Positions 1 through 64,000 of a stretch of 64,000 bases of DNA are shown piece after piece. Source of the DNA: an uncultured archaeon (GTDB lineage Archaea > Aenigmatarchaeota > Aenigmatarchaeia > QMZP01). How positions within the stretch are numbered: position 1 is the first letter of the stretch; the number at the start of each line of letters is the position of its first letter. The notes under the pieces were generated by a model that was not told the DNA's origin, ran no database searches, and saw only the letters and a program-made list of their open reading frames with translations. The stretch covers positions 11,715 through 75,714 of the forward strand of contig CAZAEI010000002.1 in NCBI GenBank assembly GCA_964484305.1, in the 5' to 3' direction. The position numbers and the translations under genes are program-made.

Positions 1-259
1 AACTGGATTGCTGCCATTGTGCTGCTGGCCTGCCTGGCATCGGCTTCCCTGAGCTATAGGCTGTTCCTGAGTAAGGGGCGTGTAAAGAAGAGCATTGAAG
101 GCCTAGAGAGAGAAGAGTAGGGTTAATGAAATTCTCAAGAAGATGCAAAGGGACTACTACCTCGGGAGCCTGGGAAAGTCTCAGTACGATATAATGGTGG
201 AGTCCTGCAAGAAGAGAATCGGTTCTATAGAAAGGGATATCTCCCGCCTTGCCGCATAA
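1..259 (+). pseudogene. 3' end of a gene for a TM-anchored (surface) protein, with the reading frame broken in an AG-repeat. The TM anchor is in frame 1 (1-120) and the homologous cytoplasmic tail is in frame 2 (107-259).
   Basis: Frame 1 reads NWIAAIVLLACLASASLSYRLFLSKGRVKKSIEGLEREE* (a hydrophobic helix followed by a basic stretch). Frame 2 continues REKSRVNEILKKMQRDYYLGSLGKSQYDIMVESCKKRIGSIERDISRLAA*. That tail aligns with the tail of the 1,962-aa protein (LREEKAKTTRMMALLESQYRQKIISREAYESLKNRSEQRLAELDKKI). The frames switch inside tagagagagaagag (about 104-120). Confidence 0.4.
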
Positions 260-309
260 GGCAGCCCTGACAGAAAGGGCCCGCCCGTCTAGGACAGATT
301 CCCGGCAAT

Positions 310-3300
310 CTATGCCCTCAGGGACTCCCTTATCTTCTTGTCAAGCTCGGCCAGCCTCTGCTCGCTCCTGTTCTTGAGGCTCTCATAGGCCTCCCTGGAT
401 ATAATCTTCTGCCTGTACTGACTCTCGAGGAGAGCCATCATCCTGGTTGTCTTGGCCTTCTCCTCCCTGAGCTTCTCGGTCTCCAGGCCGGCGCCCCTTA
501 CTGTCCCTGCAACCTGCCTGGCCTCGGAGAGCCTTCCGCGTAAAATCAGCGAAAGCCTCTTGTTCATCTTTCTGTAGGCAAATACAAGGAATGCTATTAC
601 AGCCAGGACAACCAGGGCGAATATGAGCAGTGTCAGTATCTCAGGTGGCAGCGCGAAACCGGTCAGGAGCTTGTTGAGGAGCTTCTCGGCATTGTCAAGG
701 AGTTCCCAAGCAGCGTAGACAGAGTCAAGGGCAGCGTCATAGAGGTTCTCCCTCAGGTAGCCCTCGGCGAGCTTTATCTCGTTCTCGGCATCGTCTAAGA
801 GGTCGTCAATCTCGCTGGTGTCGAACCCGGCCTCCTGGGCCTGCTCGGCCCTGTTCCTGAGTTCCTCGAGCTTTGCCTTGAGCCTGACGAGCTCGAAGTT
901 TATGAGGTCCTTCTTGGATGTGAATATCCTGAGCAGGAACTCCTCTTCGTCCGTGGACTCGGTGGAGTGGGCAACCACCCTGACTGTCCTCTCTCCTGAC
1001 TCCCCCCTCTCGGGGGTTATCTGGACCGTGATAATCGCGCTCTCTCCGGCCGCCAGGCTGCTTATGTTGGCGGGGTTGGTTATCACCCACTCACCAGGGA
1101 TCCCCTGTAAACCGAGCCATATGTTGTGGAGAGGGCCGCCCACTGCCTCGACCTCTATGTTGAACGGCCTTGGAAGGCCTGCCATAACGCCAATCTCATC
1201 AGGAATCCTGGTTATGTTTATCTTTCCCGAGGGACCGGCCGAGGGTGGGGGGGCTCCCTCACCCTCCCCTCCGCCACCGGGCTCCTCCGGGGGGGCCTCC
1301 CCTGTCACACTGAATCCTGCGCTGGCAGGGGCGGACGGTATGGAGGGGTCATAGAGGACTCTGACCTCCACGGTGTATCCCCCGGGTGGCTGGTGGGAAT
1401 ATATGAACAGGCCGTTTGATGGGCGGAATGTCATCTCCATGCCTGCCCCGATGTTGGGGGTTATCTGGCCGGAGTCCCAGGAGCGGTCAGGGCCCTGTAC
1501 CCAGTAGTCTATAATCACGTCCTCGTTGTCGACCTCGCCCTTGTTCCAGACCGTTATGTTGAAATACATGCTGTTGCCCGGGGCTATCTCCTCCTGGTCA
1601 AGGATGACCTCGACGTCATAGGGCCCTGAGGAGGATATCCTGAAGGCGAGGATGTCATGGGTCTCCTTTTCGCCGAGACTTACCCTCAGGAGGGCAAGGT
1701 ATGTCCCCGTAAGGACGCTGCTCAGAACCTCGGTGAGGGAATAGAAGCCCGCTGCTGTGTGGTTGAAGTCATCTATGTCATACTCCTTCCAGAGGTCGAG
1801 GTTGTATCCCTCGGTTCTGTATATGGTGAGGTTGATGCTATCAGGGTCCGCGGGCTCGTTATAGTTCTGCAGGACAACCACTGATACAGGCATGGCATGG
1901 TCAACCACGCAGGGGCTCGGTATGGCAAGCTTTCCCGTGAGCTCCATGTCTGCGGTCACGTTGAAGGTCACAGCAGTCTCGTTGCCCGTCCAGATATCGA
2001 ACTCCGGGTCGTACCAGGAGCCATTGGAATAAATCGTATACTCCCCCAGGGAGGCGTGGGAGGGTATCACAAAGATGTTGTCAGAGACCCAGCCCGTTTC
2101 ATCGGTCACATACTCCCTGCCCGAGAGCATGTAGACGCTCCTGTTGTCGGGGTCCTTGACAGTGAGGTTTACAGGGGCCCCGGCAAGGGATGCCCCGAGG
2201 TAGTCATGGGCCCGGTAGTTTATGCTCTCCCACCTTCCCTGGGTGGTGTCCGGCATGTCAAGGTAGACCACGTAGCGGGCGTGTGTCTGGAATAGGGAGG
2301 TGTTGGTGGCATTTACATCATAGGTGTCGTTGGCAAAGACATAGACCGTGTAGTTCCCTCTCTGGGTACTGTTGCCGCTGAAGTCGCCCGGATAGGTTAT
2401 CTTGTAGCAGAACATGTCACCGGGGTCATTGATTGCATAGACGCAGCCCGGGGGGAAATCCGGGTCCCTGTGGGAGAACTGCAGCTCGAGTGTGTCGTTG
2501 GTCCCGTCGGGCCTCTCCACGGTCACTATCACGTCGTCAAAATCTGCTCCTGACTGGCTGGTCACGTTGATGTACATTGTCGCGGTATCGGCCTGGGACT
2601 GCATATCAGGGATTATGCCAATCTCGATAAGGGGCTCCACAAAGGGGTTGAGGACAATCTCCAGGGTGATGTTGTCCGGGTCAGCCGATGCCTCTGTGGT
2701 GTTTATGGTATAGTTGGTCAGGAAGAATCCGGAGCCCGCATCCCCGCCCATGTCATAATAGATAGTGAGATTTGTGCTGTTCTGCTTGCTGATGTTGTGG
2801 CTGCTCCAGCCCGGGGTGGTGTGGTTGGCCCCGCCAGGGGGATAGAGCGAGAGGTTGAGCTGTATGTTTCCGGTGTTGCCTATACTAACGTTGCAGACAA
2901 TCCCTGTGTTGGGGCTCTGGGCATGCTCGCAGTGGGTGGGGTAGGCTGTCCAGGAGCCGTTCTCGGGCACGGTTATGTTCAGGTAGAGGCTCTTGTTCCC
3001 GTTGTTGCCTGAGGTGACGTTCAGGGTTCCGTTGTAGCAGCCCGGGTCGAATCCGGGGGGTATGGTCGCGTTTACCTTGACTGTCCTGAAGTCCCCGGGT
3101 GTCATGTTGAAGGGATAGCTCTGGTTGAAGCCCATGGTGAAGTTCTCGAACTCCCCGCTCAGGGTGAAGTTGACGAAGAGCGCGTCGTCGTTGCCTGTGG
3201 AGCGGAGCGTTATGTTGCCGACAAGGATGGAGGTGCCGTGCTCCATGGTCCTGTCAAAGCTGTCCTCAAGGACCTCAAGCGTGACATTGGAGGCCACGCT

Positions 3301-6198
3301 CACGTTTATGGCGGTGCTCGCATTCCTCCAGGATATCCCGATATCCTCCCAGAATATGGTTGCATTGATTGCATAATCCCCCGCATGGGTGAGTTCGGTT
3401 ATGTTGACGAGGAAATATGTCATGCAGACCTCTCCCTTGGTCAGGTTATAGCAGGACTGGTTGGTGTAGTTTATGAACCAGGTCTCTGGAAGGGAGACAT
3501 TCACATAGGAATTGAAGGCCGTGGTGTTGCCTGTGTTTGTCACGTTCACAGAGAAATCGAAGCTCTCATTGGAGAATGCGGTGACATACAAGGCAGTATA
3601 GGTCCCGGGTGTCGCGTTTATGATAAGGTTGGTCCCGGTGACTGTTATCGTGGTGTTGAGAAGCTCGTAGCCGCCGTTGTCAGAGGTGACGTTTATCACA
3701 CCCTCATAGACCCCCGGGGACTGGCCCGCCGGGATGCTCACATTCACCTGTACTGGCTGCTCCCCTCCAGGGCCCATGGAGCTTATGTCGGGCGGGGTGA
3801 AGGCTATGGTGAAATTATCCAGACCGAGTGGGGTTAGTGTTATGTTCAGGGTGTCGTTGTTTCCCAAGGACCTTACCATGAGGGTTTCGATAAGCTCGGA
3901 TGTCGCGCCGGGCGGGAGTATGCCTGTCACGTTCTCCTGGAGCACATCGAGCACCGGGTTCTCGTGGACGGTCACGGTGACGTTTGTCGTGTTCGAATCG
4001 TGGGAGCCCACCCTGTTGGTCCAGTTTGCTGTTATGTTGATTATGTAGTCCCTGGCCACTGAGTTGTTGAGAACCGTGATGTTGAAGTCCTTGGTGCAGG
4101 AGAGGTCTATGAGTATCTTTCCGCATGGCTCAAAGGTGGAGTTGGAGGACAGGTTGTCAGGAAGGTCCAGGGTGATGTTTGCCTCGTATGCTGTCGAGTT
4201 CTCCAGGTTATGGAGTGTAACCTTCAGGTTGAAGGATTCGTTGTCATAGAACATCACGTTGTAGGCCTGGTAGGTGCTGGGGTCAGGGGTCACGCTTATC
4301 TTGGTCTCAGGGGCCTCGACAGTATAGTTCTCCACGGTGAATCCCCAGCTCCCGTCCTCCCCGAAGGAGCAGTTGAGTGGGTAGAGGCCATAGTCAAAGG
4401 GTGTCTGGAAGGTCACTGTGTAGGTCCCGTTCCCGTGGTCTGTTATGTTCCCTGGAGGGACCTGGTCCCCGGCAGTGGTGCAGTTTATGTCAGTGGCCCC
4501 GGGTATCGTGATGTCCTGCCTGAAGTTTGTCACGTTCACTGTCGCATTCTCGACCCTGTAGATGCCTGTCTCGTTCCATATCGTTATGTTGACGTGGAGC
4601 TCTACTGTCATGTTGAAGGTGTAGTAGCTCTCGTTCAGGAAGGAGCCGTCCACATCATAGGTCCTCACTGTCATGTTCCAGTAGCCCGGGGTCTCGGAAT
4701 TGGTGAAGTTGTAGTAGGCTGTGTAGTTCCCGTCCCCTGAAATCGGGTCTGGATAGGCCCCGTCATCCAGGAGCTGCACGGTTACATCGTCTCCGGGGCT
4801 CCCAGGGGTTCCCATGTCGAGGGTGGCGTTGATATGGTCGACCAGGGACCAGTCGTCCCTGGTTGTGTTGGCCCCGAGAATCGCGGACTCGTTCCTGTTG
4901 TAGATGTCGTGGTCCGGCTCCGGCTCTAGGGCGATGACCCAGAACTCGGGCTCCCCCTCGGTTATGTTGATGTTGTTCATGAACCGGTCGCTGGTGTCTG
5001 TAAGCAGGTTCGGACTGTTCACGGTGTGGAAGAATACCATGACAGCCCTGTCCTGGATTGATTGGCCTGGCTGGATATCGGTCATGCTCAGGTTGATTCC
5101 TATCCTGTCGTTGTCGGGGGCGCCGCCGATGGAGGAGTTGCCTGCGATGAAGTTGACTGTCCCGTTCTCCCAGAGATGGGCATAGCCTCCACGCTCCATG
5201 CCGAACCCGGGGAACCCGTATACAGTGGAGCCGGGATCCTGGGACTGGTCAGGGGTGACCTTGTACCCGGACTCGTACGCACCTAGGACATCGAAGCCCG
5301 GAAGGCCCGCATAGGAGTCCCTGCTCACGGTAACCGAGTCGTTTATGTTGATAATCTCGTGCTCCACCACAAACCAGGTCTTGTTGGGATAGAACCTGTA
5401 GGTCTTTTTGAGATAGGTCATGTTGGTCCTGTTGCCGGGATCGTTCCAGTAGGTCTCGTAGCCCTCCTGGCGGACTGTTATCCTGGCAGGGCCCTCGGAA
5501 AAGCTTGCGTTTCCCCTCAGGTCATAGGCGAGGTCCTCGGCACCGTCAGTGGTCTGGATGAACTCCCTGGTCTTCTCGCCGGGCCCTGAGGGCTCGAGGG
5601 GGATGTCATCCTTGAGCCAGTACCTGTAGAGGCCCGAGGTGTTCTCGCTCCTGTTGGTGTCAAAGGTAAAGAAGCCGTATCGCTCCCCGGGATTGTTGTT
5701 GAAGGTTATGTTGAATTCGTCGCCGTCCCAGGATTTCTCCATAATTGTGCTGTAGGAGGCCTCTGTTTTTGGTGACTCCTGAGTATCGAAATACAGATAG
5801 AACCACCTCTCGGTGTGTTCTGCTGTCGTTCCGTTCAGGATGAATACCATGGTCCCGGCCGCATTGGAGCCCGCTTCGTAGTCCCCGGCCTTGTCGAACT
5901 GGCTCGGGAGCTCGTGAAGCACCCCGCCGCTGGCATTGACCTCGACCATCCTCGTGGAGTTCCCGTCAAGGCTGGCTGTGATGTTAAGGTCCTCAAGGAG
6001 GGAGGTGAAGTTTACATCGTACTCGACCGGCCATTCGAACCGCTCATAGTAGGAGGTGTTCACCGTGAGCTTTACCCTGTGGTGCCAGGAGCCGTTCCAC
6101 CACACATCACCATAGGCCTGGGGGACTGTCTGGTTGCTGACCATGAGCAGGGCTAGGAAAGCCACTGCAGCCAGTGTATATGCCAGCCTTCTCATCAT
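310..6198 (-). CDS. 1,962-aa TM-anchored surface glycoprotein. It has a signal peptide, a DUF2341-like N-terminal domain, CARDB/S-layer-like beta-sandwich repeats, a PEG-rich linker, a helical region, a TM helix and a cytoplasmic coiled-coil tail with a SHOCT-like motif.
   Basis: The ORF is long and uninterrupted. SD GGAGTGAT lies 2 nt upstream of ATG 6198 and 5 nt upstream of ATG 6195, so the second ATG may be the true start. N-terminus MMRRLAYTLAAVAFLALLMVSNQTVPQAYG. The WWNGSWHHRVKLTVN...WFYLYFD block resembles DUF2341. NxS/T sequons are dense. The C-terminal TM is LTLLIFALVVLAVIAFLVFAY followed by RKMNKR. The tail is ...QYRQKIISREAYESLKNRSEQRLAELDKKI. The start lies 9 nt after the stop of the upstream gene. 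Confidence 0.9.
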   Translation of the reverse strand: MMRRLAYTLAAVAFLALLMVSNQTVPQAYGDVWWNGSWHHRVKLTVNTSYYERFEWPVEYDVNFTSLLEDLNITASLDGNSTRMVEVNASGGVLHELPSQFDKAGDYEAGSNAAGTMVFILNGTTAEHTERWFYLYFDTQESPKTEASYSTIMEKSWDGDEFNITFNNNPGERYGFFTFDTNRSENTSGLYRYWLKDDIPLEPSGPGEKTREFIQTTDGAEDLAYDLRGNASFSEGPARITVRQEGYETYWNDPGNRTNMTYLKKTYRFYPNKTWFVVEHEIININDSVTVSRDSYAGLPGFDVLGAYESGYKVTPDQSQDPGSTVYGFPGFGMERGGYAHLWENGTVNFIAGNSSIGGAPDNDRIGINLSMTDIQPGQSIQDRAVMVFFHTVNSPNLLTDTSDRFMNNINITEGEPEFWVIALEPEPDHDIYNRNESAILGANTTRDDWSLVDHINATLDMGTPGSPGDDVTVQLLDDGAYPDPISGDGNYTAYYNFTNSETPGYWNMTVRTYDVDGSFLNESYYTFNMTVELHVNITIWNETGIYRVENATVNVTNFRQDITIPGATDINCTTAGDQVPPGNITDHGNGTYTVTFQTPFDYGLYPLNCSFGEDGSWGFTVENYTVEAPETKISVTPDPSTYQAYNVMFYDNESFNLKVTLHNLENSTAYEANITLDLPDNLSSNSTFEPCGKILIDLSCTKDFNITVLNNSVARDYIINITANWTNRVGSHDSNTTNVTVTVHENPVLDVLQENVTGILPPGATSELIETLMVRSLGNNDTLNITLTPLGLDNFTIAFTPPDISSMGPGGEQPVQVNVSIPAGQSPGVYEGVINVTSDNGGYELLNTTITVTGTNLIINATPGTYTALYVTAFSNESFDFSVNVTNTGNTTAFNSYVNVSLPETWFINYTNQSCYNLTKGEVCMTYFLVNITELTHAGDYAINATIFWEDIGISWRNASTAINVSVASNVTLEVLEDSFDRTMEHGTSILVGNITLRSTGNDDALFVNFTLSGEFENFTMGFNQSYPFNMTPGDFRTVKVNATIPPGFDPGCYNGTLNVTSGNNGNKSLYLNITVPENGSWTAYPTHCEHAQSPNTGIVCNVSIGNTGNIQLNLSLYPPGGANHTTPGWSSHNISKQNSTNLTIYYDMGGDAGSGFFLTNYTINTTEASADPDNITLEIVLNPFVEPLIEIGIIPDMQSQADTATMYINVTSQSGADFDDVIVTVERPDGTNDTLELQFSHRDPDFPPGCVYAINDPGDMFCYKITYPGDFSGNSTQRGNYTVYVFANDTYDVNATNTSLFQTHARYVVYLDMPDTTQGRWESINYRAHDYLGASLAGAPVNLTVKDPDNRSVYMLSGREYVTDETGWVSDNIFVIPSHASLGEYTIYSNGSWYDPEFDIWTGNETAVTFNVTADMELTGKLAIPSPCVVDHAMPVSVVVLQNYNEPADPDSINLTIYRTEGYNLDLWKEYDIDDFNHTAAGFYSLTEVLSSVLTGTYLALLRVSLGEKETHDILAFRISSSGPYDVEVILDQEEIAPGNSMYFNITVWNKGEVDNEDVIIDYWVQGPDRSWDSGQITPNIGAGMEMTFRPSNGLFIYSHQPPGGYTVEVRVLYDPSIPSAPASAGFSVTGEAPPEEPGGGGEGEGAPPPSAGPSGKINITRIPDEIGVMAGLPRPFNIEVEAVGGPLHNIWLGLQGIPGEWVITNPANISSLAAGESAIITVQITPERGESGERTVRVVAHSTESTDEEEFLLRIFTSKKDLINFELVRLKAKLEELRNRAEQAQEAGFDTSEIDDLLDDAENEIKLAEGYLRENLYDAALDSVYAAWELLDNAEKLLNKLLTGFALPPEILTLLIFALVVLAVIAFLVFAYRKMNKRLSLILRGRLSEARQVAGTVRGAGLETEKLREEKAKTTRMMALLESQYRQKIISREAYESLKNRSEQRLAELDKKIRESLRA

Positions 6199-6207
6199 TT
6201 ATCACTC

Positions 6208-8034
6208 CTATTTCCTGTCTCCCTCTTTGCTGTTCTTTTTCACCCCAGTCTCGCCCCTAGACTTCCCCTTGGGGATGAGCCTCCTGACCTTCTCAAAGGC
6301 CTTCCTGCTTATCAGGCCCCTCATAAGGGAGTCCTCGAGTTGCGAGAGCAGGCTCGCCTGCCCGTCGCCAGAAGGCTTCTCGGGCCTGGGTTTGGTGGAG
6401 CCCTCTGGTAGGGGCTTTGCTTCTGGCTTCTGCTCGACCGGCTTCTCACCTGGCAGGGTCCCTGCCTTCTCAGGCTTCTCACCGGTAGGCGGTGCCTTGG
6501 AGGGCTGCGACTCAGGGGACTTGGCCTCACTTGTCTCATCAGGCCCCCCGCCCGCTGCAGGTGCTGACATGGGAGGCGCGGGTTCGCCGGCCCTGGCGGT
6601 CTCACCCGGAGAGGTTGCCTTTTCAGCCCACTCCCGGGGGCTCGGGGCGCCGGGGGTGGCCTCGGATATCTTATTGTCAATTTCCCTGAGCCTGCCCAGG
6701 TTTATCTGCTTGGTCTTCTGGTATTCCTTTTCGGGGAGGGCCCCTGCCTTGAACTGCTCGTCCAGCATGGCTATCAGTCCCTCGATTTCGGTCTTCTGGG
6801 ACCCGAGCCTCTGGACATCGGGGCTTGTCCCTGCCCCGGTCTTTATTGAGGCCAGCTCGGTCTCTGTGGTGTCCCTGAACAGCTCGAGGTCGCTCTTCTC
6901 GGCATACTTCTGCATCTTTATGTTGATATCGTCCAGGGATTTCATCATCTCCTGGGAGAGCTCGTCCAGGGTGTCCTGCTTGGCCTTGTATAGCACGAAC
7001 TCGTCCAGGCGCTTGTTGAGCTCCATGAATATGCCGTCTATCTTGTCGGCAATCCTGCTTATCCTCTTTTCCCTGTTCTCGATTTCAAGGAGCCTCTTGG
7101 CAGCCTCCTTGGAGAAGTTGACAATCTTCTCAAGGCTTCCCAGCCTCTTGAGGACATTCTCTATCTGGCCCAGCCTCTTGAGCATGAGCGAGGTCATCTC
7201 ATCCAGCTTGTCGATTCTGGCCCCGTGCACCTTTATTGAGGCGTCCTCCTCCCTCATGGCCTTGAGGAACCTCTGGGGCCTCATGTCTCCCAGGGACTCG
7301 TCAACCCCGGTCACCCTTATCTCGGACTCGCTGAGCCTCCTGTCCAGGCCGGACACGTTGGAGCGGATTTCCCCCACCTCCTCAGTGAGCCGCTGCATGC
7401 CCTCCCTTCCTGTGGAGCGCTCGTCCTTCATGGAGTCAAGGTAGGCCCGGACCTTTTCGAGCTGTACCTCGATCTTGTCCACCCTGGGCGCGACCTCTAT
7501 TCCCTGGGGCTTGATTTCCTTCAGTGTCTTGGTTAGTATATCCTTGATTTCATCCGCAGTGTACCTGAGGGTTCCGGGCTTTCCCCCTCTGGCAGCGCCC
7601 GGGGCCTTCTCGGGCTTCACCTCCCCGACCTCGCCGGCGATGTCTGTGAGGGGCTGGGGTATTCCTGCGTATTCCGTGGACTCGGCCTCTGGTGTTGTGA
7701 CTGGAGGGGCTGTCTCGGCAGAGGGTGCGGCAGGGGCTGTTGGAGGTGCTGATACAGCTGGGGCAGGCTCGGGTTCCTTGGCCCCCCGGGCCTTCCTAGG
7801 CTTCTCTGATTTCTTTGCGGGCTCTGGCTTCTCCTTCTCGGCCTTCTTGGCCTCGCTCTTCTCGAGCCTCTCTATCATTTTATTGAGCTCCTCGAGCTTC
7901 TTCTGGTTCTTGCCCTTCACCTCATTGTAGTGCTCCTCGGTTATGCTGGCCTCCCTGTAGGCCTCCTCGAGTGTGGAGAGCAGTATCTCGATATCCTCCT
8001 TGTGCTTCTGAAGTTCCGTAAGGGTTTCTTTCAT
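6208..8034 (-). CDS. 608-aa cytoplasmic coiled-coil protein with P/A/E/K-rich linkers and three SHOCT-like motifs. No signal peptide or TM is visible.
   Basis: SD GGAGGTG lies 5 nt upstream of ATG 8034. Heptad-like, charged sequence runs through the centre. The motifs are ASITEEHYNEVKGKNQKKLEEL, GALPEKEYQKTKQINLGRL and GLISRKAFEKVRRLI, which resemble the G-x-I-[ST]-x-x-E-[YF]-x-x-x-K consensus of SHOCT (PF09851). The antisense ORF 6134-7444 is a shadow ORF. Confidence 0.85.
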   Translation of the reverse strand: MKETLTELQKHKEDIEILLSTLEEAYREASITEEHYNEVKGKNQKKLEELNKMIERLEKSEAKKAEKEKPEPAKKSEKPRKARGAKEPEPAPAVSAPPTAPAAPSAETAPPVTTPEAESTEYAGIPQPLTDIAGEVGEVKPEKAPGAARGGKPGTLRYTADEIKDILTKTLKEIKPQGIEVAPRVDKIEVQLEKVRAYLDSMKDERSTGREGMQRLTEEVGEIRSNVSGLDRRLSESEIRVTGVDESLGDMRPQRFLKAMREEDASIKVHGARIDKLDEMTSLMLKRLGQIENVLKRLGSLEKIVNFSKEAAKRLLEIENREKRISRIADKIDGIFMELNKRLDEFVLYKAKQDTLDELSQEMMKSLDDINIKMQKYAEKSDLELFRDTTETELASIKTGAGTSPDVQRLGSQKTEIEGLIAMLDEQFKAGALPEKEYQKTKQINLGRLREIDNKISEATPGAPSPREWAEKATSPGETARAGEPAPPMSAPAAGGGPDETSEAKSPESQPSKAPPTGEKPEKAGTLPGEKPVEQKPEAKPLPEGSTKPRPEKPSGDGQASLLSQLEDSLMRGLISRKAFEKVRRLIPKGKSRGETGVKKNSKEGDRK

Positions 8035-8058
8035 ATCAACACCTCCATATCCTTTCTA

Positions 8059-8076
8059 TCAGTCCCTGAAGGGACT
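8059..8076 (-). promoter_or_regulatory. GC-rich hairpin CAGTCCC-TTCA-GGGACTG (minus-strand reading) in the about 100-nt junction between the giant gene and the coiled-coil gene.
   Basis: A perfect 7-bp inverted repeat is read directly. It lies 13 nt upstream of the SD GGAGGTG of the 8034 start. The stem core GTCCC...GGGAC matches the hairpin family at 53.1, 58.8 and 63.2 kb. Confidence 0.5.
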
Positions 8077-8134
8077 GCGTGCACTCCAGTGCAACAGCTC
8101 CTTAACTTCCTGTTATGCAGCTTTGTCATCTGCA

Positions 8135-11100
8135 TTAGCCTCCCAGCTTCCTTATCCTGTTCTTCACCGAATCTATGTAGGTCTTTGACATGGTGAACAT
8201 GGTCTGGCTTATCTTGTCCCTGGCCAGCTTGAGCTCGAACTCTATGTCCGTGGTATCGATGCCGCGGGCCTTTAGCTCCTTGGCCTTCTGCATCAGGGAC
8301 GTGACCTCGGTGTCGTACCTTATGTACTCGTCTATGTCCTTGTCGCTCAGCCTGCCTGTGTCGTGAAGGAGCGGCCTGAACTCTATGAAGTATGGCTTGC
8401 CGTGGTTGAATTCGGCGTTCTGGACCATGCCGGTCCCGGTCCTGAGCTTGGTCGTGGTCGAGGCATACTGGAAACCGTACTTCTGGGTGACCCTCCTGAT
8501 GTCGCCTGTGTACTTCGTCCTCATCTGCACCTCTGTGGATATGTTGGCCCTGATGGCCCCCTTGAAGTCCATGAGGACCTGGGATATCAGCCAGAGGCCG
8601 ATGCCCCACTTTCGGAACTCTCGGCAGCCCCTCTCCAGGGCCACGTAACCGCCCTTGCCACCGTACTTGGGCAGGAGGCGGTGGACCTCGTCATAGACTA
8701 TGAAGAGCTTTATCTTTGGAGATTCGGGCCAGGGTATCTTGAACATGTCAGCTATGGTCTTCCTGACAAAGATGTCGAGCTGCGCCGGCTCCATCTTGTC
8801 TATCAGGACGACCGTTATCTCTCCCGGGTTCATGTAGTTCCTGATATCGATAGCGGTGTTGGGGTCAGTGATTCTCGTTATCCTGCCCTTGTAGCGCCTG
8901 GCATCCCCGGGCTTGAGACCGAACCTGGGGTAGAGCTTCAGCATCCTCTGGTCCCTGCAGGGCCTGAGGAATCCCGTCCACTGGCAGGTCGGGTCAAAGA
9001 CAATGACGGGGATGTTCCTCTTGAGCATCTCCTCGACCACAATCATGGAGGAGACCGTCTTGCCCGCGCCCGTGGAGCCTGCGGAGATGCCGTGGGTCTG
9101 GAGCTGGGTCATGTCAAAGTAGGCAAGCATGTCGGTCTCCGCAACCTTGCCCACCACAAAGGCGTTCGGGCCTGCCTGGGGGAGCTTCTTGAAGTCCATG
9201 GGGAAGATGTACCTGGTCTTCTTCTTTTTCTTGAGCTTGATGTAGCGGTAGCCGTACCTGCCCCCATAGGCCGCGGGCACGACAAAGAAGAGGATTACAT
9301 AGGTCAGCCAGTTCCAGAATATCGCGCGGAGGGCCGCTATCACGGGCGGGAGCTCGGTCACGTCAAAGGCGTCGGCGGCGAAGGCGAACTTGTTCCCGTG
9401 CCAGTATGTCACGTTCGCCTCTATCACATACCTGTCATATGGGGTGTCCGAGGGTATGGTTATGTTCCTCCTAAAGGTAAGGCTCTGCTCCACTGCAACG
9501 GTCTCCTTGAATATCGTCATTATCTCGTCTGTGTTGAGGTTCTTGATGGTGTACTGGACAATGATGTCCTCTATGGTGGCTGTCTCTCCCATGTTGACGA
9601 GGGTGACCTCGTACCTGAACTCCTCGTTCGGGGCCACTGACTTGGTGAGGGACTTTACCTGGACGTCGAGGAGCGGGCTCGGTATCTTCTCCACCTTGAT
9701 GGTTACAGGGGTCCTGTGGGTTATGCCGAAGCCCTCCACATTGGTTATGATGTCCCCGGTGTAAACCCCGGGCTGGGTTGTCGGGAGGGTGTAGAGCTTT
9801 ATCTTGCTCACACCCACAGACCTGCCTGATATGGATATGCTCGGGCTCTCTATCTGGACCATGTCCCATATCAGGCCCTCGACAGTGAAGTTGGCTGTTA
9901 TGGAACCTGCGCGGTTGTTTATTATCTCCATGGAGTGTATCTCGTACTCGCCCTGGGAGAGGGTCACATAAATCAGGGTGGTCTTGACCTCGATTGGCCC
10001 GGAGACCGTGACGGCCTCTGCTGCGGCTCCGCCCCCACCCCCGCCTCCGCCCTCCTCGGGCTTCGGCACTTCGGGTATCACAATCGGGCAGTCGCCCGGG
10101 CATCCCGCATTGGACTCCCCCTTGGCTGACTCGCACACATCGTCGCCGCATATCCATTCGGCCAGGACAAATGCCCCGTTCAGGCTGCTCATGTTGGCTG
10201 CTATCGAATAGAATGTCGAGTTGACCGTGCTGGCAATGGCGACCCATGTTCCCTGGCAGCCCTCCATTGGAACCCAGTCGTCGCACTGGTATATGCCGAG
10301 GTTCTGGAGCATGAAGTCCGAGAGCTCGCACTCGCCCTCAATATAGCACTCCTCGCAATCAAGCTCCAGGCTCGCATAGCTGTAGTTCACGGGCTGCGTG
10401 TATATATAGTAGCCCTTGAGGGATTTCTGGGGCATCTTGACCCCCGGTATCTTGCCGAAGAGCACGGGGTTGTAGACATCATAGACCAGCTCTGAATCGT
10501 AGAGTATGACGGTCTCGTTCCTGAAGGTGATGTTGATGTCATAGGCCCTCATGTCAAGGGTCTCGTTGTAGTGCCCTGTCGCTCCCTCGGTGGTGAAGTT
10601 GTAGGCCTCGTATGATGTCCCTGCAAGCAGGAAGGTGAAGTTCAGGTGGAAGTGTGGCTTGTGGAGCTTCTCCATATTCACGGAGTCGCCTGACCACATC
10701 ACGCCCGGGAATATCTCAAAGCTCTTATCAGAATAGTTCCAGTTCCCGGAGAGGTCCCAGGCAGTGGCATTGACATGGTAGATGCCGACCTGGCTTGTGT
10801 AGTTCATGGCCACCACGAACCTGTAGAGGTCGCCGAGCTTCTCAACAAAGGTTGCGTTGAAGTCCATGGTGGAGTTGTCAGGGAATGTTACCTCCAGCTC
10901 TGCGCGCTCGACCCCGCCTGAATCGGTCGCGTTTATGTAGATATAGGCAGTGGAGTTTGCCGGGACCCTGGGCGGGACCTCGATTGCGACTTCCGGGGCA
11001 ACCCGGTCTATATAGATGACTGCCTTCATCTCGATGTCATGGAGCCATATCGAGGCATTCACATAGAGGGCACTCACATTGAGGTCATAGCCCTTGTTCT

Positions 11101-14100
11101 CGCTTATGTTGGGCGCAGAGAAGTTCAGGTGCCAGAGGCCTGTGTAGTTGGAGTAGTTGGCCGAGGTTATGTTCAGGTGCCAGCTCCCCGTGGCATTGAA
11201 GAGTGTGAGGTTGAACTCCACGCTGTGGTTCAGGGGCTCCCCTCCATAGGTCACGTTCACCTCAACCTGGATTGCGTCGCTGGCTGTGACGTTCTTTGTC
11301 GGCTCTGCCTGGGTGGGGTGGGTCAGGTCAAGGGAGAAGGGGAAGGCATTTACCGTCACCCAGGTCTCCTGGTAGGTGGGCTCGCCGGCAGAGAGGTTCT
11401 CGGTCCTTATCAGGCTCTGGTAGGTGGTGATGTCATCGATATGTGGGAGTGTGTAGTTGACCATTATCGTGTCAGAGCTTGCTATGTCCAGGTCGAGCTC
11501 GTCCTTGTCCAGGGGTATGTAGGGGGTGCCGTTCCCGGACTGGATGACCTCGAGAATGAGCCTTGCGTTGCCTGTATTATGGACAGTGATGTAGCCCATG
11601 TTGCCGCTCGTCTCATGGCTCAGGTTGATTGTGATGTCCTCGGGGTCGTGATACCAGGAAAGGTTTATGGGAACAGTCAGCACTATGAAGACCGTGTCGT
11701 TTGAGCCGCCCGCCTCAAGGGCCTCCACGGTGCCTGCATACTCACCTGCCTTGTACAGGGGCGGCACCGTTATGGTGATGTTCACCAGCTGGCCCTGGCC
11801 GGGCTCAAGAACAGAGATGTTCAGGGGATTGAAGCCCACGGTGAAGTTCTCGCACACCTCTCCCCAGATGCAGCTGTAGGTGATGTTGGTGGCGTTGACA
11901 TTGCCGATGCTGTAGATGTTCATGGTCTTGTTCCCTGTGCCCCCGCTCCTTACAAAGTAGGGCAGAGTGGACTCGAGTATGTCTATTGCGGGGTTCGGCT
12001 GGACCATGACCAGGATGGAGGTGAGGTTGGTTCCGTTGGTGTAGCCATTGAGCTCTGTCCAGTTCGCTGTCAGGTTCACGGTGTAGTTGCCTGGCCATGT
12101 TGATGTGGCCACTGTCACCCGGCTCTCGTTGGACTTGGTCTCGTGCTTGAGCATGTCACTGAAGTTGAAGGTATCCGGGGCGGCTGACCATGAGCCTGGG
12201 AGCCCCAGGGTGACGCTGAGGTTGAAGAGCCTTGCCCAGTCCGGCATGACAGTGAGGTTGAAGTCAAAGTCCTCTGAATCAGACAGGGTTATCCCTGTTA
12301 TGTTGACCTCGCTCACATTGGTTGTCATTATCAGGTGGGTGGTCCCTGCGCCATAGAGCTGTATCATTGACGTGCACCCGCTCAGGCCCGCAGTGTCATT
12401 GGCGCAGATGTAGAGGTCGTGGTAGCCCTCAAGGCTCGAGTTGTATGTGGCGTGGTAGAAGGGTTTTGCAGTGCCGTTCATCTGCTCTGTGTAGGCGCTG
12501 ACATCCAGGACAGAGTAGTTGAGCCTGGCGTCATAGGAGGCGTTGCCGTCCATGGTCATGTTTATGTGCTGGTAGCCCGGGAGGGTGAAGGAGGCGCCCC
12601 CTGCCACGGCGTCTATGGTGGCGCTCTGGCCACTGGGGATGGAGATGTTGTCAGCCACGAGGAGGCTGTTGACGGCCAGGTTGAGGCTTATCTCTGTTCC
12701 GTTGTTGTTCTCGATGGTAATGTTGAAGTAGAGCATGCTTGCGTCGTAGAGGCTGTTCACCTGCTCGGTGTAGTTGAACCCGGAATCGCTCGTGGCGCTG
12801 TGTATCATCTTTGATTCATTGATGTATCCACAGTCGGTGGGCCTCACCACCCTTATCCAGGCGTCACTGACCTCGAAGTTGTCGGTGATGTTTGCCGATA
12901 TGCTGACGTTCTCATATCCGGCCTCGAATACAAGGGGCGTGGCATTGACATCATCTATAAGGGGCGGGGTGTCGGTCACATTGAGCCAGAGGTCTGTTAT
13001 CCATTCCTGGGGGTCTGCTGTCTCGTTCCTGAGAATGAGCTTCACGTAGTACATGCCCTTGGGTTTGGCAACCGGGACAATATAGCTTATGGTGGTGTTC
13101 CGGCTGACCTGCTTGCCGAGTTCGAAGTACTCCGGGTCTGCCAGGACCATGTCAGAGCCGTTCTCGGTCCTGTAGACCTTTATGGCAATCCTTGAGTTGC
13201 CTATATTGGTTGTGGTTATGTTGCCTATCGCTGCCGAGGCGTTCAGGAGTGCGAGTATGGGGTTCTCATAGCTGGAGAGGCTCCCGGGGGTCCTTGTCCA
13301 GCTCGTGTTCTCGGGTACATTGACCGTGAGAATCATGTCATCGGGTTCGGTGTTGCTGGCCGAGGCCCTGACCACGGTCCAGTAATCCCCGGGGGGCTGG
13401 CCTGCGGGAATGTCTATGTAAAGGCTTGAGGAGAACTGGTAGCCCGCCTCAAGCCTGCCCCAGGCAGCGGGTATGATGTCGACCACGCACTCCGGGCATT
13501 CTGAACTGAGGTTGCCCCCGACCATGGTTATGTCTATGTCATCCACGGCATCATTTCCAGAGGAATAGACCGTGAAGTTGCCGACATAGTAGAGGGTACT
13601 CTCGTGCGGGACGGTGTTGGTCAGCTCATCCTCCACTATGTCCAGTATGGGGTTTGAGGACACGAAGACGTCGCTCCAGTTCAGGGTGGAGTTCAGGGTA
13701 AGGTCAGGGTCTGTCCAGTTTGCGTATATCATCACCCTTATGAGCATGGGCGGCGTGCCCGCAGGCACGTCCACTGTGAGGGGCCAGGTATAGGTCTCGT
13801 TGACAGAGAGGTTGCCTATATCCTGGTAGGTATCATTTATCACCAGGGTGTCATTGGGGTCGTCCATGCTTCTGAGTTCTACATAGTATCCCGTGGGCGG
13901 GCCGAGGTTGGTGAAGTTGACGCTCAGGTTGAACTGTGCCCCATGGGACTGGGTTATGCCTGACATAAGTATGGTCTTGTTGAGCTCTATCAGGCCTGTT
14001 ATCTTGCCCCAGACATCGAATGTGCCTGCATAGAGGCTGGCGTTGTTGTATTCAGGTCCGGTGTCCTGGGCCCATATCCATACATGGTAAAGACCGCTCA

Positions 14101-17100
14101 AGACTGGAACATAACTGACCCTGTAGAGGTCTCCCCCGAGGCTCTCGTTGGTCATGGTCACGTTCTCATGTGTCTGGTTGGGGAGAAGTATGTCAGCCCA
14201 TACCTTGTTGATGCCCACGTCATCGGTCACGTTGGCTGTGATGTTGGTGTAGTTGAGGTTGGCCTCGATGCTGGTGTCGGGGACAATGGATGTGTTGGTT
14301 ATGACAGGCAGGTTGACATCCCGGATGGTGATGATGCCCTGAGCCTCTGAGATGCCGGCCTGTATGAGCCGGCTGGTGTTGTCTGTGATGTTGCACTTGA
14401 AATTGAGGTTGCCCTTCTGGCCCGGATCAAAGGTATGGTTGATGTAGCCGGAGGGATTGGTGGTGAAGTTGTTTATGAATACCCAGGGCAGGCCCGCGGA
14501 CTCCCAGTAGTAGTAGAGCTCTACATCATAGTCCTCCACGGGCCCCCCGCCGGCTGCCTCGGCGTACCTTACCTGACAGAACACGTCAAAGGGAACCGGA
14601 TACGGGAGAAGGGTGTAGTTTGCAGGGGAAACATAGTAGACATCAACAACAGCCTCGATTGTAATGAGCACGGAATTGTTGCCAGCGGCATAGTACTGCT
14701 TGGTGGCATTGGATGTGATGGTCCTGTTGCCCGCCTCCTGGCCTGTCAGGGGATAGTTGGGATATGTCTGCATGTCAGTGAGCATCCCGGTCTCGTTCCA
14801 CCACTCGACATCGCACCCGGAGATGACCGAGCCTGCCTCGTCTGTTATGTTGACGTCCAGGTCGACCGTGCCTGTCTTGGGGTGCTTGCTCTCGTCCACA
14901 GGGGAGGTTATGTTAAGGATGAGCACACCTATAACATCGAGGTAGGTCTCGACTGTGTCTGAATCGCTTATGCCCGCCTTGGTGGCGTTGATGTGTATCG
15001 TGTAGTTCCCTGGCGCGATGTTGTCTGTCACATTGTAGGTTATGTTGCAGCGGCCCCACTGGTCTGTCGTGCAGTTGCGTATGAAGCCCGAGTTGTTGTA
15101 GAAGCTGACATTGGCGCCGGAGGCGTTGCCTATCTGGGCGTCGTTCACGTGGACGCAAATCTCGGTCTCGTGGGGGTCGTAGCTATCGTTCCTGTATATG
15201 GTTCCATAGCTCTTGGTTATCTCGTCTATTATGAGCTGCCTGTTAACCGTTATGTTGCTCATGCGCTCTCCGGCAGAGACATTGTAGTAGAGGACATCGT
15301 CATCTGATATCTTGCAGGATATGTTGTAGGGGCCAGCGTCCTCCCATTCTGTGTACCAGTACCACGTGGCGTTGCCCTGCCAGTCTGTGTCGTCACTGGC
15401 GTTGTACACGCCGTTCTTGTAGAAGTCCACGTTGTAGCTCTCTATGGACTGGCCGGTATTGATGTCAGAGACGTGGCAGGTAATCCAGGTGTTCATTGCC
15501 CCTGCGTCGAATTCTGTCCCGTTGGGGGGCCACATGGTGTCTATACCTGCCCATCCGTATATCAGGATATCGGTCTGGTTGGTTCCCTTGTCGTGATGCG
15601 TCTTGGTGGTGTTTATCCTGAGGATGTCAGGGCCGAGCTCGTAGGATTCGCCTATATACCAGCTCCTGTCATAGAAACCGAGGCTGCCGTTATCGGTGGT
15701 GTTTATGAGGTCCCAGGACTCGTTCTGCCAGGTGAGAGTGGAGTAGTTTATATAGGTCCCGCAGTCGTCATTGACCGTTGCGTTGAGCGTGTATGTCAGG
15801 TTGCGGTTGAGGACGTCCCCATCCACGGGTGTTGTATAGTTCGCATAGAGCTGGCCAAAGACCTGTAGGTTTTTCGTGCTGCTGTTCAGGGGCTGATAGC
15901 AGGAATCCAAGGTCTCCAGCTTCCATTTCTGGATTCCTGCAGGTGTGGCACATCCCGGATTGTGATTCACGTCGCAGTATCCTGCCCCGGTGGTGGTGCA
16001 GTCATAGAAGACCGTGAAGTTCTCGTAGTCCTCGGTGATCCAGAACCCGGTGTCCACTCCGTCCGGGTATTTGTCGAAGGCTGCGTCCGTGTCCTCAATC
16101 CTGATGTTGAGGAAGGCGTTCTGGGCACCCACCCTCCTCACCGTGGTGTTGCTCGCGGGCAGGCAGTCTGTGCCGTCGCAGAGGTAGACCGTGACGTTGT
16201 CCTCCTGGAGATAGAACTCATGCACGCCCGCTATGTAGTGGAGGTAGAGCGAGAACCTGGCGCTTGCGTTGCCCCCTGAGCCGTTTGTCACTGCTATGGA
16301 TATCTGCTGACTCCCCGGTGGGGTGAAGTCGAGTCCTCCCTGGCGCCTTGCGTCGTAGCTCGCGTTTTCGCCGGGGGCAACGCTGAGATTCTGGGCCACT
16401 GTTATGCCGTTCACCTCGAGGTCGAAATAGAGCGTGCTCCCGTTCTCGTTCTGGAGCGTGACATTGAACCTCTCCACATCATAGAACGCATCGATGTAGT
16501 GGCTGGTAGAGAAGCTCTGGTAGAGCATGGATTGGTTCAGGTAGGTTGTGTAATTTGCCTCCCCGGAGCCCCCCTGGCCGTCCGTGACAGTGAAGTTTAT
16601 GTCCTGGCCCCCTGGCAGGGTGAATGACGCGCCGCCTGATATGGCGTCCACTGTAGCGTTCTGGCCGTCCTGGACGCTCTGGTTGTCTGCGACCTGGACC
16701 CCGTTGACAGAGAGATTGAAGTACATCACAGTGCCGTTCTGGTTATGTATGGTTATATTGAAGGTCTCGAAGAAGCCTGCCTCGTCAGTGGTCTCGGTGT
16801 GGTTGAAGCCCGAATCTGCCTGGCCAGAGGCATCGTGTATGGGTGCCTCGCTCCAGGAGGTGTTCTTGAGCTGCAGGGAATCATCGGTAACGGTCTTGTT
16901 GCTGTCGTCAGTGAAGTTGAACTCGTCCTTGGAATTGAACCTGAACTGGTTCCATCCCATATCTGCGCAGGCAAAGTGCTGGTCGAAGTGAACCTCGTCA
17001 TCCCCGAGGTCATACTCCCAGGTCTGGTTAATCAGGAGCCATTCATCCCAGTCTCCCTGGGAATCGTTCCACTGCCTCTTCCAGAGCGTTATGTTGTTGT

Positions 17101-20100
17101 AGTTGCTGTCGGCGTCTGTTATGACAACCCAGACGTAGAAGTTCTCGCCCCAGCCGCCCAGCTCCTTGTCGATTCCCGCGTCCTGGATGTCCGGGGCCAG
17201 GGCAATGAAGAAGGCGTCTTCCCTGAGGGTCTGGTTGGGACCGTAGTATTCCTTGTCTGCATCCATGGTTATGTTGTACCAGTCGGTCCGCTTATATGTC
17301 TCTGTCCAGGTGTAGTTGTACCACCCCTGGCTCTGATTGGCCTGGTCCTGGTTTTCTGGCCACTGGGTTGTTTTCCTGCTGAACACCCACTGGACTGTTG
17401 AGTTCTCAACAGGGTTGCAGTCATCTTCTATGTAACCCACGACATCGAGCGGGGTTCCCCAGAGAATCCCCTGGCCGTGCGGCTCATGGATTGTCATTAT
17501 CAGGGTTGAGTTGAGGTAGACCGTGTATTCAGTGGAGTTTATGGGCTTGTAGCAGACATCCTCCTTGAGGCCTCCCACGCCGGCCTTCCAGTAGTGGGGA
17601 CCGACCTTGTAGTCGCACTCGGGCTGCGGCACCTCATCCATGAAGTCATATAATATGTAAGCAGAACCATTGTCAAACTCGTACTTACCCACATCCCAGG
17701 TATCCAGGGAGTGATTGGTTGTCACCCAGAAGGTCGCGTTTGTTGCGCCAATGGTGCCGGTCTCTGCGTAGTTATTGGTGTCGTTGTCCCATACCCTCAT
17801 AATCAACTGGTAGTTGTCAGAGCCGTTCCTCCATATATAGGCCTCGTGTCCCTGCTCGAGCAGCATGTAGGCATTGTCCCTTTCTATTGTGAAGTTGCCG
17901 GGCCCTGTCTCATTGGTGAAGGGCGGGCTTCTGTTGTCCGTGGCCTTGAAGTAGAACTCCCAGTCATCTATGTTGCCGCAGTCTATGGGGTCATCCCTCC
18001 AGGAGAGGTTGATTATCTCTCCCACAGCCGTGTCGGCTATGGTGGAGTTCTTGGGAACCCCCCACAACGAATCTGACTGCTTCTTTGCGTAGAGCTTTAC
18101 CTCAACCTCATCATAGTCCTCATCCGTGAGGTTCACGCTGAAGTGGAACCGCTCGCCCCAGCCCCCGGGGTTTGTCAGTGCAGTCTCCTGGGTCAGGACA
18201 GGCTTGGTTACCACCTCGAAATGGGATTCCCATGTGGTTGCGTTGCTGTAGTGGTAGGCCATGGAGGAGTACATGGTGTTGTTGTACCACCTCGCCTTCA
18301 TGCCGGTGGTGTTGCGCTTGCATCTGTAGTATATCGTGCCCTCTATGGTGTAGTAGAGGCAGGGATAGACATCACTGTCATCCACATGGGTGAAGTTGAA
18401 CGTGACATTCACCCCTGTCTTGGTGTCCCCGCAGTCGTCCTCGACAAGGCCCTTGGTGGATATGTTCTCGACCCCGCGCTCGTACTCCTCATCCTGGCCA
18501 GGCTCCTCTATGTCCCCGTAGAGGCTTCCCCATATCTCCAGGGTGTAGTTCTGGCTGGTGTTCACAGCCGCGTAGCAGGAGTCTGTTATGCCTGCCTTCC
18601 ATTCCTGGGGCCCTACCTCATACTTGGGGCCTGAGCAGCCTGGGTTGAAGTAGAGCAGGGCGTGGCCAGATGTGTTGGTCTGGTTCAGGTTCCCTCCATC
18701 AAAGACTGAGTTGTTGTAGGTGGTCCAGAAGGTTATGTCCGTCCCTGTAAGGACATGACCCACCCTCACGGTGTCGTTGGTATAGACCGTGTAGGTGGCC
18801 AGGTGGTTGGAGGAGGAGTCGTCCCTGTCTATAACAGACTCGTTCCCGAAGCTGTAGGTTATCATGGCCGTGTCTGCGGTGAGGTTGGGGCCTGTGATGT
18901 TGTCAGTGTAGTTGACATTGGTCTCGTCGTCTATCATGAAGTGGAAGCTGTTGTCTGTCCCCATGTCTGAGCAGTTGAACTCTGTCCCGTCCAGGGCGTC
19001 ACCCACGGTGAGGTTGCAGTAGTCCCGGCCCCCCCAGATTGTTGTCCAGTTCTTCTTGTAGTAGCTTGAGCCGCCGTCTGTGGAGACCCAGAGCTCGCAC
19101 GTCACGTTGTCCTGCTGGGTGTCCCATATCTTCACGCTGTAGGTATAGACCCCTCCCCAGGGACCCTCGCCGGGCGTGACATTCACCTCGCTTATGGCCG
19201 GCGGGGTGTTCTCGAGATAGAACCAGTCATCCCAAAACGAGGAATTGTCAGGCCTGTAATAGGTCTTGCTCGCATTTATCCTGACATCGTACCAGCCTCC
19301 CTTGTGGAATGATGTGTCCAGATCGTAATTATACCAGCCGTCTCCCTCATCCGCCGGCGTGTGGGAATCCCAGCTGCTGGTGGGGTGCTTGAACTCTATC
19401 GTGGTTGTGGTCTCGTTGACAAGCTGACTGCAGTCGTCTGTCACGTTGTACCTGCTGTAGAGCATATCCCCCACCGTAGAGGAGTTGCCCTGCTGCGGGG
19501 TATCGATGGTGGAGTTGAGACGGCCGTACACAGTCAGGGTGGTGGAGGAAGAGTTGCCTGCATAGTTCTCATAGCATTCGTCAAGCTCTATGCCGCCCTT
19601 CCAATCATGGGAACCCACCTCGTAGAGCGGGTCGCAGCTCGGGTCGAACCATATCCTCATGTAGCCGTCGCCTGAGGTCTGGTTCGCATGGCCGTCGTCC
19701 CAAGTGCCTGTATCAGAGCCGTTAAAGGTTACCCATATCTTGCCGTCAACGCCTGCAACAACGTTGGTGTAGCCCTTGTCCAGGTCCGAGAAGTACACGT
19801 TAAGGTAGGCGGTCTCCTGACCCTCCCTGTCCACCTCATCATCTGACGCGCCCGCATAGGTATAGACCCTGTCCTTGCCCATGTCCCAGTTCTCGGTAGT
19901 GGTCTCGTTGGTGTCGTTCCACTTGTCTGTGACGTTAATCAGGTAGTAATTGGTGCCCTGTTCGCCACAGTTGAATGTGTGCACAAAGGTGAAGAGCTGC
20001 TCATTGGGGTTGTTGCGTATGGTGTAGTTTATCAGGGTCCAGTTGTCCACGCCCACGCTCTTCCATAGGGTTATGTTCACGGAATCCGAGGCCCCCTCGT

Positions 20101-23100
20101 CATCCTCGAAATAGTAGTGGAAGGTGTGCTTGGCCCCCCAGCCGCCCCCTATCGGGTCTATGGTGTGGGGGTTTGTCCACCACCTTATGGACGGCACCTG
20201 GGTCAGGACAAAGGACTCGTTGTCCACCAGGGCGGATGAGCTGTTGTAGAAGTTCTTAGTGGCATAGAGGGTGGTGTTGTAGACGTTCAGGCAGGTGCCT
20301 GCCCAGTTTGAGGTGTTGTCAGGCCCCCAGAAGGTGCAGTTGTACCATCCACGGGTTCCTCCTGACTCGAACTCGTCCTCGATTCCGCCCCCGTCGTTGC
20401 CTGTATCGTCGCTGCACTCGAAATTGCATGCCGGGGATATCGCCTCAAAGGTTACGGTGGCGTTGTTGACCCCGCCAATCTCTCCGGCGCATTCGTCATA
20501 CACGCGGCCCCTTATGGTGATGTTGTCGAGGCTTCTCCTGTAGTGCTCCCCATCGGGTATGGTCAGGGTATAGTTAAGGGGGCTGGTCCATATGTTTACA
20601 GTGAAGTTGTCCGAGACATTCTCTGCATAGCAGCCCGGGTTGGAGGGGGTGCCCTCGATATAGCCCCTCCAGAGCTGGGGTCCTGTATCGTACTTGGGGC
20701 TGCAGCCCGGGTCGAACTCATAGGTTATGTAGCCCTGGGGATTTGACTGGTTGACGGGGCTGCTTATCCAGTTGCCTGTCATGTTTGTTATATTCACAAT
20801 TGACCTCTCGTTGGGTATGTTGGCGTACTGCTGCTTGACAAGGTCGTATATCCTAAGCTGCAGGGTAATGGTTCCGCTTGGCCTGTAAACCCATGAATCG
20901 TTGCCCTGAACGTATTCAATACTTGCGTCGTTCTTGGTCATGGTGTAGTTCCTGGGGCCGATCTCATCGGTGTCGTCAGGCCCTGGAGGGTCGTCTGTGG
21001 CATTGAACTTGAACTCCCTCACCCTGGTCAGGTTGTCGCCCAGGCCGTTGGCGCAGTCAAAGTTGTCTATTGTGAATGTAAGGGTGGTGTTGTCGCAGGG
21101 CTGGCACTCCTGGTAGGGGTCTTCCCCGTTGGGGGCTATCAGTGGGGACCCCCAGCTGGCATCCCCGTACTTCCTCTCATAGGCATACACCCTCACTGTG
21201 TCGCCATCCTCGTCCGAAACATTGACCGAGTAGTTGAAGGATTCCCCCCAACCCCCGCCTGCCGGGTCAACGCCGTAGCCTGCAAAGACCAGGACAGGGG
21301 CGGTCTCCACGCTGAAGGTGTGGTAGTCATAGCTGTGGTTTGTGTTGTAGTAGGTCCTGTTCGAGGCCATGGTGACGTCATACCATCCCGCCTTCATGCC
21401 GCTTGAGTTGAACTCGCAGCTGTACTGGCCGTCCCCGAGCGTCTGGGTATCGTTGCAGTAGTATTTGTCACCATAGAGCTCGCTCTCTATGATGAAGTAG
21501 ACACTTGCATCGCTCACGTTGCTGCCGCAGCTGTCCTGAATCGTGGCGTTGAGGGTTATGTTCACCCCCTTGTTGAACTGGGTGTAGTCAGGATAGGTTA
21601 TGTTGTTGAGCAACTCGTCCATGATTATCAGGGTCAGGTTGTGGCCGGTTGTGTTCATCTCGTAGTGGCTGTCTGTCACGTTGGCCCACCACTCCTGGGG
21701 CCCGATGGAGAAGGAGCAGTCCGGCTCGAAGAGGTAGTTGGCGTGGCCTGTCTGGTTGGTCTGGTTCAGGGTGACGTTAAGGGAGCTGTCGTTGTAGGTC
21801 ACCCAGAAGGTCACGTTGACTCCGGGCGGGAACCAGTTCTGGAGCGTGTAGTTGTCTGTGTCATTGACCAAGACCGTGAGGAGCTCTGTGTCGCCGGTCA
21901 TGTTGACCGTGGTCCCGTTGGGGGTGATGAAAGCTATGGAGGTGTTGGCCACCTCGAGTGTGGGCCCTGTGTAGTTCGTGGTGTTGAAGTAGTTTGAGGG
22001 CTCCCCGTTCTGGATGTAGAACATGTAGGTGTTCTCGCCGATGTCGTCCCCGGTGAAGTCCCGGAGCTCGACCCAGCAGGTCTGGCCCACCACGCCGCTT
22101 GGGTCGTGGAGGGTCATGTTGCCCCTGAAGACCCAGCCCTGGCCGTCGTACCTGTTTATGTACAGGGAACAGTTGACAGTATCAGAGTCCGGGTCTGTTA
22201 TGTTCACAGAGAAGTTGAAGGGCCTGGTCCAGCCGTCTGCCTGGGGGACGACCTGCTGCTGGGACCAGGTGGAGTTGAGGTTCTCGAGCTGGAACCAGTC
22301 CTGGAGGTGGGTCCTGTTGTCATTGAAATAGGCCCTGGAGGAGTTGAGCTGGATGGACCACCATCCCTCCCGGTGGTCTGTGGAATCCCAGGTGCAGTTG
22401 TAGTAGCCCTGGGTGGGGTCGGTCTCGTTCTCCACCGGGGTGCAGTCGTGCCAGATTCCATAGGGTGATATCACCTGTATGGTTATGTAGGAGTTGTTGA
22501 TTATGGCCTCGTCCGGCCTGTCCAGGGAGCAGTCCGAGGTGGTGTTGAGCCTTACCGGGACGGGGTCGGTGACATTGAAGGGCTCCTGGTAGGCGGGGAG
22601 GTCGATGTTATTGAGGAGCTGGCCGTAGACGTTGAATGCCTGTGATGTGGAGTTCTCAACATCATAGCACTGGTCATTCCAGACCCCACCTATCCACTGC
22701 TGGGCACCGAACTTGTAGAAGCAGTTCGGATTGAAGTAGAGGTTGAGGTAGCCCTGGCCGTTAGTGGTGTTCGTCCATTCTGTGTCGAAGTCGCTTCCTG
22801 TGGAGGTTATCCAGAATGTCCCGTTGACTCCCTGGGGGACAGGAACATTGCCGGCATCGGTATCGTTTATCAGAACCTGGAATAGCTCGACCCCTGGGCC
22901 GCCTGAGCCGTTCCTGTAGACATCCACGCCATATCCCTGTTTCTGGATAACGGTGACATTATCACTCTGGACCGTGAAGTTCTGGGGGCCGAGCTCCACG
23001 CCGTAGCCGTCCTCGTCTGTGGCATTTATCTTGAACTGGCTGTGCCATCCGCTGGGTGATATATCCCCGCAGTCAAAGGTTGTTATGGTGAATGTGGCAT

Positions 23101-26100
23101 CGTTCTGCCAGTTGGTCCCCTGGCATGAGTTGTAGTCAAGGAGCCCCCATTCATCATTGGGTGTGGCCCTCTTCCAGAGGGTGACATTCATGACATCGTT
23201 GTCAGCATCCTTGCACTGTGCAAAGAAACTGAAACCGCTCTGGTAGCCCCAGCCGTCCACGCTTGGGTCGACGATTGGATTGATATACTGAAGCTGTGGC
23301 CTGGTTCCCACGGTGAATGAATCGTTGGCGTAGAGCGTGACCATCTCATAGTACTGCTTCCAGGCCTGGGCAGTGGTGTTGTAGTTGGGTGGTGTCTGGG
23401 CTGTGTCCGAGGCGCTCCTGTTGTGCGTGTAGTGTCCGTCTCCCTCGTCATCTATGGTGGAGTTTGTTATGAAGTAGTTGGCAGGCCCGTCGAGGGTTAT
23501 GTTTTTTTCATTGGCCCCAGCCACAGGGTCAAGACACTCGTCAAAGAGGCTGAAGTTGAAGGTTATGTTTATCCCTGCTTCCTGGACATAGGGGGCGAGG
23601 TCTATGGGGGAGTGAATCGTTCCGTTGAGGAAGGTCCTGAGGGTTATGTTGAGCAGGCTGGAGTTCTCATCCTTGTATCTCTGGTTGTTGTGCACAAAGA
23701 CCCTCCATTTCTGGACCCCAATATCATATTCACAGTTCGATGTTGCGTCATCATCCCCGTCAGGGTGGAAGCTGTAGTTGAAGAACCCATAGTTTGTGTT
23801 CTTGGGCGGGTTGCCGGGGTCTGTCACGTTCTCCAGGTTGGCATGGTCCTTGGTTATGTAGACCGTGCCGTTGGCCTCGCCGCCCGCCAGCTCCTGGAAG
23901 TTATCATCCACGTTCTTTACCTTTGTCGAAAGCACGTAGTACGCAGAGCCGTTCCTCCAGAGCCAGGCACCGTCTCCGTCATATACCGTTATGTTTATGT
24001 CGTTCTTCTCCACGGTGTAGTTGAAGGGCCCGACCTCGTCAGAGTAGCTCACCCCCCCGCTCCTCGGGTAGTTGGCCTGGTCAGAGCAGTTTGCCTTGTA
24101 CTGCCATGTCCCGAGGTGGTACTCATAGCTGTAGACATAACTGTCATAGTAGTAAACCAGGCTGTTGTTGCAGCTGGAGCACCAGGACATGCCAATCTCT
24201 GTCCAGTCATCCCAGCCAGAGCCCGTCCACATCCTCCTGTAGAAGTATACATTGACGTTGTCGCCGTCAGGGTCAGTGACCCTGACTGACAGGTTGCGCG
24301 GTTCCATGTAGGAGCCATTGGCCCCCGTATCACCGTCATAGTCAGTGCTGTTCATTGTGGGCTCTGTCAGGACAGGCTCGCTCTCTACGAAGAATCCGGA
24401 TGTGCTCTCGGCATATTCATGGGTCTCGTTCACGTCATTGTAGTAGTCCTTGCCTGCGATAATCATTACAGTGTATTCCTGGGCCGGCAAGCCGGAGGTG
24501 TTCATGGAGCAGTTGTACCATCCCTGGCCCTCCTCGGACTTGTAGTCGCAGGTGAAGTTCTGTCCGGTGTCCTCATGGATTGCCGTTATGTTCAGCCGGC
24601 TGAGGTCAACACCTGTCACGTTCCTTCCGCAGGAGTATTCGGTTATATTGAACCTGAAGGTTACATTGGTTCCGTTAAGGTACTCGATGCCCAGGGGCTG
24701 CTCAACCTGAATGGCCAGCTCTTCATAGATATAGATGGTCAGGTTGTGGCCGGTTGTGTTCATCTCGTAGTGGCTGTCTGTCACGTTGGCCCACCACTCC
24801 TGGGGCCCGATGGAGAAGGAGCAGTCCGGCTCGAAGAGGTAGTTGGCGTGGCCTGTCTGGTTGGTCTGGTTCAGGGTGACGTTAAGGGAGCTGTCGTTGT
24901 AGGTCACCCAGAAGGTCACGTTGACTCCGGGCGGGAACCAGTTCTGGAGCGTGTAGTTGTCTGTGTCATTGACCAAGACCGTGAGGAGCTCTGTGTCGCC
25001 GGTCATGTTGACCGTGGTCCCGTTGGGGGTGATGAAAGCTATGGAGGTGTTGGCCACCTCGAGTGTGGGCCCTGTGTAGTTCGTGGTGTTGAAGTAGTTT
25101 GAGGGCTCCCCGTTCTGGATGTAGAACATGTAGGTGTTCTCGCCGATGTCGTCCCCGGTGAAGTCCCGGAGCTCGACCCAGCAGGTCTGGCCCACCACGC
25201 CGCTTGGGTCGTGGAGGGTCATGTTGCCCCTGAAGACCCAGCCCTGGCCGTCGTACCTGTTTATGTACAGGGAACAGTTGACAGTATCAGAGTCCGGGTC
25301 TGTTATGTTCACAGAGAAGTTGAAGGGCCTGGTCCAGCCGTCTGCCTGGGGGACGACCTGCTGCTGGGACCAGGTGGAGTTGAGGTTCTCGAGCTGGAAC
25401 CAGTCCTGGAGGTGGGTCCTGTTGTCATTGAAATAGGCCCTGGAGGAGTTGAGCTGGATGGACCACCATCCCTCCCGGTGGTCTGTGGAATCCCAGGTGC
25501 AGTTGTAGTAGCCCTGGGTGGGGTCGGTCTCGTTCTCCACCGGGGTGCAGTCGTGCCAGATTCCATAGGGTGATATCACCTGTATGGTTATGTAGGAGTT
25601 GTTGATTATGGCCTCGTCCGGCCTGTCCAGGGAGCAGTCCGAGGTGGTGTTGAGCCTTACCGGGACGGGGTCGGTGACATTGAAGGGCTCCTGGTAGGCG
25701 GGGAGGTCGATGTTATTGAGGAGCTGGCCGTAGACGTTGAAGGTCCTGTTCCCCGGCCAGAACATTTCACTGTCCGGGTTATAGCAGTCATCGTTCTCTA
25801 TCCTTGTACTGAATATGTGATAGCCGAACTTGTGGGAGCAGTTGGTGTCCAGATAGTAGTTGAGGTGGCCTGTATCATTGGTCTGATTATACAGGGGATT
25901 TCCCCAGTCCCATTCGTTTGATGTGACATAGACGGTTCCGTTCACGTCAGCTGGAAGGGCAAGGTTGCCCCTGTCGGTATCGTATACGTAGTAGCTTATG
26001 AGTATGGTATCTGTTCCCTGCCTGACCGTGTCTGTGTTGTTCTGGGTCCTTGCCTGATAGTTTACGCTGTCCTTCTGGACAGTGAAGGACTTTATGTCCG

Positions 26101-29100
26101 ACTCGTCAGTGAAGTCGTGGGTGTCTGTGGCGTTGAACTTGAAGTTGGAGCTGCCTATGTCGCTGCAGGTGAAGGTGTCAACCACGAATGTCATTACGGT
26201 CGGGTTGTACTGGTCACTGGAGCACGGAGCGCATTCCTTTGTCTGGAGATGGGTGTAGTCGCTCTCGCTGAACAGCTTCTTGTAGAGGCGGACGGTGACG
26301 TTGTTTCCGTCCAGGTCATAGACATCCACGGTGAAGTTGAATGTTCTTCCCCAGCCCTCTGAGAACGGCGTGACCCCGGTGCCTGTTATGGAGAGGACGG
26401 GGTCTGAGCCTATGTAGAACGTGTCATTGAAGGTTTCCGATATGTTCGCATAGAACTCTCTGCTCGCGTTGATGGTCATGTTATACCACCCGTATACCCA
26501 TCCGGGGTTGTTTGTCTCTGCCGCAGGTATGGTGCAGTTATAGATTCCCGGGTTGGAGGTCTCGGCTGCCTGGCAGTAATAGTCAGAGTATCCGCTCCTG
26601 TGGATATAGAAGCTCACGTTGGCGTCGCTTACAAGGCCGCACCCCGAGGCAAGGTCCGTGAGGTTTGCGCTCAGCAGGACGGGATCAATGCCCTTTCTGA
26701 AGCTCTTGTTGAGCGGGGTTATGAGGTCAGGGGTGAACTCAGAGGTTATGGTTATGTTCCATGTCTCTGAGGAGTTGGATTCCTTGTAGTACTGTGATGA
26801 GGTGGTAAGGCCCACCTTCCAGAGCTGCTTGCCCACGCCATAGGTACAGGAGCCGTCTGGGTTGAACTCGTATTTGATGTATCCTGTGTCATTCACCTGC
26901 CTCGAGGTTCCGGAGTCCCAGGACCCCGGGTCAGAGGCGTTGGTGGTTATCCAGAACCTGCCCTCGGGGTTGTTGGTGCTGGCTGGCGGGTGCGCGGGGT
27001 CGTCCTGGTCCCAGACATATATTATCAGGGTTTTGTTGTCATTGCCCACCCTGTTCACAGTGGTCTCGTTGCCCTGGGTGTGCGTATAGTTAACGTCATC
27101 CTCCTCTACAGTGAAATTGACTGGTGTGGTGTTGAACCACCATTCATCATCCTCTGTTGCATTGAACATCACAGAGAGTATCGTGCTTACGTAACCCGGG
27201 CCGAACTGGTGCTGGAAGAAGGCTGTCCAGTTTATGCCGCTTCCGCTGTCGCTCCCCGCCCCAAGGGGGTTCCATGAACCCTGTGCCGGTTCCTCTGTCC
27301 TGAAGTAGCCGTAGACTATTACCTGGTCATAGTCCTCGTCCGTCACATTGACCGTGAAATTGAAGGTCTCTGACCAGCCCCCGACCCAGGGGATGGCCAC
27401 AACCCCGGACATGCAGGGCTCGGTCTCTACCCAGAAGCTGGTCTCTGTCTCGACATACTCCAGTGTCAGGCTCTCGCTGGCGTGGTCTGTTTTGGAGCTG
27501 TTGACAGTGAGATTGTAGCCCATGGGCTCCATATCAGAGGTGTTGAAGGAGCAGTTGTACCATCCGGAGCCCTCCTCGGACTTGTAGACGCACTCATACA
27601 GGCTCACATTCCTCATCTGGTAGGTCACGCCCGCGCCTGTTATTACATCCTGGCAGTCATCGGTTACATTGGCCCTGACGGTCACGTTGGTTCCCCGGAG
27701 GTGCTCGGTTCCGTTGGGTATCTGGACCTGGTTTGTCAGGGAACCCGTTATATAAACAGTGTAGTTGTCTGTGGTGTTCTTATTGATGTAGCTGGAATCC
27801 GTGATCCCGGCCAGCCAGGTCTGGTTCCCCACACCGTACTTGGGACCGCAGCCCGGATCAAAGGAGTCGGTCGCATTGCCTGATGAATCCGTGGTGGTTG
27901 TGTTGCCGCTGTCCTTGCTCGTGCCGGAATAGGTAATCCAGAAGGTCACGTTCACGCCCTGGGGGTAATTCCCCCTGTCCTCGTCATAGACATTGACTAT
28001 GAGGTTCGTGTAATCCTGTCCGCTCCTCTGGACAGAGCCCTCTGAGCCGCCCGTGTGGTTGCCATGGATGAAGGTGACGGTCACGTTGTCCTCGGAGAGT
28101 GCCGGCCCTGTAAGGTTGTCTGTCTCGTAGAGATTGAAGGTGTCGTTTATCCTGAACCTGAACTGGGTCGGGCCCATGTCATCAGAGATGAAGTCGCTGA
28201 CCAGGATTGTGCAGTTGCCTGTCCACTGGACCACGTCGTAGCCGCGCTCCACCCAGCCCGAGCCCGTGGTATTTGTGTAGAGGGTGCAGACAGTCTCGTC
28301 AGCCTCCGGGTCGTCTATGGTTATATTGTACATGTAGGTGGCGCCCCAGCCCCCTGACATGGGGTCTGCGGTGGCCTGGCTAGACACCGGGTCGCGGTTC
28401 TCCAGCCAGAACCTGTAGAGCCATGATGTCTCGTTCGAGTTGTATGTGCCCCTCTCAGCCGTGATATTGATGGTCCAGTTGCCCTCTGGCTGGCTGGTGG
28501 AGTTCCAGGTGCAGTTGTAGACGCCGTTGGGCTCCTCATTCCAGCCGGAGCAGTAGGAGTCGTTGAGGGGTTGGTATATCTCTACGGTGTTGGTGACTCC
28601 GGATATGTTGCTCTCGCAGTCCCCGAAGACCGTCCAGTTCATTAAGATGTCGTCAGTCACATTGAACTCAGACATGTTGGGCGGCTGGTCGAGGGAGAGC
28701 TTTAGCTGGCCCAGGATGTCAAAGTAGTGCTGGGTTGTGTCGTTCTCGTCATCATAGCACTGGTCGTCCAGGGCCCCTGAAAACCAGTACTGGGAGCCCG
28801 TGGGGTAATCGCAGGTCGCGTTGAAGGTGTAGTTCAGGGCCCCTGAGATGTTGGTCTCCCTGGGATGGCCTGAGTCCAGAAGCCCTGTGGTGCTATTTAT
28901 GGAGACCCAGAAGGAGCCGTTCACACCCGCACCCACGTCCCCTCCCCTGTCGGTGTCGTTGACAAAGATGGAGAAGAATATGGTCTCATCGCCCTCCCTG
29001 CTGACTTGGGAGGCCGAGGTATAGTATGAATAGAGGCTGACGTTGTCCCTCTGGAGATGGAAGAGCTGGGACTGGGTCTCGTTCGAGTAGTTGTATGTGT

Positions 29101-32100
29101 CATTGGCCACGAACCTGAAGTACTGGATATTTTCCAGGTAGTCCTGGCAGGAGAAGTTGTGGTGGAAGGTCACGTTGCTCCAGGTGCAGCCCGAGACGTC
29201 CGTGGAGTCTATGAATGTCCAGGGCCCGAGCGTGGAACTGGAAACCCAGAGCGAGATGTTGACGGTGTCCTCTCCGTCCTGGTCGCAGTACTCCACCTTG
29301 AAGGTGAAGTTATGGCCCCACCCGTCGGCCCCGCCGATTCCCACGTCTGTGAAGGGGTTCCTCAGCTGGGGCTTTACGACCAGGATAAGGGCATCCTCCT
29401 CCCAGTCCTGGTTCACGTCATAGGACTCGTTGGTCACGGTCATGTTTACGTCGTGCCTCCCAATCGAGCCCTCGGTGCTGTCCCAGGTAGTGTTGTAGCT
29501 CCCGTTGGCCCAGTCATTGGGAGCAGGCGGGGTCCAGAAGTTGTCTATGGAGAAGTCCACGTCTATGCCTGATATCGGACCGCAGTCATCCTCAACATCC
29601 CCCCATATCGGGACTGGGTCGCCCTTGAGGAATGGGATGACGCCAATCGGGTAGGTTATATTGGGAGTCAGAATTCCTGTTATGTTGACATTGAACTCAG
29701 AGGAGTTGGCGTTGTTGTAGCAGCTCGAGAAGGTAACCCCTGCCTTCCATTCCTGGGGGCCTGCCCAGTAGTGCGGGCCCGAGCACCCCGGATTGAAATA
29801 CATTGTGAGGTTGCCATCGTTCTTGGTCGTGTTCGTCATGAGACCGTCCTGGTGGTTCTGGGAGAACTCTCCGCCTGTCGTTGTCGTGACCCAGAAGTAG
29901 CCCGTGTTTCCCGGCATGCCCTCAACCCCGCCGGTGTAGTTGTTTATCACCCTGACATGGAGAAGGGTCTTGTTGCTGCCGTATCTCTGGACAACGGAGT
30001 CGTTGCCCTGCAGGATGCTGAATGTCACATTGACATTGGTTACTTCCACGGTGTCCGAGCCTGAGGTGGTGTCGTTCAGGTCGCTTGTGTCAGAGACATT
30101 TATCTTCCAGTACCAGGTTCCCACGTCAGCGCATGCCGTGAACTGCTCGCTCAGGGTCACGGTCTGGTTCAGGTAGTCCTGAACGCTCTGGCTGTCCTTG
30201 GGAAGCCCCCAGTCGGGGGGGGTCTTGGTCATATAGAGCCTCAGGGTTATGTTGTCGTCATCGTCAGAGACATTGATATTGAATGTAAAGGTGGACTTTG
30301 CGGGGTTGTTGCCCCAGGGCACGTTGCTGGGCGTGACCTGCTCGGCATATAGATATGGCCCTATCTGGTGGAAGAAGCCGGTGCTGTTTACTATGTATTC
30401 CGGGTTATGGAAGCCCCTGTCAACCCTGGCGTGGACGGCATACCAGCCCCCTGGGGTGCCTGCTACCTCCCTTGTGCAGTTGTAGTAGCCGTCACCCTCG
30501 TCATTCACGTCGCACTCGCTGTTGTAGGTATCGTGCGTGACATTTATAATCGCATTCGATTCGTTCAGGAGGGTTCCGCACTCATCTGAGAGGTTGGCCC
30601 TTATGGTGACGTTATCGCCGTCAAAGCAGAAGCCGCCCGGGCAGGATATGTTGGTGAAGTTGATTACAAGGTCGCCGTATATCCTCATGGTCTGTGGCGG
30701 GGAATTCGTCTCATCATCATAGCACTGGTCCCCGTATGTGCCGGCTATCCAGTTCCTGTCCCCCACAGTGTAAGAGCAGTTTGGGTTGAAGTAGAATCTT
30801 GCGTGGCCAGAGGAGTTGGTGGTGTTGGTCAGGCCGGAATCATAGCTTGTCCCGCTATAGGCCACAAAGAGGCTGGTGTTGACATCCTGGCCCACATAGG
30901 TCAGGTTGTCGCTGTCATAGACCTGGATTATCACCACTGTGGAGAGCTGGTCCAGAGACCTGTTCACCTGGGCAAGGCTGCCCTCCCTTACGTACACTGT
31001 TACATTGTCAGGCTCGACCTGGAACTGGTTTGTTGGTGTCGAGTCTGTCCCGCCCTGGGCATCGCTCGCATTGAACTTGTAGTATTTCGGTGCCTGGGCG
31101 TCCTGGCAGTTGTGGTAGGTAGAGAAGTTGAGGGTCTCGCCTGGCTCGCAATCCCAGCAGGTCTGGCTGTCTATAAGGGTGAAGGGCCCGCTTCCGGAGT
31201 CCCCCTCCCAGAGCCAGACCGTGACGTTGTCAAAGTCAGGGTCCTCCACATCCACGCTGAAGTTTGTCAGGGTACCCCATCCCTCTGGGATGACATTCTC
31301 GTTGCTCAGCATCGGGTTGTTGTTCTCATAGGAGATCAGCATGAAGTCGTGTATCTCCTCCTTGGTTCCGTTGTTGTAGTTGGGCGGGTTCGAGGCCTCC
31401 ATCACTATGTCATAGTATCCGGTTACATCCTGCTTGGTGGTCGACCAGTTGCAGGAATAGTTCCCGGTGTTCCATTCATAAAGGTTCGTGCAGTTGTATG
31501 CAATACTTTCATTGTACCTCAGGGTCACGTTCAGGAAGGATACGGATATGAAGGTGCCGCAGTCATCTGTAACATTTATCCAGACTGTTATGTTCTCCTC
31601 CTGGTGGTAGGTGGAGTTCTCGGCCGAGGCGCTGAGGACTATGTTGCCTATGACCGTGACGTTGAAGGTCCCGGACTGGTTGGTCTTGTAGCAGCCGTCC
31701 TGGGTGAAGCCCTGCCAGTACTGCTTGCCCACATGGTAGCTGCAGTTCGGGTTGAAATAGTAGGTAACCTCTCCGGTGTCATTGGTCGTGTTGGAGCCTT
31801 CCAGGAGGAAGCCCGGGCCCGCATCGGTGGTGATATTGAACACAACTGTTGCTGCCGGCGGATATGCCACCTGGTTCCTGTCTGTGTCTGTCACATTGAG
31901 TATCAGGGGCGTGGCCGAGCCGGGGCCTGTCCTGTTCACGGCGGTCTCGTCGCCATAGGAATGCTCAAGGATTACATCCTGCCTCTCCAGGATGAATGAA
32001 TTGTCATCACCCACATAGTCCCCGCTCGCGACGCTTGTGGTGTAGCTAAGGGTCCCGTCCGTGGCATTGAACTTGAAGTACATGGTCGCGGTCTCCCCTG

Positions 32101-35100
32101 TGAGGTCAGAGCAGGTGTAGCTGGCGCTCCAGTTCATGGTGGCGTTGTCGCAACTGGTGCACTGCCTCGAGGGCGTAATCTGCTCCCATTCCCCTGTGGA
32201 CTCCCTCTGCCAGGCATATGCCGTCAGGGTGTCCTCGGCCTCGTCGCTGGCGTTTACGGTAAAGTTCCTCTGGTAGGACCATCCATCCTGCCTCGGGGTC
32301 ACGTTCGCCTCCCTGAGCCTCGGTGCAATCTCGAGGTAGAATGCATGTATCGGCTCTGTAACATTCGGGTAGATATAATCCTTCTGGTCGCTGTAGTAGG
32401 TGTCTTGGGTGAGCTCGGTGGCGTTTATTGTTATGTTGTACCAGCCACCTGGCTTGCCACCCAGGGTTGACCAGTAATACCTGTAGTAGCCGCCGGGCAG
32501 GTTCTCTGCATCAAGGTATTCTATGTAGGTATCGTGCCAGGGCCTGAACTCCAAAGGGTATCCCTGGAGAAGGTCATCGCAGTCGTTTGTAAGATATCCG
32601 TAAAAGGTGACAGTATCGCCCTCTGTGTAGTTTGTATTTGACGGGTCCAGAAGGGTCACATTGAGGTCTCCCATTATGGTCATGTCATAAAGGCTTGATA
32701 CCTTGTCGTTGTAGCAGGATTGGCCAGTGACCTCTCCCTTCCACTGGTGGCTGCCCACCTCGTATTTTGGAGATGAGCACTTGGCATCGAAATCGTATGT
32801 AGCATAACCTGTGTCATTCGTGGGTTCATTAGTCCCGTCGTCCCAGTTGAACCCGCTCGTGGTAACGTAGAAGGTTATGTTCACATCATATATGAACGAG
32901 CCGTTCTCGTCCTGAAGATAGAGTATGAGCGTGTCTATCTGTGAACCGGATCTGTTCGCTACTGAGCCGTCTCCCTGGATTTCTGTAATGACGAGGTCGT
33001 CGTAGTCTATATAAAAGCTGCCGGAGGAGGTCTCGTTGCTGTAGCCGAACTCGTCAGTGGCATTGAACTTGTAATACTTGGTTCCCACCTCAGAGCAGTT
33101 GTGGTGTTCGGTGAAGTTCAGGGTGGCCCAGCTCCCGGGGCTTGAATATAGCTGGCTGTCCTTGAGCGTCCATGGGCCCGAGGCACTGAATGCCTCCCAC
33201 AGGTAGACCGTCACGTTGTCCCCGCTGTCATAGACATCTACAGTGAAGTTGTGGCCCTCGCCCCACCCAACAGAGTAGGGGTTCACGTCTGGGTTTTCAA
33301 GAAGCGGGTAGTGTATCGGCTTTACCTTAAGGAAAAGGCCTTCCTGCTCGTTAAATTTCTTGCCGTACTTCCAGCTGTAGCTTATTTGTTTTATAATTAT
33401 GCTTCCGTCTGCCTGCATCGTGGCGTCGGAATGGGAGTATACGCCTATCTGATGCTGCTGGTTGTTGAACTCGCTGCTCTCGTCATCTGTCACGGTCCTG
33501 TTCACCCAGAGCTCTCCGCTGCTCTCGTTGAAGGTGAAGTTCTGCCAGACCGGTATTACATAGCCCGTGTCTCCGGTCATGTTCACTATACTTTCGCCAA
33601 TTGTCATGTTGCTCCCTGTCCTGGTGTAGTTTATAAGGAAGTCGAGCTCGCTCAGGCTCTCGTATGGCATACCGGGGTTCTGGAAGGTATGGGTATTCTG
33701 GGAGAAGCAGCTCCTGCCTGAGCAGTTGTAGTTGGTGCTGTTGTAGTAGCTAGCCTCGCCCCTCTGGTCACTGATGGCAGCTGCAAGGAGCACGAGTGGT
33801 CCTGTCTCGGTGCAGTTCATGCTGAAGTTGAACTTCTGTGTCTGCCCCTGGGCAAGGTCGCTGCTCACGTTCCATGATATTGTCCGGTTGCCCGAGTCCC
33901 ATGAACCCCCGCCCAGGTAGTCCGGCGTGCATGAGGGTGGTATATAGAGTGTGGCGTTCCAGTCGCCTGCGGATGAGGCCTCCCCAACGTTCTCAATTAT
34001 CAGGGTGTAATTCGTTGTCGCGTTAAGTTCTGCGGACCTTCCCTCAAACGAGGATGTGTTGAGCTCGAAGCGCATGTGCTCCTCCCACTTTGTTCTCACC
34101 CTGAAGTAGAGGGTCTGGTTTGCCTGGTAGCTGCTGCTGACGTTGTCCTTCCAGGTAGAGTTCCAGTAGAACGGACCAACCTGGTCCTCCAGGAAGTGGG
34201 CCTTTATGGTATAGGAGGGGTTCTTGTAGAAGTTCACCCCTATCTCTCCCAAGTCCCAGCTTATTATCTGGCCGTTCAGGGTTCCGCCGAGGTTGATGGA
34301 GGCGTCATAGACGGTCCACCCGTAGGGCGTCGTCTCGTTCAGCCTTACGTCATAGGCAGGGACGCAGCCCTTGTTGTGGACAAAAAGCCTGACATCAAAA
34401 TCCGTGTAGTTGCTCAGGCTGGCCGGGGATTCCCTTGTAACCTCCAGTATCGGGACATAGTCGTTTATTATCGTCTTTTCATGCTCTATCGACTTTGCAT
34501 AGGAATCGGGATAGGTGTAGCTGACCGTCGTGTTAACCAGGGAGCTTCCGGTTGGCGAGCCCGAGGAGGTAAGGTTGAAGTAGAAGCTTGAGGTGGATGT
34601 AAGGTTCGCTTCTTGGTACTGGGGCGAGACTGTCCATCCGGCCGGGACAGAAACGCTTATGTTGTAGTATACCCTGTCAGCGAAGAGGTGGGATACGGTC
34701 ACGTTCAGTTCCTCTGTGGTCGAGGGGCACATGTAGTCAGGGCCCAGGACAGAGAAGGAAACGTTCCTGAACTCGAACTGCTCCCTCCTTTTTGCCTGGC
34801 TGGAGTTGTAATCAACAAAAGCATTAAGGTACTTGGTTCCGGAACCCCAGGAGCTGGTGTCAATCTCCGTGAAGTTCTCGTAGACTGTCGTGCCCTTGTC
34901 GAGGGGGACGTCTGTCTGGGTCTGGCTGTATATCACGCCTCCTGAGGAGTTGGTTATGTTCAGGGTTATGTTCACGGTGTATGAGGCATTGAGGGTGTTC
35001 TGGACCCTGACCGTTACGTTGAGGTTTCCGTCACCCTTCTCCATCCCGCTGGTTTCATCTCCTGCAATGGCCGGCTTTATGTCTATAACCGAGACAGACG

Positions 35101-38100
35101 GCCTGTAGTAGAGTTGGAGGAAGAGCGCATCCAGCATAAGGCCGTTACCACCTGCGTTCTCTATCCTGATTATACAGTAACCTGTCCCGTTGGGGGCTAT
35201 CTGATTTTGCATTATAGAAACCGGTTGCTCTTCAGCGTTGTCGCCGATGTCCTGGCTGTGCAGGACGTTGAACCAGTCCGTTCCGTTGTACGCATAGACC
35301 CTTGCCCTGGATGGGCCCGAACTGCCCTCCCAGTAGGCGGTCAGGTTCCCTATCCTATAGTCCCCGCCCTCGCATGGCCAGGCAGCCTCGACACTCTCCT
35401 CAGGCTCTTGCCCTGCTGTGAGGTCTGCCTCGAGTGAGCTGTCGTCAAGGGAGGCCCCCAGGGTGACGTCCACGGAGCAGAACTGGGTTGTGACATCGTC
35501 CTCAGAATCCCCGCTCGTGTTGTAGTGTATTGCAGAGGCCGGGCAGCCGAGGTCTAGGAATCTGTATGCCAAGACTGTCGTGATGTTCCTGTCCTCCTGC
35601 TCCTCTGTGTTGTTGACTGATACGTTGATTACGTAGCTGACCTCATATGAGGAGTTCACATAGACCTCCCAGCCTACGTCCTTGGAGTCATCTATTCCCA
35701 TTGCGCTAAGGTTCTGGGTCCTGCTCGGCAGGACCTGCCAGTCAAGCGGAACTTCAAGTGTAGCATTCACCTGTTCAGAGGCCTTCTCTGTCACCGTTAC
35801 TGTGGCATTGACCACGAAGCTCCTGTTCTGGAATATCTCATCAGGGACGTACATGGCTGTTACGTTGATTTTTGATACTGGGGGGTTCACTGAGAAGGCG
35901 TCTGTCTCGATATCGGTCCCGTTGTTGTAGTAAGCCACGTCCGAGGCATTGGCGTAGATGGTGTAGTTTGCGTAGTCGAAGCCTATTACAGACGAGTTCC
36001 AGTAGCAGCTGTAGCTCCCGCCACCCCAGTTGGTGACATTGGTGCACTCATAGGTGTTCAGGGTGTCCTGGCTCTTCAGGGTCACGTTTATGGTGGCCGT
36101 GGTTATGTCCTCGTTGCAGTCGCCCACGACATCCACGGTTATATTTATTGTCTCGCCCTTGAGGTAGTCGCCGTAGGGTATGGTGATGTTGGGCTCGAGC
36201 TGGCCTATTATGGTCACGTTGTATATTGAGGAGGAGTTGACATTGTCCTTGTGGTAATCATAGGCGTCGCTCTTGGTGTAGGCGAACCAGTTCTGGACGC
36301 CTGCCTGGTAGAATGGCGAGCATCCTGGGTTGAAGCTGAAGTTGGCGTACATGTGGGGGGCCGAGTCTGTTGTCAGTACCTTCATCTCACCGCCCTGGTG
36401 CTGGTTGGTGTAGACGCTGCCGTCTGTCGTGACGTTGTAGAATACCTGCTCGGTCGTGGAGGAGTCTGCGTACTCGCCCAGGATTATGTCGAAAACGTCC
36501 ACGAAGAGGGGTGTTGTTGCAGAGCCCTGCCTCTCGACCTGGGTGTTCTTGGGAGTGTCCTCCCTGTTTGGCGCGAAGCAGAAGGTCGTGAGGTTGACGT
36601 AGTCCGTGTGGTTCTCGTCGTAATCCTCCTGCTGGATGTTGGTGGCGTTTATCTCCCAGACGTATGCGCCCTCATAGGGGCAGGCTGACTTGACCTGGAA
36701 GGTGAGGTAGGCCTGCCCCATGGACTGGTTGTCCTTGTACTGGTCAATCCAGCTTGGGTCGTCACCGTCAAATGTCCAGACCAGCCTGTCCACACCGTTG
36801 ATGAGGTAGTGTGTGATTTTCTGAACCCCCCGGCCGTTGACCTTGGCTGTCCCGAGGATGTAGTTCCACCCCCTCGGGAATGTTACGTTGGTGCTGAACG
36901 AGAGTATCTCCCCCCTTCCGCTGTTCTCTGCCTCGAGCCAGACTGGGATGAGGACATCCAGGATGTCAGAGCGGTTTGCTGTCCTGTTCTCCCTGGTAAA
37001 CCAGTTGTAGGGGCTTGAGCAGTAGTCTGAATCCTCATCGGATAGCAGGGAGTCGCCCTGCTCCAGGTCGAGCCTGAAGTGGAGGGCCCCTCCGTGGTCA
37101 GGGAGCATGCCCATGTCATAGTTACCGGAACCGACAGCCTGGCCGTCCCCCAGATAGACAGTGGAATTGTAGTAGCCTGACCCTATGGGCCTGTAGGGGA
37201 AGCTCTGCTCACCCAGCGGAGTAACCTGGGCCCAGAAGACATGGTATTCCCCGGGTTGTATGGTCACGCCTATTGTCCCGTTACTCCAGCCCCATTCATA
37301 CCAATAGAGGTCTCCGCTGTCCCTGTTGGCGTAGTCGGGTGCTGCAGACTCGGAATATGAATGCACCGAGAACGTGGCACCTGTCTCCATCATGGACGTT
37401 GTCTCGCTTGGGTCACCCTCGAAGAATACCATGCCGGTGACGTTTACGGGGTCTTCCTCGTCATTGAAGACTATGATGTGCTGGTACCTTCCCGAGGGGC
37501 AGTTGCCCAGGTCCTCAACCATGTGGGAGGGGGCCTCGACAAAGACCTCGGGCTTGCCGTCCTCATCGTAGAGGGTTCCCATGGTCAGGTTGTCCGGGGT
37601 CAGGGTCAGCGTATGGGTTGACGTGGTCTGCGGGGATGCGCCTGTGTCCCTCTCAGAGGCGTTGAACTTCCACTCCCTGGTGGCGCTGGTGTCGTAGTCG
37701 CTGACCGAGTACTGGTGGTAGAAGAGCTCGGTCTTGCCCGTGGGCACGGTCACGTTCCTGCACTCCACCTCAGTGAAGCTGAGGCCTGCGGGCCTCTCCC
37801 AGAGGCACAGGTAGACGTCGTTGATGTGCGTGACGTTCACGCTGAAGGTGTAGTTCCTGCCCCATGGGGCGTCATCAGGGGTATCGGGGATTGCCATTTC
37901 GTTCAGAATCTGTATCGGGACCGAGAGGTGGAAGGCGTCCTCCTCGAGGTCAGTGTCGTTGTTGTGGTAACTCTTGTAGGCGAACATGGTTATATTGTAG
38001 TCACCGCCGGCCTTGCCCGAGGAGTTCCAGTCGCACTGGTAGATGCTGCCGGTCAGGTTGGTCACATATCCGGACTCCGGGCACCAGTAGGTCATTGGTC

Positions 38101-41100
38101 CGTCAAGCCTGAAGTTGACCTCCGCGTTGGAAACTCCCTGGCTACAGTCGTCGGTAAGGTTTCCCTTGAGCACTATGGGAACGGTCTCGCTCTCGGAGAA
38201 CTGCTGGAGCCCGGTTGGCTGGATGATGTCCGCGTATAGGTCCCCGTAAACGGCCACGTAGTGCTCGCTCGAGTTCTGGCTGGCGTAGCAGGTGTCGCTG
38301 GTCTGCATCTTCCATTTCTGGATTCCAACGTCATAGTCGCACTCGTCCCCGCCCGGGGGAAAGGTCTCGTTGAAGAAGCCGTCCGCATCGGTCGTTATGA
38401 GGCCGAGGTCCGAGTATGCGGAGCCGTCAGTCGTGACCCAGAGCCTGCCATACACGCCTGAAGGGACGTATTCGTTCGCGTCGGTGTCGTTGACCTTGGT
38501 AGACAGGGTTATGGTGTCTGCGGAGCGGTTTATCTCGGTGTCGTTGCCCGAGCCGCCGTACTCCACTATGACATCGTCTGCCTCCACGGTGAAGGAGCTC
38601 TCCTCGCTGTCTGTCTTGACGTCGATGTCAGATGCGTTGAACTTGAAGTTTACCGTGCCCTTGTAGGAGCAGCTGAAGTTTATGTCCGTCCAGTTCAGAA
38701 CGGTGTCGTTGCAGTCCTCGCAGTAAAGGTCCCCGTCGAGCTGCAGCCACTCCCCGCCTGTTCCCCCCGAGCTGCTGTGCCAGAGCTGGACAGTGACGTT
38801 GTCCAAGGGGTCGTCGGTGACGTTAACCGAGAAGTTGAATTTCCTGGACCAGCCCTCCGATGTCGGCACCACTGCGGGGTCTTCAAGGAGTGGGTATATG
38901 TAGAGGTAGAAGAAGCCTCCATTGCTCATGTTGGTCTTAACGGTCTCGTTCATGTAGTAGTAGTCCTTGGTCGCGTTCAGGGTGGCGTTGTACCACCCCT
39001 GCCTGTAGCCGGTTGTATCCAGGCCCTGGGGAGTCTCGGAGCACTTGTAGTAACCCGTCACGGGGCTCGTGACCGCGCTGCACTCGTCCTCGGTCAGGCC
39101 GCTCGCGTTGAACCTTACCGTGGCCCCGCCCAGCTCGGCCTGGCAGTCATCCCATATGGAGGCCTCGAACCTTATCCTGTCCCCCACGGTCTTGTTCTCC
39201 TCAAGGGGCCAGTCAAATGACACGTTGAAGTCTCCCATTACGGTGAGGTCGTACTCTGTAGAGGAGTTGTCTGCATAGCACCGGTATCCATCGGTCTCTG
39301 CCTTCCAGTTCTGCACGCCCACCTCGTACCTGGTCGGGGTGCATGAGGCATTGAAATCATAAACGGCATGGCCGGAGGAGTTGGTTGTGATGTTTATGCC
39401 GCTGTCATACTCGTAGCTGTTGGTCTCCACGTAGAATGTCACGTTGAAATCAAGCAGCTCGGTGCCGTTGCCGTCCCATATCCTCAGTATCAGGGTGTCT
39501 GTCTGGTCGCCTGACCTGTTGGCGGTTGAGTCGTCTCCCTGCTGGTATTCGAATACCACCGGGTCCTGGGTTATGGTGAAGTTCCTGTAGGAGCTGGGTG
39601 TGGTCGTGTTGGAATTCTGGTACTCGTCAGTGGCGTTGAACTTGTAGTACCAGAGCCCGATGTTGTCGCACGTGAACTGGGGGGTGAAGTTGAGGGTTTC
39701 CCAGTTTCCTGAGTTGTTGTAGTAGTCCTCGTCCATCAGTGTCCATGGGGCACCCACAGGGAAGGTTGACCTCCAGAGCTGCACGGTCACGTTGTCGTAC
39801 TCGTCATATACGTCCACGGAGAAGTTCCATTCATAACCCCAACCGCCGGACAGCATGGAAACGTTCTCGTTCTCGAGCAGGGGCGCATGGACCTGGGTGT
39901 TGACCTTCTGGACATCCGTAACGTTGTAGCTGTAGCACGTCTCTGTTGTTGAAACGTAGGCTATCCAGTCCTGTATCCCGGTGATGTAATAATCGTCAGG
40001 TAGGAAGTAGAACGTGGCATACCCCGTGGCGTTCGTCGTGTTCGTCCCGGCAGTCGTGTAGTCACCGCCCTCGCCGTTGGTGGTTACGTTGAACGTAACG
40101 GTTGATGCAGGCGAGAGGTCATATGTCTGCTTGTCGTTGTTATACAGCCTCACTATGAATTCGGCAGGAATCGAAAGGGATGAGTTGGTGTTGTTTCCGG
40201 AGATGTAGATTATGCTCACGTTATCCTTCTGTATCTGGAAGGTGTCGTCGTTGTTTACGTACTGCCCGGGGTTTATCGGGTCCGATATCTTCATGTTGCC
40301 CTCCTCGTCGGTGGCGTTGAACCTGAACTTCATCAGCTGCCCGGCATAACCGGAACAGGGATAGGTCACACCCGTCCAGTTCAGCTCGGTGTAGTTCAGT
40401 GCGCCATTGTCAGAGCAGTTTGTGCAGGACTGTGTTGAATAGTCCTGCCAGCCCTGTCCCACGACCTGGTACTGGAGCGTGACGTTGACAGTGTCCCCGA
40501 GGTTGTCTGATACGTTGACAGTGAAGTTGAAGTTGCCTGACCAGGGCCCGGACCTGGGGGTCACGTTTCCTGCCTTAAGTATCGGGGAGGTTGTCAGGTA
40601 GAAGATGTCCGGTGAGATGGTCGTGTTCTCGTAGTAGTAGGAGTAATTGGCCCACATGGTCACGTTGTAGTAGCCGTACTCTGCCTCCTGCCAGGGAAGC
40701 CAGTTGCACTTGTAGACGTTGGCTCCGATTCTGGATATTGGTGAACAGTAGTCGCCGTAGTCCGTGGTGTTGAGCATATAGCTTATCTGAGTGGAGGTGT
40801 TGACTGCCATGGGCTCTTCACAGTAGTTCTCTATGAAGCCCTGGAGGAGCACTATCTCGCCTATGGAGAAGTTCTGGGAGCCGTCAGGGAGGTCTATTGC
40901 GGGGTACAGGGAACCGTAGACGGTGAAGTTGTATGTGGAAGACTGCGTGGCTTTGTAGCAGGTGTTGCTGTCCTCCACCTTCACGTACCATTCGTGCAGC
41001 CCTACCTCGTACTCCTCGTTCTCTGTGGGCGTGGAGGCGTTGTCGCATTCCGGGAAGAAGTCGTACAGGACCTCGCCTGTGTCGTTTGCTGTTAGGAGAT

Positions 41101-44100
41101 GCCCGCTGTCCCAGGACGCCCCGCCACCTGTCCCTACCTTGGTGATGTACATGGTGGTGTTCGGCTGGGCATAGGAGCCGTTCTCGTCCATTATCCGGAC
41201 GTGCAGGGAGAGGTTGAGCAGGTCAGCGGAGCGGTTGGTCACGTTCTCGTGGCCCCAGATTACAAGGTAGGTGACGTCGTCCTCCTCTGTGGTGAACGAG
41301 CGCGCTGTGGTGGTGTTCTGGTTGCTCTCGTTATCGGTTATTATGAACCTGTACTGGGCAAGGCTTGATACGTTGCCGCAGTCGAGGGAGATAGTGAAGT
41401 TCTTGGTCTCCCAGTAAGAGCACTCCGTGCAGGTCTGGTTGTCCAGCTTGAACCAGCCAGAGCCTGTGTTGAGCTGGAGCTCCACGTCAACGGTGTCGCT
41501 CTCGGGGTCGTATACCGTCACGTTGAAGGTCCATCCCTCGCCCCAGCCCTGTGAAACCGAGGTGCTCTCCTCGCCCACGTAGCCATTGATGGTCTCGTTC
41601 TCGTACCTTGGCGGCCAGTTGAGCTCAATCTCAACCGTGAGGTTCTCGGTCTTGTTGTACCTGTAGCAGGCGTCATCGCTGCCTATGTAGCCGTACCAGG
41701 TCTGGTTCCCGTCGTAGAACTGGCCATCGGGGAGGAAGGTCACGTTTGCATGGCCTGAGGAGTTGGTCAGGGAGGAGTTTATCATGACCAGTGAAGAGCC
41801 TGCCCCGTTGGTTGTCACGTCGAACTTTACAAGGGGGGTCTCGTAGCCTGAGAATGTCCTGGAGAGGTTGTCGAGGTCGTAGACCTGCACGCCAAACTCT
41901 GTTGAGGTTGTCAGGCTCGTGTATGACTCGTTCCCGTAGACGTAGGTAACGTTTACGTCTGACTTCTCCGCCTGGAAGGTGTCGTCGTTGTCAACGTACT
42001 GCCCTGGGTTTATCGGGTCTGATATCTTCATGTTGCCCTCCTCATCCGTGGCGTTGAAGCGGAACTTCATGTAGGAGCCTGCATATCCAGAGCAAGGGAG
42101 GGTGAGGCTCCAGTTGAGCTGGGTGTAGTTGAGTGCGCCGTTGTCAGAGCAGTTAGTGCAGGACTGTGTGGTGTAGTCCTGCCAACCCTGGCCCACGACC
42201 TGGTACTGGAGCGTGACGTTGACAGTGTCTCCCTTGTTGTCGGACACGTTCACAGTGAAGTTGAACTCGGTTTCCCAGGAGGAGATTCTTGGGGTCACGT
42301 TGCCGGCCTTTAGTATTGGTGAGGTGGTGAGGTAGAAGATGTCCGGTGAGATGGTCGTGTTCTCGTAGTAGTAGGAGTAATTGGCCCACATGGTCACGTT
42401 GTAGTAGCCGTACTCTGCCTCCTGCCAGGGAAGCCAGTTGCACTTGTAGACGTTGGCTCCGATTCTGGATATTGGTGAACAGTAGTCGCCGTAGTCCGTG
42501 GTGTTGAGCATATAGCTTATCTGAGTGGAGGTGTTGACTGCCATGGGCTCTTCACAGTAGTTCTCTATGAAGCCCTGGAGGAGCACTATCTCGCCTATGG
42601 AGAAGTTCTGGGAGCCGTCAGGGAGGTCTATTGCGGGGTACAGGGAACCGTAGACGGTGAAGTTGTATGTGGAAGACTGCGTGGCTTTGTAGCAGGTGTT
42701 GCTGTCCTCCACCTTCACGTACCATTCGTGCAGCCCTACCTCGTACTCCTCGTTCTCTGTGGGCGTGGAGGCGTTGTCGCATTCCGGGAAGAAGTCGTAC
42801 AGGACCTCGCCTGTGTCGTTTGCTGTTAGGAGATGCCCGCTGTCCCAGGACGCCCCGCCACCTGTCCCTACCTTGGTGATGTACATGGTGGTGTTCGGCT
42901 GGGCATAGGAGCCGTTCTCGTCCATTATCCGGACGTGCAGGGAGAGGTTGAGCAGGTCAGCGGAGCGGTTGGTCACGTTCTCGTGGCCCCAGATTACAAG
43001 GTAGGTGACGTCGTCCTCCTCTGTGGTGAACGAGCGCGCTGTGGTGGTGTTCTGGTTGCTCTCGTTATCGGTTATTATGAACCTGTACTGGGCAAGGCTT
43101 GATACGTTGCCGCAGTCGAGGGAGATAGTGAAGTTCTTGGTCTCCCAGTAAGAGCACTCCGTGCAGGTCTGGTTGTCCAGCTTGAACCAGCCAGAGCCTG
43201 TGTTGAGCTGGAGCTCCACGTCAACGGTGTCGCTCTCGGGGTCGTATACCGTCACGTTGAAGGTCCATCCCTCGCCCCAGCCCTGTGAAACCGAGGTGCT
43301 CTCCTCGCCCACGTAGCCATTGATGGTCTCGTTCTCGTACCTTGGCGGCCAGTTGAGCTCAATCTCAACCGTGAGGTTCTCGGTCTTGTTGTACCTGTAG
43401 CAGGCGTCATCGCTGCCTATGTAGCCGTACCAGGTCTGGTTCCCGTCGTAGAACTGGCCATCGGGGAGGAAGGTCACGTTTGCATGGCCTGAGGAGTTGG
43501 TCAGGGAGGAGTTTATCATGACCAGTGAAGAGCCTGCCCCGTTGGTTGTCACGTCGAACTTTACAAGGGGGGTCTCGTAGCCTGAGAATGTCCTGGAGAG
43601 GTTGTCGAGGTCGTAGACCTGCACGCCGAACTCGGTTGGCTGGGTTGGCTGTGCCTTTGTCTCGTTGCCGTATATGTAGGTCACGTTGACGTCCGACTTC
43701 TGTAGCTCGAACGTGTCATCCTCGCCATAGTACTGGGTAACGCTGTCGGTGTATATCGTGTTCCCCTCGCTGTCGTAGGCCCTGAAGCGGAACTTCATCC
43801 ACTGGCCTGCATATCCGGAGCAGGGGTAGGTCTTGTTGAAATCAAATGTGGTGTAGCCCTCTGCGTTGTCAGAGCAGTTCGTGCAGTTGCGGGATTCCAC
43901 ATCGTACCAAGACTGGCCGAGTATCTGCTCTTGGAGGGTGACGTTGACCGTGTCATCGAGGTTGTCTGCAATCCTTACGCTGAAGTTGTGCTCCAGCGCC
44001 CAGGAGTCCTGCCTGGGGGTGGCGTTTGCCTCGGTAAGGGAAGGTGAGGTTGTCAGGTAGAATGTTTCAGGCGGCTGCTTTATCGTGAGGTTCTCGTAGT

Positions 44101-47100
44101 AGTTCGGATAGTCAGACCGCATGGAGACGTTGTAGTATCCGTAGGGTGTTTCCTGGTCGGGGTTCCAGTTGCACTTGTATACGTTCGCGCCGATGGGGTC
44201 TATTACCGTGCAGTTTGTATCGTAGCTCTCGTCCTGGTTTGACAGGTTGAACGTAACCTGGGTGGTGGTGTTCAGGGTTATGGGCTCCCCGCAGTAGTTC
44301 TGTGTGTAGCCTTGGATTAGTATCGTATCCGCCGCGGTGTAGTTCTCTGAGCCGTCAGGAAGGTCGATGAAGTTCTGCAGGGTTCCCGTGACGTTGAAGT
44401 TCCATGTGCTTGACTGGTCATCCTCGCACAGGTCCGGGTCTTCCTCGGTCGTGACTATCACGTACCAGTCGTGCGCCCCAACCTCGTACTCCTCATTCAC
44501 GAGGGGTGTGGAGGCATTGTCGCAGTCGGGGAAGAAGCTGTAGTTGATGTAGCCAGAGGCGTTAGTTGTCAGCGTGCGGCCGCTGTCCCATGTAGCCCCT
44601 GTCCCGGAACCCACCTTCGTGATGTACAGCTTGACATCCTTTCCTGCCCCTACCGTGCCGCCGATGTTCATCCTTATCCAGACCTCGGTCCAGTTGATTT
44701 CATCGATGTTTCCATCGTCGTAGTAATCGAAATCTATTCCCCTTATCCTGATGTCGCTGTTCGCGGGGGTTTCCCATGCCGCCAGGACGGTTGAATCGGT
44801 TGTCCATGCGGTGGCGTTTCCGGTTCCGCTCACTGAGAAATTGACGCTGCCGTCAATCCAGTCGGAGCCGTTCCAGAACTGGACCTGCAAATCGGGGTCG
44901 TTGTTTCCCTCTGCCGTGGAGCCCGTGTCGTTGTAATCAGAAACGTTCACTATAACCGAGATGTTGTATGTCTGGGATGGCAGCTCCGGGATGACATCGC
45001 TGTAGGTCGTCCAGCCCGTTACACCTTCATCGTCTATAAGGGGTGTATAGGCCAGTACATGAATCAGGTCTATGCCAAGGGTGTCGGTGTCTGCGTCGCT
45101 ATCCTGGTCCGTGTCCATGAAGGTGACGTTCAGCTCGCCGCCGCTTATCAGGGCCGTCACGTCCAGCGTCATGTTGGTTTCAGAGGAGGTTATGTTGCCA
45201 ACCTCGGTTGAGTAGGCATAGACGGTGAAGTTCTCCTCGGTGGCTGCTGAAGAGTTGGCTGAGACGTTCAGGTAGTAATATTCATAGCCGGCTGCTATGT
45301 CATCTATGATGTAGGTCACGTTCAGTACGGAACTGCCGGCCCCGGACGACTCAATCGAGAAGGTATACCCGTTGGCTTCGTTGATTTCCAGGGTGAATGT
45401 CTTGGTTCCGGTGGTGTTTGGGGGGTTAATAAACGTTTCCTCAACGCATGCAAAGGCAGCAGCCCCATCATTGGCAGGACCGCAGTAATTATTGAACCTT
45501 GACGTGCCTGAGGGCAGCCCGCTAAAGATTACATAGCCGTCCTTGAACGCGCAGTGCAGGACAAGCTCGTTGTCGGTGGTTGTGGTGACCGAGGGCGCGT
45601 CAATGGAGACACGTGTTCCTGTAAGCAGGTTGGTCGCGAACTGGCCCCAATCGCCTACGTTCTCGTAAAGCAGGATTATCCCGAGCTGTTCTTCTGAGCC
45701 TGTCCAGGACCATGTATAGGTCTTGGAGCCGGCGTTATCCTCGTCGTCCTGGGAAACAGCCTTAGTGTAAATCCATACTGCAGGGGCGGAAGAAGCCACT
45801 GTCCCGTCTATTGGCATTGAGCCCGATTCCTCCAATGTCCAGGTTTCGGTGCTCGGGGGGGTTATAGTTAAAGCCGGGGTGTTGTCATCAGTTGCCACAA
45901 TAGCTACCATGAGGTCTCCCACCAAGGCAGAGGCAGGAACGGTAATGACTACATCGTTTCCAGCAGAATTTTCATCAAACCCGTCAGACTCAGAATCCTT
46001 GTATGCCGGGACGGCCCCGCCTGATGTGGTCTCGTTAATCACCCTGAAGCTCTTGTCATAGGTCTGGGTGTCGGTGTAGTCGCCTGAAACAGAAACCCCG
46101 GATATTATGTCTTCGTCACCGGAGGAATCCATGGTGTAGTATGTGCTGCTTTCCTGCGCCGCCTTCTTCTGTATCTCTCCGGATTCCTGGTCTTCTGTTT
46201 CATTGTAGGTTGTTGCGTATCTTACAAGAACCTCCAGCGTCAGGTTTTCCGCGTCGGCGCTCCTGTTCGTGTTCACATTGTGGCCGGAGGCGACCTCGAA
46301 CTCGTAATCAAGGTCTACGTCGCAGGGCAGGCTCAGCGGAACATCAATCTCGGTTTTCCTGTCAAGAGCAACCGGGACTGAATAAACGTTGTAAGGATAC
46401 TTTGTTACAGTCAGCCTGAAGGGGGAATACGTGACGTTTCCCGTGTAATTGTATTCGGCGTATGTGACTGCCTGCTGGGTTATTGTCCCGTCTGCTGACG
46501 TGTTTATCTCAAAGATGGTGTTTCCAGAAGTGTCGTTCAGCTGGACTGTCGCATTTTCAATGGGAGCTCCCTCTGAATCCGAGACCGTCACGTCCAGCGT
46601 GTACTTCCTGAATAGCGTGCCGTTGTCCGCCTTCCAGTTGAAGTCCCAGGTATCGGACTGGATATTTATGAGCGAGCCGTTGCCTGACCCTGCGGAGAAG
46701 CCGTAGCCGTCTTTGTTGTTGACCTTCTTGTCGCTAGTTTCATTTACGACCGAGTCATTCACTATGAAGTCAACGTACGATGTGTATGTGGCGCAGTCGT
46801 CGCTCACGGTGAAGACATCGGTTACGTAGTTTTCTCCATTGGAGTAGTTTATCTGGATGGCCTGCATGTAATCGTATATGTTGCTGAGCGTCCTGTTATC
46901 GGTGACCGTTATGTTGCCGCCGTAGAAATACACGGGCCTCACGGTAGTGCTTGAATAAGCAGAGTCGAATGTGACAAGTCCTGTTTCATAATCAACACTA
47001 TAATTGGCCTTTGGTATAAGACTTGAAGGGATAAACCTCGTGGCACTCCAGCCTGTCACGTCAAGCATCTGGAGGTGCTCTGATTGCGTAACCGGGTAAT

Positions 47101-48460
47101 TGTCGAGCTGTATCGCATCATTGCCATCAGGAGTCTGGTCCTCTGAAGTAGAGCTGTAAAAATGGCCCGGAGGATTGTAGGTTATTCCTGTCTGGCTGTA
47201 TGCATTGCTTTCATTCAGCGCCGTACAGAGATTGTCATAAAGAACCGTCTGCAACGTAACGGGGGCTTCCATCGAGATTAGCGTCTTTGAATACTTGTAG
47301 CCATACTTTCTCACATAGAATTCATGAGGCGTGTAATCAGCTTTCCGTATATCAGTATCTGCATAAACGTGCAATCTCCTGAAATCCAGAATCTGTTCTT
47401 CTATTGTGCCATTAGGATATGTTTCATTGATGCCAACGAGGTTGCCGTAGAGATCTCTCGACATGGCTGTAGCATTTTCTATTTTGCTGCCGTAGAGGTC
47501 ACCCAGTTCTATATTGAATGAACTCTGCCTTAAGACGTATGTGTTGTCAGTGGTTCCGGAACCCTGCAGGTCCATTGTGGTCTCATCAATCACGGAGTCG
47601 ATGGCTATGAGATAATGGTTGTTCAACCCGACATCATAGGTATTGTCATAACCAAAATAGCCCCTCACCGCGCCACTGGAGTGCCAGCATTGTACACCCC
47701 TGTCTGCGTCATGCACCAGAAGATTATTGAACGGGGTTTCTGCCATCCCCATCAGCTCTATGGCGGCAAATCCGTTATAGAACGCGTAGTCATTCACGCT
47801 GGCATTGGAGCCAAAATAAAAAATACCATGATCGGGGTCTTTAGAAGCCGACTGGTAAGTAACTCTATTAACTTCACCATAAGTGTTCAAATCAGCGTAT
47901 GGGCCTGTGTCAATGGCATTAAAATCATCCGCGGTGTCTAAAATAGTTGCTACGGTATCATAGAACTTCAGGGAGTTGTCGGTACTGCTGGCACCTCCGC
48001 AAATGGCACCTGTATGGCCCGTGGTTGCTCCGTTTCCGCAATAGTTTGATGTCAGGTCAAATTCAAGAGAGCTTCCGGACTGGGGCATGCCGGAAGCGGT
48101 AAGCTCACCGAACTGTATTGTACTACCGGTATTTACTTCTATGTATGCATCATCAAGGAGAATGTGCTCGTTGGTGGACTTGAAGTACGTGGGATTGGTG
48201 CCTGACTCGTCGCCTATCTCAAGATTCACGTGGAGTTCGTAATAGTTTTGGCTCCCCGGCCTGGTTATATAGGTATCTGAGCAGGCAAGGTCGATATCAT
48301 AGAACGTACAGGCGTTGGCCTCATCAATTGCATCATCGCACGGGTCACTGCCGCCATCGGCCTCAATCCTGATTGGCGTAGTGCAGTCTATGTCTGCCTT
48401 TACCGTGACCGGGAGGTAGAGTAGAAGGAATATGAGTATCAGGAGGTATTTCTCTTTCAT
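8135..48460 (-). CDS. Giant 13,441-aa single-pass surface protein: signal peptide, tip domain, about 25 three-domain modules, CARDB-like stalk, TM helix and a C-terminal cytoplasmic HerA/FtsK-like ATPase.
   Basis: The reading frame is unbroken over 40.3 kb. SD GGAGGTG lies 5 nt upstream of ATG 48460. That ATG overlaps the TGA of the upstream gene (ACATGA), which suggests translational coupling. The ORF-track start at 48502 adds 14 aa with no SD support. The domain grammar is consistent along the whole length (see sub-features). Confidence 0.9.
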   Translation of the reverse strand: MKEKYLLILIFLLLYLPVTVKADIDCTTPIRIEADGGSDPCDDAIDEANACTFYDIDLACSDTYITRPGSQNYYELHVNLEIGDESGTNPTYFKSTNEHILLDDAYIEVNTGSTIQFGELTASGMPQSGSSLEFDLTSNYCGNGATTGHTGAICGGASSTDNSLKFYDTVATILDTADDFNAIDTGPYADLNTYGEVNRVTYQSASKDPDHGIFYFGSNASVNDYAFYNGFAAIELMGMAETPFNNLLVHDADRGVQCWHSSGAVRGYFGYDNTYDVGLNNHYLIAIDSVIDETTMDLQGSGTTDNTYVLRQSSFNIELGDLYGSKIENATAMSRDLYGNLVGINETYPNGTIEEQILDFRRLHVYADTDIRKADYTPHEFYVRKYGYKYSKTLISMEAPVTLQTVLYDNLCTALNESNAYSQTGITYNPPGHFYSSTSEDQTPDGNDAIQLDNYPVTQSEHLQMLDVTGWSATRFIPSSLIPKANYSVDYETGLVTFDSAYSSTTVRPVYFYGGNITVTDNRTLSNIYDYMQAIQINYSNGENYVTDVFTVSDDCATYTSYVDFIVNDSVVNETSDKKVNNKDGYGFSAGSGNGSLINIQSDTWDFNWKADNGTLFRKYTLDVTVSDSEGAPIENATVQLNDTSGNTIFEINTSADGTITQQAVTYAEYNYTGNVTYSPFRLTVTKYPYNVYSVPVALDRKTEIDVPLSLPCDVDLDYEFEVASGHNVNTNRSADAENLTLEVLVRYATTYNETEDQESGEIQKKAAQESSTYYTMDSSGDEDIISGVSVSGDYTDTQTYDKSFRVINETTSGGAVPAYKDSESDGFDENSAGNDVVITVPASALVGDLMVAIVATDDNTPALTITPPSTETWTLEESGSMPIDGTVASSAPAVWIYTKAVSQDDEDNAGSKTYTWSWTGSEEQLGIILLYENVGDWGQFATNLLTGTRVSIDAPSVTTTTDNELVLHCAFKDGYVIFSGLPSGTSRFNNYCGPANDGAAAFACVEETFINPPNTTGTKTFTLEINEANGYTFSIESSGAGSSVLNVTYIIDDIAAGYEYYYLNVSANSSAATEENFTVYAYSTEVGNITSSETNMTLDVTALISGGELNVTFMDTDQDSDADTDTLGIDLIHVLAYTPLIDDEGVTGWTTYSDVIPELPSQTYNISVIVNVSDYNDTGSTAEGNNDPDLQVQFWNGSDWIDGSVNFSVSGTGNATAWTTDSTVLAAWETPANSDIRIRGIDFDYYDDGNIDEINWTEVWIRMNIGGTVGAGKDVKLYITKVGSGTGATWDSGRTLTTNASGYINYSFFPDCDNASTPLVNEEYEVGAHDWYVIVTTEEDPDLCEDDQSSTWNFNVTGTLQNFIDLPDGSENYTAADTILIQGYTQNYCGEPITLNTTTQVTFNLSNQDESYDTNCTVIDPIGANVYKCNWNPDQETPYGYYNVSMRSDYPNYYENLTIKQPPETFYLTTSPSLTEANATPRQDSWALEHNFSVRIADNLDDTVNVTLQEQILGQSWYDVESRNCTNCSDNAEGYTTFDFNKTYPCSGYAGQWMKFRFRAYDSEGNTIYTDSVTQYYGEDDTFELQKSDVNVTYIYGNETKAQPTQPTEFGVQVYDLDNLSRTFSGYETPLVKFDVTTNGAGSSLVMINSSLTNSSGHANVTFLPDGQFYDGNQTWYGYIGSDDACYRYNKTENLTVEIELNWPPRYENETINGYVGEESTSVSQGWGEGWTFNVTVYDPESDTVDVELQLNTGSGWFKLDNQTCTECSYWETKNFTISLDCGNVSSLAQYRFIITDNESNQNTTTARSFTTEEDDVTYLVIWGHENVTNRSADLLNLSLHVRIMDENGSYAQPNTTMYITKVGTGGGASWDSGHLLTANDTGEVLYDFFPECDNASTPTENEEYEVGLHEWYVKVEDSNTCYKATQSSTYNFTVYGSLYPAIDLPDGSQNFSIGEIVLLQGFIENYCEEPMAVNTSTQISYMLNTTDYGDYCSPISRIGANVYKCNWLPWQEAEYGYYNVTMWANYSYYYENTTISPDIFYLTTSPILKAGNVTPRISSWETEFNFTVNVSDNKGDTVNVTLQYQVVGQGWQDYTTQSCTNCSDNGALNYTQLNWSLTLPCSGYAGSYMKFRFNATDEEGNMKISDPINPGQYVDNDDTFQAEKSDVNVTYVYGNESYTSLTTSTEFGVQVYDLDNLSRTFSGYETPLVKFDVTTNGAGSSLVMINSSLTNSSGHANVTFLPDGQFYDGNQTWYGYIGSDDACYRYNKTENLTVEIELNWPPRYENETINGYVGEESTSVSQGWGEGWTFNVTVYDPESDTVDVELQLNTGSGWFKLDNQTCTECSYWETKNFTISLDCGNVSSLAQYRFIITDNESNQNTTTARSFTTEEDDVTYLVIWGHENVTNRSADLLNLSLHVRIMDENGSYAQPNTTMYITKVGTGGGASWDSGHLLTANDTGEVLYDFFPECDNASTPTENEEYEVGLHEWYVKVEDSNTCYKATQSSTYNFTVYGSLYPAIDLPDGSQNFSIGEIVLLQGFIENYCEEPMAVNTSTQISYMLNTTDYGDYCSPISRIGANVYKCNWLPWQEAEYGYYNVTMWANYSYYYENTTISPDIFYLTTSPILKAGNVTPRSGPWSGNFNFTVNVSDNLGDTVNVTLQYQVVGQGWQDYSTQSCTNCSDNGALNYTELNWTGVTYPCSGYAGQLMKFRFNATDEEGNMKISDPINPGQYVNNDDTFQIQKDNVSIIYISGNNTNSSLSIPAEFIVRLYNNDKQTYDLSPASTVTFNVTTNGEGGDYTTAGTNTTNATGYATFYFLPDDYYITGIQDWIAYVSTTETCYSYNVTDVQKVNTQVHAPLLENENVSMLSGGWGYEWNFSVDVYDEYDNVTVQLWRSTFPVGAPWTLMDEDYYNNSGNWETLNFTPQFTCDNIGLWYYKFNATDEYQNSNTTTPSSYRNFTITQDPVVFEYQQGDDSTANRSGDQTDTLILRIWDGNGTELLDFNVTFYVETNSYEYDSGINITTNSSGHAVYDFNASCTPTRYEVGVQNWKAETDGYRCYADNSSTEYDLTVMGDFNVSFDWPLEENKTVGDRIRFEASIWDDCQAELGGATVRFNASGLTEDECSAVTSPVTGYYKCSETPQGLDTTGYRQGWYNATLNATKDYYYMNETVKTNMSNGGFFYLYIYPLLEDPAVVPTSEGWSRKFNFSVNVTDDPLDNVTVQLWHSSSGGTGGEWLQLDGDLYCEDCNDTVLNWTDINFSCSYKGTVNFKFNASDIDVKTDSEESSFTVEADDVIVEYGGSGNDTEINRSADTITLSTKVNDTDANEYVPSGVYGRLWVTTDGSAYSDLGLITTDADGFFNETFPPGGDECDYDVGIQKWKMQTSDTCYASQNSSEHYVAVYGDLYADIIQPTGLQQFSESETVPIVLKGNLTDDCSQGVSNAEVNFRLDGPMTYWCPESGYVTNLTGSIYQCDWNSSGKAGGDYNITMFAYKSYHNNDTDLEEDAFHLSVPIQILNEMAIPDTPDDAPWGRNYTFSVNVTHINDVYLCLWERPAGLSFTEVECRNVTVPTGKTELFYHQYSVSDYDTSATREWKFNASERDTGASPQTTSTHTLTLTPDNLTMGTLYDEDGKPEVFVEAPSHMVEDLGNCPSGRYQHIIVFNDEEDPVNVTGMVFFEGDPSETTSMMETGATFSVHSYSESAAPDYANRDSGDLYWYEWGWSNGTIGVTIQPGEYHVFWAQVTPLGEQSFPYRPIGSGYYNSTVYLGDGQAVGSGNYDMGMLPDHGGALHFRLDLEQGDSLLSDEDSDYCSSPYNWFTRENRTANRSDILDVLIPVWLEAENSGRGEILSFSTNVTFPRGWNYILGTAKVNGRGVQKITHYLINGVDRLVWTFDGDDPSWIDQYKDNQSMGQAYLTFQVKSACPYEGAYVWEINATNIQQEDYDENHTDYVNLTTFCFAPNREDTPKNTQVERQGSATTPLFVDVFDIILGEYADSSTTEQVFYNVTTDGSVYTNQHQGGEMKVLTTDSAPHMYANFSFNPGCSPFYQAGVQNWFAYTKSDAYDYHKDNVNSSSIYNVTIIGQLEPNITIPYGDYLKGETINITVDVVGDCNEDITTATINVTLKSQDTLNTYECTNVTNWGGGSYSCYWNSSVIGFDYANYTIYANASDVAYYNNGTDIETDAFSVNPPVSKINVTAMYVPDEIFQNRSFVVNATVTVTEKASEQVNATLEVPLDWQVLPSRTQNLSAMGIDDSKDVGWEVYVNSSYEVSYVINVSVNNTEEQEDRNITTVLAYRFLDLGCPASAIHYNTSGDSEDDVTTQFCSVDVTLGASLDDSSLEADLTAGQEPEESVEAAWPCEGGDYRIGNLTAYWEGSSGPSRARVYAYNGTDWFNVLHSQDIGDNAEEQPVSIMQNQIAPNGTGYCIIRIENAGGNGLMLDALFLQLYYRPSVSVIDIKPAIAGDETSGMEKGDGNLNVTVRVQNTLNASYTVNITLNITNSSGGVIYSQTQTDVPLDKGTTVYENFTEIDTSSWGSGTKYLNAFVDYNSSQAKRREQFEFRNVSFSVLGPDYMCPSTTEELNVTVSHLFADRVYYNISVSVPAGWTVSPQYQEANLTSTSSFYFNLTSSGSPTGSSLVNTTVSYTYPDSYAKSIEHEKTIINDYVPILEVTRESPASLSNYTDFDVRLFVHNKGCVPAYDVRLNETTPYGWTVYDASINLGGTLNGQIISWDLGEIGVNFYKNPSYTIKAHFLEDQVGPFYWNSTWKDNVSSSYQANQTLYFRVRTKWEEHMRFELNTSSFEGRSAELNATTNYTLIIENVGEASSAGDWNATLYIPPSCTPDYLGGGSWDSGNRTISWNVSSDLAQGQTQKFNFSMNCTETGPLVLLAAAISDQRGEASYYNSTNYNCSGRSCFSQNTHTFQNPGMPYESLSELDFLINYTRTGSNMTIGESIVNMTGDTGYVIPVWQNFTFNESSGELWVNRTVTDDESSEFNNQQHQIGVYSHSDATMQADGSIIIKQISYSWKYGKKFNEQEGLFLKVKPIHYPLLENPDVNPYSVGWGEGHNFTVDVYDSGDNVTVYLWEAFSASGPWTLKDSQLYSSPGSWATLNFTEHHNCSEVGTKYYKFNATDEFGYSNETSSGSFYIDYDDLVITEIQGDGSVANRSGSQIDTLILYLQDENGSFIYDVNITFYVTTSGFNWDDGTNEPTNDTGYATYDFDAKCSSPKYEVGSHQWKGEVTGQSCYNDKVSSLYDMTIMGDLNVTLLDPSNTNYTEGDTVTFYGYLTNDCDDLLQGYPLEFRPWHDTYIEYLDAENLPGGYYRYYWSTLGGKPGGWYNITINATELTQDTYYSDQKDYIYPNVTEPIHAFYLEIAPRLREANVTPRQDGWSYQRNFTVNASDEAEDTLTAYAWQRESTGEWEQITPSRQCTSCDNATMNWSASYTCSDLTGETATMYFKFNATDGTLSYTTSVASGDYVGDDNSFILERQDVILEHSYGDETAVNRTGPGSATPLILNVTDTDRNQVAYPPAATVVFNITTDAGPGFLLEGSNTTNDTGEVTYYFNPNCSYHVGKQYWQGFTQDGCYKTNQSGTFNVTVIGNIVLSASAENSTYHQEENITVWINVTDDCGTFISVSFLNVTLRYNESIAYNCTNLYEWNTGNYSCNWSTTKQDVTGYYDIVMEASNPPNYNNGTKEEIHDFMLISYENNNPMLSNENVIPEGWGTLTNFSVDVEDPDFDNVTVWLWEGDSGSGPFTLIDSQTCWDCEPGETLNFSTYHNCQDAQAPKYYKFNASDAQGGTDSTPTNQFQVEPDNVTVYVREGSLAQVNRSLDQLSTVVIIQVYDSDNLTYVGQDVNTSLFVAYSGTSYDSGLTNTTNSSGHARFYFNPNCSYTVGDRNWIAGTYGDQCYDDETNSPPQTMRIYGDLVINFTNISCPGGFCFDGDNVTIRANLSDECGTLLNESNAIINVTHDTYNSECDVNDEGDGYYNCTREVAGTPGGWYAVHARVDRGFHNPEYIVNSTGFFHQIGPYLYAEQVTPSNVPWGNNPAKSTFTFNINVSDDDDNITLRLYMTKTPPDWGLPKDSQSVQDYLNQTVTLSEQFTACADVGTWYWKINVSDTSDLNDTTSGSDTVEVTNVNVTFSILQGNDSVVQRYGSNKTLLHVRVINNYTGGVEGMPGNTGYFWVTTTTGGEFSQNHQDGLMTNTTKNDGNLTMYFNPGCSGPHYWAGPQEWKAGVTFSSCYNNANSSEFNVNITGILTPNITYPIGVIPFLKGDPVPIWGDVEDDCGPISGIDVDFSIDNFWTPPAPNDWANGSYNTTWDSTEGSIGRHDVNMTVTNESYDVNQDWEEDALILVVKPQLRNPFTDVGIGGADGWGHNFTFKVEYCDQDGEDTVNISLWVSSSTLGPWTFIDSTDVSGCTWSNVTFHHNFSCQDYLENIQYFRFVANDTYNYSNETQSQLFHLQRDNVSLYSYYTSASQVSREGDETIFFSIFVNDTDRGGDVGAGVNGSFWVSINSTTGLLDSGHPRETNISGALNYTFNATCDYPTGSQYWFSGALDDQCYDDENDTTQHYFDILGQLKLSLDQPPNMSEFNVTDDILMNWTVFGDCESNISGVTNTVEIYQPLNDSYCSGWNEEPNGVYNCTWNSTSQPEGNWTINITAERGTYNSNETSWLYRFWLENRDPVSSQATADPMSGGWGATYMYNITIDDPEADETVCTLYTNTTGSGWVERGYDVVQWTGNCTILVSDFISDDMGPTQFRFRINDTFNLYETDNLTGPALSEDNVTVTFIHGNHTGGSEGSVQRSGQDYTNLIVNVYDEDRGNYPQGVNVTFWITYSGTSKDSGNTTTTDSSGNATDSFDPGCGPKYGVGNQTWLAGITDSSYINKNTTDNYTVYITGSLTNQVQIPNGTEHLRGTNVTVRANVTDDCQDVITGAGVTYQMRNVSLYECVYKSEEGSGWYNCSFNTSDMEPMGYNLTVNSSKTDHASESLTLEYVETETSFWVETEPCMSGVVAIPWVGGWSETFNFTVNVTDEDYDQVIVYGYFRTEEPAQGSWNPLGAGSDSGSGINWTAFFQHQFGPGYVSTILSVMFNATEDDEWWFNTTPVNFTVEEDDVNYTHTQGNETTVNRVGNDNKTLIIYVWDQDDPAHPPASTNNPEGRFWITTNASDPGSWDSGTSRQVNDTGYIKYEFNPDGSCTYGVGKQLWKVGLTTSSQYYKESNSSETWNITITSEFTPDLITPLNKSFRKGIDPVLLSANLTDLASGCGLVSDANVSFYIHRSGYSDYYCQAAETSNPGIYNCTIPAAETNNPGWVYGWYNMTINASREFYANISETFNDTFYIGSDPVLSITGTGVTPFSEGWGRTFNFTVDVYDLDGNNVTVRLYKKLFSESDYTHLQTKECAPCSSDQYNPTVMTFVVDTFTCSDIGSSNFKFNATDTHDFTDESDIKSFTVQKDSVNYQARTQNNTDTVRQGTDTILISYYVYDTDRGNLALPADVNGTVYVTSNEWDWGNPLYNQTNDTGHLNYYLDTNCSHKFGYHIFSTRIENDDCYNPDSEMFWPGNRTFNVYGQLLNNIDLPAYQEPFNVTDPVPVRLNTTSDCSLDRPDEAIINNSYITIQVISPYGIWHDCTPVENETDPTQGYYNCTWDSTDHREGWWSIQLNSSRAYFNDNRTHLQDWFQLENLNSTWSQQQVVPQADGWTRPFNFSVNITDPDSDTVNCSLYINRYDGQGWVFRGNMTLHDPSGVVGQTCWVELRDFTGDDIGENTYMFYIQNGEPSNYFNTTNYTGPTLEVANTSIAFITPNGTTVNMTGDTELLTVLVNDTDNYTLQNWFPPGVNVTFWVTYNDSSLNVTLNQTNQTGHANYLFEPDCSFSIGPQEWWANVTDSHYEMNTTGHNLTIYIYEELAIQVEQPLGIEYLNGTNVTFRFNITEYSCGRNVTGVDLSRLNITAIHEDTGQNFTCDYKSEEGQGWYNCSMNTSGLPAQEYTVMIIAGKDYYNDVNETHEYAESTSGFFVESEPVLTEPTMNSTDYDGDTGANGSYMEPRNLSVRVTDPDGDNVNVYFYRRMWTGSGWDDWTEIGMSWCSSCNNSLVYYYDSYVYSYEYHLGTWQYKANCSDQANYPRSGGVSYSDEVGPFNYTVEKNDINITVYDGDGAWLWRNGSAYYVLSTKVKNVDDNFQELAGGEANGTVYITKDHANLENVTDPGNPPKNTNYGFFNYSFHPDGDDDATSNCEYDIGVQKWRVFVHNNQRYKDENSSLLNITLRTFLNGTIHSPIDLAPYVQEAGINITFNFSLFDECLDPVAGANEKNITLDGPANYFITNSTIDDEGDGHYTHNRSASDTAQTPPNYNTTAQAWKQYYEMVTLYANDSFTVGTRPQLQYINPIVDPSVDGWGYQSGFSFFAQCKDADNDVMNVTLWKRATPNDEWGLLDYNSCQGTNWQNDATFTITTFDCGDISPSGWHSQFKINATDEDGYGVELGPQNFTVQSDNVTVIQKQGYGVDVYRNGSGGPGVELFQVLINDTDAGNVPVPQGVNGTFWITSTGSDFDTEWTNTTNGQGYLNLYFNPNCFYKFGAQQWIGGVWNDQCYDVENSTSQAFNVYGQLLNNIDLPAYQEPFNVTDPVPVRLNTTSDCSLDRPDEAIINNSYITIQVISPYGIWHDCTPVENETDPTQGYYNCTWDSTDHREGWWSIQLNSSRAYFNDNRTHLQDWFQLENLNSTWSQQQVVPQADGWTRPFNFSVNITDPDSDTVNCSLYINRYDGQGWVFRGNMTLHDPSGVVGQTCWVELRDFTGDDIGENTYMFYIQNGEPSNYFNTTNYTGPTLEVANTSIAFITPNGTTVNMTGDTELLTVLVNDTDNYTLQNWFPPGVNVTFWVTYNDSSLNVTLNQTNQTGHANYLFEPDCSFSIGPQEWWANVTDSHYEMNTTGHNLTLIIMDELLNNITYPDYTQFNKGVNITLNATIQDSCGSNVSDASVYFIIESELYGDKYYCNDTQTLGDGQYSCEFNSSGMKAGWYDVTMASNRTYYNTNHSYDYHTFSVETAPVLVFAGYGVDPAGGGWGESFNYSVNVSDEDGDTVRVYAYERKYGDASWGSPLIAPNGEDPYQECQPCDNTTLTFTIDNFDCANGLGDNLTRVREFKFNATDDPPGPDDTDEIGPRNYTMTKNDASIEYVQGNDSWVYRPSGTITLQLRIYDLVKQQYANIPNERSIVNITNMTGNWISSPVNQSNPQGYITYEFDPGCSPKYDTGPQLWRGYIEGTPSNPGCYAENVSDNFTVNIWTSPLNYTLTIPDGEHYRRSLDNITIRGRVYDECAGEIGGVNNATVTFEAISPACNFECSDDTGNDGGGIEDEFESGGTRGWYNCTFWGPDNTSNWAGTCLNVYNTTLYATKNFYNSSSALVDNESFVLTQVPSIRWWTNPHTIDPIGGGWGAKHTFHYYFEDDEGASDSVNITLWKSVGVDNWTLINYTIRNNPNEQLFTFVHTFNCGEQGTNYYLINVTDKWNDTNETTTENWDMGKDRVYTYAGASDDEVDREGQETAYLNVYFSDLDKGYTNVVAGVDGKIWVTFNGSDTGTWDDGHANQTSGDGYMRIWFDPSCDPLYEVGSHDWKGGIELDECYENYAGNSSSTTLTVYGRLNSTIDTPQQGNSSTVGDMLYSRYNVTDDCSQLVNETTTTIEFKHPTSSWDSHTPADEGDGWYNYDLDTSFHKGGWYDVRINASKTYYRPDNSSFWDDWFYLENTPPAISEVNVTPGEGPWGGVYTYSVKIWDTQQDNVTCELWVSTDGGSSYYKKNWTTIWGGRDYCNLTVGDALDGTEFNCSDMGTDNSFHFMIDDETNVNYTDNITGPNLTADTAMITYSFGNESVIDRDDSSSNHLATYTVYTNDTVRVGHVLTGTDITFWTTYNNSVFDGGNLNQTNTSGHALLYFNPGCSGPKYEVGPQEWKAGITDSCYAAVNTSQNYTLEIWGSLYGDIEEPGQDEEYERGVENISTKGLVEDDCGDTKTGVNVTFNFTHVDDSDVYPCLYYTIEGTIYYRCKRNTTGMKARWYNNTMYSSMAYHYSNATTWESHFEVVTKPVLTQETALTNPGGWGERFHFSVNLTDEDYDEVEVKLYAKKQSDSLWGVPKNSTIADTAVGEIINLSWRDDPIDCGNIDDWEFYFKATDNRSPPFTNETGPGNFTIERDNAYMLLEQGHEAYIWRNGSDNYQLIMRVWDNDTNNYAETGTIGATNATFWVTTNHSLDTWDVGKYEFDNGSAYILYDFMDEVPQPECDYKVGPHYWKAGVGGLKEDVCYKPINSTEYTVYLNSTLIMTIHEPHGQGILWGTPLDVVGYIEDDCNPVENSTVQWVFSRKTTQWPENQDQANQSQGWYNYTWTETYKRTDWYNITMDADKEYYGPNQTLREDAFFIALAPDIQDAGIDKELGGWGENFYVWVVITDADSNYNNITLWKRQWNDSQGDWDEWLLINQTWEYDLGDDEVHFDQHFACADMGWNQFRFNSKDEFNFTDDSNKTVTDDSLQLKNTSWSEAPIHDASGQADSGFNHTETTDEAGFFETFNITIHNQNGTVMYFNLSVNGVQVADNQSVQDGQNATVDAISGGASFTLPGGQDINFTVTDGQGGSGEANYTTYLNQSMLYQSFSTSHYIDAFYDVERFNVTLQNENGSTLYFDLEVNGITVAQNLSVAPGENASYDARRQGGLDFTPPGSQQISIAVTNGSGGNASARFSLYLHYIAGVHEFYLQEDNVTVYLCDGTDCLPASNTTVRRVGAQNAFLNIRIEDTDAAFDKYPDGVDTGFWITEDYENFTVFYDCTTTGAGYCDVNHNPGCATPAGIQKWKLETLDSCYQPLNSSTKNLQVFGQLYANYTTPVDGDVLNRNLTYTLNATVNDDCGTYINYSTLTWQNESWDLINTTDNGSLGFYDRSWYIGESYELGPDILRINTTKTHHDKGTNQTDILIYGWAGIDTMWPPNGTEFDAGAMNTWITCHVSDINTGQSIESYNVDFYKNGVYNASDDTDWQGNATWYWYTEWEDAGPYNISCKISDDDVLYYNVSAGERMSNITVNRQLIIDEITKSYGTIYRNDSYDPHETEICVHVNDAQIGNASGANVSFYNNSGFIRNCTTDQWGRCNITYNVTDNIAPGNYTIHINATKAGISDSDTVETYLDVIGVLILNITSPVDESKHPKTGTVDLDVNITDEAGSVISGCDVEWWNETGMLTDMQTYPNYPLTGQEAGNRTITSNATKQYYAAGNNSVLITIEAVVDVYYVSPANYTLLPYPVPFDVFCQVRYAEAAGGGPVEDYDVELYYYWESAGLPWVFINNFTTNPSGYINHTFDPGQKGNLNFKCNITDNTSRLIQAGISEAQGIITIRDVNLPVITNTSIVPDTSIEANLNYTNITANVTDDVGINKVWADILLPNQTHENVTMTNESLGGDLYRVSYVPVLSGLYHVWIWAQDTGPEYNNASLYAGTFDVWGKITGLIELNKTILMSGITQSHGAQFNLSVNFTNLGPPTGYYVELRSMDDPNDTLVINDTYQDIGNLSVNETYTWPLTVDVPAGTPPMLIRVMIYANWTDPDLTLNSTLNWSDVFVSSNPILDIVEDELTNTVPHESTLYYVGNFTVYSSGNDAVDDIDITMVGGNLSSECPECVVDIIPAAWGRLEAGYQFSSSLYIDIPAGQPPGDYWTVVRASASNTEPDDMILTVNVPENTSWTRTPGSLSSYENPILALLNASAAIGNITTTNIGNSRIAIKVYRTENGSDMVLADPEYFELGKQVSRNTTISYIVPVAKPKGMYYVKLILRNETADPQEWITDLWLNVTDTPPLIDDVNATPLVFEAGYENVSISANITDNFEVSDAWIRVVRPTDCGYINESKMIHSATSDSGFNYTEQVNSLYDASMLYFNITIENNNGTEISLNLAVNSLLVADNISIPSGQSATIDAVAGGASFTLPGYQHINMTMDGNASYDARLNYSVLDVSAYTEQMNGTAKPFYHATYNSSLEGYHDLYICANDTAGLSGCTSMIQLYGAGTTHLIMTTNVSEVNITGITLSDSEDFDFNLTVMPDWARLFNLSVTLGLPGSWSAAPDTFNFSDMLKHETKSNESRVTVATSTWPGNYTVNLTANWTELNGYTNGTNLTSILVMVQPNPAIDILESTLPYFVRSGGTGNKTMNIYSIGNVNATNITYSCIWGEVCENFTVGFNPLNISVLEPGQGQLVNITITVPPLYKAGEYAGTVEALEAGGSNDTVFIVLTVPINLSWYHDPEDITINLSHETSGNMGYITVHNTGNARLILEVIQSGNGTPYIPLDKDELDLDIASSDTIMVNYTLPHIDDITTYQSLIRTENLSAGEPTYQETWVTVNAFPFSLDLTHPTQAEPTKNVTASDAIQVEVNVTYGGEPLNHSVEFNLTLFNATGSWHLNITSANYSNYTGLWHLNFSAPNISENKGYDLNVSALYVNASIWLHDIEMKAVIYIDRVAPEVAIEVPPRVPANSTAYIYINATDSGGVERAELEVTFPDNSTMDFNATFVEKLGDLYRFVVAMNYTSQVGIYHVNATAWDLSGNWNYSDKSFEIFPGVMWSGDSVNMEKLHKPHFHLNFTFLLAGTSYEAYNFTTEGATGHYNETLDMRAYDINITFRNETVILYDSELVYDVYNPVLFGKIPGVKMPQKSLKGYYIYTQPVNYSYASLELDCEECYIEGECELSDFMLQNLGIYQCDDWVPMEGCQGTWVAIASTVNSTFYSIAANMSSLNGAFVLAEWICGDDVCESAKGESNAGCPGDCPIVIPEVPKPEEGGGGGGGGAAAEAVTVSGPIEVKTTLIYVTLSQGEYEIHSMEIINNRAGSITANFTVEGLIWDMVQIESPSISISGRSVGVSKIKLYTLPTTQPGVYTGDIITNVEGFGITHRTPVTIKVEKIPSPLLDVQVKSLTKSVAPNEEFRYEVTLVNMGETATIEDIIVQYTIKNLNTDEIMTIFKETVAVEQSLTFRRNITIPSDTPYDRYVIEANVTYWHGNKFAFAADAFDVTELPPVIAALRAIFWNWLTYVILFFVVPAAYGGRYGYRYIKLKKKKKTRYIFPMDFKKLPQAGPNAFVVGKVAETDMLAYFDMTQLQTHGISAGSTGAGKTVSSMIVVEEMLKRNIPVIVFDPTCQWTGFLRPCRDQRMLKLYPRFGLKPGDARRYKGRITRITDPNTAIDIRNYMNPGEITVVLIDKMEPAQLDIFVRKTIADMFKIPWPESPKIKLFIVYDEVHRLLPKYGGKGGYVALERGCREFRKWGIGLWLISQVLMDFKGAIRANISTEVQMRTKYTGDIRRVTQKYGFQYASTTTKLRTGTGMVQNAEFNHGKPYFIEFRPLLHDTGRLSDKDIDEYIRYDTEVTSLMQKAKELKARGIDTTDIEFELKLARDKISQTMFTMSKTYIDSVKNRIRKLGG
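8681..8707 (-). other. Walker B motif LFIVYDEVH (hhhhDE).
   Basis: A hydrophobic strand ending in D-E, 116 aa after the Walker A motif. Confidence 0.8.
9056..9079 (-). other. Walker A motif GSTGAGKT.
   Basis: The minus strand reads ggc tcc acg ggc gcg ggc aag acg. Confidence 0.9.
9260..9322 (-). other. The single C-terminal transmembrane helix of the giant protein (IFWNWLTYVILFFVVPAAYGG).
   Basis: This is the only long hydrophobic segment after the signal peptide. It is followed by RYGYRYIKLKKKKKTRY, which places the C-terminus in the cytoplasm by the positive-inside rule. Confidence 0.8.
21632..22636 (-). repeat. Exact intragenic duplicate, copy 1 (1,005 bp, 335 aa), offset 3,105 bp from copy 2.
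   Basis: Identical to 24737-25741. Duplicated shadow ORFs confirm this (22029=25134, 22106=25211, 22204=25309). The first mismatches are at 21631/24736 and 22637/25742. Confidence 0.9.
24737..25741 (-). repeat. Exact intragenic duplicate, copy 2 (partner of 21632-22636).
   Basis: The protein block NVYGQLLNNIDLPAYQEPFNVTD...EMNTTGHNLT occurs twice verbatim. Confidence 0.9.
40596..41893 (-). repeat. Exact intragenic duplicate, copy 1 (about 1,298 bp, 432 aa), offset 1,734 bp from copy 2.
   Basis: Base-for-base identical to 42330-43627 when the two stretches are read side by side. Duplicated shadow ORFs confirm this (40933=42667, 40962=42696, 41099=42833). The flanks are similar but diverged. 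Coordinates are good to within 1-2 nt. Confidence 0.85.
42330..43627 (-). repeat. Exact intragenic duplicate, copy 2 (partner of 40596-41893).
   Basis: As for copy 1. The protein block GVQVYDLDNLSRTFSGYETPLVKF...ILKAGNVTPR occurs twice verbatim. Confidence 0.85.
48395..48460 (-). other. Sec-type signal peptide of the giant protein (MKEKYLLILIFLLLYLPVTVKA|DIDC).
   Basis: A basic N-terminus, a hydrophobic core and a V-K-A small-residue cleavage motif. Confidence 0.7.
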
Positions 48461-49710
48461 GTTCGCACCTCCAGCTTCTGGCACAGGGAGGCGTCCGCGC
48501 ACTCGTAGGCAACATCCTCCCTTTCAAGGGCATGCATAACGACTGCGTTTTCCGGGAGCCTGAGTGTTGTGGTCGGGACCGGTGCCTGAACGTCAAGGGT
48601 CTGGAGCTGGCCCCTGCTGAGCATCTCTGTGCCAACCCCCCTGGTTGCCTGAACTTCAGGTGTCTGGGGCTGTTCATTGCTGATTCTCTGTATATCGAAC
48701 CTCCAGCCGTCAAAAACAGAATCATCGTGCAGGTAGATGTTGTTCTCTGATGTGCTGAACACCTTGTACTTGGTCTCGTACATGGCCAGCCTGCCGCCTG
48801 CGTTGACCTTGATGGCCGAGCTGTGGTCGAGCTGGTCCTGCTCGGAAACGTTGACGTCAATCATCGGCCCGCCGTAGCCGTAACCGCCCTGCTCATCGGT
48901 GAACAGGCCGAACTGGAGGCCTGCGAGCGGCATGACCTCCCAGGGCTTCAGGATATTGATGTGCTCAAAGCTTGACACGAACCATGTCTCGTTCAGGCCG
49001 TCCCCTATCATCAGGCCGGAATGTACGATGAAGAAGCTGCCGTAATTCTCGATTCTGCTCCAGTTGTTCTCCTTGTCGGTGTCATAGATGTCGGAGAGCG
49101 TGCAGGGGTTTTCTGTGGTGCAGCGTTCATTGTTTCCGACTATCGTTATTGTGTCAGTTTCCGGGTCGTATGATATCCCGCTTGGGGTTTGGTAAACCTC
49201 ATCCCCGGATGGGATGACCTCTATGCCTGCCTGCTCCTGGGAGGGGTTCAGGAAACCCCTGCCGTTGAAGGCAACCGAGAGAGTGTGGATTCCTGAAAGG
49301 TCAGTGAGATGAATGTTTAGGGTGGCGTGGCCTGAGGTGTCTGTTAATTTTGACCCAATCAAATTGCCATCAAGGTAGAACTCCGTTTCAGCATCAGGAA
49401 GGGTATCGCCGTTATCCAGAAAGAGTGTGACGGGAAGGTCCAGGGTTTCGTTGTCATAGAAAACAGTTCTTTCGAGGGGGAGTTCGATTGCGGTGTTTGC
49501 CCGGATTTCTATGGTTCCGGCTGCCTCTATCGTTATAGTCTGAGAAGAAGGTTGGGTTATGTTCTCGAATTCTCCACCGGAGAGGTTGGCCAGGAAGTCG
49601 CCTGTGAGATTGGTGATGTTGGTGGCGTTCTGGGCAATCACCACCCCAGAGACCAGGAGCAGAAAAATGGCCCCTATCAGCACCTCTGACTGTGCAAGGC
49701 TGCTCTTCAT
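48457..49710 (-). CDS. Secreted protein of about 417 aa with a signal peptide, an Ig-like domain and a paralogue of the giant protein's N-terminal tip domain.
   Basis: MKSSLAQSEVLIGAIFLLLVSGVVIA|QNATNITN. The ATG at 49710 is preferred over the TTG at 49737 used by the ORF track. Its stop overlaps the giant gene's start (ATGA). CTTENPCTLSDIYD...LMIGDG..ETWFVSSFEHI...LQFGLFT aligns with CTTP...CTFYDIDL...LEIGDE..PTYFKSTNEHI...IQFGELT in the giant protein. Confidence 0.8.
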   Translation of the reverse strand: MKSSLAQSEVLIGAIFLLLVSGVVIAQNATNITNLTGDFLANLSGGEFENITQPSSQTITIEAAGTIEIRANTAIELPLERTVFYDNETLDLPVTLFLDNGDTLPDAETEFYLDGNLIGSKLTDTSGHATLNIHLTDLSGIHTLSVAFNGRGFLNPSQEQAGIEVIPSGDEVYQTPSGISYDPETDTITIVGNNERCTTENPCTLSDIYDTDKENNWSRIENYGSFFIVHSGLMIGDGLNETWFVSSFEHINILKPWEVMPLAGLQFGLFTDEQGGYGYGGPMIDVNVSEQDQLDHSSAIKVNAGGRLAMYETKYKVFSTSENNIYLHDDSVFDGWRFDIQRISNEQPQTPEVQATRGVGTEMLSRGQLQTLDVQAPVPTTTLRLPENAVVMHALEREDVAYECADASLCQKLEVRT

Positions 49711-49729
49711 CCCGTGCCTGTCTCTCTGG

Positions 49730-50413
49730 CTATTCAAAATACCTCACCAAAAGCTTTATTTCTCGCTCCCCTAGCTTGGAGGAAAGGGAAGCGGCAACCG
49801 TAAGTTCGCTTGTGCAGGTGGCTCCGGCAGGCACATCGCAATAATGGCTGCCGCTTCCCGCAAGAATGGAAATGCCATCCGGAAGAACCCATTCTATCTC
49901 CACATCATGGGCGTCAGTGTCTCCACGATTGGATATCTCGGCTGATAGAAGGAAGGGCTCGTTTCGGTTGGCCCTCCCGGGCATGTGTGGGCTGGTCTCG
50001 ATAACAGGGCCTGTGGCTTCTGGTTCCTGTTGTTCCTGGCCTGGTTGCTCCTGGGTCTGGTTCTGTCCTGATGTCTGGTTGGTGGGTTCTGGAAGGGTCT
50101 GGTTATCAGGAAGGGTGACGTTGGTTTCATCAAGCAGGAGTGTGATGTTTATTGTGATGTTTTCCTCTGGGAGGGTCAGGTTGGTTTCATTTATTGGAGC
50201 GCCCTCCCCTGTTTCTGATTCATTGAAGAAGACTGGCGTGTTGTTTTCTTTTGCAGGAAGGGTTGTGTTCTCTGTGATGTTTTCAGGGGACGTACTGGTT
50301 ATGTTGGCGGTCATGCCGCCGGTTATGTTGTCAGTGGCGTTCTGGGCCACAATCATTGTTGTCGGTATCAGGAGTAGAAAGAGGGCTGCGGCTAGGATTT
50401 GTGCCTGACCCAT
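49730..50413 (-). CDS. Small secreted protein of about 227 aa with a signal peptide, an N/T/E/Q-rich sequon-laden linker and a C-terminal CARDB-like domain.
   Basis: MGQAQILAAALFLLLIPTTMIVA|QNATDNIT; the leader is paralogous to that of the next gene. The C-terminus NEPFLLSAEISNRGDTDAHDVEIEWVLPDG is CARDB-like. The ATG at 50413 is preferred over 50464. No clear SD is present, and it is the first gene downstream of an AT-rich promoter gap. Confidence 0.7.
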   Translation of the reverse strand: MGQAQILAAALFLLLIPTTMIVAQNATDNITGGMTANITSTSPENITENTTLPAKENNTPVFFNESETGEGAPINETNLTLPEENITINITLLLDETNVTLPDNQTLPEPTNQTSGQNQTQEQPGQEQQEPEATGPVIETSPHMPGRANRNEPFLLSAEISNRGDTDAHDVEIEWVLPDGISILAGSGSHYCDVPAGATCTSELTVAASLSSKLGEREIKLLVRYFE

Positions 50414-50464
50414 CTGGGATTTTCTCTGCTTTAGATGAAATAGGTTCGCTATATCTGCCACCAA

Positions 50465-50614
50465 CGCCGCCCATGCTGTTGCAGTAACATGTTACTAATA
50501 GGTAGCATGGTTGTCGATTCCTATAAAATAGGATAATTAATATAGCTGAAACCCCAAAGTGTCGAATCGACACAGCGGGGGTGAGCACACGGCTTTTAAG
50601 ATTTCTATCCAAAC
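50465..50614. promoter_or_regulatory. Divergent promoter region between the surface-protein cluster and the GT2 gene.
   Basis: The gap is AT-rich and has TATA-like boxes (cctataaaatagg, ttaatatag, cttttaagattt). It contains the palindrome at 50559-50573. Confidence 0.5.
50559..50573. promoter_or_regulatory. Perfect palindrome GTGTCGA-A-TCGACAC, a candidate operator.
   Basis: Read directly. A related half-site arrangement lies at 51340-51351, and a GTGTCGA half-site lies at 51863. Confidence 0.45.
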
Positions 50615-51307
50615 ATGAAATGTGAGCCCATGCTTTCCATGATAATCCCTACATACAATGAAAGGGAGAACATTAGGCCCCCGGTGACAAGGCTCTCCAG
50701 GGTGTTGGGGGGATTGGATGTTGGTTCAGAGGTTATAATAGTTGATGATGATTCCCCTGACAGGACCTGGGAGGTCGCCCGGGAATTGGGCAGGGGCCTG
50801 AGCCTGAGGGTTATAAGGAGGCCTTACAGGAGGGGCCTCTCCTCAGCCATCATTGAGGGGCTGCGGGCAGCCATGGGGGGTGTAATCAGGGTGATGGATG
50901 CTGACCTCTCCCACCCGCCAGAGGCTATACCGGAGATGCTTGAGTGTATCAGTGGACATGATGTTGTTGTGGCGAGCAGGTATGCCACTGGTGGGAGGGT
51001 AATGGATTGGCCGGTGTCGAGGAGGGCGGTCTCCGTGATTGGCAGGCTCCTGGCCAGGCCCCTGATTGCTGTCAGGGATCCCATGTCCGGCTTCTTCCTG
51101 GTAAGGAGGGCTGTCGTTGGGGATTTGATTGAGGATATTGGCTTCAGGCCGAGGGGGTTCAAGATACTGCTGGACTTGATGGTCAGGTACAAAGAGTGTG
51201 GCCGAGGTGCCCTACAGGTTCTCGTGCAGGAAGGGCGGCAGAAGCAAGATGGGTCCTGGTGTGGCCTGGAGCTATGTATGCCATGTGGCCGGCCTCTGTA
51301 TATATAG
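50615..51307 (+). CDS. GT2 polyprenyl/dolichyl-phosphate sugar (mannose or glucose) synthase-like glycosyltransferase, with an apparent +1 frameshift near 51197-51200.
   Basis: MIIPTYNERENI, IIVDDDSPDRT, MDADLSHPPE and GFKILLDLMVRY are typical of DPM1-like GT2 enzymes. The conserved C-terminus AEVPYRFSCRKGGRSKMGPGVAWSYV... is encoded in the next frame (51201-51320). Confidence 0.8.
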   Translation: MKCEPMLSMIIPTYNERENIRPPVTRLSRVLGGLDVGSEVIIVDDDSPDRTWEVARELGRGLSLRVIRRPYRRGLSSAIIEGLRAAMGGVIRVMDADLSHPPEAIPEMLECISGHDVVVASRYATGGRVMDWPVSRRAVSVIGRLLARPLIAVRDPMSGFFLVRRAVVGDLIEDIGFRPRGFKILLDLMVRYKECGRGALQVLVQEGRQKQDGSWCGLELCMPCGRPLYI

Positions 51308-51339
51308 GATAATTGGTTAGTTATCCTAAAGGTTTATAT

Positions 51340-51351
51340 TGTCGACCGACA
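51340..51351. promoter_or_regulatory. Inverted repeat TGTCG-AC-CGACA between a TATA-like box (tttatatt) and the ATG of the wHTH gene.
   Basis: Read directly. It sits 10-20 nt upstream of ATG 51362. The TATA-like box lies about 25 nt upstream of the ATG, which suggests a leaderless or short-leader mRNA. Confidence 0.4.
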
Positions 51352-51361
51352 TATTTTAAAC

Positions 51362-51829
51362 ATGCCCAGGCTCTTTCGCTCCGGTGATGAAAAGCGGAGG
51401 GACATAAATTCCCTGCTTGTTCTTAAAAGCAAGCTCAGCCAGGAGCGGGTAAAGCTCAGGGAGGACTTCGATTCCAGGAAGGCCGACTGGATTGAGCAGA
51501 AGATGGATGACATCCTCTTCAGGCTCAGGGAGGTCGAGAAGAGGCTAGAGGGCGTCAGGAGGGAGCGGATTCATGACCTGCTCGAGTACGAGAAGCTCAC
51601 CAGCAAGTCAGGTAGGGAGAGGCCCGAGAGCCTGAGGACCCTGAAAGTGAAGAGCATGATAAAGAGCCTTCTTGAGGAGCACAAGAAGCTGGCATCATCT
51701 GACCTCAGCAGTCTCCTTAAGCTTTCCAGGACCAGGTGCAATGAATACCTGGTGGAGCTGGAGAGGGAGGGTATGGTCCAGGGAACGACAGTTCGACGCA
51801 AGAAGTTCTATAGGCTGAAGAAGCAGTGA
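51362..51829 (+). CDS. 155-aa coiled-coil protein with a C-terminal winged-helix DNA-binding domain, a putative transcriptional regulator.
   Basis: The C-terminus SSDLSSLLKLSRTRCNEYLVELEREGMVQGTTVRRKKFYRL looks like a wHTH (MarR/ArsR-like). The N-terminus is charged and helical. Confidence 0.6.
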   Translation: MPRLFRSGDEKRRDINSLLVLKSKLSQERVKLREDFDSRKADWIEQKMDDILFRLREVEKRLEGVRRERIHDLLEYEKLTSKSGRERPESLRTLKVKSMIKSLLEEHKKLASSDLSSLLKLSRTRCNEYLVELEREGMVQGTTVRRKKFYRLKKQ

Positions 51830-51833
51830 AACG

Positions 51834-51839
51834 TTTTTT
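51834..51839 (+). terminator. Oligo-T tract 5 nt after the wHTH gene's stop codon.
   Basis: tga aacg tttttt a. Archaeal terminators are typically oligo-T runs. Confidence 0.4.
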
Positions 51840-51884
51840 ATGAAAACAGAATCATGCAACTGTGTCGATTTACCTCGATAGGTG

Positions 51885-51899
51885 GCAGCAGCCTGCTGC
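51885..51899. terminator. Hairpin GCAGCAG-C-CTGCTGC between convergent genes.
   Basis: A perfect inverted repeat in the 106-nt convergent gap between the wHTH gene and MinD. Confidence 0.3.
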
Positions 51900-51935
51900 A
51901 CTACAGGATTTTGAATATTGCAAACCTGAAAGAAG

Positions 51936-52682
51936 TCAGCGGGAGAGCAGCCGCCTGATGCCGAGCATGCCCGGGGGCGAATACTCCTCCCCAACAAGGG
52001 CAGCGGCAATCCTCTTGAACTCCACTGCCGCCCTGGAGTGGGGCTTCAGGCTTACTATGGGGGTCTTCTCAAAGAGGCTCCTCTTGACATTCCTGTCCTC
52101 GGGAACCCTGCCTATCACATTGAGGTCACACATCTCCTCGATTTCCTCTGTGGTGAGCTCGAATTTGTCTCGAACCCTGTTGACCACAATACCTAGGGGC
52201 TCCTTGCCCATCTCTCTGGCCACCTTGATAACCTTGAGGGCGTCTGTCACAGCGGGTATCTCCGGGTTGGTGACAACAACCAAATCATCGCAGGCCTTGA
52301 GGACAAGGAGGGCGTCCTCCCTGAGCCCGGGAGGGGAGTCTATGAGTATTGTGCCTCTCAGGTCGCTCAGAACAGACTTGAGCCTGTAGGGCGTGGGGCT
52401 CTTGGTGATATAGTTCAGTGATATCGAGGCCGGGACAACCTTGAGGCCAGAGGGGTGGGTGTATATCGCGTTAAGAATTCCGATGTTGCCGTCAAGGGCG
52501 TCCTGGAGCCCCAGAGGGAACTGGTAGAACCCCAGCTGGAGGCCGAGGTTGGATGTGGAGAGGTCGACATCGACTGCCACCACATCCCTGCCGAAGCCTG
52601 CCATGGCCAGGGCGACATTGGCTGTGAACGTGGTCTTGCCAACCCCGCCCTTACCGGAAACGATGCCTATGATTTTCTCCAT
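51936..52682 (-). CDS. minD: Archaeal-type MinD/ParA-family P-loop ATPase.
   Basis: Deviant Walker A in MEKIIGIVSGKGGVGKTTFTANVA, with MinD-like length and motifs (DSPPG). A TATA-like cttttatat lies about 20 nt upstream. Confidence 0.85.
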   Translation of the reverse strand: MEKIIGIVSGKGGVGKTTFTANVALAMAGFGRDVVAVDVDLSTSNLGLQLGFYQFPLGLQDALDGNIGILNAIYTHPSGLKVVPASISLNYITKSPTPYRLKSVLSDLRGTILIDSPPGLREDALLVLKACDDLVVVTNPEIPAVTDALKVIKVAREMGKEPLGIVVNRVRDKFELTTEEIEEMCDLNVIGRVPEDRNVKRSLFEKTPIVSLKPHSRAAVEFKRIAAALVGEEYSPPGMLGIRRLLSR

Positions 52683-52712
52683 AACTAGAAATGATGGTAT
52701 GGATATAAAAGC

Positions 52713-53129
52713 TTAATCTGGTTTGCCATCAGCGAGCTCGAACTTGATCCCGTACTGGATGAGCCCCGAGGAACCGTCCTCGTGAATCTTCCTGAAGACC
52801 GGTCTGACCCGCATATCTATATCCACATCGTCCGGATTGCCTATCACCTGGCCGGATATCCTGGTTCCCTCATCGAGCTCGATTATGGCCACTGCATAGG
52901 GCGTGTATTTCTCGAAGCCCTCCGGGGGGACCCTGATTACGGTGTATGAGATTATACTGCCGAGGCCTGAGAACCGGAATTCCCTGATATCGCCCCTGCG
53001 CCTGCATGCAGGACAGAAGTCCTTGGGTGGGAAGTACGCTGTGTTGCAGGTGTGGCACTTCGTTCCCGTAAGGGTGTACCTGCTCTTCTGGAGCCTCCAG
53101 TACAGGGGGACGCTTGACCTGTGAGTCAT
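52713..53129 (-). CDS. DUF35 Zn-ribbon/OB-fold protein, the scaffold of the archaeal thiolase/HMG-CoA synthase complex.
   Basis: CHTCNTAYFPPKDFCPACRRRG forms a Zn ribbon and is followed by an OB-fold-like C-terminus. SD AAGGTGA lies 5 nt upstream of ATG 53129. The ORF-track extension MHAVPKGRKVSD is a translation of the hairpin repeat. Confidence 0.85.
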   Translation of the reverse strand: MTHRSSVPLYWRLQKSRYTLTGTKCHTCNTAYFPPKDFCPACRRRGDIREFRFSGLGSIISYTVIRVPPEGFEKYTPYAVAIIELDEGTRISGQVIGNPDDVDIDMRVRPVFRKIHEDGSSGLIQYGIKFELADGKPD

Positions 53130-53134
53130 ATCAC

Positions 53135-53250
53135 TCACCTTCCGTCCCTTCGGGACGGCATGCACTCATTCACCTTCCGTCCCTTCGGGACGGCATGTAC
53201 TCATTCACCTTCCGTCTGGTTTCATCCTGTTAATGACGGCATGTAATCAT
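53135..53250 (-). repeat. Three tandem hairpin plus SD units (35, 35 and 46 nt) filling the junction between thiolase and DUF35.
   Basis: The minus-strand units read (ATGAGTRC)ATGCCGTCCC-GAA-GGGACGGAAGGTGA. The third unit keeps both flanks but has a longer loop (CCGTC-attaacaggatgaaacca-GACGG). Confidence 0.85.
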
Positions 53251-54429
53251 TTACCTCTTTAATTTGGCGTCAGGGTTGGCCAGTATGCTGACCACCGCTG
53301 TTGCGCCGCTTCCTCCTATATTGAGGGCAAGACCTATGTTGACGCCGCTGACCTGCATGGGACCGTAATTGCCACGGAGCTGCATGGTCAGGTCAGCCAG
53401 CTGCCTTATGCCCGTTGCCCCCACCGGGTGGCCCACTGACTTGAGGCCGCCGGTTGTGTTTGTGGGTATCTCACCGCCTCTGGCCATCCTGCCCTCCTCC
53501 ACAAACCTGCCTCCCTGACCCTTCTCGCAGAACCCAAGGTCCTCCAGTGCGATGATTTCGTTTATGGAGAAGCAGTCATGGACCTCGGCTATGTCAATGT
53601 CCTTGTGTCCCAGGCCGGTCTCCTGGTAGGCCTTCCTGGCAGCCACCCTGGTGGCATTGAGCTCGGTAAGGCTCGCGCGGTCGTGCAGGGCAAGGGCGTC
53701 AGTGGCCTGCTGCGTACTGAGAACCCATATAGGGTTTTCAAGCTTCCTGGCAACATCCTCTGATGCCAGTATGACTGCTGCTGCGCCGTCTGTTATGGGA
53801 GAGCAGTCCAGGAGGGTGAGGGGGTCTGATATCATCGGGGACTTGAGGACCTGGTCCACTGTTACATCGTACCTGAACTGGGCCCTCTCGTTCAGGACCC
53901 CGTTTTTGTGGTTGTTCACGCTGACCATGGCCATCTGCTCCCTGGTGGTTCCGTACCGGGCCATGTGGCGCCTCGCTATGAGGGCATATAGCCCTGTAAA
54001 GGTAAGGCCTATGCTGGACTCCCATTCCTGGTCGCCCGCGCCCATGAGGGTGGCTATGGCGTCTGTCCCCTTGAGGTCGGTCATCTTCTCTGCGCCGGCT
54101 GCCATGATTACGTCATGCCTGCCGCTCTCTATGGCAATGCAGGCGTTCTTGAACGCCAGGGCCCCTGAGGCGCAGGCTGCCTCGAACCTGGTGGCCGGGA
54201 TGGGGGTCAGCCCTGCATGGTCAGCTGCCAGGGCCCCCAAGTGCTCCTGGCCGATGAACCTGCCTGCAGACATGTTGCCCACATAGAGGGCCTGGATGTC
54301 CTTGCCGTCCAGTTTGGAGTCCGCGAGGGCAAAGGCCCCTGCCTCTGTGGAGAGGTCCCTCAGGGAGCGCTCCCACTGCTCCCCGAATTTTGTGTATCCC
54401 ACGCCAACGATGGCGACCCTTCTAGCCAT
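53251..54429 (-). CDS. Acetyl-CoA C-acetyltransferase (archaeal thiolase).
   Basis: MARRVAIVGVGYTKFGE, the catalytic Cys context EAACASGALAF, and a C-terminal GGLKSVGHPVGATG block. SD AGGTGAT lies 4 nt upstream of ATG 54429. Confidence 0.9.
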   Translation of the reverse strand: MARRVAIVGVGYTKFGEQWERSLRDLSTEAGAFALADSKLDGKDIQALYVGNMSAGRFIGQEHLGALAADHAGLTPIPATRFEAACASGALAFKNACIAIESGRHDVIMAAGAEKMTDLKGTDAIATLMGAGDQEWESSIGLTFTGLYALIARRHMARYGTTREQMAMVSVNNHKNGVLNERAQFRYDVTVDQVLKSPMISDPLTLLDCSPITDGAAAVILASEDVARKLENPIWVLSTQQATDALALHDRASLTELNATRVAARKAYQETGLGHKDIDIAEVHDCFSINEIIALEDLGFCEKGQGGRFVEEGRMARGGEIPTNTTGGLKSVGHPVGATGIRQLADLTMQLRGNYGPMQVSGVNIGLALNIGGSGATAVVSILANPDAKLKR

Positions 54430-54661
54430 GAATATCACCTTCAGGGAGATTATTTAAGGGCCAGTAAAATCTTCCCATAACCCTGCCTCCGTTATAGATT
54501 TCGGCAAACACCCCTATTTCTAAAGGAATTATGTTGTAATGCCTCGGTAAGGATACCGAGTCTCCTGTTCTCTCCGCATGACTTATGTAGCCTTCCATGT
54601 CATCTCTCCATCCTGGCCAAAGCCCCTCGAATCTGTCAAGGAAGTCTTCGCGTGCACCCAT
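54422..54661 (-). CDS. Hypothetical 79-aa protein filling the HMGCS-thiolase gap.
   Basis: The ORF starts 4 nt after the HMGCS stop codon and ends overlapping the thiolase start. No recognisable motif and no strong SD. Confidence 0.35.
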   Translation of the reverse strand: MGAREDFLDRFEGLWPGWRDDMEGYISHAERTGDSVSLPRHYNIIPLEIGVFAEIYNGGRVMGRFYWPLNNLPEGDIHG

Positions 54662-54665
54662 AAAA

Positions 54666-55703
54666 TCACATCTTGAGCTTGCCCCTCAGCTTCACGTACA
54701 TGCCGTAGTCTATGTTGGTCTTTCTGGAGATGTAGTGCTCTGTGGTGGGGGCGAGGTCTCTCCTCTCGCTTATCCTGTCGGTGACTGTGAAGGAGAAGGC
54801 GTCCGAGCCTGCTCCTGAACCATATGATACCATGAATATCCTCTGGCCGGGCTCCGCTACATCCAGGGTGCTGGCCAGGCCCAGGGGTGAGGAGCCCGAG
54901 TAGCAGTTGCCAATCCTGGTGACCACAAGGCCCTGCTTGAGCTGCTCCGGGGTGAAGCCCAGGAGCTTGGCTGCTGTGGTGGGGAACTTGCCGTTGGGCA
55001 TGTGGAAGACAACATAGTCATAGTCACTGGGCTTGGTTCCGGTCTTTTCCAGGAGCATCCTGGCTGCAGAGGTCACGTGCTTGAAATAGGCCGGCTTGCC
55101 AGTGAACCTGGCCCCGTGCTTGGGGTAGTCCTCCATACCCCTCCTCCAGAAATCAGAGGTGTCTGTGGTGAAGGAGCAGGTATCGTCGAGCGTGGCCAGT
55201 GGGTCCCTGCCTATTATGAAGGCCGCGCCGCCGGCTGCTGCCGTGTACTCAAGGGCGTCACCGGGCCTGCCCTGGGAGGTATCGGCCCCGATGGCAAGGC
55301 CGTATTCAATCAGGCCTGACTTTACCAGGGCATAGCAGACCTGTATGGCTGCTGTCCCTGCCTTGCAGGCAAACTCGAAGTCCGCTGTCATCAGGCTGCT
55401 GCCCAGGCTGAGGGCCTCGGCCACAACTGTCCCGGAGGGCTTCACGGCATAGGGATGGCTCTCGCTGCCTATGTAAATCGCGCCTATTGAAGCGGGTTTT
55501 ATGCCGGCACGGAGGAGGGCGTTCTTGCCTGCCTCTGTGGAGATGGTTATGGTGTCCTCGTCCATGTCAGGGACGCTCTTCTCATTAATCATGAGGCCCC
55601 TCTTGTAGTTCTCGGCGTTCTCGCCCCATATCCTTGCAATCTCCTCAACAGAAATCCTGTATCTGGGTACGTAGGCGCCGTAACCCGTTATTCCGATGTC
55701 CAT
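54666..55703 (-). CDS. Archaeal HMG-CoA synthase.
   Basis: [29 protein letters not shown], the catalytic Cys context [12 protein letters not shown], and synteny with thiolase and DUF35. Confidence 0.9.
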
Positions 55704-55883
55704 CCCTTTTTCACCCTAGGCTTGTAATGATTCAGAATAGTATATATAGGGCACCGAAAGGCTTTTAAATGCCCGTACCCCTGTTCGACAATACAAGAAC
55801 ATGGCTCGAACCAGGGGCACCTGCGGGTTCCGAATGGTGCCTAGTGGGGCAATCTTATATTTATAAAAGCATCAATTCTGGTT
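55704..55883. promoter_or_regulatory. Divergent promoter region between the mevalonate operon and the carbamoyltransferase gene.
   Basis: TATA-like boxes agtatatatagg, cttttaaatg and cttatatttataaaagc. It also contains an imperfect inverted repeat CCCCTGTTCGA-N16-TCGAACCAGGGG and the hairpin GGCACC-N14-GGTGCC. Confidence 0.5.
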
Positions 55884-57623
55884 ATGAGCAAGACCATACT
55901 CGCCATTCATGACGGGCACACTGCCACAGCTGCCATTGTCAGGGACGGGAGGATACTGGCCTGCCTCAGCGAGGAGAGGCTCAACAGGGTAAAGGAGTGG
56001 GGTGGTGTTCCCGCGCTGGCCGTGAAGGAGGTCATGAGGATTGCCGGGGTGCAGCCCGGGGATATTGACAGCGTGGTCGTTCCCTCCCTGATAAACCCCA
56101 TAACGACCATGGAGGCCGGAAGGAGGAGCCTTCCCAGGAGGGTGTTCGGCCAGTCGTCAAGGCTCGTGCCAAAGGGTCTCCTGCGCTCTGACAGGTGGAT
56201 CAGGCCTGCTGTCGGGGTTCTCAGGAGGTTCAGGCACACCGAGGATATCAGGAGGGTCCTCAGGGACGTCGGGATAGGGAAAGAGCCCGTATTCTGCGAG
56301 CACCACCTGGCTCACGCCGCCACCGCCCACTATCCAAGGTGGTTCAGGAAGAAGAGGACCCTGGTCATAACAGCGGACGGCTCGGGTGACGCTGTCTCCG
56401 CAAGCATCAATATAGGCGACGGTCTTGAGATAGAGAGGGCCCTGAGCATATCGAACTACAATTCCCTGGGCGAGCTCTATTCCAGGGTGACAGAGTTCCT
56501 GGGCATGAAGCCACTCTCCCATGAGTACAAGGTCATGGGCCTGGCCCCTTACTCCAAGGAGGAGCACATCCAGAGGGCCTATAATGAGTTCAGAAAGATG
56601 ATGAGGATAAGCCCGAAGAATCCCCTGCTTTTTGAGAACATGAGCGGGGTGTGGAAGTGGCAGTACCTCCAGAAGCTCCAGAGGGTGTTTGAGAGGGAGC
56701 GGTTTGACAACATAGCGGGGGGGCTGCAGAGGTTCTTTGAGGAGATAGTGGTGAAGTGGGTCGGCAACATCATGGAGCACTATGATATACATGACATCTG
56801 CCTGGCAGGCGGGCTGTTCATGAATGTAAAGGCCAACCAGAGGATTCTGGAGATGCCCGGAGTGGAGAACTTCTTTGTGATGCCATCATGCGGGGACGAG
56901 AGCCTGGCCATAGGCGCCGGCCTCTGGCAGTACGTCCAGCTCTGCAGGGAGGACGGGACAAGGCCAAGGATAGAGCCCCTGGGGCCGCTCTACCTCGGGC
57001 CGGGATACACAGAGGATGAGCTAGAGGGGGCCATCAGGGGAAGCGAGCTCAGAAGGAAGTACAGGGTCGAGAAGATGGGCGACATTGACGGCTATGTCGG
57101 CGAGAGGGTCGCCCGCGGGGATGTCGTGGCGAGGTTCTCAGGGAGGTGTGAGTGGGGAGCCAGGGCCCTGGGAAACAGGAGCATACTGGCTGATGCCAGG
57201 AACAGGGATGTTGTCATGAAGATAAATGAGGCTGTGAAGAACAGGGACTTCTGGATGCCCTTTGCCCCGAGCATCATGAAGGAGCGGGCAGAAGATTATA
57301 TAGTCAACCCCAGGAGATTCCCGGCGCCGTACATGATTGTCTCGTTCGATACAACAGAGAAGGGAAGGGAGGCCCTGAGGGCGGCCCTTCACCAGTACGA
57401 CTTCACTGCAAGGCCCCAGGTGGTGGAGAAGTCCTGGAATCCCGGCTACCATAGGGTTATGAAGAACTTTGAGGACGAGACCGGGGAGGGGGGCTTCCTG
57501 AACACCTCCTTTAATCTGCATGGCTATCCCATTGTGTGCTCCCCCCAGGATGCCATAAGGACCCTGGAGGTCACGGGTCTTGAGAACCTGGCCCTGGGGG
57601 ACTGGTTTATTTCTAAGAAATAG
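55884..57623 (+). CDS. NodU/CmcH-family carbamoyltransferase.
   Basis: The 579-aa length fits the family. The N-terminus ILAIHDGHTATAAIVRDGRILACLSEERLNRVK and the C-terminal NTSFNLHGYPIV are characteristic. Confidence 0.85.
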   Translation: MSKTILAIHDGHTATAAIVRDGRILACLSEERLNRVKEWGGVPALAVKEVMRIAGVQPGDIDSVVVPSLINPITTMEAGRRSLPRRVFGQSSRLVPKGLLRSDRWIRPAVGVLRRFRHTEDIRRVLRDVGIGKEPVFCEHHLAHAATAHYPRWFRKKRTLVITADGSGDAVSASINIGDGLEIERALSISNYNSLGELYSRVTEFLGMKPLSHEYKVMGLAPYSKEEHIQRAYNEFRKMMRISPKNPLLFENMSGVWKWQYLQKLQRVFERERFDNIAGGLQRFFEEIVVKWVGNIMEHYDIHDICLAGGLFMNVKANQRILEMPGVENFFVMPSCGDESLAIGAGLWQYVQLCREDGTRPRIEPLGPLYLGPGYTEDELEGAIRGSELRRKYRVEKMGDIDGYVGERVARGDVVARFSGRCEWGARALGNRSILADARNRDVVMKINEAVKNRDFWMPFAPSIMKERAEDYIVNPRRFPAPYMIVSFDTTEKGREALRAALHQYDFTARPQVVEKSWNPGYHRVMKNFEDETGEGGFLNTSFNLHGYPIVCSPQDAIRTLEVTGLENLALGDWFISKK

Positions 57624-57624
57624 T

Positions 57625-58119
57625 TTACCCCCAAACTGATTCAGAATAAGCTTGGGAAAAGTATCTTTCAAGGTCTTCTATGGCTATCTCCCTGGCTGGG
57701 GTTGAGGGGGTGTCAGTAAGTTGTTTACGAAATTCCCTTTCGAGTATATCAATGTCTCCTCGGTCCATCTGCTTTCCCGTGTTGTTTGCCTGGATAGCAT
57801 CCTTATGAATGCCTGGGGTTTCAGTCCACTCCATTGCCATTTCTTTGAATTGGTGGGGTCTGACCAGACCGGCATTGATTCCTACCCGCAAAACCGAGAG
57901 TTCTTCGTCTTTAGACCCCTCTATACGCCTGAATTCCTGCACACGTCCCCTATATTCATCGCTAATAGCTTCACCAATTTCTGGATCTGGATGGAAAAAT
58001 CTTATTTTATATATTCTTATGTATCCTGTTTTACTGTATTTAGAATTATCTAAAAAGTCGAGATATCTGGGATTATCTGATACATTTTCCCATCCCACCA
58101 TTTCAAAGGCTTCAGTCAT
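57625..58119 (-). CDS. Hypothetical 164-aa protein encoded by a low-GC gene.
   Basis: A long ORF in a visibly AT-richer stretch. No SD and no recognisable motif. Confidence 0.5.
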   Translation of the reverse strand: MTEAFEMVGWENVSDNPRYLDFLDNSKYSKTGYIRIYKIRFFHPDPEIGEAISDEYRGRVQEFRRIEGSKDEELSVLRVGINAGLVRPHQFKEMAMEWTETPGIHKDAIQANNTGKQMDRGDIDILEREFRKQLTDTPSTPAREIAIEDLERYFSQAYSESVWG

Positions 58120-58150
58120 GTTTCAATAATAATCGAAAGCAATAAATAGG

Positions 58151-58759
58151 CTAGATGCTGTCCGATTTCAGGATTCTCACAATCTCAAAGGCCTCGGCGT
58201 GGCTTACTGCGGGGCCGAGCCCCCTGAACTGGCTGAGGCCCCGGATGGCATTGATTTTCATGTAGTCCCGGCCGTTCTGGGTAGTGAACTTGTTGAGTAT
58301 TTCTATCTTCCTGTCTATATAGCTGCTGATGTCCACATAGTAGTTGGGATTGAAGTTCAGGTAGAGGCTCGGGGACTCGTAGGCGAATATCTCCGGGACG
58401 AACCTGGCCGCCGAGAGGGTCGCATAGGCCGCGTTCCGGTGGTCCTGGTGGGTGTCCCTGACAGAGTGGGTGTAGACCCTTCTTGGATTCAAATCCTTGA
58501 TGATGGCCTCGAGTTTTTCTATCAGTTCGTGGCTCTGGGGTACTGCGGTGTCAGGGAAATCAAACATTTGGAGCTTGGCCCCGATTTTTCTGGCAGACTC
58601 CCCGGCCTCCCTGGTCCTTACCTCAGGGTCGCCTCCCCTTTCGCCCCTGCTGAGGATTACAAAGGTTACCTCGTCCCCCCTCTTGATATGCCTCATGATT
58701 GTTCCGGTACATCCGAACTCTATGTCGTCCGGGTGTGCGCCTATTGCAATGATGTTCAT
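58151..58759 (-). CDS. PIG-L/LmbE-family N-acetylglucosaminyl deacetylase.
   Basis: The AIGAHPDDIEFG motif and HQDH. The hairpin plus SD unit lies directly upstream. Confidence 0.85.
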   Translation of the reverse strand: MNIIAIGAHPDDIEFGCTGTIMRHIKRGDEVTFVILSRGERGGDPEVRTREAGESARKIGAKLQMFDFPDTAVPQSHELIEKLEAIIKDLNPRRVYTHSVRDTHQDHRNAAYATLSAARFVPEIFAYESPSLYLNFNPNYYVDISSYIDRKIEILNKFTTQNGRDYMKINAIRGLSQFRGLGPAVSHAEAFEIVRILKSDSI

Positions 58760-58765
58760 ATAATA

Positions 58766-58797
58766 TCACCTTCCGTCCCTGCGGGACGGCATACACT
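58766..58797 (-). repeat. Single hairpin plus SD unit (ATGCCGTCCC-GCA-GGGACGGAAGGTGA) between the ATP-grasp and PIG-L genes.
   Basis: It matches the core of the units at 53.1 and 63.2 kb. The SD lies 6 nt upstream of ATG 58759. Confidence 0.85.
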
Positions 58798-58810
58798 CCA
58801 TCTCCCTCGT

Positions 58811-59743
58811 TTATTTCATTCTCATTATCCTGTTCTCAAAGACACCCTCTCTCCACTCGGTTTGTGGGATGCCCTTCCCTGAAAGCATGCTGTAGAGGAG
58901 CTCTGCTGTGTTGGCTCCGGCCTCTGCAGTTATGGGCAGCCCGCCAGAGAACCTGGGATTTATCTCCACCAGCTTCATCCTGCCCGAGGTGTCTGCCTTG
59001 AACTGCATGTTTGCGGGGCCTATGAACCTAAGAATGCTGCATAGCTTTTTAATCTTTTCCTCTATTTCAGGGTGCCTCTGGGTCTCCCCCCTGGTGCAGA
59101 TGCCATCCCTGACCTCGAGCCTCTTCCTGGGGACTGCCACAACCGGGTTGCCCTCGAGGTCGCAGAGCACGTCCGCTGTGTATTCCTGGCCCGGGAGGTG
59201 CTCGCAGAATACATTGTCCCTGTTTATCAGTTCCTGGGGTATTTCCATGTAATTCTGAAAAAGGCGGGTTCCCCTGCTCCCCCGGCCCCTCCTGGGCTTC
59301 ATGAAGACGGGCCCCGGGCCGAAGGCCGCAAGCCCCTGGCGGCTGTCGGTGACGACATACCTGGGGCAGAAGGGCTCGTCCCTGACACTCTCGTAGAGTA
59401 GGGCCTTGTCGTCGCAGGTCTTGACCGTCGTGTATGGAGAGACCACGATCCTGGCATTGAAGTGAGCGGGCCGGTAGGAGAATACCAGGAGCTCCTCGTC
59501 GACCGTGGGGATGAGCACGTCTATTCTCTCCCTCTTTATGATTTCGTTTACGGCGCGCTTGAACGCGTCATGGCTCCTGGCGTGCGGGACCGTATAGAAC
59601 CTGACCCCTGAATTACCTGTCCTGACCAGGTCCTCCCTTTTCCTGGGGTTGGAGTCGCAGGCAGCCACGACAGAGCCCCCCGGAAGGAGGCTCACCACAT
59701 TGATTCCCGCGGGCCCGCCAAGGCCTGTAACAAGTATCCTCAT
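58811..59743 (-). CDS. ATP-grasp family ligase (carbamoyl-phosphate-synthase-like ATP-grasp fold).
   Basis: MRILVTGLGGPAG..., FMKPRRGRGSRG, LPGQEYTADV and LVEINPRFSGG. SD AGGTGAT lies 3 nt upstream of ATG 59743 and overlaps the stop codon of the upstream gene. Confidence 0.75.
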   Translation of the reverse strand: MRILVTGLGGPAGINVVSLLPGGSVVAACDSNPRKREDLVRTGNSGVRFYTVPHARSHDAFKRAVNEIIKRERIDVLIPTVDEELLVFSYRPAHFNARIVVSPYTTVKTCDDKALLYESVRDEPFCPRYVVTDSRQGLAAFGPGPVFMKPRRGRGSRGTRLFQNYMEIPQELINRDNVFCEHLPGQEYTADVLCDLEGNPVVAVPRKRLEVRDGICTRGETQRHPEIEEKIKKLCSILRFIGPANMQFKADTSGRMKLVEINPRFSGGLPITAEAGANTAELLYSMLSGKGIPQTEWREGVFENRIMRMK

Positions 59744-59751
59744 TGTATCAC

Positions 59752-60756
59752 CTAACCAAAGAACCATATCAGCCCGAGGCACCAGAGAGCGTAGAGGCCT
59801 GAGATGAGGACGGTCACGTCGTTCTCATAGCAGCGGCCCCTGACCTTCCTTATGGCCCGCATGGCCACGTGGGTGAGGGACCATATCTGGCGGTAGGGCT
59901 CCCTCAGGCTGTTGTCCCTGGAGGGAATGCCGAAGCACTCGGGCTTGAATATCTCCTTGTTCTTATAGATGTAGTGGAGCTCCCTGGACTTGATTGCGCC
60001 CTCCAGGATGTACGGGGCCATGATTAGAACCGCTATGCTCTGGAAGTTTCCCATCACGGCAACCACTGCGAAGAGTGCCCCCACAAAATAGGTGAGTGTG
60101 TCCCCTGGAAAGACCCTTGAGGGGTAGCGGTTGAAACGCAGGAAGGCCAGGAGTCCGGCCGCTGCGACAAGAAGGATGGGGAAGAAGACAGTGCCTTGGG
60201 TGAACCACATGAGGGTGAGGATTCCCGTTATAGCGAGAAGGGTCTCGAGGCCGTTGAATCCACCAAGGAGGTTCACGGCATTGGTGGCCACGATAAAGCC
60301 TATGGGAACCATGACCAGGGGATAGAACAGCCAGGGCATGGCTATCTGGTGACCAAGGACAGAGACCGCAACCCTGTCCAGGAGAAAGGGTATGAGCGGG
60401 AGGACTGCCACGGCTGTTATAAGGGGTTTCTTCCACCTGACAAAGCCCCTCTTCCAGCCGCTGACATCGTCTGCGTAGGCTATCACTGTTATTATGGAAA
60501 GGGAGGTTATGGAGGCCGCTGTGACCAGGATTCGCTCCAGCTGGCATGCAGACCAGTAGCTGTTCAGAATCACAAGCATGCCCAGGAGGAAGGCCGAAAA
60601 GACCACGATTCCGCCTGTCTCGGCTACCTTGGGCTTCTCCCTCTTGTTCATGTCCCTGCCTACCAGGCCTGTCCTCGTGGCCCTCTCTATCCACTTGGGC
60701 GTCAGGATGAGGGTGGCTACAAAGGCCAGGATTCCGGCCAGAGCGAGCTCGTACAT
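59752..60756 (-). CDS. Polyprenyl/dolichyl-phosphate GlcNAc-1-phosphate transferase (GT4 MraY/WecA/AglH family), polytopic membrane protein.
   Basis: Multiple TM helices, and the motifs YADDVSG and NAVNLLGGFNGLE. The start is either ATG 60756 or GTG 60765. Confidence 0.8.
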   Translation of the reverse strand: MYELALAGILAFVATLILTPKWIERATRTGLVGRDMNKREKPKVAETGGIVVFSAFLLGMLVILNSYWSACQLERILVTAASITSLSIITVIAYADDVSGWKRGFVRWKKPLITAVAVLPLIPFLLDRVAVSVLGHQIAMPWLFYPLVMVPIGFIVATNAVNLLGGFNGLETLLAITGILTLMWFTQGTVFFPILLVAAAGLLAFLRFNRYPSRVFPGDTLTYFVGALFAVVAVMGNFQSIAVLIMAPYILEGAIKSRELHYIYKNKEIFKPECFGIPSRDNSLREPYRQIWSLTHVAMRAIRKVRGRCYENDVTVLISGLYALWCLGLIWFFG

Positions 60757-60765
60757 ACAAAACAC

Positions 60766-60855
60766 CGTAACTGAAGTGTATTGTTGTTAATTAATATATG
60801 TGTTAAGGGTTTGGTTAAGTATTTAAATGTCTACTAATAAGTAGCAAGTGATATC
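60766..60855. promoter_or_regulatory. Divergent AT-rich promoter gap.
   Basis: ttaattaatatat and gtatttaaatg are TATA-like boxes between divergent genes. Confidence 0.45.
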
Positions 60856-61869
60856 ATGTTTGAGACACTATCGCGCAGCCTCAACAAGGGCACCGAGCTG
60901 GCTGCATACTCATGGAAGGGGATGAGGGACCTGAAGCCCAAATCAGTAGAACTGCCCGTCATGAGCTGCTGGCTGAGACCAGAGGTCTATTATGATTACG
61001 TCAGGGGTAAGGGCAGGGGTGTATACAACCTTCCGCCTGTCCCTAAGGAGGCCTTCATCAAGGGCAAGAATTATGACAGGGAACTTGAAAGGGACTTTCT
61101 GAGGGCAGTTGAAAAGAAGTATGGTGATTTCAGAATGATTGATGATTTTAAGGGGCCTGAAGTAGATGATACGAATTATGACCTTGTTCTGGGAAACTTC
61201 GGTGTTATAGAGCAGCATGGCTTTCACCTGCCCCTGGATTCTGACAACATAAGGATATACGGCCTTATCGGAGAGTTTCTGGGGAAGGGGGCCGTCCGCA
61301 AATCCCTAGTGTGCCACCAGGCACCATCCCTCTCATATGGGGTCACAGGACCGTATGAGATGGATTTTCCAGGAACCATAAACACCGGGCCTGAGATTCT
61401 TGAGGGGATGTGTCGCAACTATGTCTCTGAGATATCTGGTTCCCTAGGGAATTCAGGTATTCTGTTCCTTACGGCATATGCACACCCTGACCACCTTGGT
61501 GTGATAGAAAGAGTGGTTTATGGTTTTAAGGAAGGGCACTCGATTGAGTTCAAGTTTGACTTCGGACTCCTTGACCCTGAAAGGTTCGAGGTAAGAGGCC
61601 ACGCAAGCAGGAACGAAACCTCTGTTATCATGTTTTACAGGCCAGGAATGGTTGATATGAGTCAGGCTGTGGGAGGGAAAGTTGATAGGGAGTATTTTAA
61701 TAAAAGGGGCTATGTGGAGGGAGCAGAACCTGTTGGTTCGGGTGTTGATGGGGACGATGATAACAGCCCCAGACTCTCAACACCAGAATTTGGGAAGGGA
61801 TATGTGGATGGCATGGTGGATGGGATTGGAAACATGTATCAGGAAATGTCGCTCGGATATGGTGACTAA
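60856..61869 (+). CDS. Creatininase-fold amidohydrolase-like protein with an N-terminal extension.
   Basis: GVIEQHGFHLPLDSDN resembles the EQHGPHLP..TD motif, and YGVTGPYEMDFPGTI resembles yG.s..h..fpGTi. The usual NGHGGN block is replaced by TAYAHPDH. Confidence 0.5.
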   Translation: MFETLSRSLNKGTELAAYSWKGMRDLKPKSVELPVMSCWLRPEVYYDYVRGKGRGVYNLPPVPKEAFIKGKNYDRELERDFLRAVEKKYGDFRMIDDFKGPEVDDTNYDLVLGNFGVIEQHGFHLPLDSDNIRIYGLIGEFLGKGAVRKSLVCHQAPSLSYGVTGPYEMDFPGTINTGPEILEGMCRNYVSEISGSLGNSGILFLTAYAHPDHLGVIERVVYGFKEGHSIEFKFDFGLLDPERFEVRGHASRNETSVIMFYRPGMVDMSQAVGGKVDREYFNKRGYVEGAEPVGSGVDGDDDNSPRLSTPEFGKGYVDGMVDGIGNMYQEMSLGYGD

Positions 61870-62489
61870 ATTCTCTTCAGGTCCTCCGCATAGTGAGCAT
61901 CTGAATTGGTTACCATGGTGGCGCCAAGTTTTTTGCACATATCTAGGAAACCGGGTGGGGTTCTGTATGTTTCTACAAGACTGTCCTCGATGAGAACCCT
62001 TCTCTTTTTGCACTCCTTTATGATGACCTGGAGTTCTGGGGGTGTGAGGCTCACGTTTCTCAGGAAGGTCTGGGGATGGCCCCAGATATCGACCCTGGGG
62101 TGCCTGAGTGCGCCGAGGAGGGCCTGGATGAAGTCCTCCCTGGGGCCTTGGGGGAAGTCATGGAAGCTGGCAATGATAATCTCGGCCTTGCCGAGGATTT
62201 CCCTGGAGACATCCAGGCTGCCTGAGCGGTCGAGTATCTTGGTCTCGCACCCTGCCAGGATTTTGAGCCCCGGGAAGAGCTGCCTGGCCTCAATGATGTC
62301 ATTGAGGAAGTCGTCGTAGTCATATGAGATTTCCATGCGAACGTGCTCTGAGAAGCATATTAGCTTGAGGCCGTTCCGGACGGCCTGCTCGCACATCTCC
62401 ATTACGGTGTTAGAGCCGTCCGTGTAACTGGTGTGGACATGGAAGTCCCCGGTTTCAAGGCAGGCCCTGTATCTTTCCCAGTTCTTCAT
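61866..62489 (-). CDS. PHP-domain metal-dependent phosphoesterase (histidinol-phosphatase family).
   Basis: GDFHVHTSYTDGSNTVMEMCEQA..., FSEHV and TNSDAH. SD GGAGAT lies 3 nt upstream of ATG 62489. Confidence 0.75.
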   Translation of the reverse strand: MKNWERYRACLETGDFHVHTSYTDGSNTVMEMCEQAVRNGLKLICFSEHVRMEISYDYDDFLNDIIEARQLFPGLKILAGCETKILDRSGSLDVSREILGKAEIIIASFHDFPQGPREDFIQALLGALRHPRVDIWGHPQTFLRNVSLTPPELQVIIKECKKRRVLIEDSLVETYRTPPGFLDMCKKLGATMVTNSDAHYAEDLKRI

Positions 62490-62522
62490 GGTATCTCCTT
62501 CCCGGCCCGGAAGGCCAGGCAA

Positions 62523-62630
62523 TATAACAAATTAATTTAATTAGTGGTTTTAATATGTAAACTATACTCATGTTCCGTCCAAGGAACGGATTTTGCGTAA
62601 AGAGTAAATATAATCAAGCAGGTGCAGGGT
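62523..62630. promoter_or_regulatory. Divergent AT-rich promoter gap containing a degenerate hairpin unit (62567-62594, CATGTTCCGTCCAAGGAACGGA).
   Basis: ttaatttaatt, ttttaatatg and taaatataatc are TATA-like boxes. The hairpin resembles the middle unit of the 63.2-kb array. Confidence 0.4.
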
Positions 62631-63149
62631 ATGGACGCAATGGAATGCATCAGGGGGAGGGCATCGGTGAGGGGCTTCCGGGGGGATGATATTACCGAAC
62701 TCCTAATGGATGAGATTCTCGAGGCAGCCGTGGCAGCTCCGTCTGCAAAGAACTGCCAGGACTGGGAGTTCATAGTTGTGAAGAATCCTGAGAATAGGCA
62801 GAGGCTCGCAGGGGCTGCCCTGGGCCAGGACATGATAGAGGAGGCCCCTGTTGTCGTGGTGGTGTGCTCGAACCTGAAGAAAAGCAGCAGGTGCGGAACG
62901 CGGGGGGAGACCCTCTATAGCATACAGGACACGGCGGCGGCCACCCAGAACCTCATGCTCGCGGCCTGGGACAAGGGAATAGGCTCGTGCTGGGTTGGGG
63001 CCTTTGATGAGGGAAGGGTCAGGCAGGTCCTTGTCCTTCCGGAGCACGTGAGGCCCCTGGCCATAGTCCCGCTGGGCTACCCCGCTGAAACCCCCAAGAA
63101 GCCCGAGAGGTGGCCCCTCAAGGACTTTGTCCACAGGGAGCACTTCTGA
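62631..63149 (+). CDS. Nitroreductase-family flavoprotein.
   Basis: RASVRGF, APSAKNCQDWEFIVV and PLGYPAE. AGGTG lies 6 nt upstream of ATG 62631. The ORF track begins at GTG 62622. Confidence 0.8.
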   Translation: MDAMECIRGRASVRGFRGDDITELLMDEILEAAVAAPSAKNCQDWEFIVVKNPENRQRLAGAALGQDMIEEAPVVVVVCSNLKKSSRCGTRGETLYSIQDTAAATQNLMLAAWDKGIGSCWVGAFDEGRVRQVLVLPEHVRPLAIVPLGYPAETPKKPERWPLKDFVHREHF

Positions 63150-63198
63150 ATGGTTTTAAGTTTGATGGTCAATTATTGTGAATATAAAGAGGGTTTGA

Positions 63199-63321
63199 AG
63201 GAGTGCATGCCGTCCCGCAGGGACGGAAGGTGATGGGGTGTATGCCGTTCCGATGCCCCTTGTGGCATAAGAGGAACGGAGGGTGAAGGAGTACATGCCG
63301 TCCCGCAGGGACGGAGGGTGA
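63199..63321 (+). repeat. Three tandem hairpin plus SD units (35, 53 and 35 nt) immediately upstream of the 63328 start.
   Basis: GTGCATGCCGTCCC-GCA-GGGACGGAAGGTGA; then TATGCCGTTCC-N21-GGAACGGAGGGTGA; then GTACATGCCGTCCC-GCA-GGGACGGAGGGTGA followed by tatgatATG. Confidence 0.85.
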
Positions 63322-63327
63322 TATGAT

Positions 63328-63771
63328 ATGTCAAGCACCATGAAGCCGGCAGCTGCCATAATCATACTGATAATCATGGTCCTCTCGGCAGTGGGGTTTG
63401 CCATGAACAGTGCCACCTTCCAGCAGGAGCCCCCGGCCCCGGAGATACCCACTGTCATCAGGGAGCCTATTAGCCCTGACCAGCAGATACAGATTCTGAG
63501 GAGCGGCAGGGTCCTTATAGAGCATTTCTATCAGGAGAACTGCACGGACTGCCTGGACAAGAACGCCCAGCTCGAGACCTTTGCGAGCAGGCTCGAGGGC
63601 TATGTCGTCGTGAACGAGGTCGTGGGGAACGAGAGCAGGCTGGATATTATCGGGGCCGGAGGGAGGATAACAGACCTGACAGGCAAGCCCCTGGATTACG
63701 AGGGCCTGCTGGACACCTTCTGCGAGGTTGCGATAGCTCAGCCCAGGGCCTGCATCATAAGGGAGTTCTAG
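63328..63771 (+). CDS. Membrane-anchored thioredoxin-like protein (CxxC).
   Basis: N-terminal TM AAAIIILIIMVLSAVGFA. HFYQENCTDCLDKN contains CTDC in a thioredoxin-like context. A strong SD is supplied by the last hairpin unit. Confidence 0.5.
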   Translation: MSSTMKPAAAIIILIIMVLSAVGFAMNSATFQQEPPAPEIPTVIREPISPDQQIQILRSGRVLIEHFYQENCTDCLDKNAQLETFASRLEGYVVVNEVVGNESRLDIIGAGGRITDLTGKPLDYEGLLDTFCEVAIAQPRACIIREF

Positions 63772-64000
63772 TCCCTTGGCAGGAGCTTCATGAGCTTGGA
63801 GAGTTCAAGCCTTCCCTGGGCAAGCTCCCTGCTGCCGCCCCCTGAGCCGCCTGTCTTGTCCAGAATCTCTTTCAGGACCTTGCTTGCGTCCCTGATTCTG
63901 CTCATGGCTATGATGTCACCGGCCTGGTTGGCCAGGATTACGGTCAGGTTCGGGTTTATATTGAGTATCTGGTTGGCTATCTCTATTATGGTCTTTCTGT
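63768..64000 (-). CDS. Partial CDS (C-terminal 77 aa) with a DHHA1-like end, as in AlaRS or AlaX.
   Basis: The minus strand reads ...ANQAGDIIAMSRIRDASKVLKEILDKTGGSGGGSRELAQGRLELSKLMKLLPRD*. The GG.GGG...AQG motif is typical of AlaRS-type C-termini. Its stop overlaps the convergent stop codon (CTAG). Confidence 0.35.
   Translation of the reverse strand, partial: RKTIIEIANQILNINPNLTVILANQAGDIIAMSRIRDASKVLKEILDKTGGSGGGSRELAQGRLELSKLMKLLPRD

Follow-up and report, generated by a model that had tools for sequence, protein, structure and literature searches.

What kind of apparatus is encoded by five genes whose central member is a single 40-kb open reading frame, and has anything like it been described before? 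The genes lie on one strand of a 64,000-nucleotide stretch of DNA from an uncultured archaeon (the window), in the order, orientation, and coordinates that the original prediction gave (Table 1). That prediction took them for an undescribed cell-surface apparatus. Judged by homology, the locus is a SPEARE-type gene cluster of an Aenigmatarchaeota (DPANN) archaeon, and its giant protein belongs to the known SPEARE family. The nearest relatives are Aenigmatarchaeota MAGs.

Table 1. Features of the locus, with the evidence or internal parts of each.
Feature	Positions	Strand	Remarks
Convergent remnant, two ORFs	1-259	+	Transmembrane-bearing ORF stops at 118-120; 38-aa ORF (ATG 143 to 259) in the +1 frame
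1,962-aa type I membrane glycoprotein	310-6198	-	Signal peptide; 106 sequons; strongly conserved N-terminal region ~4699-6108; NEW3 domain 3355-3558; C-terminal transmembrane segment 574-639; helical motif in cytoplasmic tail 331-450
608-aa cytoplasmic coiled-coil protein	6208-8034	-	Alignment A2; 2 sequons; helical motif 7882-7995, 6676-6789, 6274-6351; conserved coiled-coil core 6871-7494
7-bp hairpin in giant/608-aa spacer	8060-8077	-	CAGTCCC-TTCA-GGGACTG; no T-run after it
Giant SPEARE-type gene	8135-48460	-	Uninterrupted ORF, 13,441 aa from ATG; longest frame reaches GTG at 48502
Giant, C-terminal helical hairpin (coiled coil)	8138-8347	-	AF2 helices 393-418, 424-438, 442-459
Giant, cytoplasmic HerA/FtsK-superfamily P-loop ATPase domain	8360-9205	-	Pfam DUF87 and HerA_C
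Giant, Walker B	8681-8707	-	Residues invariant in alignment A1
Giant, Walker A	9056-9079	-	Residues invariant in alignment A1
Giant, transmembrane segment	9248-9334	-	Hydrophobic block conserved in alignment A1; sequons end here
Giant, membrane-proximal base module	9353-10150	-	Common to ~725-aa short family members (alignment A1); Cys-rich segment, poly-Gly/Ala linker (10013-10150), two Ig-like domains (9353-10012)
Giant, second duplication	21632-25749	-	Offset 3,105 nt; 24737-25749 and 21632-22643 99.3-100% identical (blastn)
Giant, first (tandem) duplication	40727-43460	-	Unit 1,734 nt; 42461-43460 and 40727-41726 100% identical (blastn self-comparison)
Giant, N-terminal tip domain	47837-48325	-	aa 46-208; paralogous to aa 198-346 of the 417-aa protein
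Giant, signal peptide	48395-48460	-	MKEKYLLILIFLLLYLPVTVKA; hydrophobic N-terminal segment
417-aa secreted protein	48457-49710	-	Signal peptide; Ig/FN3-like domain ~aa 89-165; tip-paralogous domain ~aa 198-346
227-aa secreted glycoprotein, first cluster gene	49730-50413	-	ORF with hydrophobic leader (signal peptide)
MinD/ParA-like ATPase, 248 aa	51936-52682	-	Candidate associated component outside the five genes; Pfam CbiA, ParA

The giant protein

The giant has a Sec-type signal peptide, an ectodomain of about 13,000 amino acids, one transmembrane segment, a cytoplasmic HerA-like ATPase, and a C-terminal helical hairpin. [quoted passage not shown] 2019 (PMC6642349). SPEARE was described in that study and re-annotated by Reva et al. 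2023 (PMC10266531), so the apparatus is not undescribed: the homologs map to a family that is in the literature, although without mechanistic characterization. Hamm et al. also detected the Nha. antarcticus protein by proteomics and reported that its intracellular region has relatives in Aenigmarchaeota, Woesearchaeota, Micrarchaeota, and Altiarchaeales (PMC6642349), and SPEARE-like proteins are found in the DPANN lineage EX4484-52 (PMC8470020).

Like the published SPEARE proteins, the giant comes from a DPANN organism, is very long and largely extracytoplasmic, is rich in adhesion or Ig modules, and combines a signal peptide with a near-C-terminal transmembrane segment, a conserved cytoplasmic P-loop ATPase, and a terminal coiled coil (the C-terminal hairpin of SPEARE was already noted by Reva et al. 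2023; PMC10266531). Both data sets also contain short versions, of about 650-730 aa. At 13,441 aa, the giant is a very large addition to the family and exceeds the published examples that we found, which have 5,998, 8,553, 9,409, and 12,127 aa. It also differs from them in its domains: Pfam, which was run on 97% of the giant, detects neither laminin-G nor WD40, serine-protease, or toxin-like domains.

Divergent Ig-like/NEW3 modules with internal duplications, dense in N-glycosylation sequons, make up the ectodomain, which also carries a distinct tip domain that is kept at the N-termini of the giants of two related loci (L089 and L091). Internal repeats make up 66% of the giant, and Pfam matches within the ectodomain are weak and limited to NEW3, Big_7, and CarboxypepD_reg. 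There are 730 N-X-S/T sequons (201 would be expected), of which just 2 lie in the final 441 residues. This distribution, along with the hydrophobic segments, agrees with the predicted arrangement of an extracellular fiber, an intracellular coiled-coil scaffold, and an ATPase. Giant adhesins, such as halomucin of Haloquadratum and the SiiE-type Ig adhesins, are likewise extracellular proteins of many thousands of residues that are built from repeats, but they are secreted or otherwise anchored (for example, by T1SS retention), and they have neither a cytoplasmic ATPase nor conserved coiled-coil or glycoprotein partners. A very high number of sequons is a feature of the giant here.

The ATPase belongs to the HerA/FtsK superfamily and, judging from its motifs, is catalytically intact. 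It shares the P-loop fold, the Walker A and B motifs, and the conserved Arg and Gln motifs with archaeal HerA helicase, SIR2-HerA, FtsK/SpoIIIE, TcpA/TraD, and the Ced DNA-import ATPases of Sulfolobales, and this superfamily gives its best matches in both sequence and structure. The closest relative is HerA, by sequence (PDB profile 4d2i, E = 2e-11) and by predicted fold. In the AF2 model, the ATPase domain has a pLDDT of 81 and the transmembrane region is a long helix (model residues 59-102); Foldseek places SIR2-HerA, Sulfolobus HerA, and HerA-NurA at the top, followed by TcpA, VirB4, and FtsK. All of the named ATPase families in NCBIfam score far under their cut-offs; for example, the match to CedD is confined to the Walker region and reaches 24.6 bits, where the cut-off is 600. 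Among solved structures, those nearest to the ATPase are soluble HerA helicases. Unlike true HerA, the giant has no HAS-barrel and no NurA partner (nor is another DNA-binding partner present), and unlike FtsK it has no gamma domain. FtsK, coupling proteins, and Ced likewise have a cytoplasmic ring ATPase that is anchored to the membrane, but the other components of T4SS and Ced are absent here, and none of these relatives is fused to a giant ectodomain.

The partner genes

The junctions within the cluster are as tight as had been claimed: 19 nt between the 227-aa and 417-aa genes, an overlap of the 417-aa stop with the giant's ATG (ATGA, -4 nt), 100 nt (with the 7-bp hairpin) between the giant and the 608-aa gene, and 9 nt between the 608-aa and 1,962-aa genes. 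Strong Shine-Dalgarno sequences precede the three downstream starts (GGAGGTG for the giant and for the 608-aa gene, GGAGTG for the 1,962-aa gene). Searches of the cluster proteins with Pfam and NCBIfam bear out the earlier statement that they include no pilin, archaellin, secretin, NurA, or known secretion-system marker.

The two small secreted proteins share parts with each other and with the giant, as was proposed. Their leaders are paralogous (32% identity over 111 aa, E = 6e-9), and the tip domain of the 417-aa protein is related to that at the giant's N-terminus (BLASTP 37% identity over 76 aa, E = 2e-5; hhalign probability 93%, E = 3e-7, 144 columns). In the 227-aa protein, the leader is followed by a linker rich in sequons and, at the C-terminus, by a NEW3/CARDB-like Ig domain, whose match to Pfam NPCBM_assoc (E = 5.7e-5, 23.7 bits) is slightly under the cut-off. 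The AF2 model of the 417-aa protein has a pLDDT of 64 overall and of 80-93 within its two domains, and the Ig domain is the only part that Foldseek matches. The 417-aa protein has only 11 homologs among 5.8 billion clusters. The 227-aa gene holds the same position in three related loci (L089, L090, and L091), and the order of the two genes is kept in relatives down to 48% identity, despite differing upstream context.

The 608-aa protein has no hydrophobic or transmembrane segment and, apart from generic coiled coils, no relative in Pfam, NCBIfam, or the PDB. Besides its core it has linkers rich in Pro, Ala, Glu, and Lys and three copies of a helical motif of about 35 aa (copies 1 and 2 match with a profile-profile probability of 98.5%). 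The same motif occurs in the tail of the 1,962-aa glycoprotein (hhalign probability 97.5% between the two families, E = 2e-11). Its pattern is L-x2-L-E-E-x-[YF]-x2-G-x-I-[ST]-x3-Y-x3-K, followed by a conserved extension, N-x3-L-x2-I. So the original prediction was right that these proteins share a motif, but its description as SHOCT-like was not upheld: Pfam SHOCT (PF09851) matches none of the nine motif-bearing sequences that we scanned, even at E <= 10, and the likeness therefore stays a resemblance by eye to the SHOCT consensus. Like SHOCT, the motif sits at the ends of proteins and in the cytoplasmic tails of membrane proteins; unlike SHOCT, it is also found at internal and N-terminal positions, and it has the N-x3-L-x2-I extension. 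The convergent partial gene at the edge of the window does carry the motif, but in the second of two frames rather than in one gene. This split, into ORFs of 73 aa and 38 aa, is repeated in the gene calls of four public contigs from the same population (L093, L095, L096, and L098).

The glycoprotein also shares stalk modules with the giant, as predicted (its residues 519-1230 align with residues 11394-12330 of the giant, E = 6e-18 to 4e-11). The length of the family is almost constant (1,908-2,103 aa in 28 of 31 complete copies), and the coiled-coil gene is followed by full-length homologs of 29-46% identity.

A conserved core across DPANN archaea

Which of these genes belong together? In 61 of 65 species-level loci, the gene that comes directly after the ATPase module is the coiled-coil gene. 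Among the 50 loci whose flanking sequence reaches 9 kb or more, 47 have the coiled-coil gene, 35 have the glycoprotein, and 24 have the MinD-like ATPase, whose relatives (33-46% identity) directly follow the coiled-coil or glycoprotein gene. Searching from the glycoprotein instead, the coiled-coil gene is upstream in 45 of 61 loci and the ATPase is upstream in 36 of 47 metagenome loci; about a quarter of the glycoprotein loci have no detectable ATPase or coiled-coil gene upstream. The giant, coiled-coil, and glycoprotein genes are thus adjacent and co-directional in most species-level DPANN loci, and in this they behave like a single conserved module. The core that is widely kept consists of the giant (or a short version of the ATPase protein), the coiled-coil protein, and the glycoprotein, often with the MinD-like ATPase. 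The larger unit of five genes did not hold up, as the 227-aa and 417-aa genes are specific to close relatives.

Nor is the set of partners universal, because the gene reported downstream of SPEARE in cultivated nanohaloarchaea encodes a VirB4/TraG-like ATPase (PMC10266531) rather than a coiled-coil protein followed by a glycoprotein of about 1,950 aa. The two upstream secreted paralogs of fiber parts are another difference from SPEARE. We found neither the conserved partner genes nor the shared motif described in the literature that we searched, so these are apparently new.

What the locus might do

We think it likely that this conserved SPEARE-type locus couples attachment to a host with a HerA-like motor in the membrane. 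The ATPase domains would oligomerize under the membrane, probably as hexamers like other HerA/FtsK ATPases, and we propose that the giant ectodomains are therefore bundled into a long glycosylated fiber. The coiled-coil protein would link the ATPase ring to the glycoprotein tails by way of the shared motif, giving one membrane complex, which the MinD-like ATPase may position. The tip of the fiber, along with the lineage-specific secreted tip and NEW3 paralogs that are encoded upstream, would recognize the host surface. Because the tip domain has no recognizable fold match in Foldseek, host binding is assumed. The motor would then move a polymer across the symbiont's membrane at the site of contact; by analogy with membrane-anchored translocases (Ced, FtsK, and type IV coupling proteins), the likeliest substrate would be host DNA or another nucleic acid.

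Reva et al. 2023 (PMC10266531) proposed instead that the nanohaloarchaeal SPEARE proteins are "straws," that is, conduits of a type IV secretion-like system with a VirB4/TraG-type ATPase that inject symbiont effectors into the host. Coupling proteins, too, have a transmembrane anchor that precedes a cytoplasmic ATPase, and the significant Foldseek matches include the coupling protein TcpA (rank 8) and VirB4 (rank 23), with a weak TraD match in NCBIfam. Nevertheless, HerA proteins outrank VirB4 and the coupling proteins in both sequence and fold searches, neither the N-terminal domain of VirB4 nor another T4SS component was detected in the cluster by Pfam or NCBIfam, and the second, downstream VirB4-like ATPase of nanohaloarchaea is absent here. 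It is also not obvious how one transmembrane helix per chain and a fiber of Ig modules would form a channel. We consider this explanation unlikely for our locus.

It seems less plausible still that the locus is concerned with the envelope, with the glycoprotein anchoring an S-layer or sheath, the giant as a surface polymer, and the ATPase and coiled-coil protein in assembly or maintenance. The signal peptide, 106 sequons, and C-terminal anchor of the glycoprotein do resemble those of S-layer proteins, and copies from different lineages vary unusually little in length and are well conserved in their N-terminal region. But it matches no archaeal S-layer model in Pfam or NCBIfam, and its gene is 9 nt behind another gene and is the last in a cluster that spans about 50 kb. 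The S-layer proteins that have so far been identified in DPANN archaea are different: they have about 1,000 aa, archaeal S-layer domains are present in one of them, and both rank with the most strongly expressed genes.

Could the 40-kb ORF be partly an artifact of repeat mis-assembly or chimerism, so that neither its length nor its status as one gene is reliable? We have little reason to believe so. Among the matches listed, all eight contigs with the 608-aa gene and three of the four with the 417-aa gene terminate within the giant gene, and because there are two perfect direct repeats of about 1 kb, the exact length of the giant is uncertain. However, a stop-free frame of 40,326 nt is impossible by chance. 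An independent contig from JGI (L085) aligns collinearly for 21 kb, a stretch that takes in the first pair of repeats, with 99.58% identity and no gaps; the first duplication also recurs in 81%-identical relatives (L089 and L090), three other matches (L086-L088) are 99.97-100% identical, and cluster proteins are present on contigs of 97.6 and 103.2 kb. Relatives from dozens of species have ORFs of at least 3,784 aa with the same terminal module, and in all but three of the loci with full flanks, the ATPase-bearing ORF exceeds the 10-kb flank. Apparent splits of the giant in two loci (L001 and L003) are 10-N scaffold gaps that fall in the poly-Gly/Ala linker. The fusion of the giant ectodomain to the ATPase is real.

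Finally, although SIR2-HerA and DUF4297-HerA complexes are among the closest solved structures and PADLOC reports HerA matches, we give almost no credence to anti-phage defense or to a mobile element (for example, a conjugative one), as the PADLOC matches do not exceed 34 bits and are weak and generic, no SIR2, DUF4297, or nuclease effector accompanies the ATPase, which is fused to a glycosylated ectodomain of about 13,000 aa, and the locus is surrounded by housekeeping genes, in an arrangement kept in 77%-identical relatives, with no integrase or other mobile-element gene seen in the window.

The coiled-coil proteins (CCPs) that DPANN archaea encode near type IV pilus genes (Hamm et al. 2023 preprint, 10.1101/2023.02.24.529834) are a further comparison. 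Going by their description, CCPs are also DPANN-specific cytoplasmic or surface coiled-coil proteins with a proposed role in host interaction, but they are defined by having CpaF, TadC, and pilin neighbors, and the window holds no pilus gene. Weak nucleoporin-like Pfam matches (Nup49_C and Nsp1_C) occur among the motif-bearing sequences here, which resembles the annotation described for CCPs.

Layout of the cluster and identity of its giant protein

Five co-directional open reading frames (ORFs) lie on the minus strand at 310-50413, as the original prediction had it. The tight junctions and strong SDs that it described are also present: the intergenic gaps are 19, -4, 100, and 9 nt, with GGAGGTG before the starts of the giant and 608-aa genes and GGAGTG before the start of the 1,962-aa gene. 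The 100-nt spacer holds a 7-bp hairpin that is not followed by a T-run.

Genes of the cluster, in order of transcription (window coordinates)
Feature	Position	Strand	Remarks
227-aa protein	49730-50413	-	ORF; leader, no anchor
417-aa protein	48457-49710	-	ORF; leader, no anchor
13,441-aa giant	8135-48460	-	ORF; ATG overlaps TGA of preceding gene as ATGA
608-aa protein	6208-8034	-	ORF
1,962-aa protein	310-6198	-	ORF

The cluster was thought to encode an undescribed apparatus, but its central protein belongs to a family that is already known, the SPEARE proteins of Nanohaloarchaeota (Hamm et al. 2019; PMC6642349). BLASTP aligns the C-terminal region of the giant to the SPEARE protein of Nha. antarcticus, using the sequence printed in the SI of that paper, at 38% identity over 391 aa (E 3e-99). 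By sequence similarity, therefore, the giant is a new, very large member of the SPEARE family. Hamm et al. also noted that Aenigmarchaeota, Woesearchaeota, Micrarchaeota, and Altiarchaeales have comparable intracellular regions, and that there are short SPEARE versions of 655-717 aa. A 12,127-aa example has been reported for the lineage EX4484-52 (PMC8470020); the giant is longer than any published example that we found. The closest relatives of both its ATPase module and the 417-aa protein are from Aenigmatarchaeota MAGs, so like other SPEARE proteins it comes from a DPANN archaeon, and the SPEARE architecture reaches the Aenigmatarchaeota, beyond the Nanohaloarchaeota.

The giant also has the topology of a SPEARE protein: it is very long and mostly extracytoplasmic, and a transmembrane (TM) segment close to its C-terminus leads into a cytoplasmic C-terminal region. 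It begins with a hydrophobic leader or signal peptide, and it contains 730 N-X-S/T sequons, as compared to 201 expected from its composition. Only 2 of these are within the last 441 residues, and 728 of the 730 precede the TM segment, a conserved hydrophobic stretch at aa 13043-13071. Pfam finds weak Ig-like matches in the ectodomain (NEW3/NPCBM_assoc, Big_7, Big_1, and CarboxypepD_reg types), and across the middle 10,000 aa it finds just two weak Ig-type matches. For SPEARE proteins, Hamm et al. describe several adhesion domains in the ectodomain, at least one of them of the laminin-G type. Laminin_G gave no Pfam match in the 97% of the giant that we scanned (E <= 0.01 for residues 1-1,500 and the final 1,499, and E <= 0.001 for the middle 10,000), a null result that is limited by relying on Pfam, as the ectodomain modules are too divergent for its models. 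Hamm et al. gave a further domain criterion for SPEARE proteins, consisting of two features, and neither was detected in the giant with Pfam or NCBIfam. Since Reva et al. 2023 (PMC10266531) dispute those domains for every SPEARE protein, their absence does not exclude the giant from the family.

The last 461 aa of the giant comprise an Ig strand pair, a TM helix, a P-loop ATPase, and a helical hairpin. In published work, the cytoplasmic domain has been labeled as a restriction enzyme or as VirB4/TraG, and in the re-annotation by Reva et al. 2023 (PMC10266531) the cytoplasmic part consists of a VirB4/TraG-like ATPase and a coiled coil. Several comparisons bear on this dispute. In Pfam, the ATPase falls with DUF87/HerA_C (PF01935, 27.4 bits with a cut-off of 23.2; PF05872, 23.9 bits with a cut-off of 22), and in a profile search against PDB sequences its best match is HerA (E 2e-11). 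The AF2 model of the module (pLDDT 81) is nearest, according to Foldseek, to SIR2-HerA, Sulfolobus HerA, and HerA-NurA, with TcpA, VirB4, and FtsK ranked below the HerA structures. The Walker A and B motifs are invariant across our alignment of the module. So, as judged from sequence and predicted fold, the cytoplasmic domain is nearest to HerA. Nevertheless, it is preceded by a TM helix and Ig domains, it has no N-terminal HAS barrel, and there was no NurA among the cluster proteins or the three neighboring genes that we scanned; we therefore consider it to be a HerA-like domain and not a HerA helicase.

The ATPase module forms a compact family, with 365 clusters at E <= 1e-30 in a library of 50%-identity representatives. 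Its relatives in the databases are overwhelmingly from Aenigmatarchaeota and other DPANN MAGs. The module is C-terminal or nearly so in most of the proteins listed, of which the longest has 7,665 aa.

Conserved partners and shared parts

It was suggested that the synteny of these families be checked in public genomes, and we find that the genes for the ATPase, the coiled-coil protein (608 aa in the window), and the glycoprotein (1,962 aa in the window) do travel together, both around 80 species-representative genome loci and in a reverse search. The coiled-coil gene is nearly always present: it lies just downstream of the ATPase and on the same strand at 61 of the 65 loci that have 2.5 kb or more of flanking sequence, and it is found at 47 of the 50 loci with at least 9 kb. 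A glycoprotein of about 1,950 aa is usually present (35 of those 50) and a MinD/ParA-like ATPase often (24 of 50). The reverse search started from the N-terminus of the glycoprotein and was run against metagenome contigs; we found the coiled-coil gene upstream of the glycoprotein at 45 of 61 loci, and at 36 of 47 loci we found the SPEARE ATPase there.

The 608-aa protein has no hydrophobic segment and only two sequons and is therefore probably cytoplasmic. A profile search of its family against the PDB matched only the GCN4 coiled coil. In the 1,962-aa protein there are a leader and 106 sequons, and a strong C-terminal TM segment is followed by a tail of some 90 aa. The glycoproteins are conserved in length (1,908-2,103 aa in 28 of 31 complete copies) despite being just 29-46% identical. 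Their N-terminal 500 aa are well conserved, and a profile search of this region against the PDB found nothing. The N-terminal region (4699-6108, minus strand) has a conserved WWNxSWHYR...FYxYFD pattern that recalls the DUF2341/LamG-like domains of other surface proteins; Pfam does not report such a domain there.

These proteins share parts, much as the original prediction had claimed. Residues 519-1230 of the 1,962-aa protein match residues 11394-12330 of the giant, with E values down to 6e-18, which are the shared stalk modules. The leaders of the two small upstream proteins are indeed paralogous (E 6e-9), and the tip domain, at the N-terminus of the giant, does recur in the 417-aa protein (BLASTP E 2e-5; profile-profile probability of 93% over 144 columns). 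The SHOCT-like motif fared less well: the motif, a helical one of about 35 residues, is real and conserved in both families, but it does not match the Pfam SHOCT model PF09851 (no match at E <= 10 for five motif segments or at E <= 1 for four small motif proteins from related loci). The motif occurs three times in the coiled-coil protein, as seen in the alignment of that family, and once in the tail of the glycoprotein, on the cytoplasmic side. With hhalign, motif 2 of the coiled-coil protein matches the tail motif with a probability of 97.5% (E 2e-11), and motifs 1 and 2 match each other with a probability of 98.5%.

The upstream proteins are less widespread. The 417-aa protein has just 11 homologues. 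The order of a 227-aa-like gene, a 417-aa-like gene, and the giant persists in relatives that are 77% and 48% identical, the latter having it in a different genomic context. The AF2 model of the tip domain, in the 417-aa protein, is confident for aa 179-345, and Foldseek searches of the PDB and BFVD matched only the adjacent Ig domain.

The window has a MinD/ParA-like ATPase gene (51936-52682, minus strand) two genes upstream of the cluster. Genes 33-46% identical to it directly follow the coiled-coil or glycoprotein gene at about half of the related loci, so the MinD-like ATPase may be a further component. At some loci (L019:12862-14713, L036:13574-14708, L042:13270-14521, and similar) there are added genes between the coiled-coil and glycoprotein genes, which encode helical proteins of about 100 aa that carry the motif, a membrane protein of about 155 aa with HExxH (possibly a metalloprotease), and a TM-anchored small GTPase of about 220 aa. 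Short SPEARE-type ATPases of about 725 aa occur in a few genomes. Two MAGs (with the locus pairs L037/L072 and L050/L084) encode both a giant and a short version, each with its own coiled-coil gene, and the coiled-coil genes beside the short versions lack the N-terminal copy of the motif. We found no description of the coiled-coil and glycoprotein partners, the MinD-like gene, or their motif in the searchable literature. These conserved partners and the motif that they share thus appear to be an unreported part of the system, and we think that they are worth following up.

What the proteins might do together

SPEARE proteins are a leading candidate for the means by which DPANN archaea recognize, attach to, and exploit their hosts. 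In the reading that we favor, the ATPase domains would form a ring; the coiled-coil protein and the tail of the glycoprotein would be bridged via the motif; the MinD-like ATPase would position the complex; and the tip and its secreted paralogues would recognize the host. A bolder proposal, which we regard as possible rather than probable, is that the SPEARE protein, the coiled-coil protein, the ~1,950-aa glycoprotein, and often the MinD-like ATPase form one conserved trans-envelope machine across DPANN lineages. If so, this would be the apparatus by which DPANN cells hold onto their hosts and take up macromolecules: a repeated motif would link the ring of HerA-like motors both to a coiled-coil scaffold and to the tails of another surface protein, and MinD would place it. 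It would be a new class of archaeal cell-cell transport system and not merely a large adhesin. Either way, what had been a loosely drawn "giant adhesin" can now be treated as a module of several defined proteins, which suggests specific interactions, between the motifs and between the scaffold and the ATPase.

As for the activity of the motor, we favor, by analogy, the translocation of a polymer, most likely nucleic acid, at the contact site. This is because the membrane-anchored members of the superfamily (FtsK/SpoIIIE, coupling proteins, and Ced) move DNA, although the matches to them here are weak: TraD, a coupling protein, scored 19.5 bits with a cut-off of 366.

A close rival to this reading is the type IV secretion system (T4SS) "straw" model of Reva et al. 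2023. The giant's ATPase does resemble T4SS ATPases structurally, but HerA ranks higher with Foldseek, and the VirB4 N-terminal domain (PF03135) gave no match. The original prediction had seen no marker of a secretion system, and likewise we found no T4SS component among the scanned cluster proteins. The domains of the glycoprotein do not support an S-layer role: it matched no S-layer model in Pfam or NCBIfam (such as TIGR01564 or TIGR01567), and published S-layer proteins of DPANN are unlike it. A role in defense has neither a supporting domain nor an effector partner, as the best PADLOC match to HerA-based anti-phage systems is to a generic HerA (34 bits) and the cluster encodes no effector.

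Length of the giant gene and its surroundings

Gene callers separate the ATPase part from the upstream giant ORF in two close relatives. Such splits, at loci L001 and L003, might seem to argue against a fusion, but they are 10-N scaffold gaps within a poly-Gly linker, and we reject them as evidence. Among the 80 species-representative loci, the ATPase-bearing ORF is at least 3,784 aa, extending past the 10-kb upstream flank, at all but three of the loci with full flanks. In a third relative, a 77%-identical SPEARE homologue (L002:323-1780 and upstream; jgi 3300009034, Ga0115863_1004635), an in-frame TAG at around nt 179-181 ("GDIIT*IGNY") falls after the Ig base module and ahead of the TM segment, and homology continues beyond it without a change of frame. 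Sequencing error, a pseudogene, and read-through are all possible explanations.

Internal repeats take in 66% of the giant, as found by self-BLAST of 200-aa fragments. At the DNA level, there are two pairs of direct repeats of about 1 kb within the gene (40727-43460 and 21632-25749, minus strand), with offsets of 1,734 and 3,105 nt. The copies match perfectly in one pair and at 99.3-100% identity in the other, which suggests recent duplication, gene conversion, or smoothing by the assembler. A JGI contig of independent origin aligns collinearly with the window over 21 kb, a stretch that takes in the first repeat pair, at 99.58% identity and without gaps, and three further contigs are 99.97-100% identical to the window over 8-10 kb. 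The cluster's proteins were also found on contigs of 97.6 and 103.2 kb. Of the contigs listed, all eight with the 608-aa gene and three of four with the 417-aa gene end within the giant gene. Given the perfect repeats and these contig ends, the exact length of the giant is uncertain, while the existence of the gene is not in doubt.

At the window's left edge, what had been taken for a partial gene at 1-259 is really in two frames on the plus strand. A TM-bearing frame stops at a TAG at 118-120, and the motif is in a 38-aa ORF in the +1 frame, with its ATG at 143, beside an AG-rich run. This split into 73 aa plus 38 aa recurs in the gene calls of several public contigs from the same population, so it is probably not due to random sequencing error. 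On related contigs (L092-L096), the sequence from about 50 nt to 10 kb past this edge (for example, L092:17915-21827) holds genes that are convergent with the cluster: a 258-aa KaiC/GvpD-like ATPase, a GT2 fragment, and a 1,466-aa surface protein with Laminin_G_3 plus NEW3. This is a second surface-protein locus that abuts the first.

We found no tRNA and no Rfam family in the window. The genes that flank the cluster are archaeal housekeeping genes, namely an HMG-CoA synthase/thiolase/DUF35 trio, the MinD-like ATPase, a carbamoyltransferase, and a GT2 glycosyltransferase. The trio (52713-55703, minus strand), whose thiolase is an archaeal acetoacetyl-CoA thiolase, suggests that the mevalonate pathway, or at least its entry steps, is present in the source organism, whose group is often described as lacking lipid biosynthesis.

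Follow-up and report, generated by a model that had tools for sequence, protein, structure and literature searches.

A cytoplasmic coiled-coil protein with three SHOCT-like hairpins is encoded directly downstream of an ATPase-tailed giant surface protein in Aenigmatarchaeota

The dominant association at the locus described here is that of a gene of the CORE family with the gene of an ATPase-tailed giant surface protein, directly downstream of which it lies, and it had been overlooked in the original prediction. The CORE protein of the stretch of 64,000 nt that was analysed (the window), P0001, carries three SHOCT-like hairpins, and a hairpin of the same kind ends the cytoplasmic tail of P0002, the surface protein encoded on its other side (Table 1). 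The gene belongs to a tiny, probably symbiotic archaeon. Our tentative proposal, to which we give slightly less than an even chance, is that P0001 is a cytoplasmic adaptor or scaffold of a SPEARE-like apparatus, in which the CORE domain would bind the ATPase tail of the giant and the hairpins would dock the tail of P0002. It rests on architecture, module homology, the restriction of the module to few proteins, gene order and co-occurrence, from which we infer all of the physical interactions.

This genome encodes two ATPase-tailed giants and no more, and an HMM of the CORE domain matched just two of its proteins, one beside each giant. The CORE gene came directly after the gene with the ATPase tail in 15 of the 16 loci fetched; at the 16th (L037) the upstream side is cut by the contig start. 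Phylum-wide, an ATPase tail was found just upstream and on the same strand in 120 of the 150 CORE places listed, the median distance between the two being 194 nt. Counts tallied by hand from the phylum-wide tables over 301 genomes gave 125 genomes with both CORE and the ATPase tail, 6 with CORE only, 9 with the tail only and 161 with neither (Fisher p = 5e-65). In the window, the ATPase tail contains the Walker A motif GSTGAGKT, and the P0001 gene, whose ATG is preceded by the SD sequence GGAGGTG, adjoins a giant with one TM segment and a HerA/VirB4-like ATPase, as would be expected for an accessory subunit of a SPEARE-type apparatus. The giant itself carries no hairpin motif, the hairpin HMMs giving no match to its 13,455 residues at E ≤ 1e-3.

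Table 1. Position of the features in the window (residue numbers are those of the encoded protein).
Feature	Position	Strand	Description and basis
Stalk-TM fragment end, frame 1	1..120	+	stop at 118-120; whole-contig ORF of 97 aa
Third long-hairpin tail, frame 2	107..259	+	sequence; hairpin-2 profile E 3.3e-3
P0002	310..6198	-	1,962-aa surface protein directly downstream of P0001; translation; rich in N-glycosylation sequons
P0002 tail hairpin	325..474	-	residues 1909-1958, long type, basic; hairpin-2 profile
P0002 TM anchor	574..639	-	residues 1854-1875; AF2 of the final 204 residues has an unbroken helix at 94-142
P0001	6208..8034	-	type A CORE-family member, 608 aa, cytoplasmic coiled coil; ORF, homologues, AF2 model
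Basic C-terminal tail of P0001	6211..6276	-	residues 587-608, net charge +5
Hairpin 3	6277..6363	-	residues 558-586 (H558-571/H577-586), short canonical-type SHOCT-like, net charge +3, pLDDT 84-92
Linker 2	6364..6657	-	residues 460-557, disordered, P/E/A/G/K-rich; pLDDT <50 over 463-550
Hairpin 2	6658..6822	-	residues 405-459 (H405-429/H435-459), long SHOCT-like, net charge -1, pLDDT 93-96
CORE domain	6835..7557	-	residues 160-400, long heptad-periodic helices, common to all family members
Linker 1	7558..7833	-	residues 68-159, disordered, P/A/E/K-rich; pLDDT <50 over 73-157
Hairpin 1	7834..8022	-	residues 5-67 (H5-27/H33-67), long SHOCT-like, net charge -3, pLDDT 91-95
Giant surface protein	8135..48502	-	13,455 aa, directly upstream of P0001; ORF
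TM segment and HerA/VirB4-like P-loop ATPase tail of the giant	8138..9337	-	Pfam DUF87 5.9e-7, HerA_C 1.3e-6

P0001 had been predicted to be a cytoplasmic protein with a heptad-like core flanked by spacers rich in P, A, E and K, and both parts of this description held. Kyte-Doolittle analysis in 19-residue windows found no TM segment in P0001 (top mean 0.4). In an AlphaFold2 (AF2) model made with 45 homologues, the protein forms three helix-loop-helix hairpins with 5-residue loops (pLDDT 84-96), and the core, modelled with moderate confidence (pLDDT 60-86, pTM 0.24), forms helices at residues 183-248, 253-298, 301-377 and 380-398. Hydrophobic occupancy of heptad positions a and d in the core helices was 0.84, 0.71 and 0.73, compared with 0.41-0.51 in shuffled sequences (p ≤ 0.004). 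The linkers contain 20-22 % proline; linker 1 (P 0.20, A 0.18) varies in length and sequence among homologues. The three motifs originally named map to residues 29-47, 431-449 and 573-587. We collected 46 homologues with identities of 26-72 %, the few of them with a taxon name being labelled Aenigmarchaeota or Aenigmatarchaeota. Conservation is strong in the core and the hairpins, with 40-70 % identity between families, and columns of hairpin 1 were invariant or nearly so in alignments of 19 and of 45 homologues, while the basic C-terminal tail is confined to close relatives and missing from most homologues. A Foldseek search of the PDB with the full model returned no informative match, its results being generic helical hairpins with no E-value under 1, and PDB sequence searches with the family profile and the hairpin-2 profile gave nothing useful, the lone match being a ribosomal protein (E 0.028).

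At the level of sequence profiles, the hairpins are divergent, distant relatives of the SHOCT domain. The label SHOCT-like given to them at the outset is thus sound for profiles (hhalign 95, 94 and 70 %, without gaps) but not by the Pfam SHOCT threshold: PF09851 found no match at E ≤ 10 in P0001, P0002 or five motifs excised from the window, and relatives scored 12-22 bits against a gathering score of 27 bits, hairpin 2 giving sub-threshold matches in 9 of 25 homologues (best E 9e-4). When aligned to a reference set of 13 bona fide, over-threshold SHOCT domains of the same phylum, hairpin 3 reached 95.2 % (E 2.5e-8, 29 gapless columns), hairpin 2 93.7 % (E 1.9e-7, gapless), P0002-type tails 82.6 % (E 1e-5) and hairpin 1 69.9 % (E 4e-5, gapless); the gapless alignments of the hairpins span 24-29 columns. 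The top three local matches of this set to the full-length family profile were the three motifs, with scores of 30.5, 28.6 and 24.5, and none of them fell within the core of ~240 residues. In 150 column shuffles (mean 11.9, maximum 24.9), no shuffle scored as high as motif 3 or motif 2, and one scored as high as motif 1. Both AF2 and hhalign showed the form of a SHOCT domain, two amphipathic helices with a short turn and without indels. Hairpin 3 always has the turn glycine (G573), and most homologues have it in hairpin 2, as do 18 of 19 partner tails; hairpin 1 has A-S in its place, and the P0002 tail of the window has K. Hairpin 3, the P0002 tail and the tail at 107-259 lie at most 50 residues from the C-terminus, as does the domain in 89 % of SHOCT members, but hairpin 1 is N-terminal and hairpin 2 internal. 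The original prediction also took the SHOCT domain to mediate oligomerisation, which is a hypothesis: the sole published test, made on the canonical domain by Eberhardt et al. (2013), saw no oligomerisation (PMC3581485).

We then examined the hairpins as a module of this genome. By hhalign the three motifs of P0001 are homologues of one another (98.9 % for hairpins 1 and 2, and 96.6 %), and a profile of the tails of the 1,962-aa family aligned with hairpin 2 at 98.3 % (E 1.6e-14, 54 gapless columns) and with hairpin 1 at 97.8 %. We dropped as circular a motif HMM made from the four copies of the window and used homologue-based profiles instead; the hairpin-2 profile used for searching comprised P0001 relatives and the window's own P0001 segment, and included no neighbour tails. 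Among the 14,926 six-frame ORFs of the genome it matched four proteins only: P0001 itself (hairpin 1 at E 2e-11), the P0002 tail (E 8.4e-6, 24.4 bits), a 407-aa coiled-coil protein (C8_3190_4410, E 9.5e-5) and the frame-shifted tail at 107-259 (E 3.3e-3). The next match had an E of 3.7, and the reversed proteome gave nothing better than E 3 (~7 bits). The search and this null together indicate that the long hairpin is not a generic feature of the charged helices of the proteome, and they confirm the early observation that similar motifs end P0002 and the gene at 107-259. Searches by tblastn with the P0002 tail matched the hairpins of P0001 relatives in nine other genomes (E 4e-6 to 6e-4); single-sequence phmmer gave weak links for hairpin 3 and the 107-259 tail, and profiles were needed to connect them. 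The long hairpins of P0001 and of the P0002 tail share the same AF2 geometry (25/5/25+ residues). They also have in common a stretch that canonical SHOCT lacks, in which the residue seven places past the conserved Tyr, a heptad 'a' position, is Asn or Ser; in hairpins 1 and 2 and in the tails this extension of helix 2 reads Asn/Ser(+7)-L(+11)-L/I(+14)-I(+18), which brings the module to ~50 residues.

P0002 consists of a signal peptide, NEW3/CARDB-type domains (Pfam NPCBM_assoc, 5e-21), a three-helix stalk, one TM segment and a cytoplasmic tail of 87 aa that begins with K/R residues and ends with the motif. The AF2 model of its last 204 residues has helices at 147-171 and 177-203 joined by a loop, that is, a hairpin of 25/5/27 residues (pLDDT 91-95). 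A relationship between the extracellular stalk and the terminal coiled coil of the giant ('G-x-D-T-[ST]...') was considered and rejected, as BLASTP produced no alignment. The order P0001-P0002 is kept in L002 and 11 related genomes, and a P0002-type module lies 0-16 kb downstream in 52 of the best 90 CORE places phylum-wide; the 1,950-aa gene and CORE are on separate contigs in some genera. The third hairpin tail (107-259) lies in frame 2, behind the stop of frame 1, and is probably a frame-shifted gene remnant, because the contig holds only a stalk-TM fragment with a glycosyltransferase fragment before it. This copy of the cluster contains no MinD/ParA gene; in L002 one follows the cluster.

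The distribution and the charge of the module bear on how it might act. Outside the operon it occurs on C8_3190_4410, on small TM proteins of contigs C7 and C1 and on the ~1,400-aa C2_5977 family, so it may be a general-purpose module rather than a specific docking code. Family mean net charges are -1.3 for hairpin 1 and -0.3 for hairpin 2, and P0002-type tails from 19 genomes average +4.7 (range +3 to +8). Anchoring to the membrane, with the hairpins bound to the inner leaflet and P0001 forming a peripheral membrane skeleton without heterotypic docking, would agree with the usual place of the module in this genome, close behind a TM helix, and with the basic charge of hairpin 3, the P0001 C-terminus (+3 and +5) and the P0002 tails, which fits anionic lipids. 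SHOCT-like bihelical domains (SHOCT_2, PF20612; DUF1707, PF08044) have also been predicted to be inner-leaflet anchors in the comparative genomics of Ravi, Aravind and colleagues (PMC11237479). However, hairpins 1 and 2 are neutral to acidic, which is unfavourable at anionic archaeal membranes, the conserved hydrophobic residues pack between the helices in AF2 and would leave little hydrophobic surface exposed, and the co-variation described below between scaffold hairpins and a hairpin-tailed neighbour would go unexplained. We consider anchoring unlikely.

This co-variation separates two types of CORE protein. Type A, which has hairpins, is followed by a ~1,950-aa hairpin-tailed surface protein in the window, in L002, in L031 and in 11 relatives, whereas type B paralogues, one of which is encoded on contig C5 of this genome, have no hairpins, and none of the five type B loci whose downstream sequence extends to 6 kb or more had a hairpin-tailed neighbour. 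A simple co-evolution of scaffold hairpins and partner tails was not apparent, since the tails of family f6 lack the distal part of helix 2 and the scaffold hairpins retain it. We also discarded a second candidate docking pair: the TAIL2 module, found at the C-terminus of the type B CORE protein and in the tail of C2_5977, is common to both in this genome only and is missing from their homologues in relatives, which indicates module shuffling. That such modules move, that the hairpin sits on several unrelated proteins and that it carries Asn at a heptad 'a' position would all suit a generic cap for homo-oligomerisation, P0002 tails and P0001 each clustering with themselves and sharing the motif by common descent and domain shuffling inside the gene cluster rather than through mutual contact. 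Asn at this position is classically linked to in-register homodimers, as in GCN4-type coiled coils. Such self-association seems to us distinctly improbable, since the tight phylum-wide order of giant, CORE and 1,950-aa protein and the presence of the tailed neighbour with type A but not type B argue for a joint function, and opposite net charges favour hetero- over homo-pairing.

The adaptor reading, in turn, draws on the pairing of CORE with the ATPase tail, the homology of the modules, their co-variation, their specificity and the complementarity of their charges. Given the obligate gene pairing, the CORE domain (residues 160-400) would most likely bind the cytoplasmic HerA/VirB4-like ATPase tail of the giant. 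The three hairpins, on flexible linkers of ~90 residues, could serve as tethered docking modules, the slightly acidic long hairpins 1 and 2 pairing with the basic hairpin of the same type that ends the P0002 tail; this pairing would link P0002, on the inner side of the membrane, with the giant and its motor anchor. Hairpin 3, which is short and basic, and the likewise basic C-terminus may contribute self-association or contact with the membrane. We infer that surface-protein tails would dock onto the scaffold through the hairpins, and this gains indirect support from the co-variation of the scaffold hairpins with the hairpin-tailed neighbour. It is very improbable that P0001 is instead a substrate, plug or chaperone of the ATPase, translocated for example through the giant as through a straw, since its ~190 disordered residues and basic C-terminus, and the proposal that nanohaloarchaeal giants are secretion channels driven by VirB4/TraG-like ATPases (PMC10266531), are set against a strong conservation of core and hairpins and a 1:1 pairing with the ATPase gene that are typical of fixed subunits and not of effectors, against the many homologues without the basic C-terminal extension and against type B paralogues that end differently.

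Among the candidates for host contact in DPANN archaea, giant ATPase-anchored surface proteins stand out most, and their mode of action is under dispute (PMC6642349 versus PMC10266531). A CORE partner, found in ~40 % of the phylum genomes sampled, offers a handle on what the motor connects to. The SHOCT-like module has thousands of prokaryotic carriers and, to our knowledge, no demonstrated function. The locus is a natural test bed for it, in which a soluble protein and the tail of the protein encoded next to it in the operon both carry the module, with opposite net charges, and it could thus serve to decide between docking, self-association and membrane anchoring. On a more far-reaching view, which we regard as doubtful, the CORE protein would be the cytoplasmic hub of an undescribed envelope machine widespread in the phylum, its core clamping the ring ATPase where a giant surface fibre ends on the inside and its tethered hairpins forming a modular, charge-matched docking code by which other surface proteins plug their tails into the motor. 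If true, heterotypic protein-protein docking would be the first defined function of the SHOCT-like module, an open question since 2013.

Several known systems resemble parts of this locus. The commonest sub-threshold Pfam match of the excised hairpins was the C-terminal half of GvpG (PF05120, profile positions ~31-66; 12/25, 16/25 and 4/20 sequences, best E 6e-4), a helix-turn-helix of the same kind. GvpG, however, is small and stands alone, no gas-vesicle genes lie near P0001, and membership was rejected with a best score of 20.3 bits against a gathering score of 30.6. The helical domain of CdvA (PF18822), whose protein-protein contacts build a sub-membrane polymer (PMC12818579), gave sub-threshold matches in 8/20 and 6/25 sequences of the hairpin 1 and hairpin 2 sets (best E 0.0024) and Foldseek E-values of 2.4-2.9 (PDB 9s9g and 9s9i). 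P0001 differs in lacking a PRC barrel and an E3B peptide, and since there was no PRC match and the helical-domain scores stayed below the 30-bit cut-off, membership was rejected here too. The best Foldseek look-alikes of the hairpins were in the ESCRT-I headpiece (Vps23/Vps28/Vps37; PDB 2f66, 2f6m and 6vme), with TM-scores of 0.84-0.88 over 60 residues at E >1. In this headpiece, hairpins of different proteins bundle side by side, which makes it an analogy of working only, as there is no sequence relationship and the locus has no other ESCRT components.

The SHOCT domain is likewise a module of ~30 residues with two amphipathic helices, a G-x-I-[ST] turn and, in helix 2, aromatic followed by basic residues, and it is frequently found at the extreme C-terminus, often just after a TM segment, on many unrelated proteins. 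The hairpins differ from it in their scores below the Pfam threshold, in the greater length (~50 residues) of hairpins 1 and 2 and of the tails, in the turn glycine missing from hairpin 1 and from the P0002 tail of the window, and in the presence of three copies, one of them N-terminal and one internal, on a single soluble protein in a fixed genomic context. As for the SPEARE or 'giant membrane-anchored' proteins of Nanohaloarchaeota, the descriptions of these (PMC6642349, PMC10266531), like the titles and abstracts retrieved by keyword searches, do not mention the CORE family or a hairpin-tailed 1,950-aa partner, and the nanohaloarchaeal loci described have a second VirB4-type ATPase gene downstream, unlike the present one. 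The 13,455-aa giant nevertheless shares their plan of a giant ectodomain, one TM segment and a cytoplasmic P-loop ATPase tail, of VirB4/TraG or HerA type in Nanohaloarchaeota, together with a terminal coiled coil, and similar sequences were noted in Aenigmarchaeota by Hamm et al. (2019).

P0001, a 608-aa protein, is encoded between the genes of two surface proteins, a giant of 13,455 aa and another of 1,962 aa (P0002), all three on the same strand, and its start codon is closely preceded by a strong Shine-Dalgarno sequence (GGAGGTG). Because two small genes of that strand lie directly upstream of the giant gene, the surface-protein cluster is at least five genes long. Few homologues of P0001 carry a taxon name, and those that do are labelled Aenigmarchaeota/Aenigmatarchaeota.

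Features of the cluster and of hairpin-bearing genes elsewhere in the genome (positions without a contig prefix refer to the window, C2:11715-75714)
Feature	Position	Strand	Evidence
P0001, 608 aa	6208-8034	-	ORF
Giant, 13,455 aa, flanking P0001	8135-48502	-	ORF
P0002, 1,962 aa, flanking P0001 on the other side	310-6198	-	ORF
Two further small proteins, 5′ of the giant gene	48457-49737, 49730-50464	-	weak Big_3_5 (Ig-like) and NEW3 matches
Multi-TM surface protein, 1,467 aa, convergent to the cluster, just upstream of the window start	C2:5977-10377	+	phmmer, HMM
Cytoplasmic protein, 407 aa, N-terminal long hairpin	C8:3190-4410	-	hairpin-2 profile
Small multi-TM protein, 130 aa, weaker post-TM hairpin at its end	C7:14483-14872	-	phmmer E 0.007
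Small multi-TM protein, 146 aa, weaker post-TM hairpin at its end	C1:15483-15920	+	phmmer E about 1

As the original prediction had described, P0001 lacks a hydrophobic segment (top 19-residue hydropathy 0.4), its core helices show significant heptad periodicity, and its three SHOCT-like motifs are present at residues 29-47, 431-449 and 573-587. AlphaFold2 (45 homologues) predicted three helix-loop-helix hairpins (5-27/33-67, 405-429/435-459 and 558-571/577-586; pLDDT 84-96), two disordered P/A/E/K-rich linkers (73-157 and 463-550) and, at moderate confidence, a core of long helices (183-398); the core domain (160-400) is here called CORE. Alignments of 19 and 45 homologues showed that the hairpins and the core are conserved while the linkers are free to vary. 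Hairpins 1 and 2 are clearly duplicates of one another (hhalign 98.9%, E 1e-17), and hairpin 3 is a shorter relative (96.6%).

To avoid circularity, we searched all 14,926 ORFs from a six-frame translation of the genome (1.19 Mb, 58 contigs) with a profile built only from hairpin 2 of P0001-family proteins. Apart from P0001, the best match was the 1,962-aa protein, in its tail (E 8.4e-6), followed by a cytoplasmic coiled-coil protein of 407 aa (E 9.5e-5) and a frame-2 tail at window 107-259 (E 3.3e-3); no other ORF fell below E 3.7, and the reversed proteome gave no match better than E 3. The motif is therefore specific and not a generic feature of charged helices, the outcome that would have refuted the original prediction. 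The 407-aa protein continues after its hairpin with a Pro-rich linker and a block of tandem ‘VPVIKE’-type repeats, and its C terminus is a coiled coil; no surface-protein gene adjoins it, and a neighbouring gene with large insertions resembles, by eye, that of a 2-oxoacid:ferredoxin oxidoreductase beta subunit carrying an intein. The two small multi-TM proteins listed in the table suggest that this organism uses the combination of TM segment and hairpin repeatedly, also outside the giant-protein clusters.

In single-sequence searches the tail of the 1,962-aa protein and hairpins 1 and 2 were already mutual best non-self matches; the motif was present in all tails of the 1,962-aa family gathered from 19 genomes, and their profile aligned with hairpin 2 over 54 gapless columns (98.3%, E 1.6e-14) and with hairpin 1 (97.8%). 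Using the window's tail as tblastn query, hairpins of P0001 relatives were matched in nine other genomes. In the AlphaFold2 model of the last 204 residues, a stalk of three helices leads into a TM helix, after which comes the same hairpin (a 25-residue helix, a 5-residue loop and a 27-residue helix; pLDDT 91-95).

Although the sequence of the copy at 107-259 is genuine and matched by the profile, it is not part of an intact gene, and the window edge does not cut the ‘partial gene’ of the original prediction. The copy lies in frame 2 behind a frame switch at the purine run tagagagagaagag, with a frame-1 stop at 118-120, and would form the hairpin tail of a 97-aa stalk-TM fragment, which comes after a glycosyltransferase-2 fragment (window 1-259(+); C2:11222-11831). 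It is probably a gene remnant, a decaying copy of the surface-protein C-terminal module. Between this remnant and the 1,467-aa protein, C2:10411-11208(+) encodes a 266-aa protein with a Walker A motif (GGAGSGKT), which by eye looks like a KaiC/RecA-type ATPase.

Regarding the nature of the hairpins, the Pfam SHOCT HMM (PF09851), the check named in the original prediction, gave no match at E <= 10 on the window's sequences. Relatives scored 12-22 bits, below the cut-off of 27, and CdvA and GvpG (C-terminal half) were equally weak Pfam alternatives. However, 13 SHOCT domains that do pass the threshold, taken from genomes of this phylum, aligned without gaps with hairpin 3 (95.2%, 2.5e-8), hairpin 2 (93.7%), hairpin 1 (69.9%) and the 1,962-aa-family tails (82.6%). 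When their profile was compared with the full-length family profile, the top three local alignments were the three hairpins, in register, and none fell in the ~240-residue helical core; scores were 30.5, 28.6 and 24.5, against 11.9 ± 2.3 for column-shuffled SHOCT profiles (maximum 24.9, just above the lowest score). At the profile level the relationship is solid, and we therefore call the hairpins divergent SHOCT-like modules, not PF09851 members. Only hairpin 3 has the short, canonical form; in hairpins 1 and 2, as in the tails, the module is longer, helix 2 running on past the conserved Tyr with Asn/Ser(+7), L(+11), L/I(+14) and I(+18), so that a heptad ‘a’ position is polar. The Asn at +7 is invariant in the long hairpins (N43, N445), with N, S or T in partner tails (window 310-474 and 6658-8022, and relatives), whereas in canonical SHOCT domains and hairpin 3 this position is hydrophobic and the module stops a little further on.

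The giant, in which no hairpin was found, ends in a TM segment and a HerA/VirB4-like P-loop ATPase (DUF87 5.9e-7, HerA_C 1.3e-6). In its own genome, such ATPase-tailed giants and CORE proteins both number exactly two. The other pair (C5:25998-36317) consists of a surface protein of 2,950 aa that ends in the same kind of tail and, encoded directly after it, a 489-aa CORE paralogue. In other genomes, too, the CORE gene comes immediately after the gene with the ATPase tail: this holds for 15 of 16 loci, and the 16th is cut by the contig start. Among 301 genomes of the phylum, CORE occurred in 131 and the ATPase tail in 134; by a hand tally from two tables, 125 had both, 6 CORE only, 9 the ATPase tail only and 161 neither (Fisher p = 5e-65). 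Among the matches listed, the ATPase tail lay just upstream on the same strand in 120 of 150 CORE places. As for other neighbours, an FtsZ gene (L001 4066-5172) lies directly upstream of the ATPase-tailed gene in the complete related genome CP070801, where the downstream 1,950-aa-type gene is shortened to 366 aa, and a ParA/MinD-type ATPase gene (L002 17930-18757) follows the cluster on a JGI contig; both gene types are absent from the window's copy.

CORE proteins fall into two types. Type A proteins, such as P0001, carry hairpins and are followed by a hairpin-tailed surface protein of 1,950-2,100 aa, a pattern present in the window, L002, a further locus (L031) and 11 related genomes from three families; phylum-wide, this stalk-TM-tail module lay 0-16 kb downstream in 52 of the 90 best CORE places (50 on the same strand, median 5.4 kb). 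Type B paralogues have CORE but no hairpins and mostly end in TAIL2, a different, helical module of ~65 residues without a Pfam match; downstream sequence of 6 kb or more was available for five type B loci, and none of them has a hairpin-tailed neighbour. The 489-aa paralogue is of this type: it lacks hairpins and ends in TAIL2, with no large tailed surface protein after it. From this co-variation, CORE goes with the ATPase, and the hairpins go with the tailed partner. The 1,467-aa protein bears a weak post-TM hairpin in its cytoplasmic tail and TAIL2 at its very end; as its ~1,350-1,440-aa homologues in relatives lack TAIL2, the module looks as if it had been shuffled in recently.

Gene order, co-occurrence, module sharing and charge, from which we infer the contacts, best support P0001 as a sub-membrane adaptor: CORE would engage the ATPase tail of the giant, and the tethered hairpins would engage the same-type hairpin on the second surface protein's tail. 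The one experiment done with a canonical SHOCT domain saw no oligomerisation (PMC3581485), a caution against taking binding for granted. The main rival is that the modules anchor proteins to the inner leaflet of the membrane, as predicted for SHOCT-like modules (PMC11237479). Hairpin 3 and the basic partner tails (mean net charge +4.7, range +3 to +8) fit such anchoring, but the neutral to acidic hairpins 1 and 2 (means -1.3 and -0.3) and the co-variation of hairpins with the neighbour fit it poorly. Independent self-association of the hairpins, or a substrate or chaperone role for P0001, is less likely.

P0001 had no PDB relatives by sequence or fold. Neither the CORE family nor its hairpin-tailed partner is mentioned in the giant-protein papers PMC6642349 and PMC10266531 or in any title or abstract found by keyword literature search, and the link of CORE to ATPase-tailed giants had been overlooked in the original prediction. 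The hairpin is a variant of a known module, and the giant is built like the SPEARE, or ‘giant membrane-anchored’, proteins already described (PMC6642349, PMC10266531).

Follow-up and report, generated by a model that had tools for sequence, protein, structure and literature searches.

A 64-kb stretch of archaeal DNA (the window, meaning the whole stretch that was analysed) carries one uninterrupted 40-kb open reading frame that quite likely encodes a SPEARE-family protein, a glycosylated and membrane-anchored host-capture fibre that ends in an ATPase and is encoded within a conserved gene cluster. Judged from its sequence, this ORF is a genuine, expressed-type gene of a tiny symbiotic DPANN archaeon whose lineage is apparently Aenigmatarchaeota-like, going only by the names of the closest matches. 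The gene amounts to about 4% of a 1-Mb genome, and its predicted product of 1.50 MDa (pI 4.15), referred to below as the giant, is organised as follows:

8135..48460, minus strand: giant CDS, 13,441 codons plus a TGA stop at 8135-8137 (40,326 nt)
48466..48472, minus strand: Shine-Dalgarno-like GGAGGTG, 5 nt before the giant's ATG
48395..48460, minus strand: signal peptide by hydropathy, aa 1-22 (MKEKYLLILIFLLLYLPVTVKA, then D after the putative cleavage site)
44933..48394, minus strand: N-terminal "tip", aa 23-1176, with a Cys-rich start and no Pfam or PDB sequence matches
37535..44932, minus strand: module array I, aa 1177-3642, a ~330-aa unit in about 9 copies or variants
33473..37534, minus strand: middle region, aa 3643-4996, partial module matches and weak NPCBM_assoc/DUF11 Ig-like matches
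16361..33472, minus strand: module array II, aa 4997-10700, 17 consecutive ~330-aa units
10019..16360, minus strand: membrane-proximal ectodomain, aa 10701-12814, weak Big_7/NPCBM_assoc matches
9344..10018, minus strand: two juxtamembrane Ig-like domains (CARDB/NPCBM_assoc-type), aa 12815-13039, conserved family core
9266..9343, minus strand: single TM helix by hydropathy and AF2, aa 13040-13065, with a Lys-rich stop-transfer stretch (KKKKK) behind it
8345..9265, minus strand: cytoplasmic HerA-like (DUF87) P-loop ATPase by motifs, Pfam and AF2, aa 13066-13372
8138..8344, minus strand: C-terminal three-helix/coiled-coil tail in the AF2 model, aa 13373-13441

The frame contains zero internal stops from ATG 48460 onwards in a window free of any N, and the listed ORF reaches 8135..48502 (minus strand; 13,455 aa) if a GTG is taken as the start. 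At the base composition of this strand, the probability of meeting no stop in 13,441 codons is ~10^-225, and the two other frames of the same strand hold 745 and 480 stops. The GC content by codon position (0.48/0.42/0.76) is uniform along the gene, the longest ORFs overlapping it on either strand (227-425 aa) gave zero Pfam matches, and the 64-kb window gave no match when searched for tRNA and Rfam families. The giant's ATG shares the four bases ATGA with the TGA (48459-48457) of a 426-aa ORF upstream, and from this arrangement the two genes are predicted to be translationally coupled. An earlier note on this DNA had read it as a single 40.3-kb minus-strand gene unlikely to arise by chance, starting 5 nt behind GGAGGTG and overlapping the preceding TGA; the open frame and its probability bear this reading out, and the motif lies at 48472-48466 as described there.

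The signal-like hydrophobic segment covers aa 2-26, with VKA directly before the D at the putative cleavage site, and a further hydrophobic stretch (aa 836-857) lies within the ectodomain. This ectodomain comprises 13,013 aa and is acidic (pI 4.1), whereas the cytoplasmic part is basic (pI 9.8). Self-BLAST with the full-length protein returned the self-match only, and the modules were located by BLAST of protein chunks together with HMM iteration, which gave 33 module matches and about 30 copies of the ~330-aa unit. Array I contains a tandem 578-aa duplication, and each array II unit consists of three Ig-like beta-sandwiches, so that roughly 90 Ig-like domains are recognised overall. An AF2 model of one module shows three beta-sandwiches (pLDDT 85.3), and Foldseek matched it to complement MG domains and to the adhesin extender repeats 5irb and 6xi3. 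The membrane-proximal ectodomain ends in a Cys motif (ICGDDVCE...CPGDC) followed by a poly-Gly linker. NxS/T sequons are in 3.6-fold excess in the ectodomain (729 vs 205±13 in shuffles), compared to 1 vs about 1 expected in the cytoplasmic part, suggesting that the protein may be heavily N-glycosylated. In Pfam, the whole ectodomain and its tiled non-repeat regions matched Ig-like families only, all below threshold, and showed no sign of an enzymatic domain, a nuclease, a lectin, a protease or a toxin. Neither the N-terminal 1,150 aa nor the middle 1,361 aa found anything useful among PDB sequences. The tip found only two homologous proteins, and the homologue searches indicate that the tip is fast-evolving and the stalk conserved. 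One of the tip homologues, on CP070809.1, is a truncated "partial" gene with unrelated genes behind it, a context that was uninformative.

On the cytoplasmic side, Walker A (GSTGAGKT at aa 13128), Walker B (VYDEVH), REFRKWG and SQ columns are invariant among 50 homologues; all catalytic motifs are conserved in this ATPase of the FtsK-HerA superfamily. The AF2 model of the core (pLDDT 90.5) includes a long helix, and the tail is modelled as three helices (aa 13373-13438) with pLDDT mostly >90 in 10-residue blocks. Pfam places DUF87 above cutoff alongside a HerA_C match and a weak ResIII match, phmmer against the PDB gave HerA matches, and Foldseek matched HerA structures (4d2i, 9x1m, 8xau, SIR2-HerA), so that the modelled fold is nearest HerA and not VirB4. 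The HerA proteins (4d2i, 9x1m, 8xau, 8wiv) are archaeal and bacterial ATPases of DNA-end resection and anti-phage defence that share with the giant a RecA-like core, Walker A/B, Arg-finger-type motifs and DUF87/HerA_C. Identity is about 11-17%, and in contrast to HerA the giant's ATPase is anchored in the membrane and carries a fused ectodomain; it lacks the HAS-barrel, with only ~60 residues and two short strands between TM helix and Walker A in the AF2 model, and has no NurA, SIR2, DUF4297 or other nuclease partner adjacent, where the neighbours are coiled-coil and Ig-rich membrane proteins. The domain order given in the earlier note, which runs from a signal peptide through ~13,000 aa of repeated beta-sandwich modules and a single TM helix to an ATPase in the cytoplasm, is supported, also by the module model and the Foldseek comparison, checks of the kind that it had proposed.

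Membership in the SPEARE family follows from BLASTP of the giant against the C-terminus of the N. antarcticus SPEARE (sequence from SI Fig. S18 of PMC6642349), which gave 31% identity over 758 aa with an E value of 5e-109. The alignment is collinear from the pre-linker through two Ig domains, TM helix and ATPase to the coiled coil; both proteins have a poly-Gly run in the linker, which BLASTP left unaligned, and DUF87, NPCBM_assoc and weak ResIII signatures in Pfam are common to the giant and the reported SPEARE. The homology covers the last ~750 aa of the giant, which is the longest SPEARE-family member found in this analysis.

The family is common within DPANN, where data with one genome per species contain at least 581 loci, and the locus comparisons given here refer to the best 80 of these. 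In about 70 of the 80, the ATPase ORF shows no stop before the sequence itself ends; where upstream DNA extends to about 10 kb, as it does in roughly 50 of them, this means an open stretch of at least 3,790 aa. Most of the 80 retain a collinear counterpart of ectodomain aa 9,500-12,791 at roughly 25-50% identity, among them MAGs labelled Micr-, Undin-, Woese- and Nanoarchaeia. A representative library gave 1,501 matches, with the ATPase at the C-terminus or within a few hundred residues of it among the 150 matches listed, and the family occurs mainly in MAGs labelled as episymbiotic DPANN lineages. Because the family is common in DPANN and its ORFs are mostly open, the giant is rare among genes generally but typical for its lineage. 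A homologue from a MAG labelled "Nanohalarchaeota" (L032) matched Aenigmarchaeota-labelled sequences when used as query; this MAG label is therefore doubtful, and the homologue was rejected as a link to named SPEARE proteins.

The uniqueness implied by the earlier note does not survive these comparisons, since the architecture is that of a published family of giant membrane-anchored proteins (PMC6642349, PMC10266531) with the homology and the hundreds of loci described above, and since a member of 12,127 aa has been reported (PMC8470020). The note's size comparison with halomucin is accurate as history, given that this protein of 9,159 aa was the largest known from archaea at first publication (PMC4378361). 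Halomucin of Haloquadratum walsbyi resembles the giant at the level of size only, as a very large extracellular protein with a signal sequence (PMC4378361), but is secreted and mucin-like without TM anchor or ATPase.

The SPEAREs of Nanohaloarchaeota, i.e., NAR1_1133 of Ca. Nanohaloarchaeum antarcticus (5,998 aa) and that of Ca. Nanopetramus SG9 (8,553 aa; PMC6642349), share with the giant a signal peptide, an extracytoplasmic part of several thousand residues, a C-terminal-side TM helix, the P-loop/DUF87 and NPCBM_assoc signatures and the poly-Gly linker. A SPEARE protein was detected by MS in the host-dependent nanohaloarchaeon N. antarcticus, and similar intracellular sequences in Aenigmarchaeota were already noted by Hamm et al. 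(PMC6642349). Compared to the N. antarcticus protein, the giant is more than twice as long, its N-terminal tip is unrelated, its ectodomain is dominated by the 330-aa triple-Ig unit, and its source is apparently another phylum with 55% GC, which is not suggestive of a haloarchaeal setting. Laminin-G and serine-protease/toxin-like regions were described in SPEARE by Hamm et al. (PMC6642349) and are disputed by Reva et al. (PMC10266531); Pfam searches of the whole giant and its tiled non-repeat regions detected no laminin-G, serine-protease or (BC-)toxin-like region.

For SVXNc_0300 (9,409 aa) and BNXNv_0298 (8,880 aa) of cultured nanohaloarchaea, Reva et al. 2023 (PMC10266531) describe the same layout as in the giant, with a Sec signal, about 75 tandem Ig-like domains, TM, cytosolic ATPase and coiled coil and no further enzymatic domains. 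Both differ from the giant in N-terminal WD40/PQQ-like propellers, none of which was detected in the giant, and in a second VirB4/TraG-family ATPase gene directly downstream, where the giant has a coiled-coil protein; their ATPase is named VirB4/TraG-like, whereas that of the giant is nearest HerA. The 12,127-aa SPEARE-type protein of the EX4484-52 (DPANN) MAG KA27 comes near the giant's size, was placed in the SPEARE family by its authors and stems from a non-hypersaline anoxic habitat; unlike the giant, it is reported to have TM helices at both ends (PMC8470020). Bacterial Ig-repeat adhesins (Marinomonas MpIBP of 1.5 MDa, 5irb; 6xi3), whose modules were matched by Foldseek, are likewise megadalton fibres, in which some 100 beta-sandwich "extender" domains follow one another in tandem and the distal end forms a tip of its own. 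They show no sequence homology to the giant and are T1SS-secreted RTX proteins retained at the outer membrane, whereas the giant is Sec-targeted with a C-terminal TM helix and ATPase fusion and gave no RTX/HemolysinCabind match in Pfam.

The giant gene has the following neighbours:

310..6198, minus strand: 1,962-aa type-I membrane protein with signal peptide and NPCBM_assoc/CARDB Ig-like ectodomain
6208..8034, minus strand: 608-aa cytoplasmic coiled-coil protein without TM, directly downstream of the giant
48457..49737, minus strand: 426-aa ORF (417 aa from its ATG), secreted/anchored, weak Ig-like matches
49730..50464, minus strand: 244-aa secreted/anchored protein, NPCBM_assoc-like domain at its C-terminus, opens the same-strand array
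51936..52682, minus strand: archaeal MinD/ParA-type ATPase of 248 aa by family match

In 70 of the 80 best related loci, the next gene downstream of that for the ATPase encodes a homologue of the coiled-coil protein. The 1,962-aa protein, with its TM at aa ~1850-1879 and a short cytoplasmic tail, is matched in 70 of 80 as well, though the weaker matches may be common Ig-like domains; long collinear matches just downstream number about 45, several of them cut by contig ends. In 28 of the 80 loci, a ParA/MinD homologue is encoded no more than 10 kb away from the ATPase gene, and the 426-aa upstream ORF shows no conservation in distant clusters. By gene order and homology, the giant thus belongs to a conserved cluster with the coiled-coil protein, a ~1,950-aa type-I membrane protein and ParA/MinD. 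A PDB sequence search with the N-terminal half of the 1,962-aa protein returned nothing useful, and SHOCT-like motifs seemingly common to the 608-aa protein and the 1,962-aa tail were dropped (BLAST E 0.18; no SHOCT match in Pfam). Glycosyltransferase genes are also found near the giant.

By analogy to Ig-repeat adhesins and from the biology of DPANN archaea, we infer a role in adhesion, and the function of the giant may combine host tethering with ATP-driven translocation. The protein would be exported co-translationally and form a flexible fibre of several hundred nm (about 120 domains of about 4 nm each); being longer than the cell, it could catch a host cell and keep it in place, and the putative binding tip would be the ~1,150 lineage-specific aa at the N-terminus. 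At the membrane, the ATPase would oligomerise like other FtsK-HerA rings, possibly with the coiled-coil partner organising it and ParA setting its position, and ATP hydrolysis might drive the movement of a polymer (DNA or protein) or remodel the contact site. A broader and much more tentative idea is that the cluster represents an unrecognised, DPANN-wide and size-scalable four-gene cell-cell apparatus that works as a conduit or motor powered by ATP and differs in mechanism from T4SS, Ced and type IV pili. Its parts would be a membrane-tethered HerA-like ATPase with an ectodomain of ~300 to >13,000 aa, a cytoplasmic coiled-coil scaffold, a second membrane protein of type I (~300 to ~1,960 aa) and ParA/MinD for positioning; it would be spread over most DPANN phyla and serve the uptake of host DNA or protein or pull the symbiont onto its host.

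Reva et al. 2023 proposed a T4SS-like "straw" in which a VirB4/TraG-like ATPase pumps effectors into the host through or along the ectodomain, and the giant shares family and architecture with the proteins behind this proposal (PMC10266531). The FtsK-HerA superfamily includes VirB4 and VirD4, and the giant's ATPase has weak Pfam matches to T4SS-DNA_transf (E 0.015, 14.6 bits) and TrwB_AAD_bind (E 0.079, 12.3 bits), yet both fall below their gathering cutoffs (20.1 and 20.5). The ParA-like ATPase of the cluster recalls VirC1. We nevertheless consider this mechanism unlikely for the giant, because the Foldseek top 50 for its ATPase contain HerA structures but no VirB4, VirD4 or TrwB, Pfam found no VirB4 N-domain (CagE_TrbE_VirB model) in it, no second VirB4-like ATPase or VirB6/8/10-like genes adjoin it, and the window ORFs include no T4SS components by Pfam and NCBIfam; moreover, strings of Ig sandwiches as modelled here would make rods rather than conduits.

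A further reading, along the lines of the crenarchaeal Ced system and of Hamm et al. 2019, is the import of DNA or nucleotides, with a HerA/FtsK-like ring on the inner membrane face pulling host DNA inward after fibre docking. Relatives of HerA and FtsK translocate dsDNA, some of the HerA structures found by Foldseek were solved with dsDNA, and the cluster includes a ParA partner. Many biosynthetic pathways, nucleotide synthesis among them, are missing in DPANN archaea. The ATPase also matches CedD, a DNA-translocating ATPase, in NCBIfam, but only in the P-loop region and with 23.9 bits against a cutoff of 600, and CedA-like channel genes are absent among the window ORFs. One TM helix per subunit would allow a 6-helix pore at most, and no nuclease or DNA-binding domain was detected by Pfam, just as Reva et al. 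found none (PMC10266531), so that we regard import as improbable.

The extreme size of the giant, its acidity, the 729 sequons and the nearby glycosyltransferase genes would also suit a structural envelope or glycocalyx coat with a halomucin-like protective or spacing role, in which the ATPase serves assembly or turnover only, and no ligand-binding domain was identified. We find this quite unlikely, as a passive coat is hard to square with a conserved ATPase of intact motifs, a coiled-coil partner and ParA, as the family resides mainly in MAGs labelled as episymbiotic, and as a fast-evolving tip on a conserved stalk fits a receptor-binding fibre.

The window contains two pairs of exact repeats above 1 kb within the giant gene:

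40596..41893, no strand: exact 1,298-nt repeat, copy 1, identical to 42330-43627
42330..43627, no strand: exact 1,298-nt repeat, copy 2, offset from copy 1 by 1,734 nt (578 codons)
21632..22636, no strand: exact 1,005-nt repeat, copy 1, identical to 24737-25741
24737..25741, no strand: exact 1,005-nt repeat, copy 2, offset from copy 1 by 3,105 nt (1,035 codons)

Both offsets are divisible by 3, so that mis-resolved copies would alter the length of the giant but never its reading frame; because of these in-frame repeats, its size of 13,441 aa is possibly off by ±578 or ±1,035 aa, with a minimum of about 11,828 aa if the repeats are collapsed. Independent short-read contigs terminate at these two repeat pairs. 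Over window 59710..38457, a separate JGI assembly runs collinearly with 99.58% identity and zero indels, keeping the gene open over 7,831+ aa, and Logan contigs contain its final 4,508 aa. Together, the independent assemblies of the same strain give aa 1-~7,908 and 8,934-13,441 free of stops and leave only aa ~7,908-8,934 uncovered. The 88 variant positions in the gene between the window and the independent assembly (44 per copy) all recur at matching sites of the two copies in the 1,734-nt repeat, which could reflect assembler consensus. An orthologue at ~65% identity, a distance at which synonymous sites are saturated, is collinear across 3,308 aa with a 10-N scaffold gap as sole interruption. 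In one locus (L001), the seeming separation of the ATPase from its giant is a 10-N scaffold gap rather than a gene boundary. One relative has an in-frame TAG, and published Aenigmatarchaeota chromosomes show Ns or truncations at the orthologous gene. That the ORF is an assembly artefact or pseudogene, a chimeric join of several genes or repeats, is nonetheless very improbable in view of the preserved frame, the coverage by independent assemblies, the uniform codon-position GC and the long, collinear open frames of orthologues in dozens of species. The tandem in-frame repeats may permit length variation through recombination.

Much of archaeal diversity belongs to the DPANN archaea, and those brought into culture to date grow attached to hosts. 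SPEARE-type giants are leading candidates for this attachment but have been analysed almost only in nanohaloarchaea. As a probable host-capture fibre, the giant raises the upper size known for the family (13,441 aa compared to the published 12,127 and 9,409 aa and the 9,159 aa of halomucin) and extends it to an Aenigmatarchaeota-like lineage. It also comes with a warning, since short-read assemblies break at exact in-frame repeats of kilobase length, and the giant's orthologue appears truncated even in Aenigmatarchaeota chromosomes described as "complete". Beyond published accounts, our analysis adds the size, the conserved cluster with three neighbouring genes and the membrane-proximal 3,300 aa, both kept across DPANN phyla, the sequon excess and the predicted placement of the ATPase with HerA rather than VirB4. 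Two Ig domains, TM helix, ATPase, coiled-coil partner and ParA would thus form a testable core of the family for structural and biochemical work.

One frame on the minus strand stays open for 13,441 codons, and our ORF listing of the window reproduced it with the start at ATG 48460, the Shine-Dalgarno (SD) motif and the overlap with the previous gene that the earlier note had read from the sequence:

8135-48460, minus strand: giant CDS read from ATG 48460 down to 8135, 40,326 nt (13,441 residues plus stop)
48472-48466, minus strand: SD-like GGAGGTG, five bases 5' of ATG 48460

The ATG shares bases (ATGA) with the TGA that ends the 426-aa ORF before it, and the longest version of the frame begins at a GTG (8135..48502, minus strand; 13,455 aa). 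All other ORFs overlapping the gene have at most 425 aa, and the window contains no Ns. The note had considered such a frame unlikely to arise by chance at this GC content; indeed, from the base composition of the strand the chance of 13,441 codons without a stop is about 10^-225, and the two remaining frames of the same strand hold 745 and 480 stops. GC at codon positions 1/2/3 is 0.48/0.42/0.76, and the high GC3 explains the long antisense ORFs across the gene, for which a Pfam search gave no match.

An assembly artefact is unlikely to have created this ORF, though it has to be weighed at two exact DNA repeats where independent contigs break off:

40596-41893 = 42330-43627: exact repeat of 1,298 nt, offset 1,734
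21632-22636 = 24737-25741: exact repeat of 1,005 nt, offset 3,105

Over the stretches covered by independent contigs, none of the stop codons or frameshifts by which the note thought the gene might fall apart is seen. A JGI contig from an independent assembly of the same strain (3300031654, 47.8 kb) matches window 59710..38457 collinearly, with 0 indels and 89 mismatches; the portion of the giant gene translated from it gives 3,334 aa without a stop, and the gene called on it (7,831 aa) reaches the contig end. Logan contigs cover the final 4,508 aa, and aa 9,604-13,441 have a collinear counterpart in a relative that shares 65% identity in the ectodomain and 86% at the C-terminus. Neighbouring proteins, looked up by exact sequence, recur in several samples, on 13 and 16 independent contigs. 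Both repeat offsets are divisible by three, so that mis-resolved repeats would alter the length by 578 or 1,035 aa and keep the frame; if they are mis-resolved, the protein has a minimum of about 11,828 aa. Inside the gene, the JGI contig (L011) differs from the window at 88 positions, 44 identical ones per 1,734-nt repeat copy (paired stretches 41328-41633 and 43062-43367), which reflects either sequence exchange between the copies (concerted evolution, gene conversion) or a consensus imposed on them by the assembler. The note's description of a real giant gene is correct.

The product (1.50 MDa) has the layout that the note had outlined, with hydropathy, HMM searches, AlphaFold2 and Foldseek bearing out the signal peptide, beta-sandwich modules, single TM helix and cytoplasmic ATPase. 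Hydropathy places a signal-like segment at aa 2-26 and the lone TM helix, with KKKKK after it, at aa 13040-13065; the Walker A motif lies at aa 13128. The ectodomain has a pI of 4.1 and 729 NxS/T sequons (205±13 in shuffles, a 3.6-fold excess); the cytoplasmic part has a pI of 9.8 and one sequon. Pfam detects DUF87/HerA_C at the C-terminus and elsewhere only weak NPCBM_assoc, Big_7 and similar Ig-type matches. Chunked BLAST and HMM iteration revealed a unit of about 330 aa with around 30 ectodomain copies, arranged in two arrays:

aa 1177-3642: module array I, units of about 330 aa
aa 4997-10700: module array II, 17 full units of about 330 aa in unbroken succession

From an alignment of 23 internal copies, AlphaFold2 predicts three beta-sandwiches per unit (pLDDT 85.3). 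Foldseek with this model, a check that the note had proposed, returned macroglobulin domains from complement proteins and, from giant bacterial adhesins, extender repeats (5irb, 6xi3) as structural matches of the unit. The N-terminal 1,150 aa gave no Pfam or PDB match and have just two homologues. Two transferase genes lie close by, encoding a dolichyl-phosphate-hexose-transferase-like GT2 (50615-51307, plus strand) and an MraY/GPT-family transferase (59752-60765, minus strand).

At the other end, an end-to-end alignment pairs the final ~665 aa with ordinary proteins of ~725 aa that are annotated "DUF87 domain-containing", come mostly from Aenigmarchaeota and are composed of a signal peptide, Cys motif, Pro/Gly linker, two Ig domains, TM helix, ATPase and coiled coil. 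Given 50 homologues, AlphaFold2 modelled aa 12815-13441 confidently (pLDDT 90.5); the model's best Foldseek E-values belong to the two Ig domains, not the ATPase, and the ATPase part matches HerA structures (4d2i, 9x1m, 8xau, SIR2-HerA, DUF4297-HerA). No VirB4 or VirD4 structure is among the top 50 matches of this model, and T4SS Pfam models all score under threshold. All 50 homologues retain Walker A, Walker B (YDEVH), REFRKWG and SQ without change. The predicted fold of the ATPase is therefore HerA-like, but unlike in HerA we found neither a HAS barrel in the model nor a nuclease gene among the neighbours.

This topology is exactly that of the SPEARE proteins, giant membrane-anchored surface proteins of DPANN archaea that reach 8,553 aa in nanohaloarchaea and have relatives in Aenigmarchaeota and other DPANN, with the intracellular part most conserved (Hamm et al. 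2019, PMC6642349). The N. antarcticus member was seen by mass spectrometry, and its DUF87 and P-loop domains are listed in the supplement (PMC6642349). Aligning its C-terminal 752 aa, taken from that supplement text, to the giant protein gave 31% identity (E 5e-109) along 758 aa; the alignment is collinear, starting shortly ahead of the linker and running through the two Ig domains, the TM helix and the ATPase to the coiled coil. Both linkers contain a poly-Gly stretch, the two runs not being mutually aligned. By this alignment the giant protein belongs to the SPEARE family. Reva et al. 2023 (PMC10266531) looked at the family again, members of 9,409 and 8,880 aa among them, and gave its layout as signal peptide, ~75 Ig-like domains, TM helix, VirB4/TraG-like ATPase and coiled coil; a SPEARE-type protein of 12,127 aa is reported from an EX4484-52 MAG (PMC8470020). 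Ours is the largest that we found in published work and in the data searched. Hamm et al. (PMC6642349) had claimed laminin-G, protease and toxin regions, none of which Pfam detected in our protein.

Homologues in related genomes, where the note had suggested looking for giants, are common: scanning one genome per species gave at least 581 related loci. Labels of the best 80 are mostly Aenigmatarchaeota, with Micr-, Woese-, Parv-, Undin-, Alti- and Nanoarchaeia MAGs also present. In ~70 of these 80 the ATPase ORF stays open up to the edge of the available DNA, and wherever ~10 kb of upstream sequence is present it spans at least 3,790 aa. Most of the best 80 with enough upstream DNA are collinear with ectodomain aa 9,500-12,791 at ~25-50% identity. 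A representative library yielded 1,501 hits; among the 150 listed, all have the ATPase at the C-terminus or no more than a few hundred residues away from it, 36 have at least 3,000 aa, 12 reach 5,000 aa or more, and the maximum is 7,878 aa. Family members occur in MAGs labelled Nanoarchaeia (L073, L087), Parvarchaeota (L079, L090) and Undinarchaeota (L085); ORFs in the first two groups are open for at least 2,400-3,980 aa, all reaching the locus edge, and Hamm et al. 2019 (PMC6642349) reported no SPEARE-like sequences from either. The bin label or purity of a MAG titled "Candidatus Nanohalarchaeota" (L032, JAFCBV010000041.1) is doubtful, the nearest database proteins of its family member (up to 94% identity) being labelled Aenigmarchaeota.

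Several orthologues appear discontinuous. We rejected a split gene in the 65%/86% relative, where the break is a 10-N scaffold gap. The orthologue seems interrupted in two single-sequence Aenigmatarchaeota chromosomes: CP070801.1 (L086; 1.05 Mb) has Ns inside the giant ORF with only 1,568 aa open, and in CP070809.1 (L095; 846 kb) unrelated genes come after an N-terminal fragment of 1,493 aa marked "partial". In a 77%-identical relative (JGI 3300009034) an in-frame TAG (L002:179-181, GDIIT*IGNY) separates the two juxtamembrane Ig domains, and gene calling therefore makes the ATPase part a gene of its own (485 aa); the TAG may be an error in sequencing, the mark of a pseudogene or a true split. 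For the N. antarcticus SPEARE, ectodomain and TM/cytoplasmic peptides were found in separate size fractions (Hamm et al., PMC6642349), which hints that processing may part the two there.

The giant gene also travels with partners:

310-8034 and 51936-52682: cluster partners, compared with the best 80 DPANN relatives (L015-L094)
L008:8391-9311 and L008:4522-6690: small cluster in a distant locus, compared with window 310-6198 and 8135-48460
6211-8034 and 313-612: ~30-aa motif, visible too in the 306-aa protein of L008

A cytoplasmic coiled-coil homologue (608 aa here, ~525-608 aa in general) directly follows the ATPase gene in 70 of the best 80 loci. As many of them (70) have a match to the type-I membrane protein of 1,962 aa, in ~45 a long collinear one just downstream (several cut by contig ends), and 28 carry a ParA/MinD ATPase no more than 10 kb away. 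We found no description of this four-gene cluster in the literature searched. Where the ATPase protein is small (725 aa), the second membrane protein is small too (306-344 aa; NPCBM_assoc-like domain, TM helix, short tail), and the two sizes appear to scale together (725/306-344 aa versus 13,441/1,962 aa). The 608-aa protein has three copies of the motif L..LE..y....IS.e.Ye.vk and the 1,962-aa protein has one, in its cytoplasmic tail; the similarity lacks statistical significance (BLAST E 0.18), and Pfam gave no match. Upstream, the proteins of 244 and 426 aa (48457-50464) both carry at the N-terminus a hydrophobic segment that closes with (I/V)AQNAT, and continue with N-x-T-rich sequence; homology to the two small upstream proteins of L008 was not detectable. 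An archaeal mevalonate-entry trio (thiolase, HMG-CoA synthase, small OB-fold/zinc-ribbon protein; 52713-55703, minus strand) is notable in a putatively host-dependent DPANN genome.

The analysis shows a membrane-anchored topology, an Ig-repeat stalk, an ATPase with conserved catalytic motifs, conserved partners, and a fast-evolving N-terminal tip upon the conserved stalk. We propose that the giant protein is a glycosylated fibre of ~0.4-0.5 µm (~120 domains of ~4 nm, provided that unmodelled parts are built alike) that would tether the symbiont to its host, and that membrane-proximal core, coiled-coil protein and ParA could form an ATP-driven machine. T4SS-like secretion, proposed by Reva et al. 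as a "straw" for the family (PMC10266531), and DNA import are less likely, and the defining components of each were not found at the locus. A purely structural coat fits poorly, as it hardly accounts for the conserved ATPase module. Beyond published accounts of SPEARE proteins, the putative tether brings kilobase-scale exact in-frame repeats in the giant gene, a predicted HerA-like fold of its ATPase, and a stalk and four-gene cluster conserved across DPANN.
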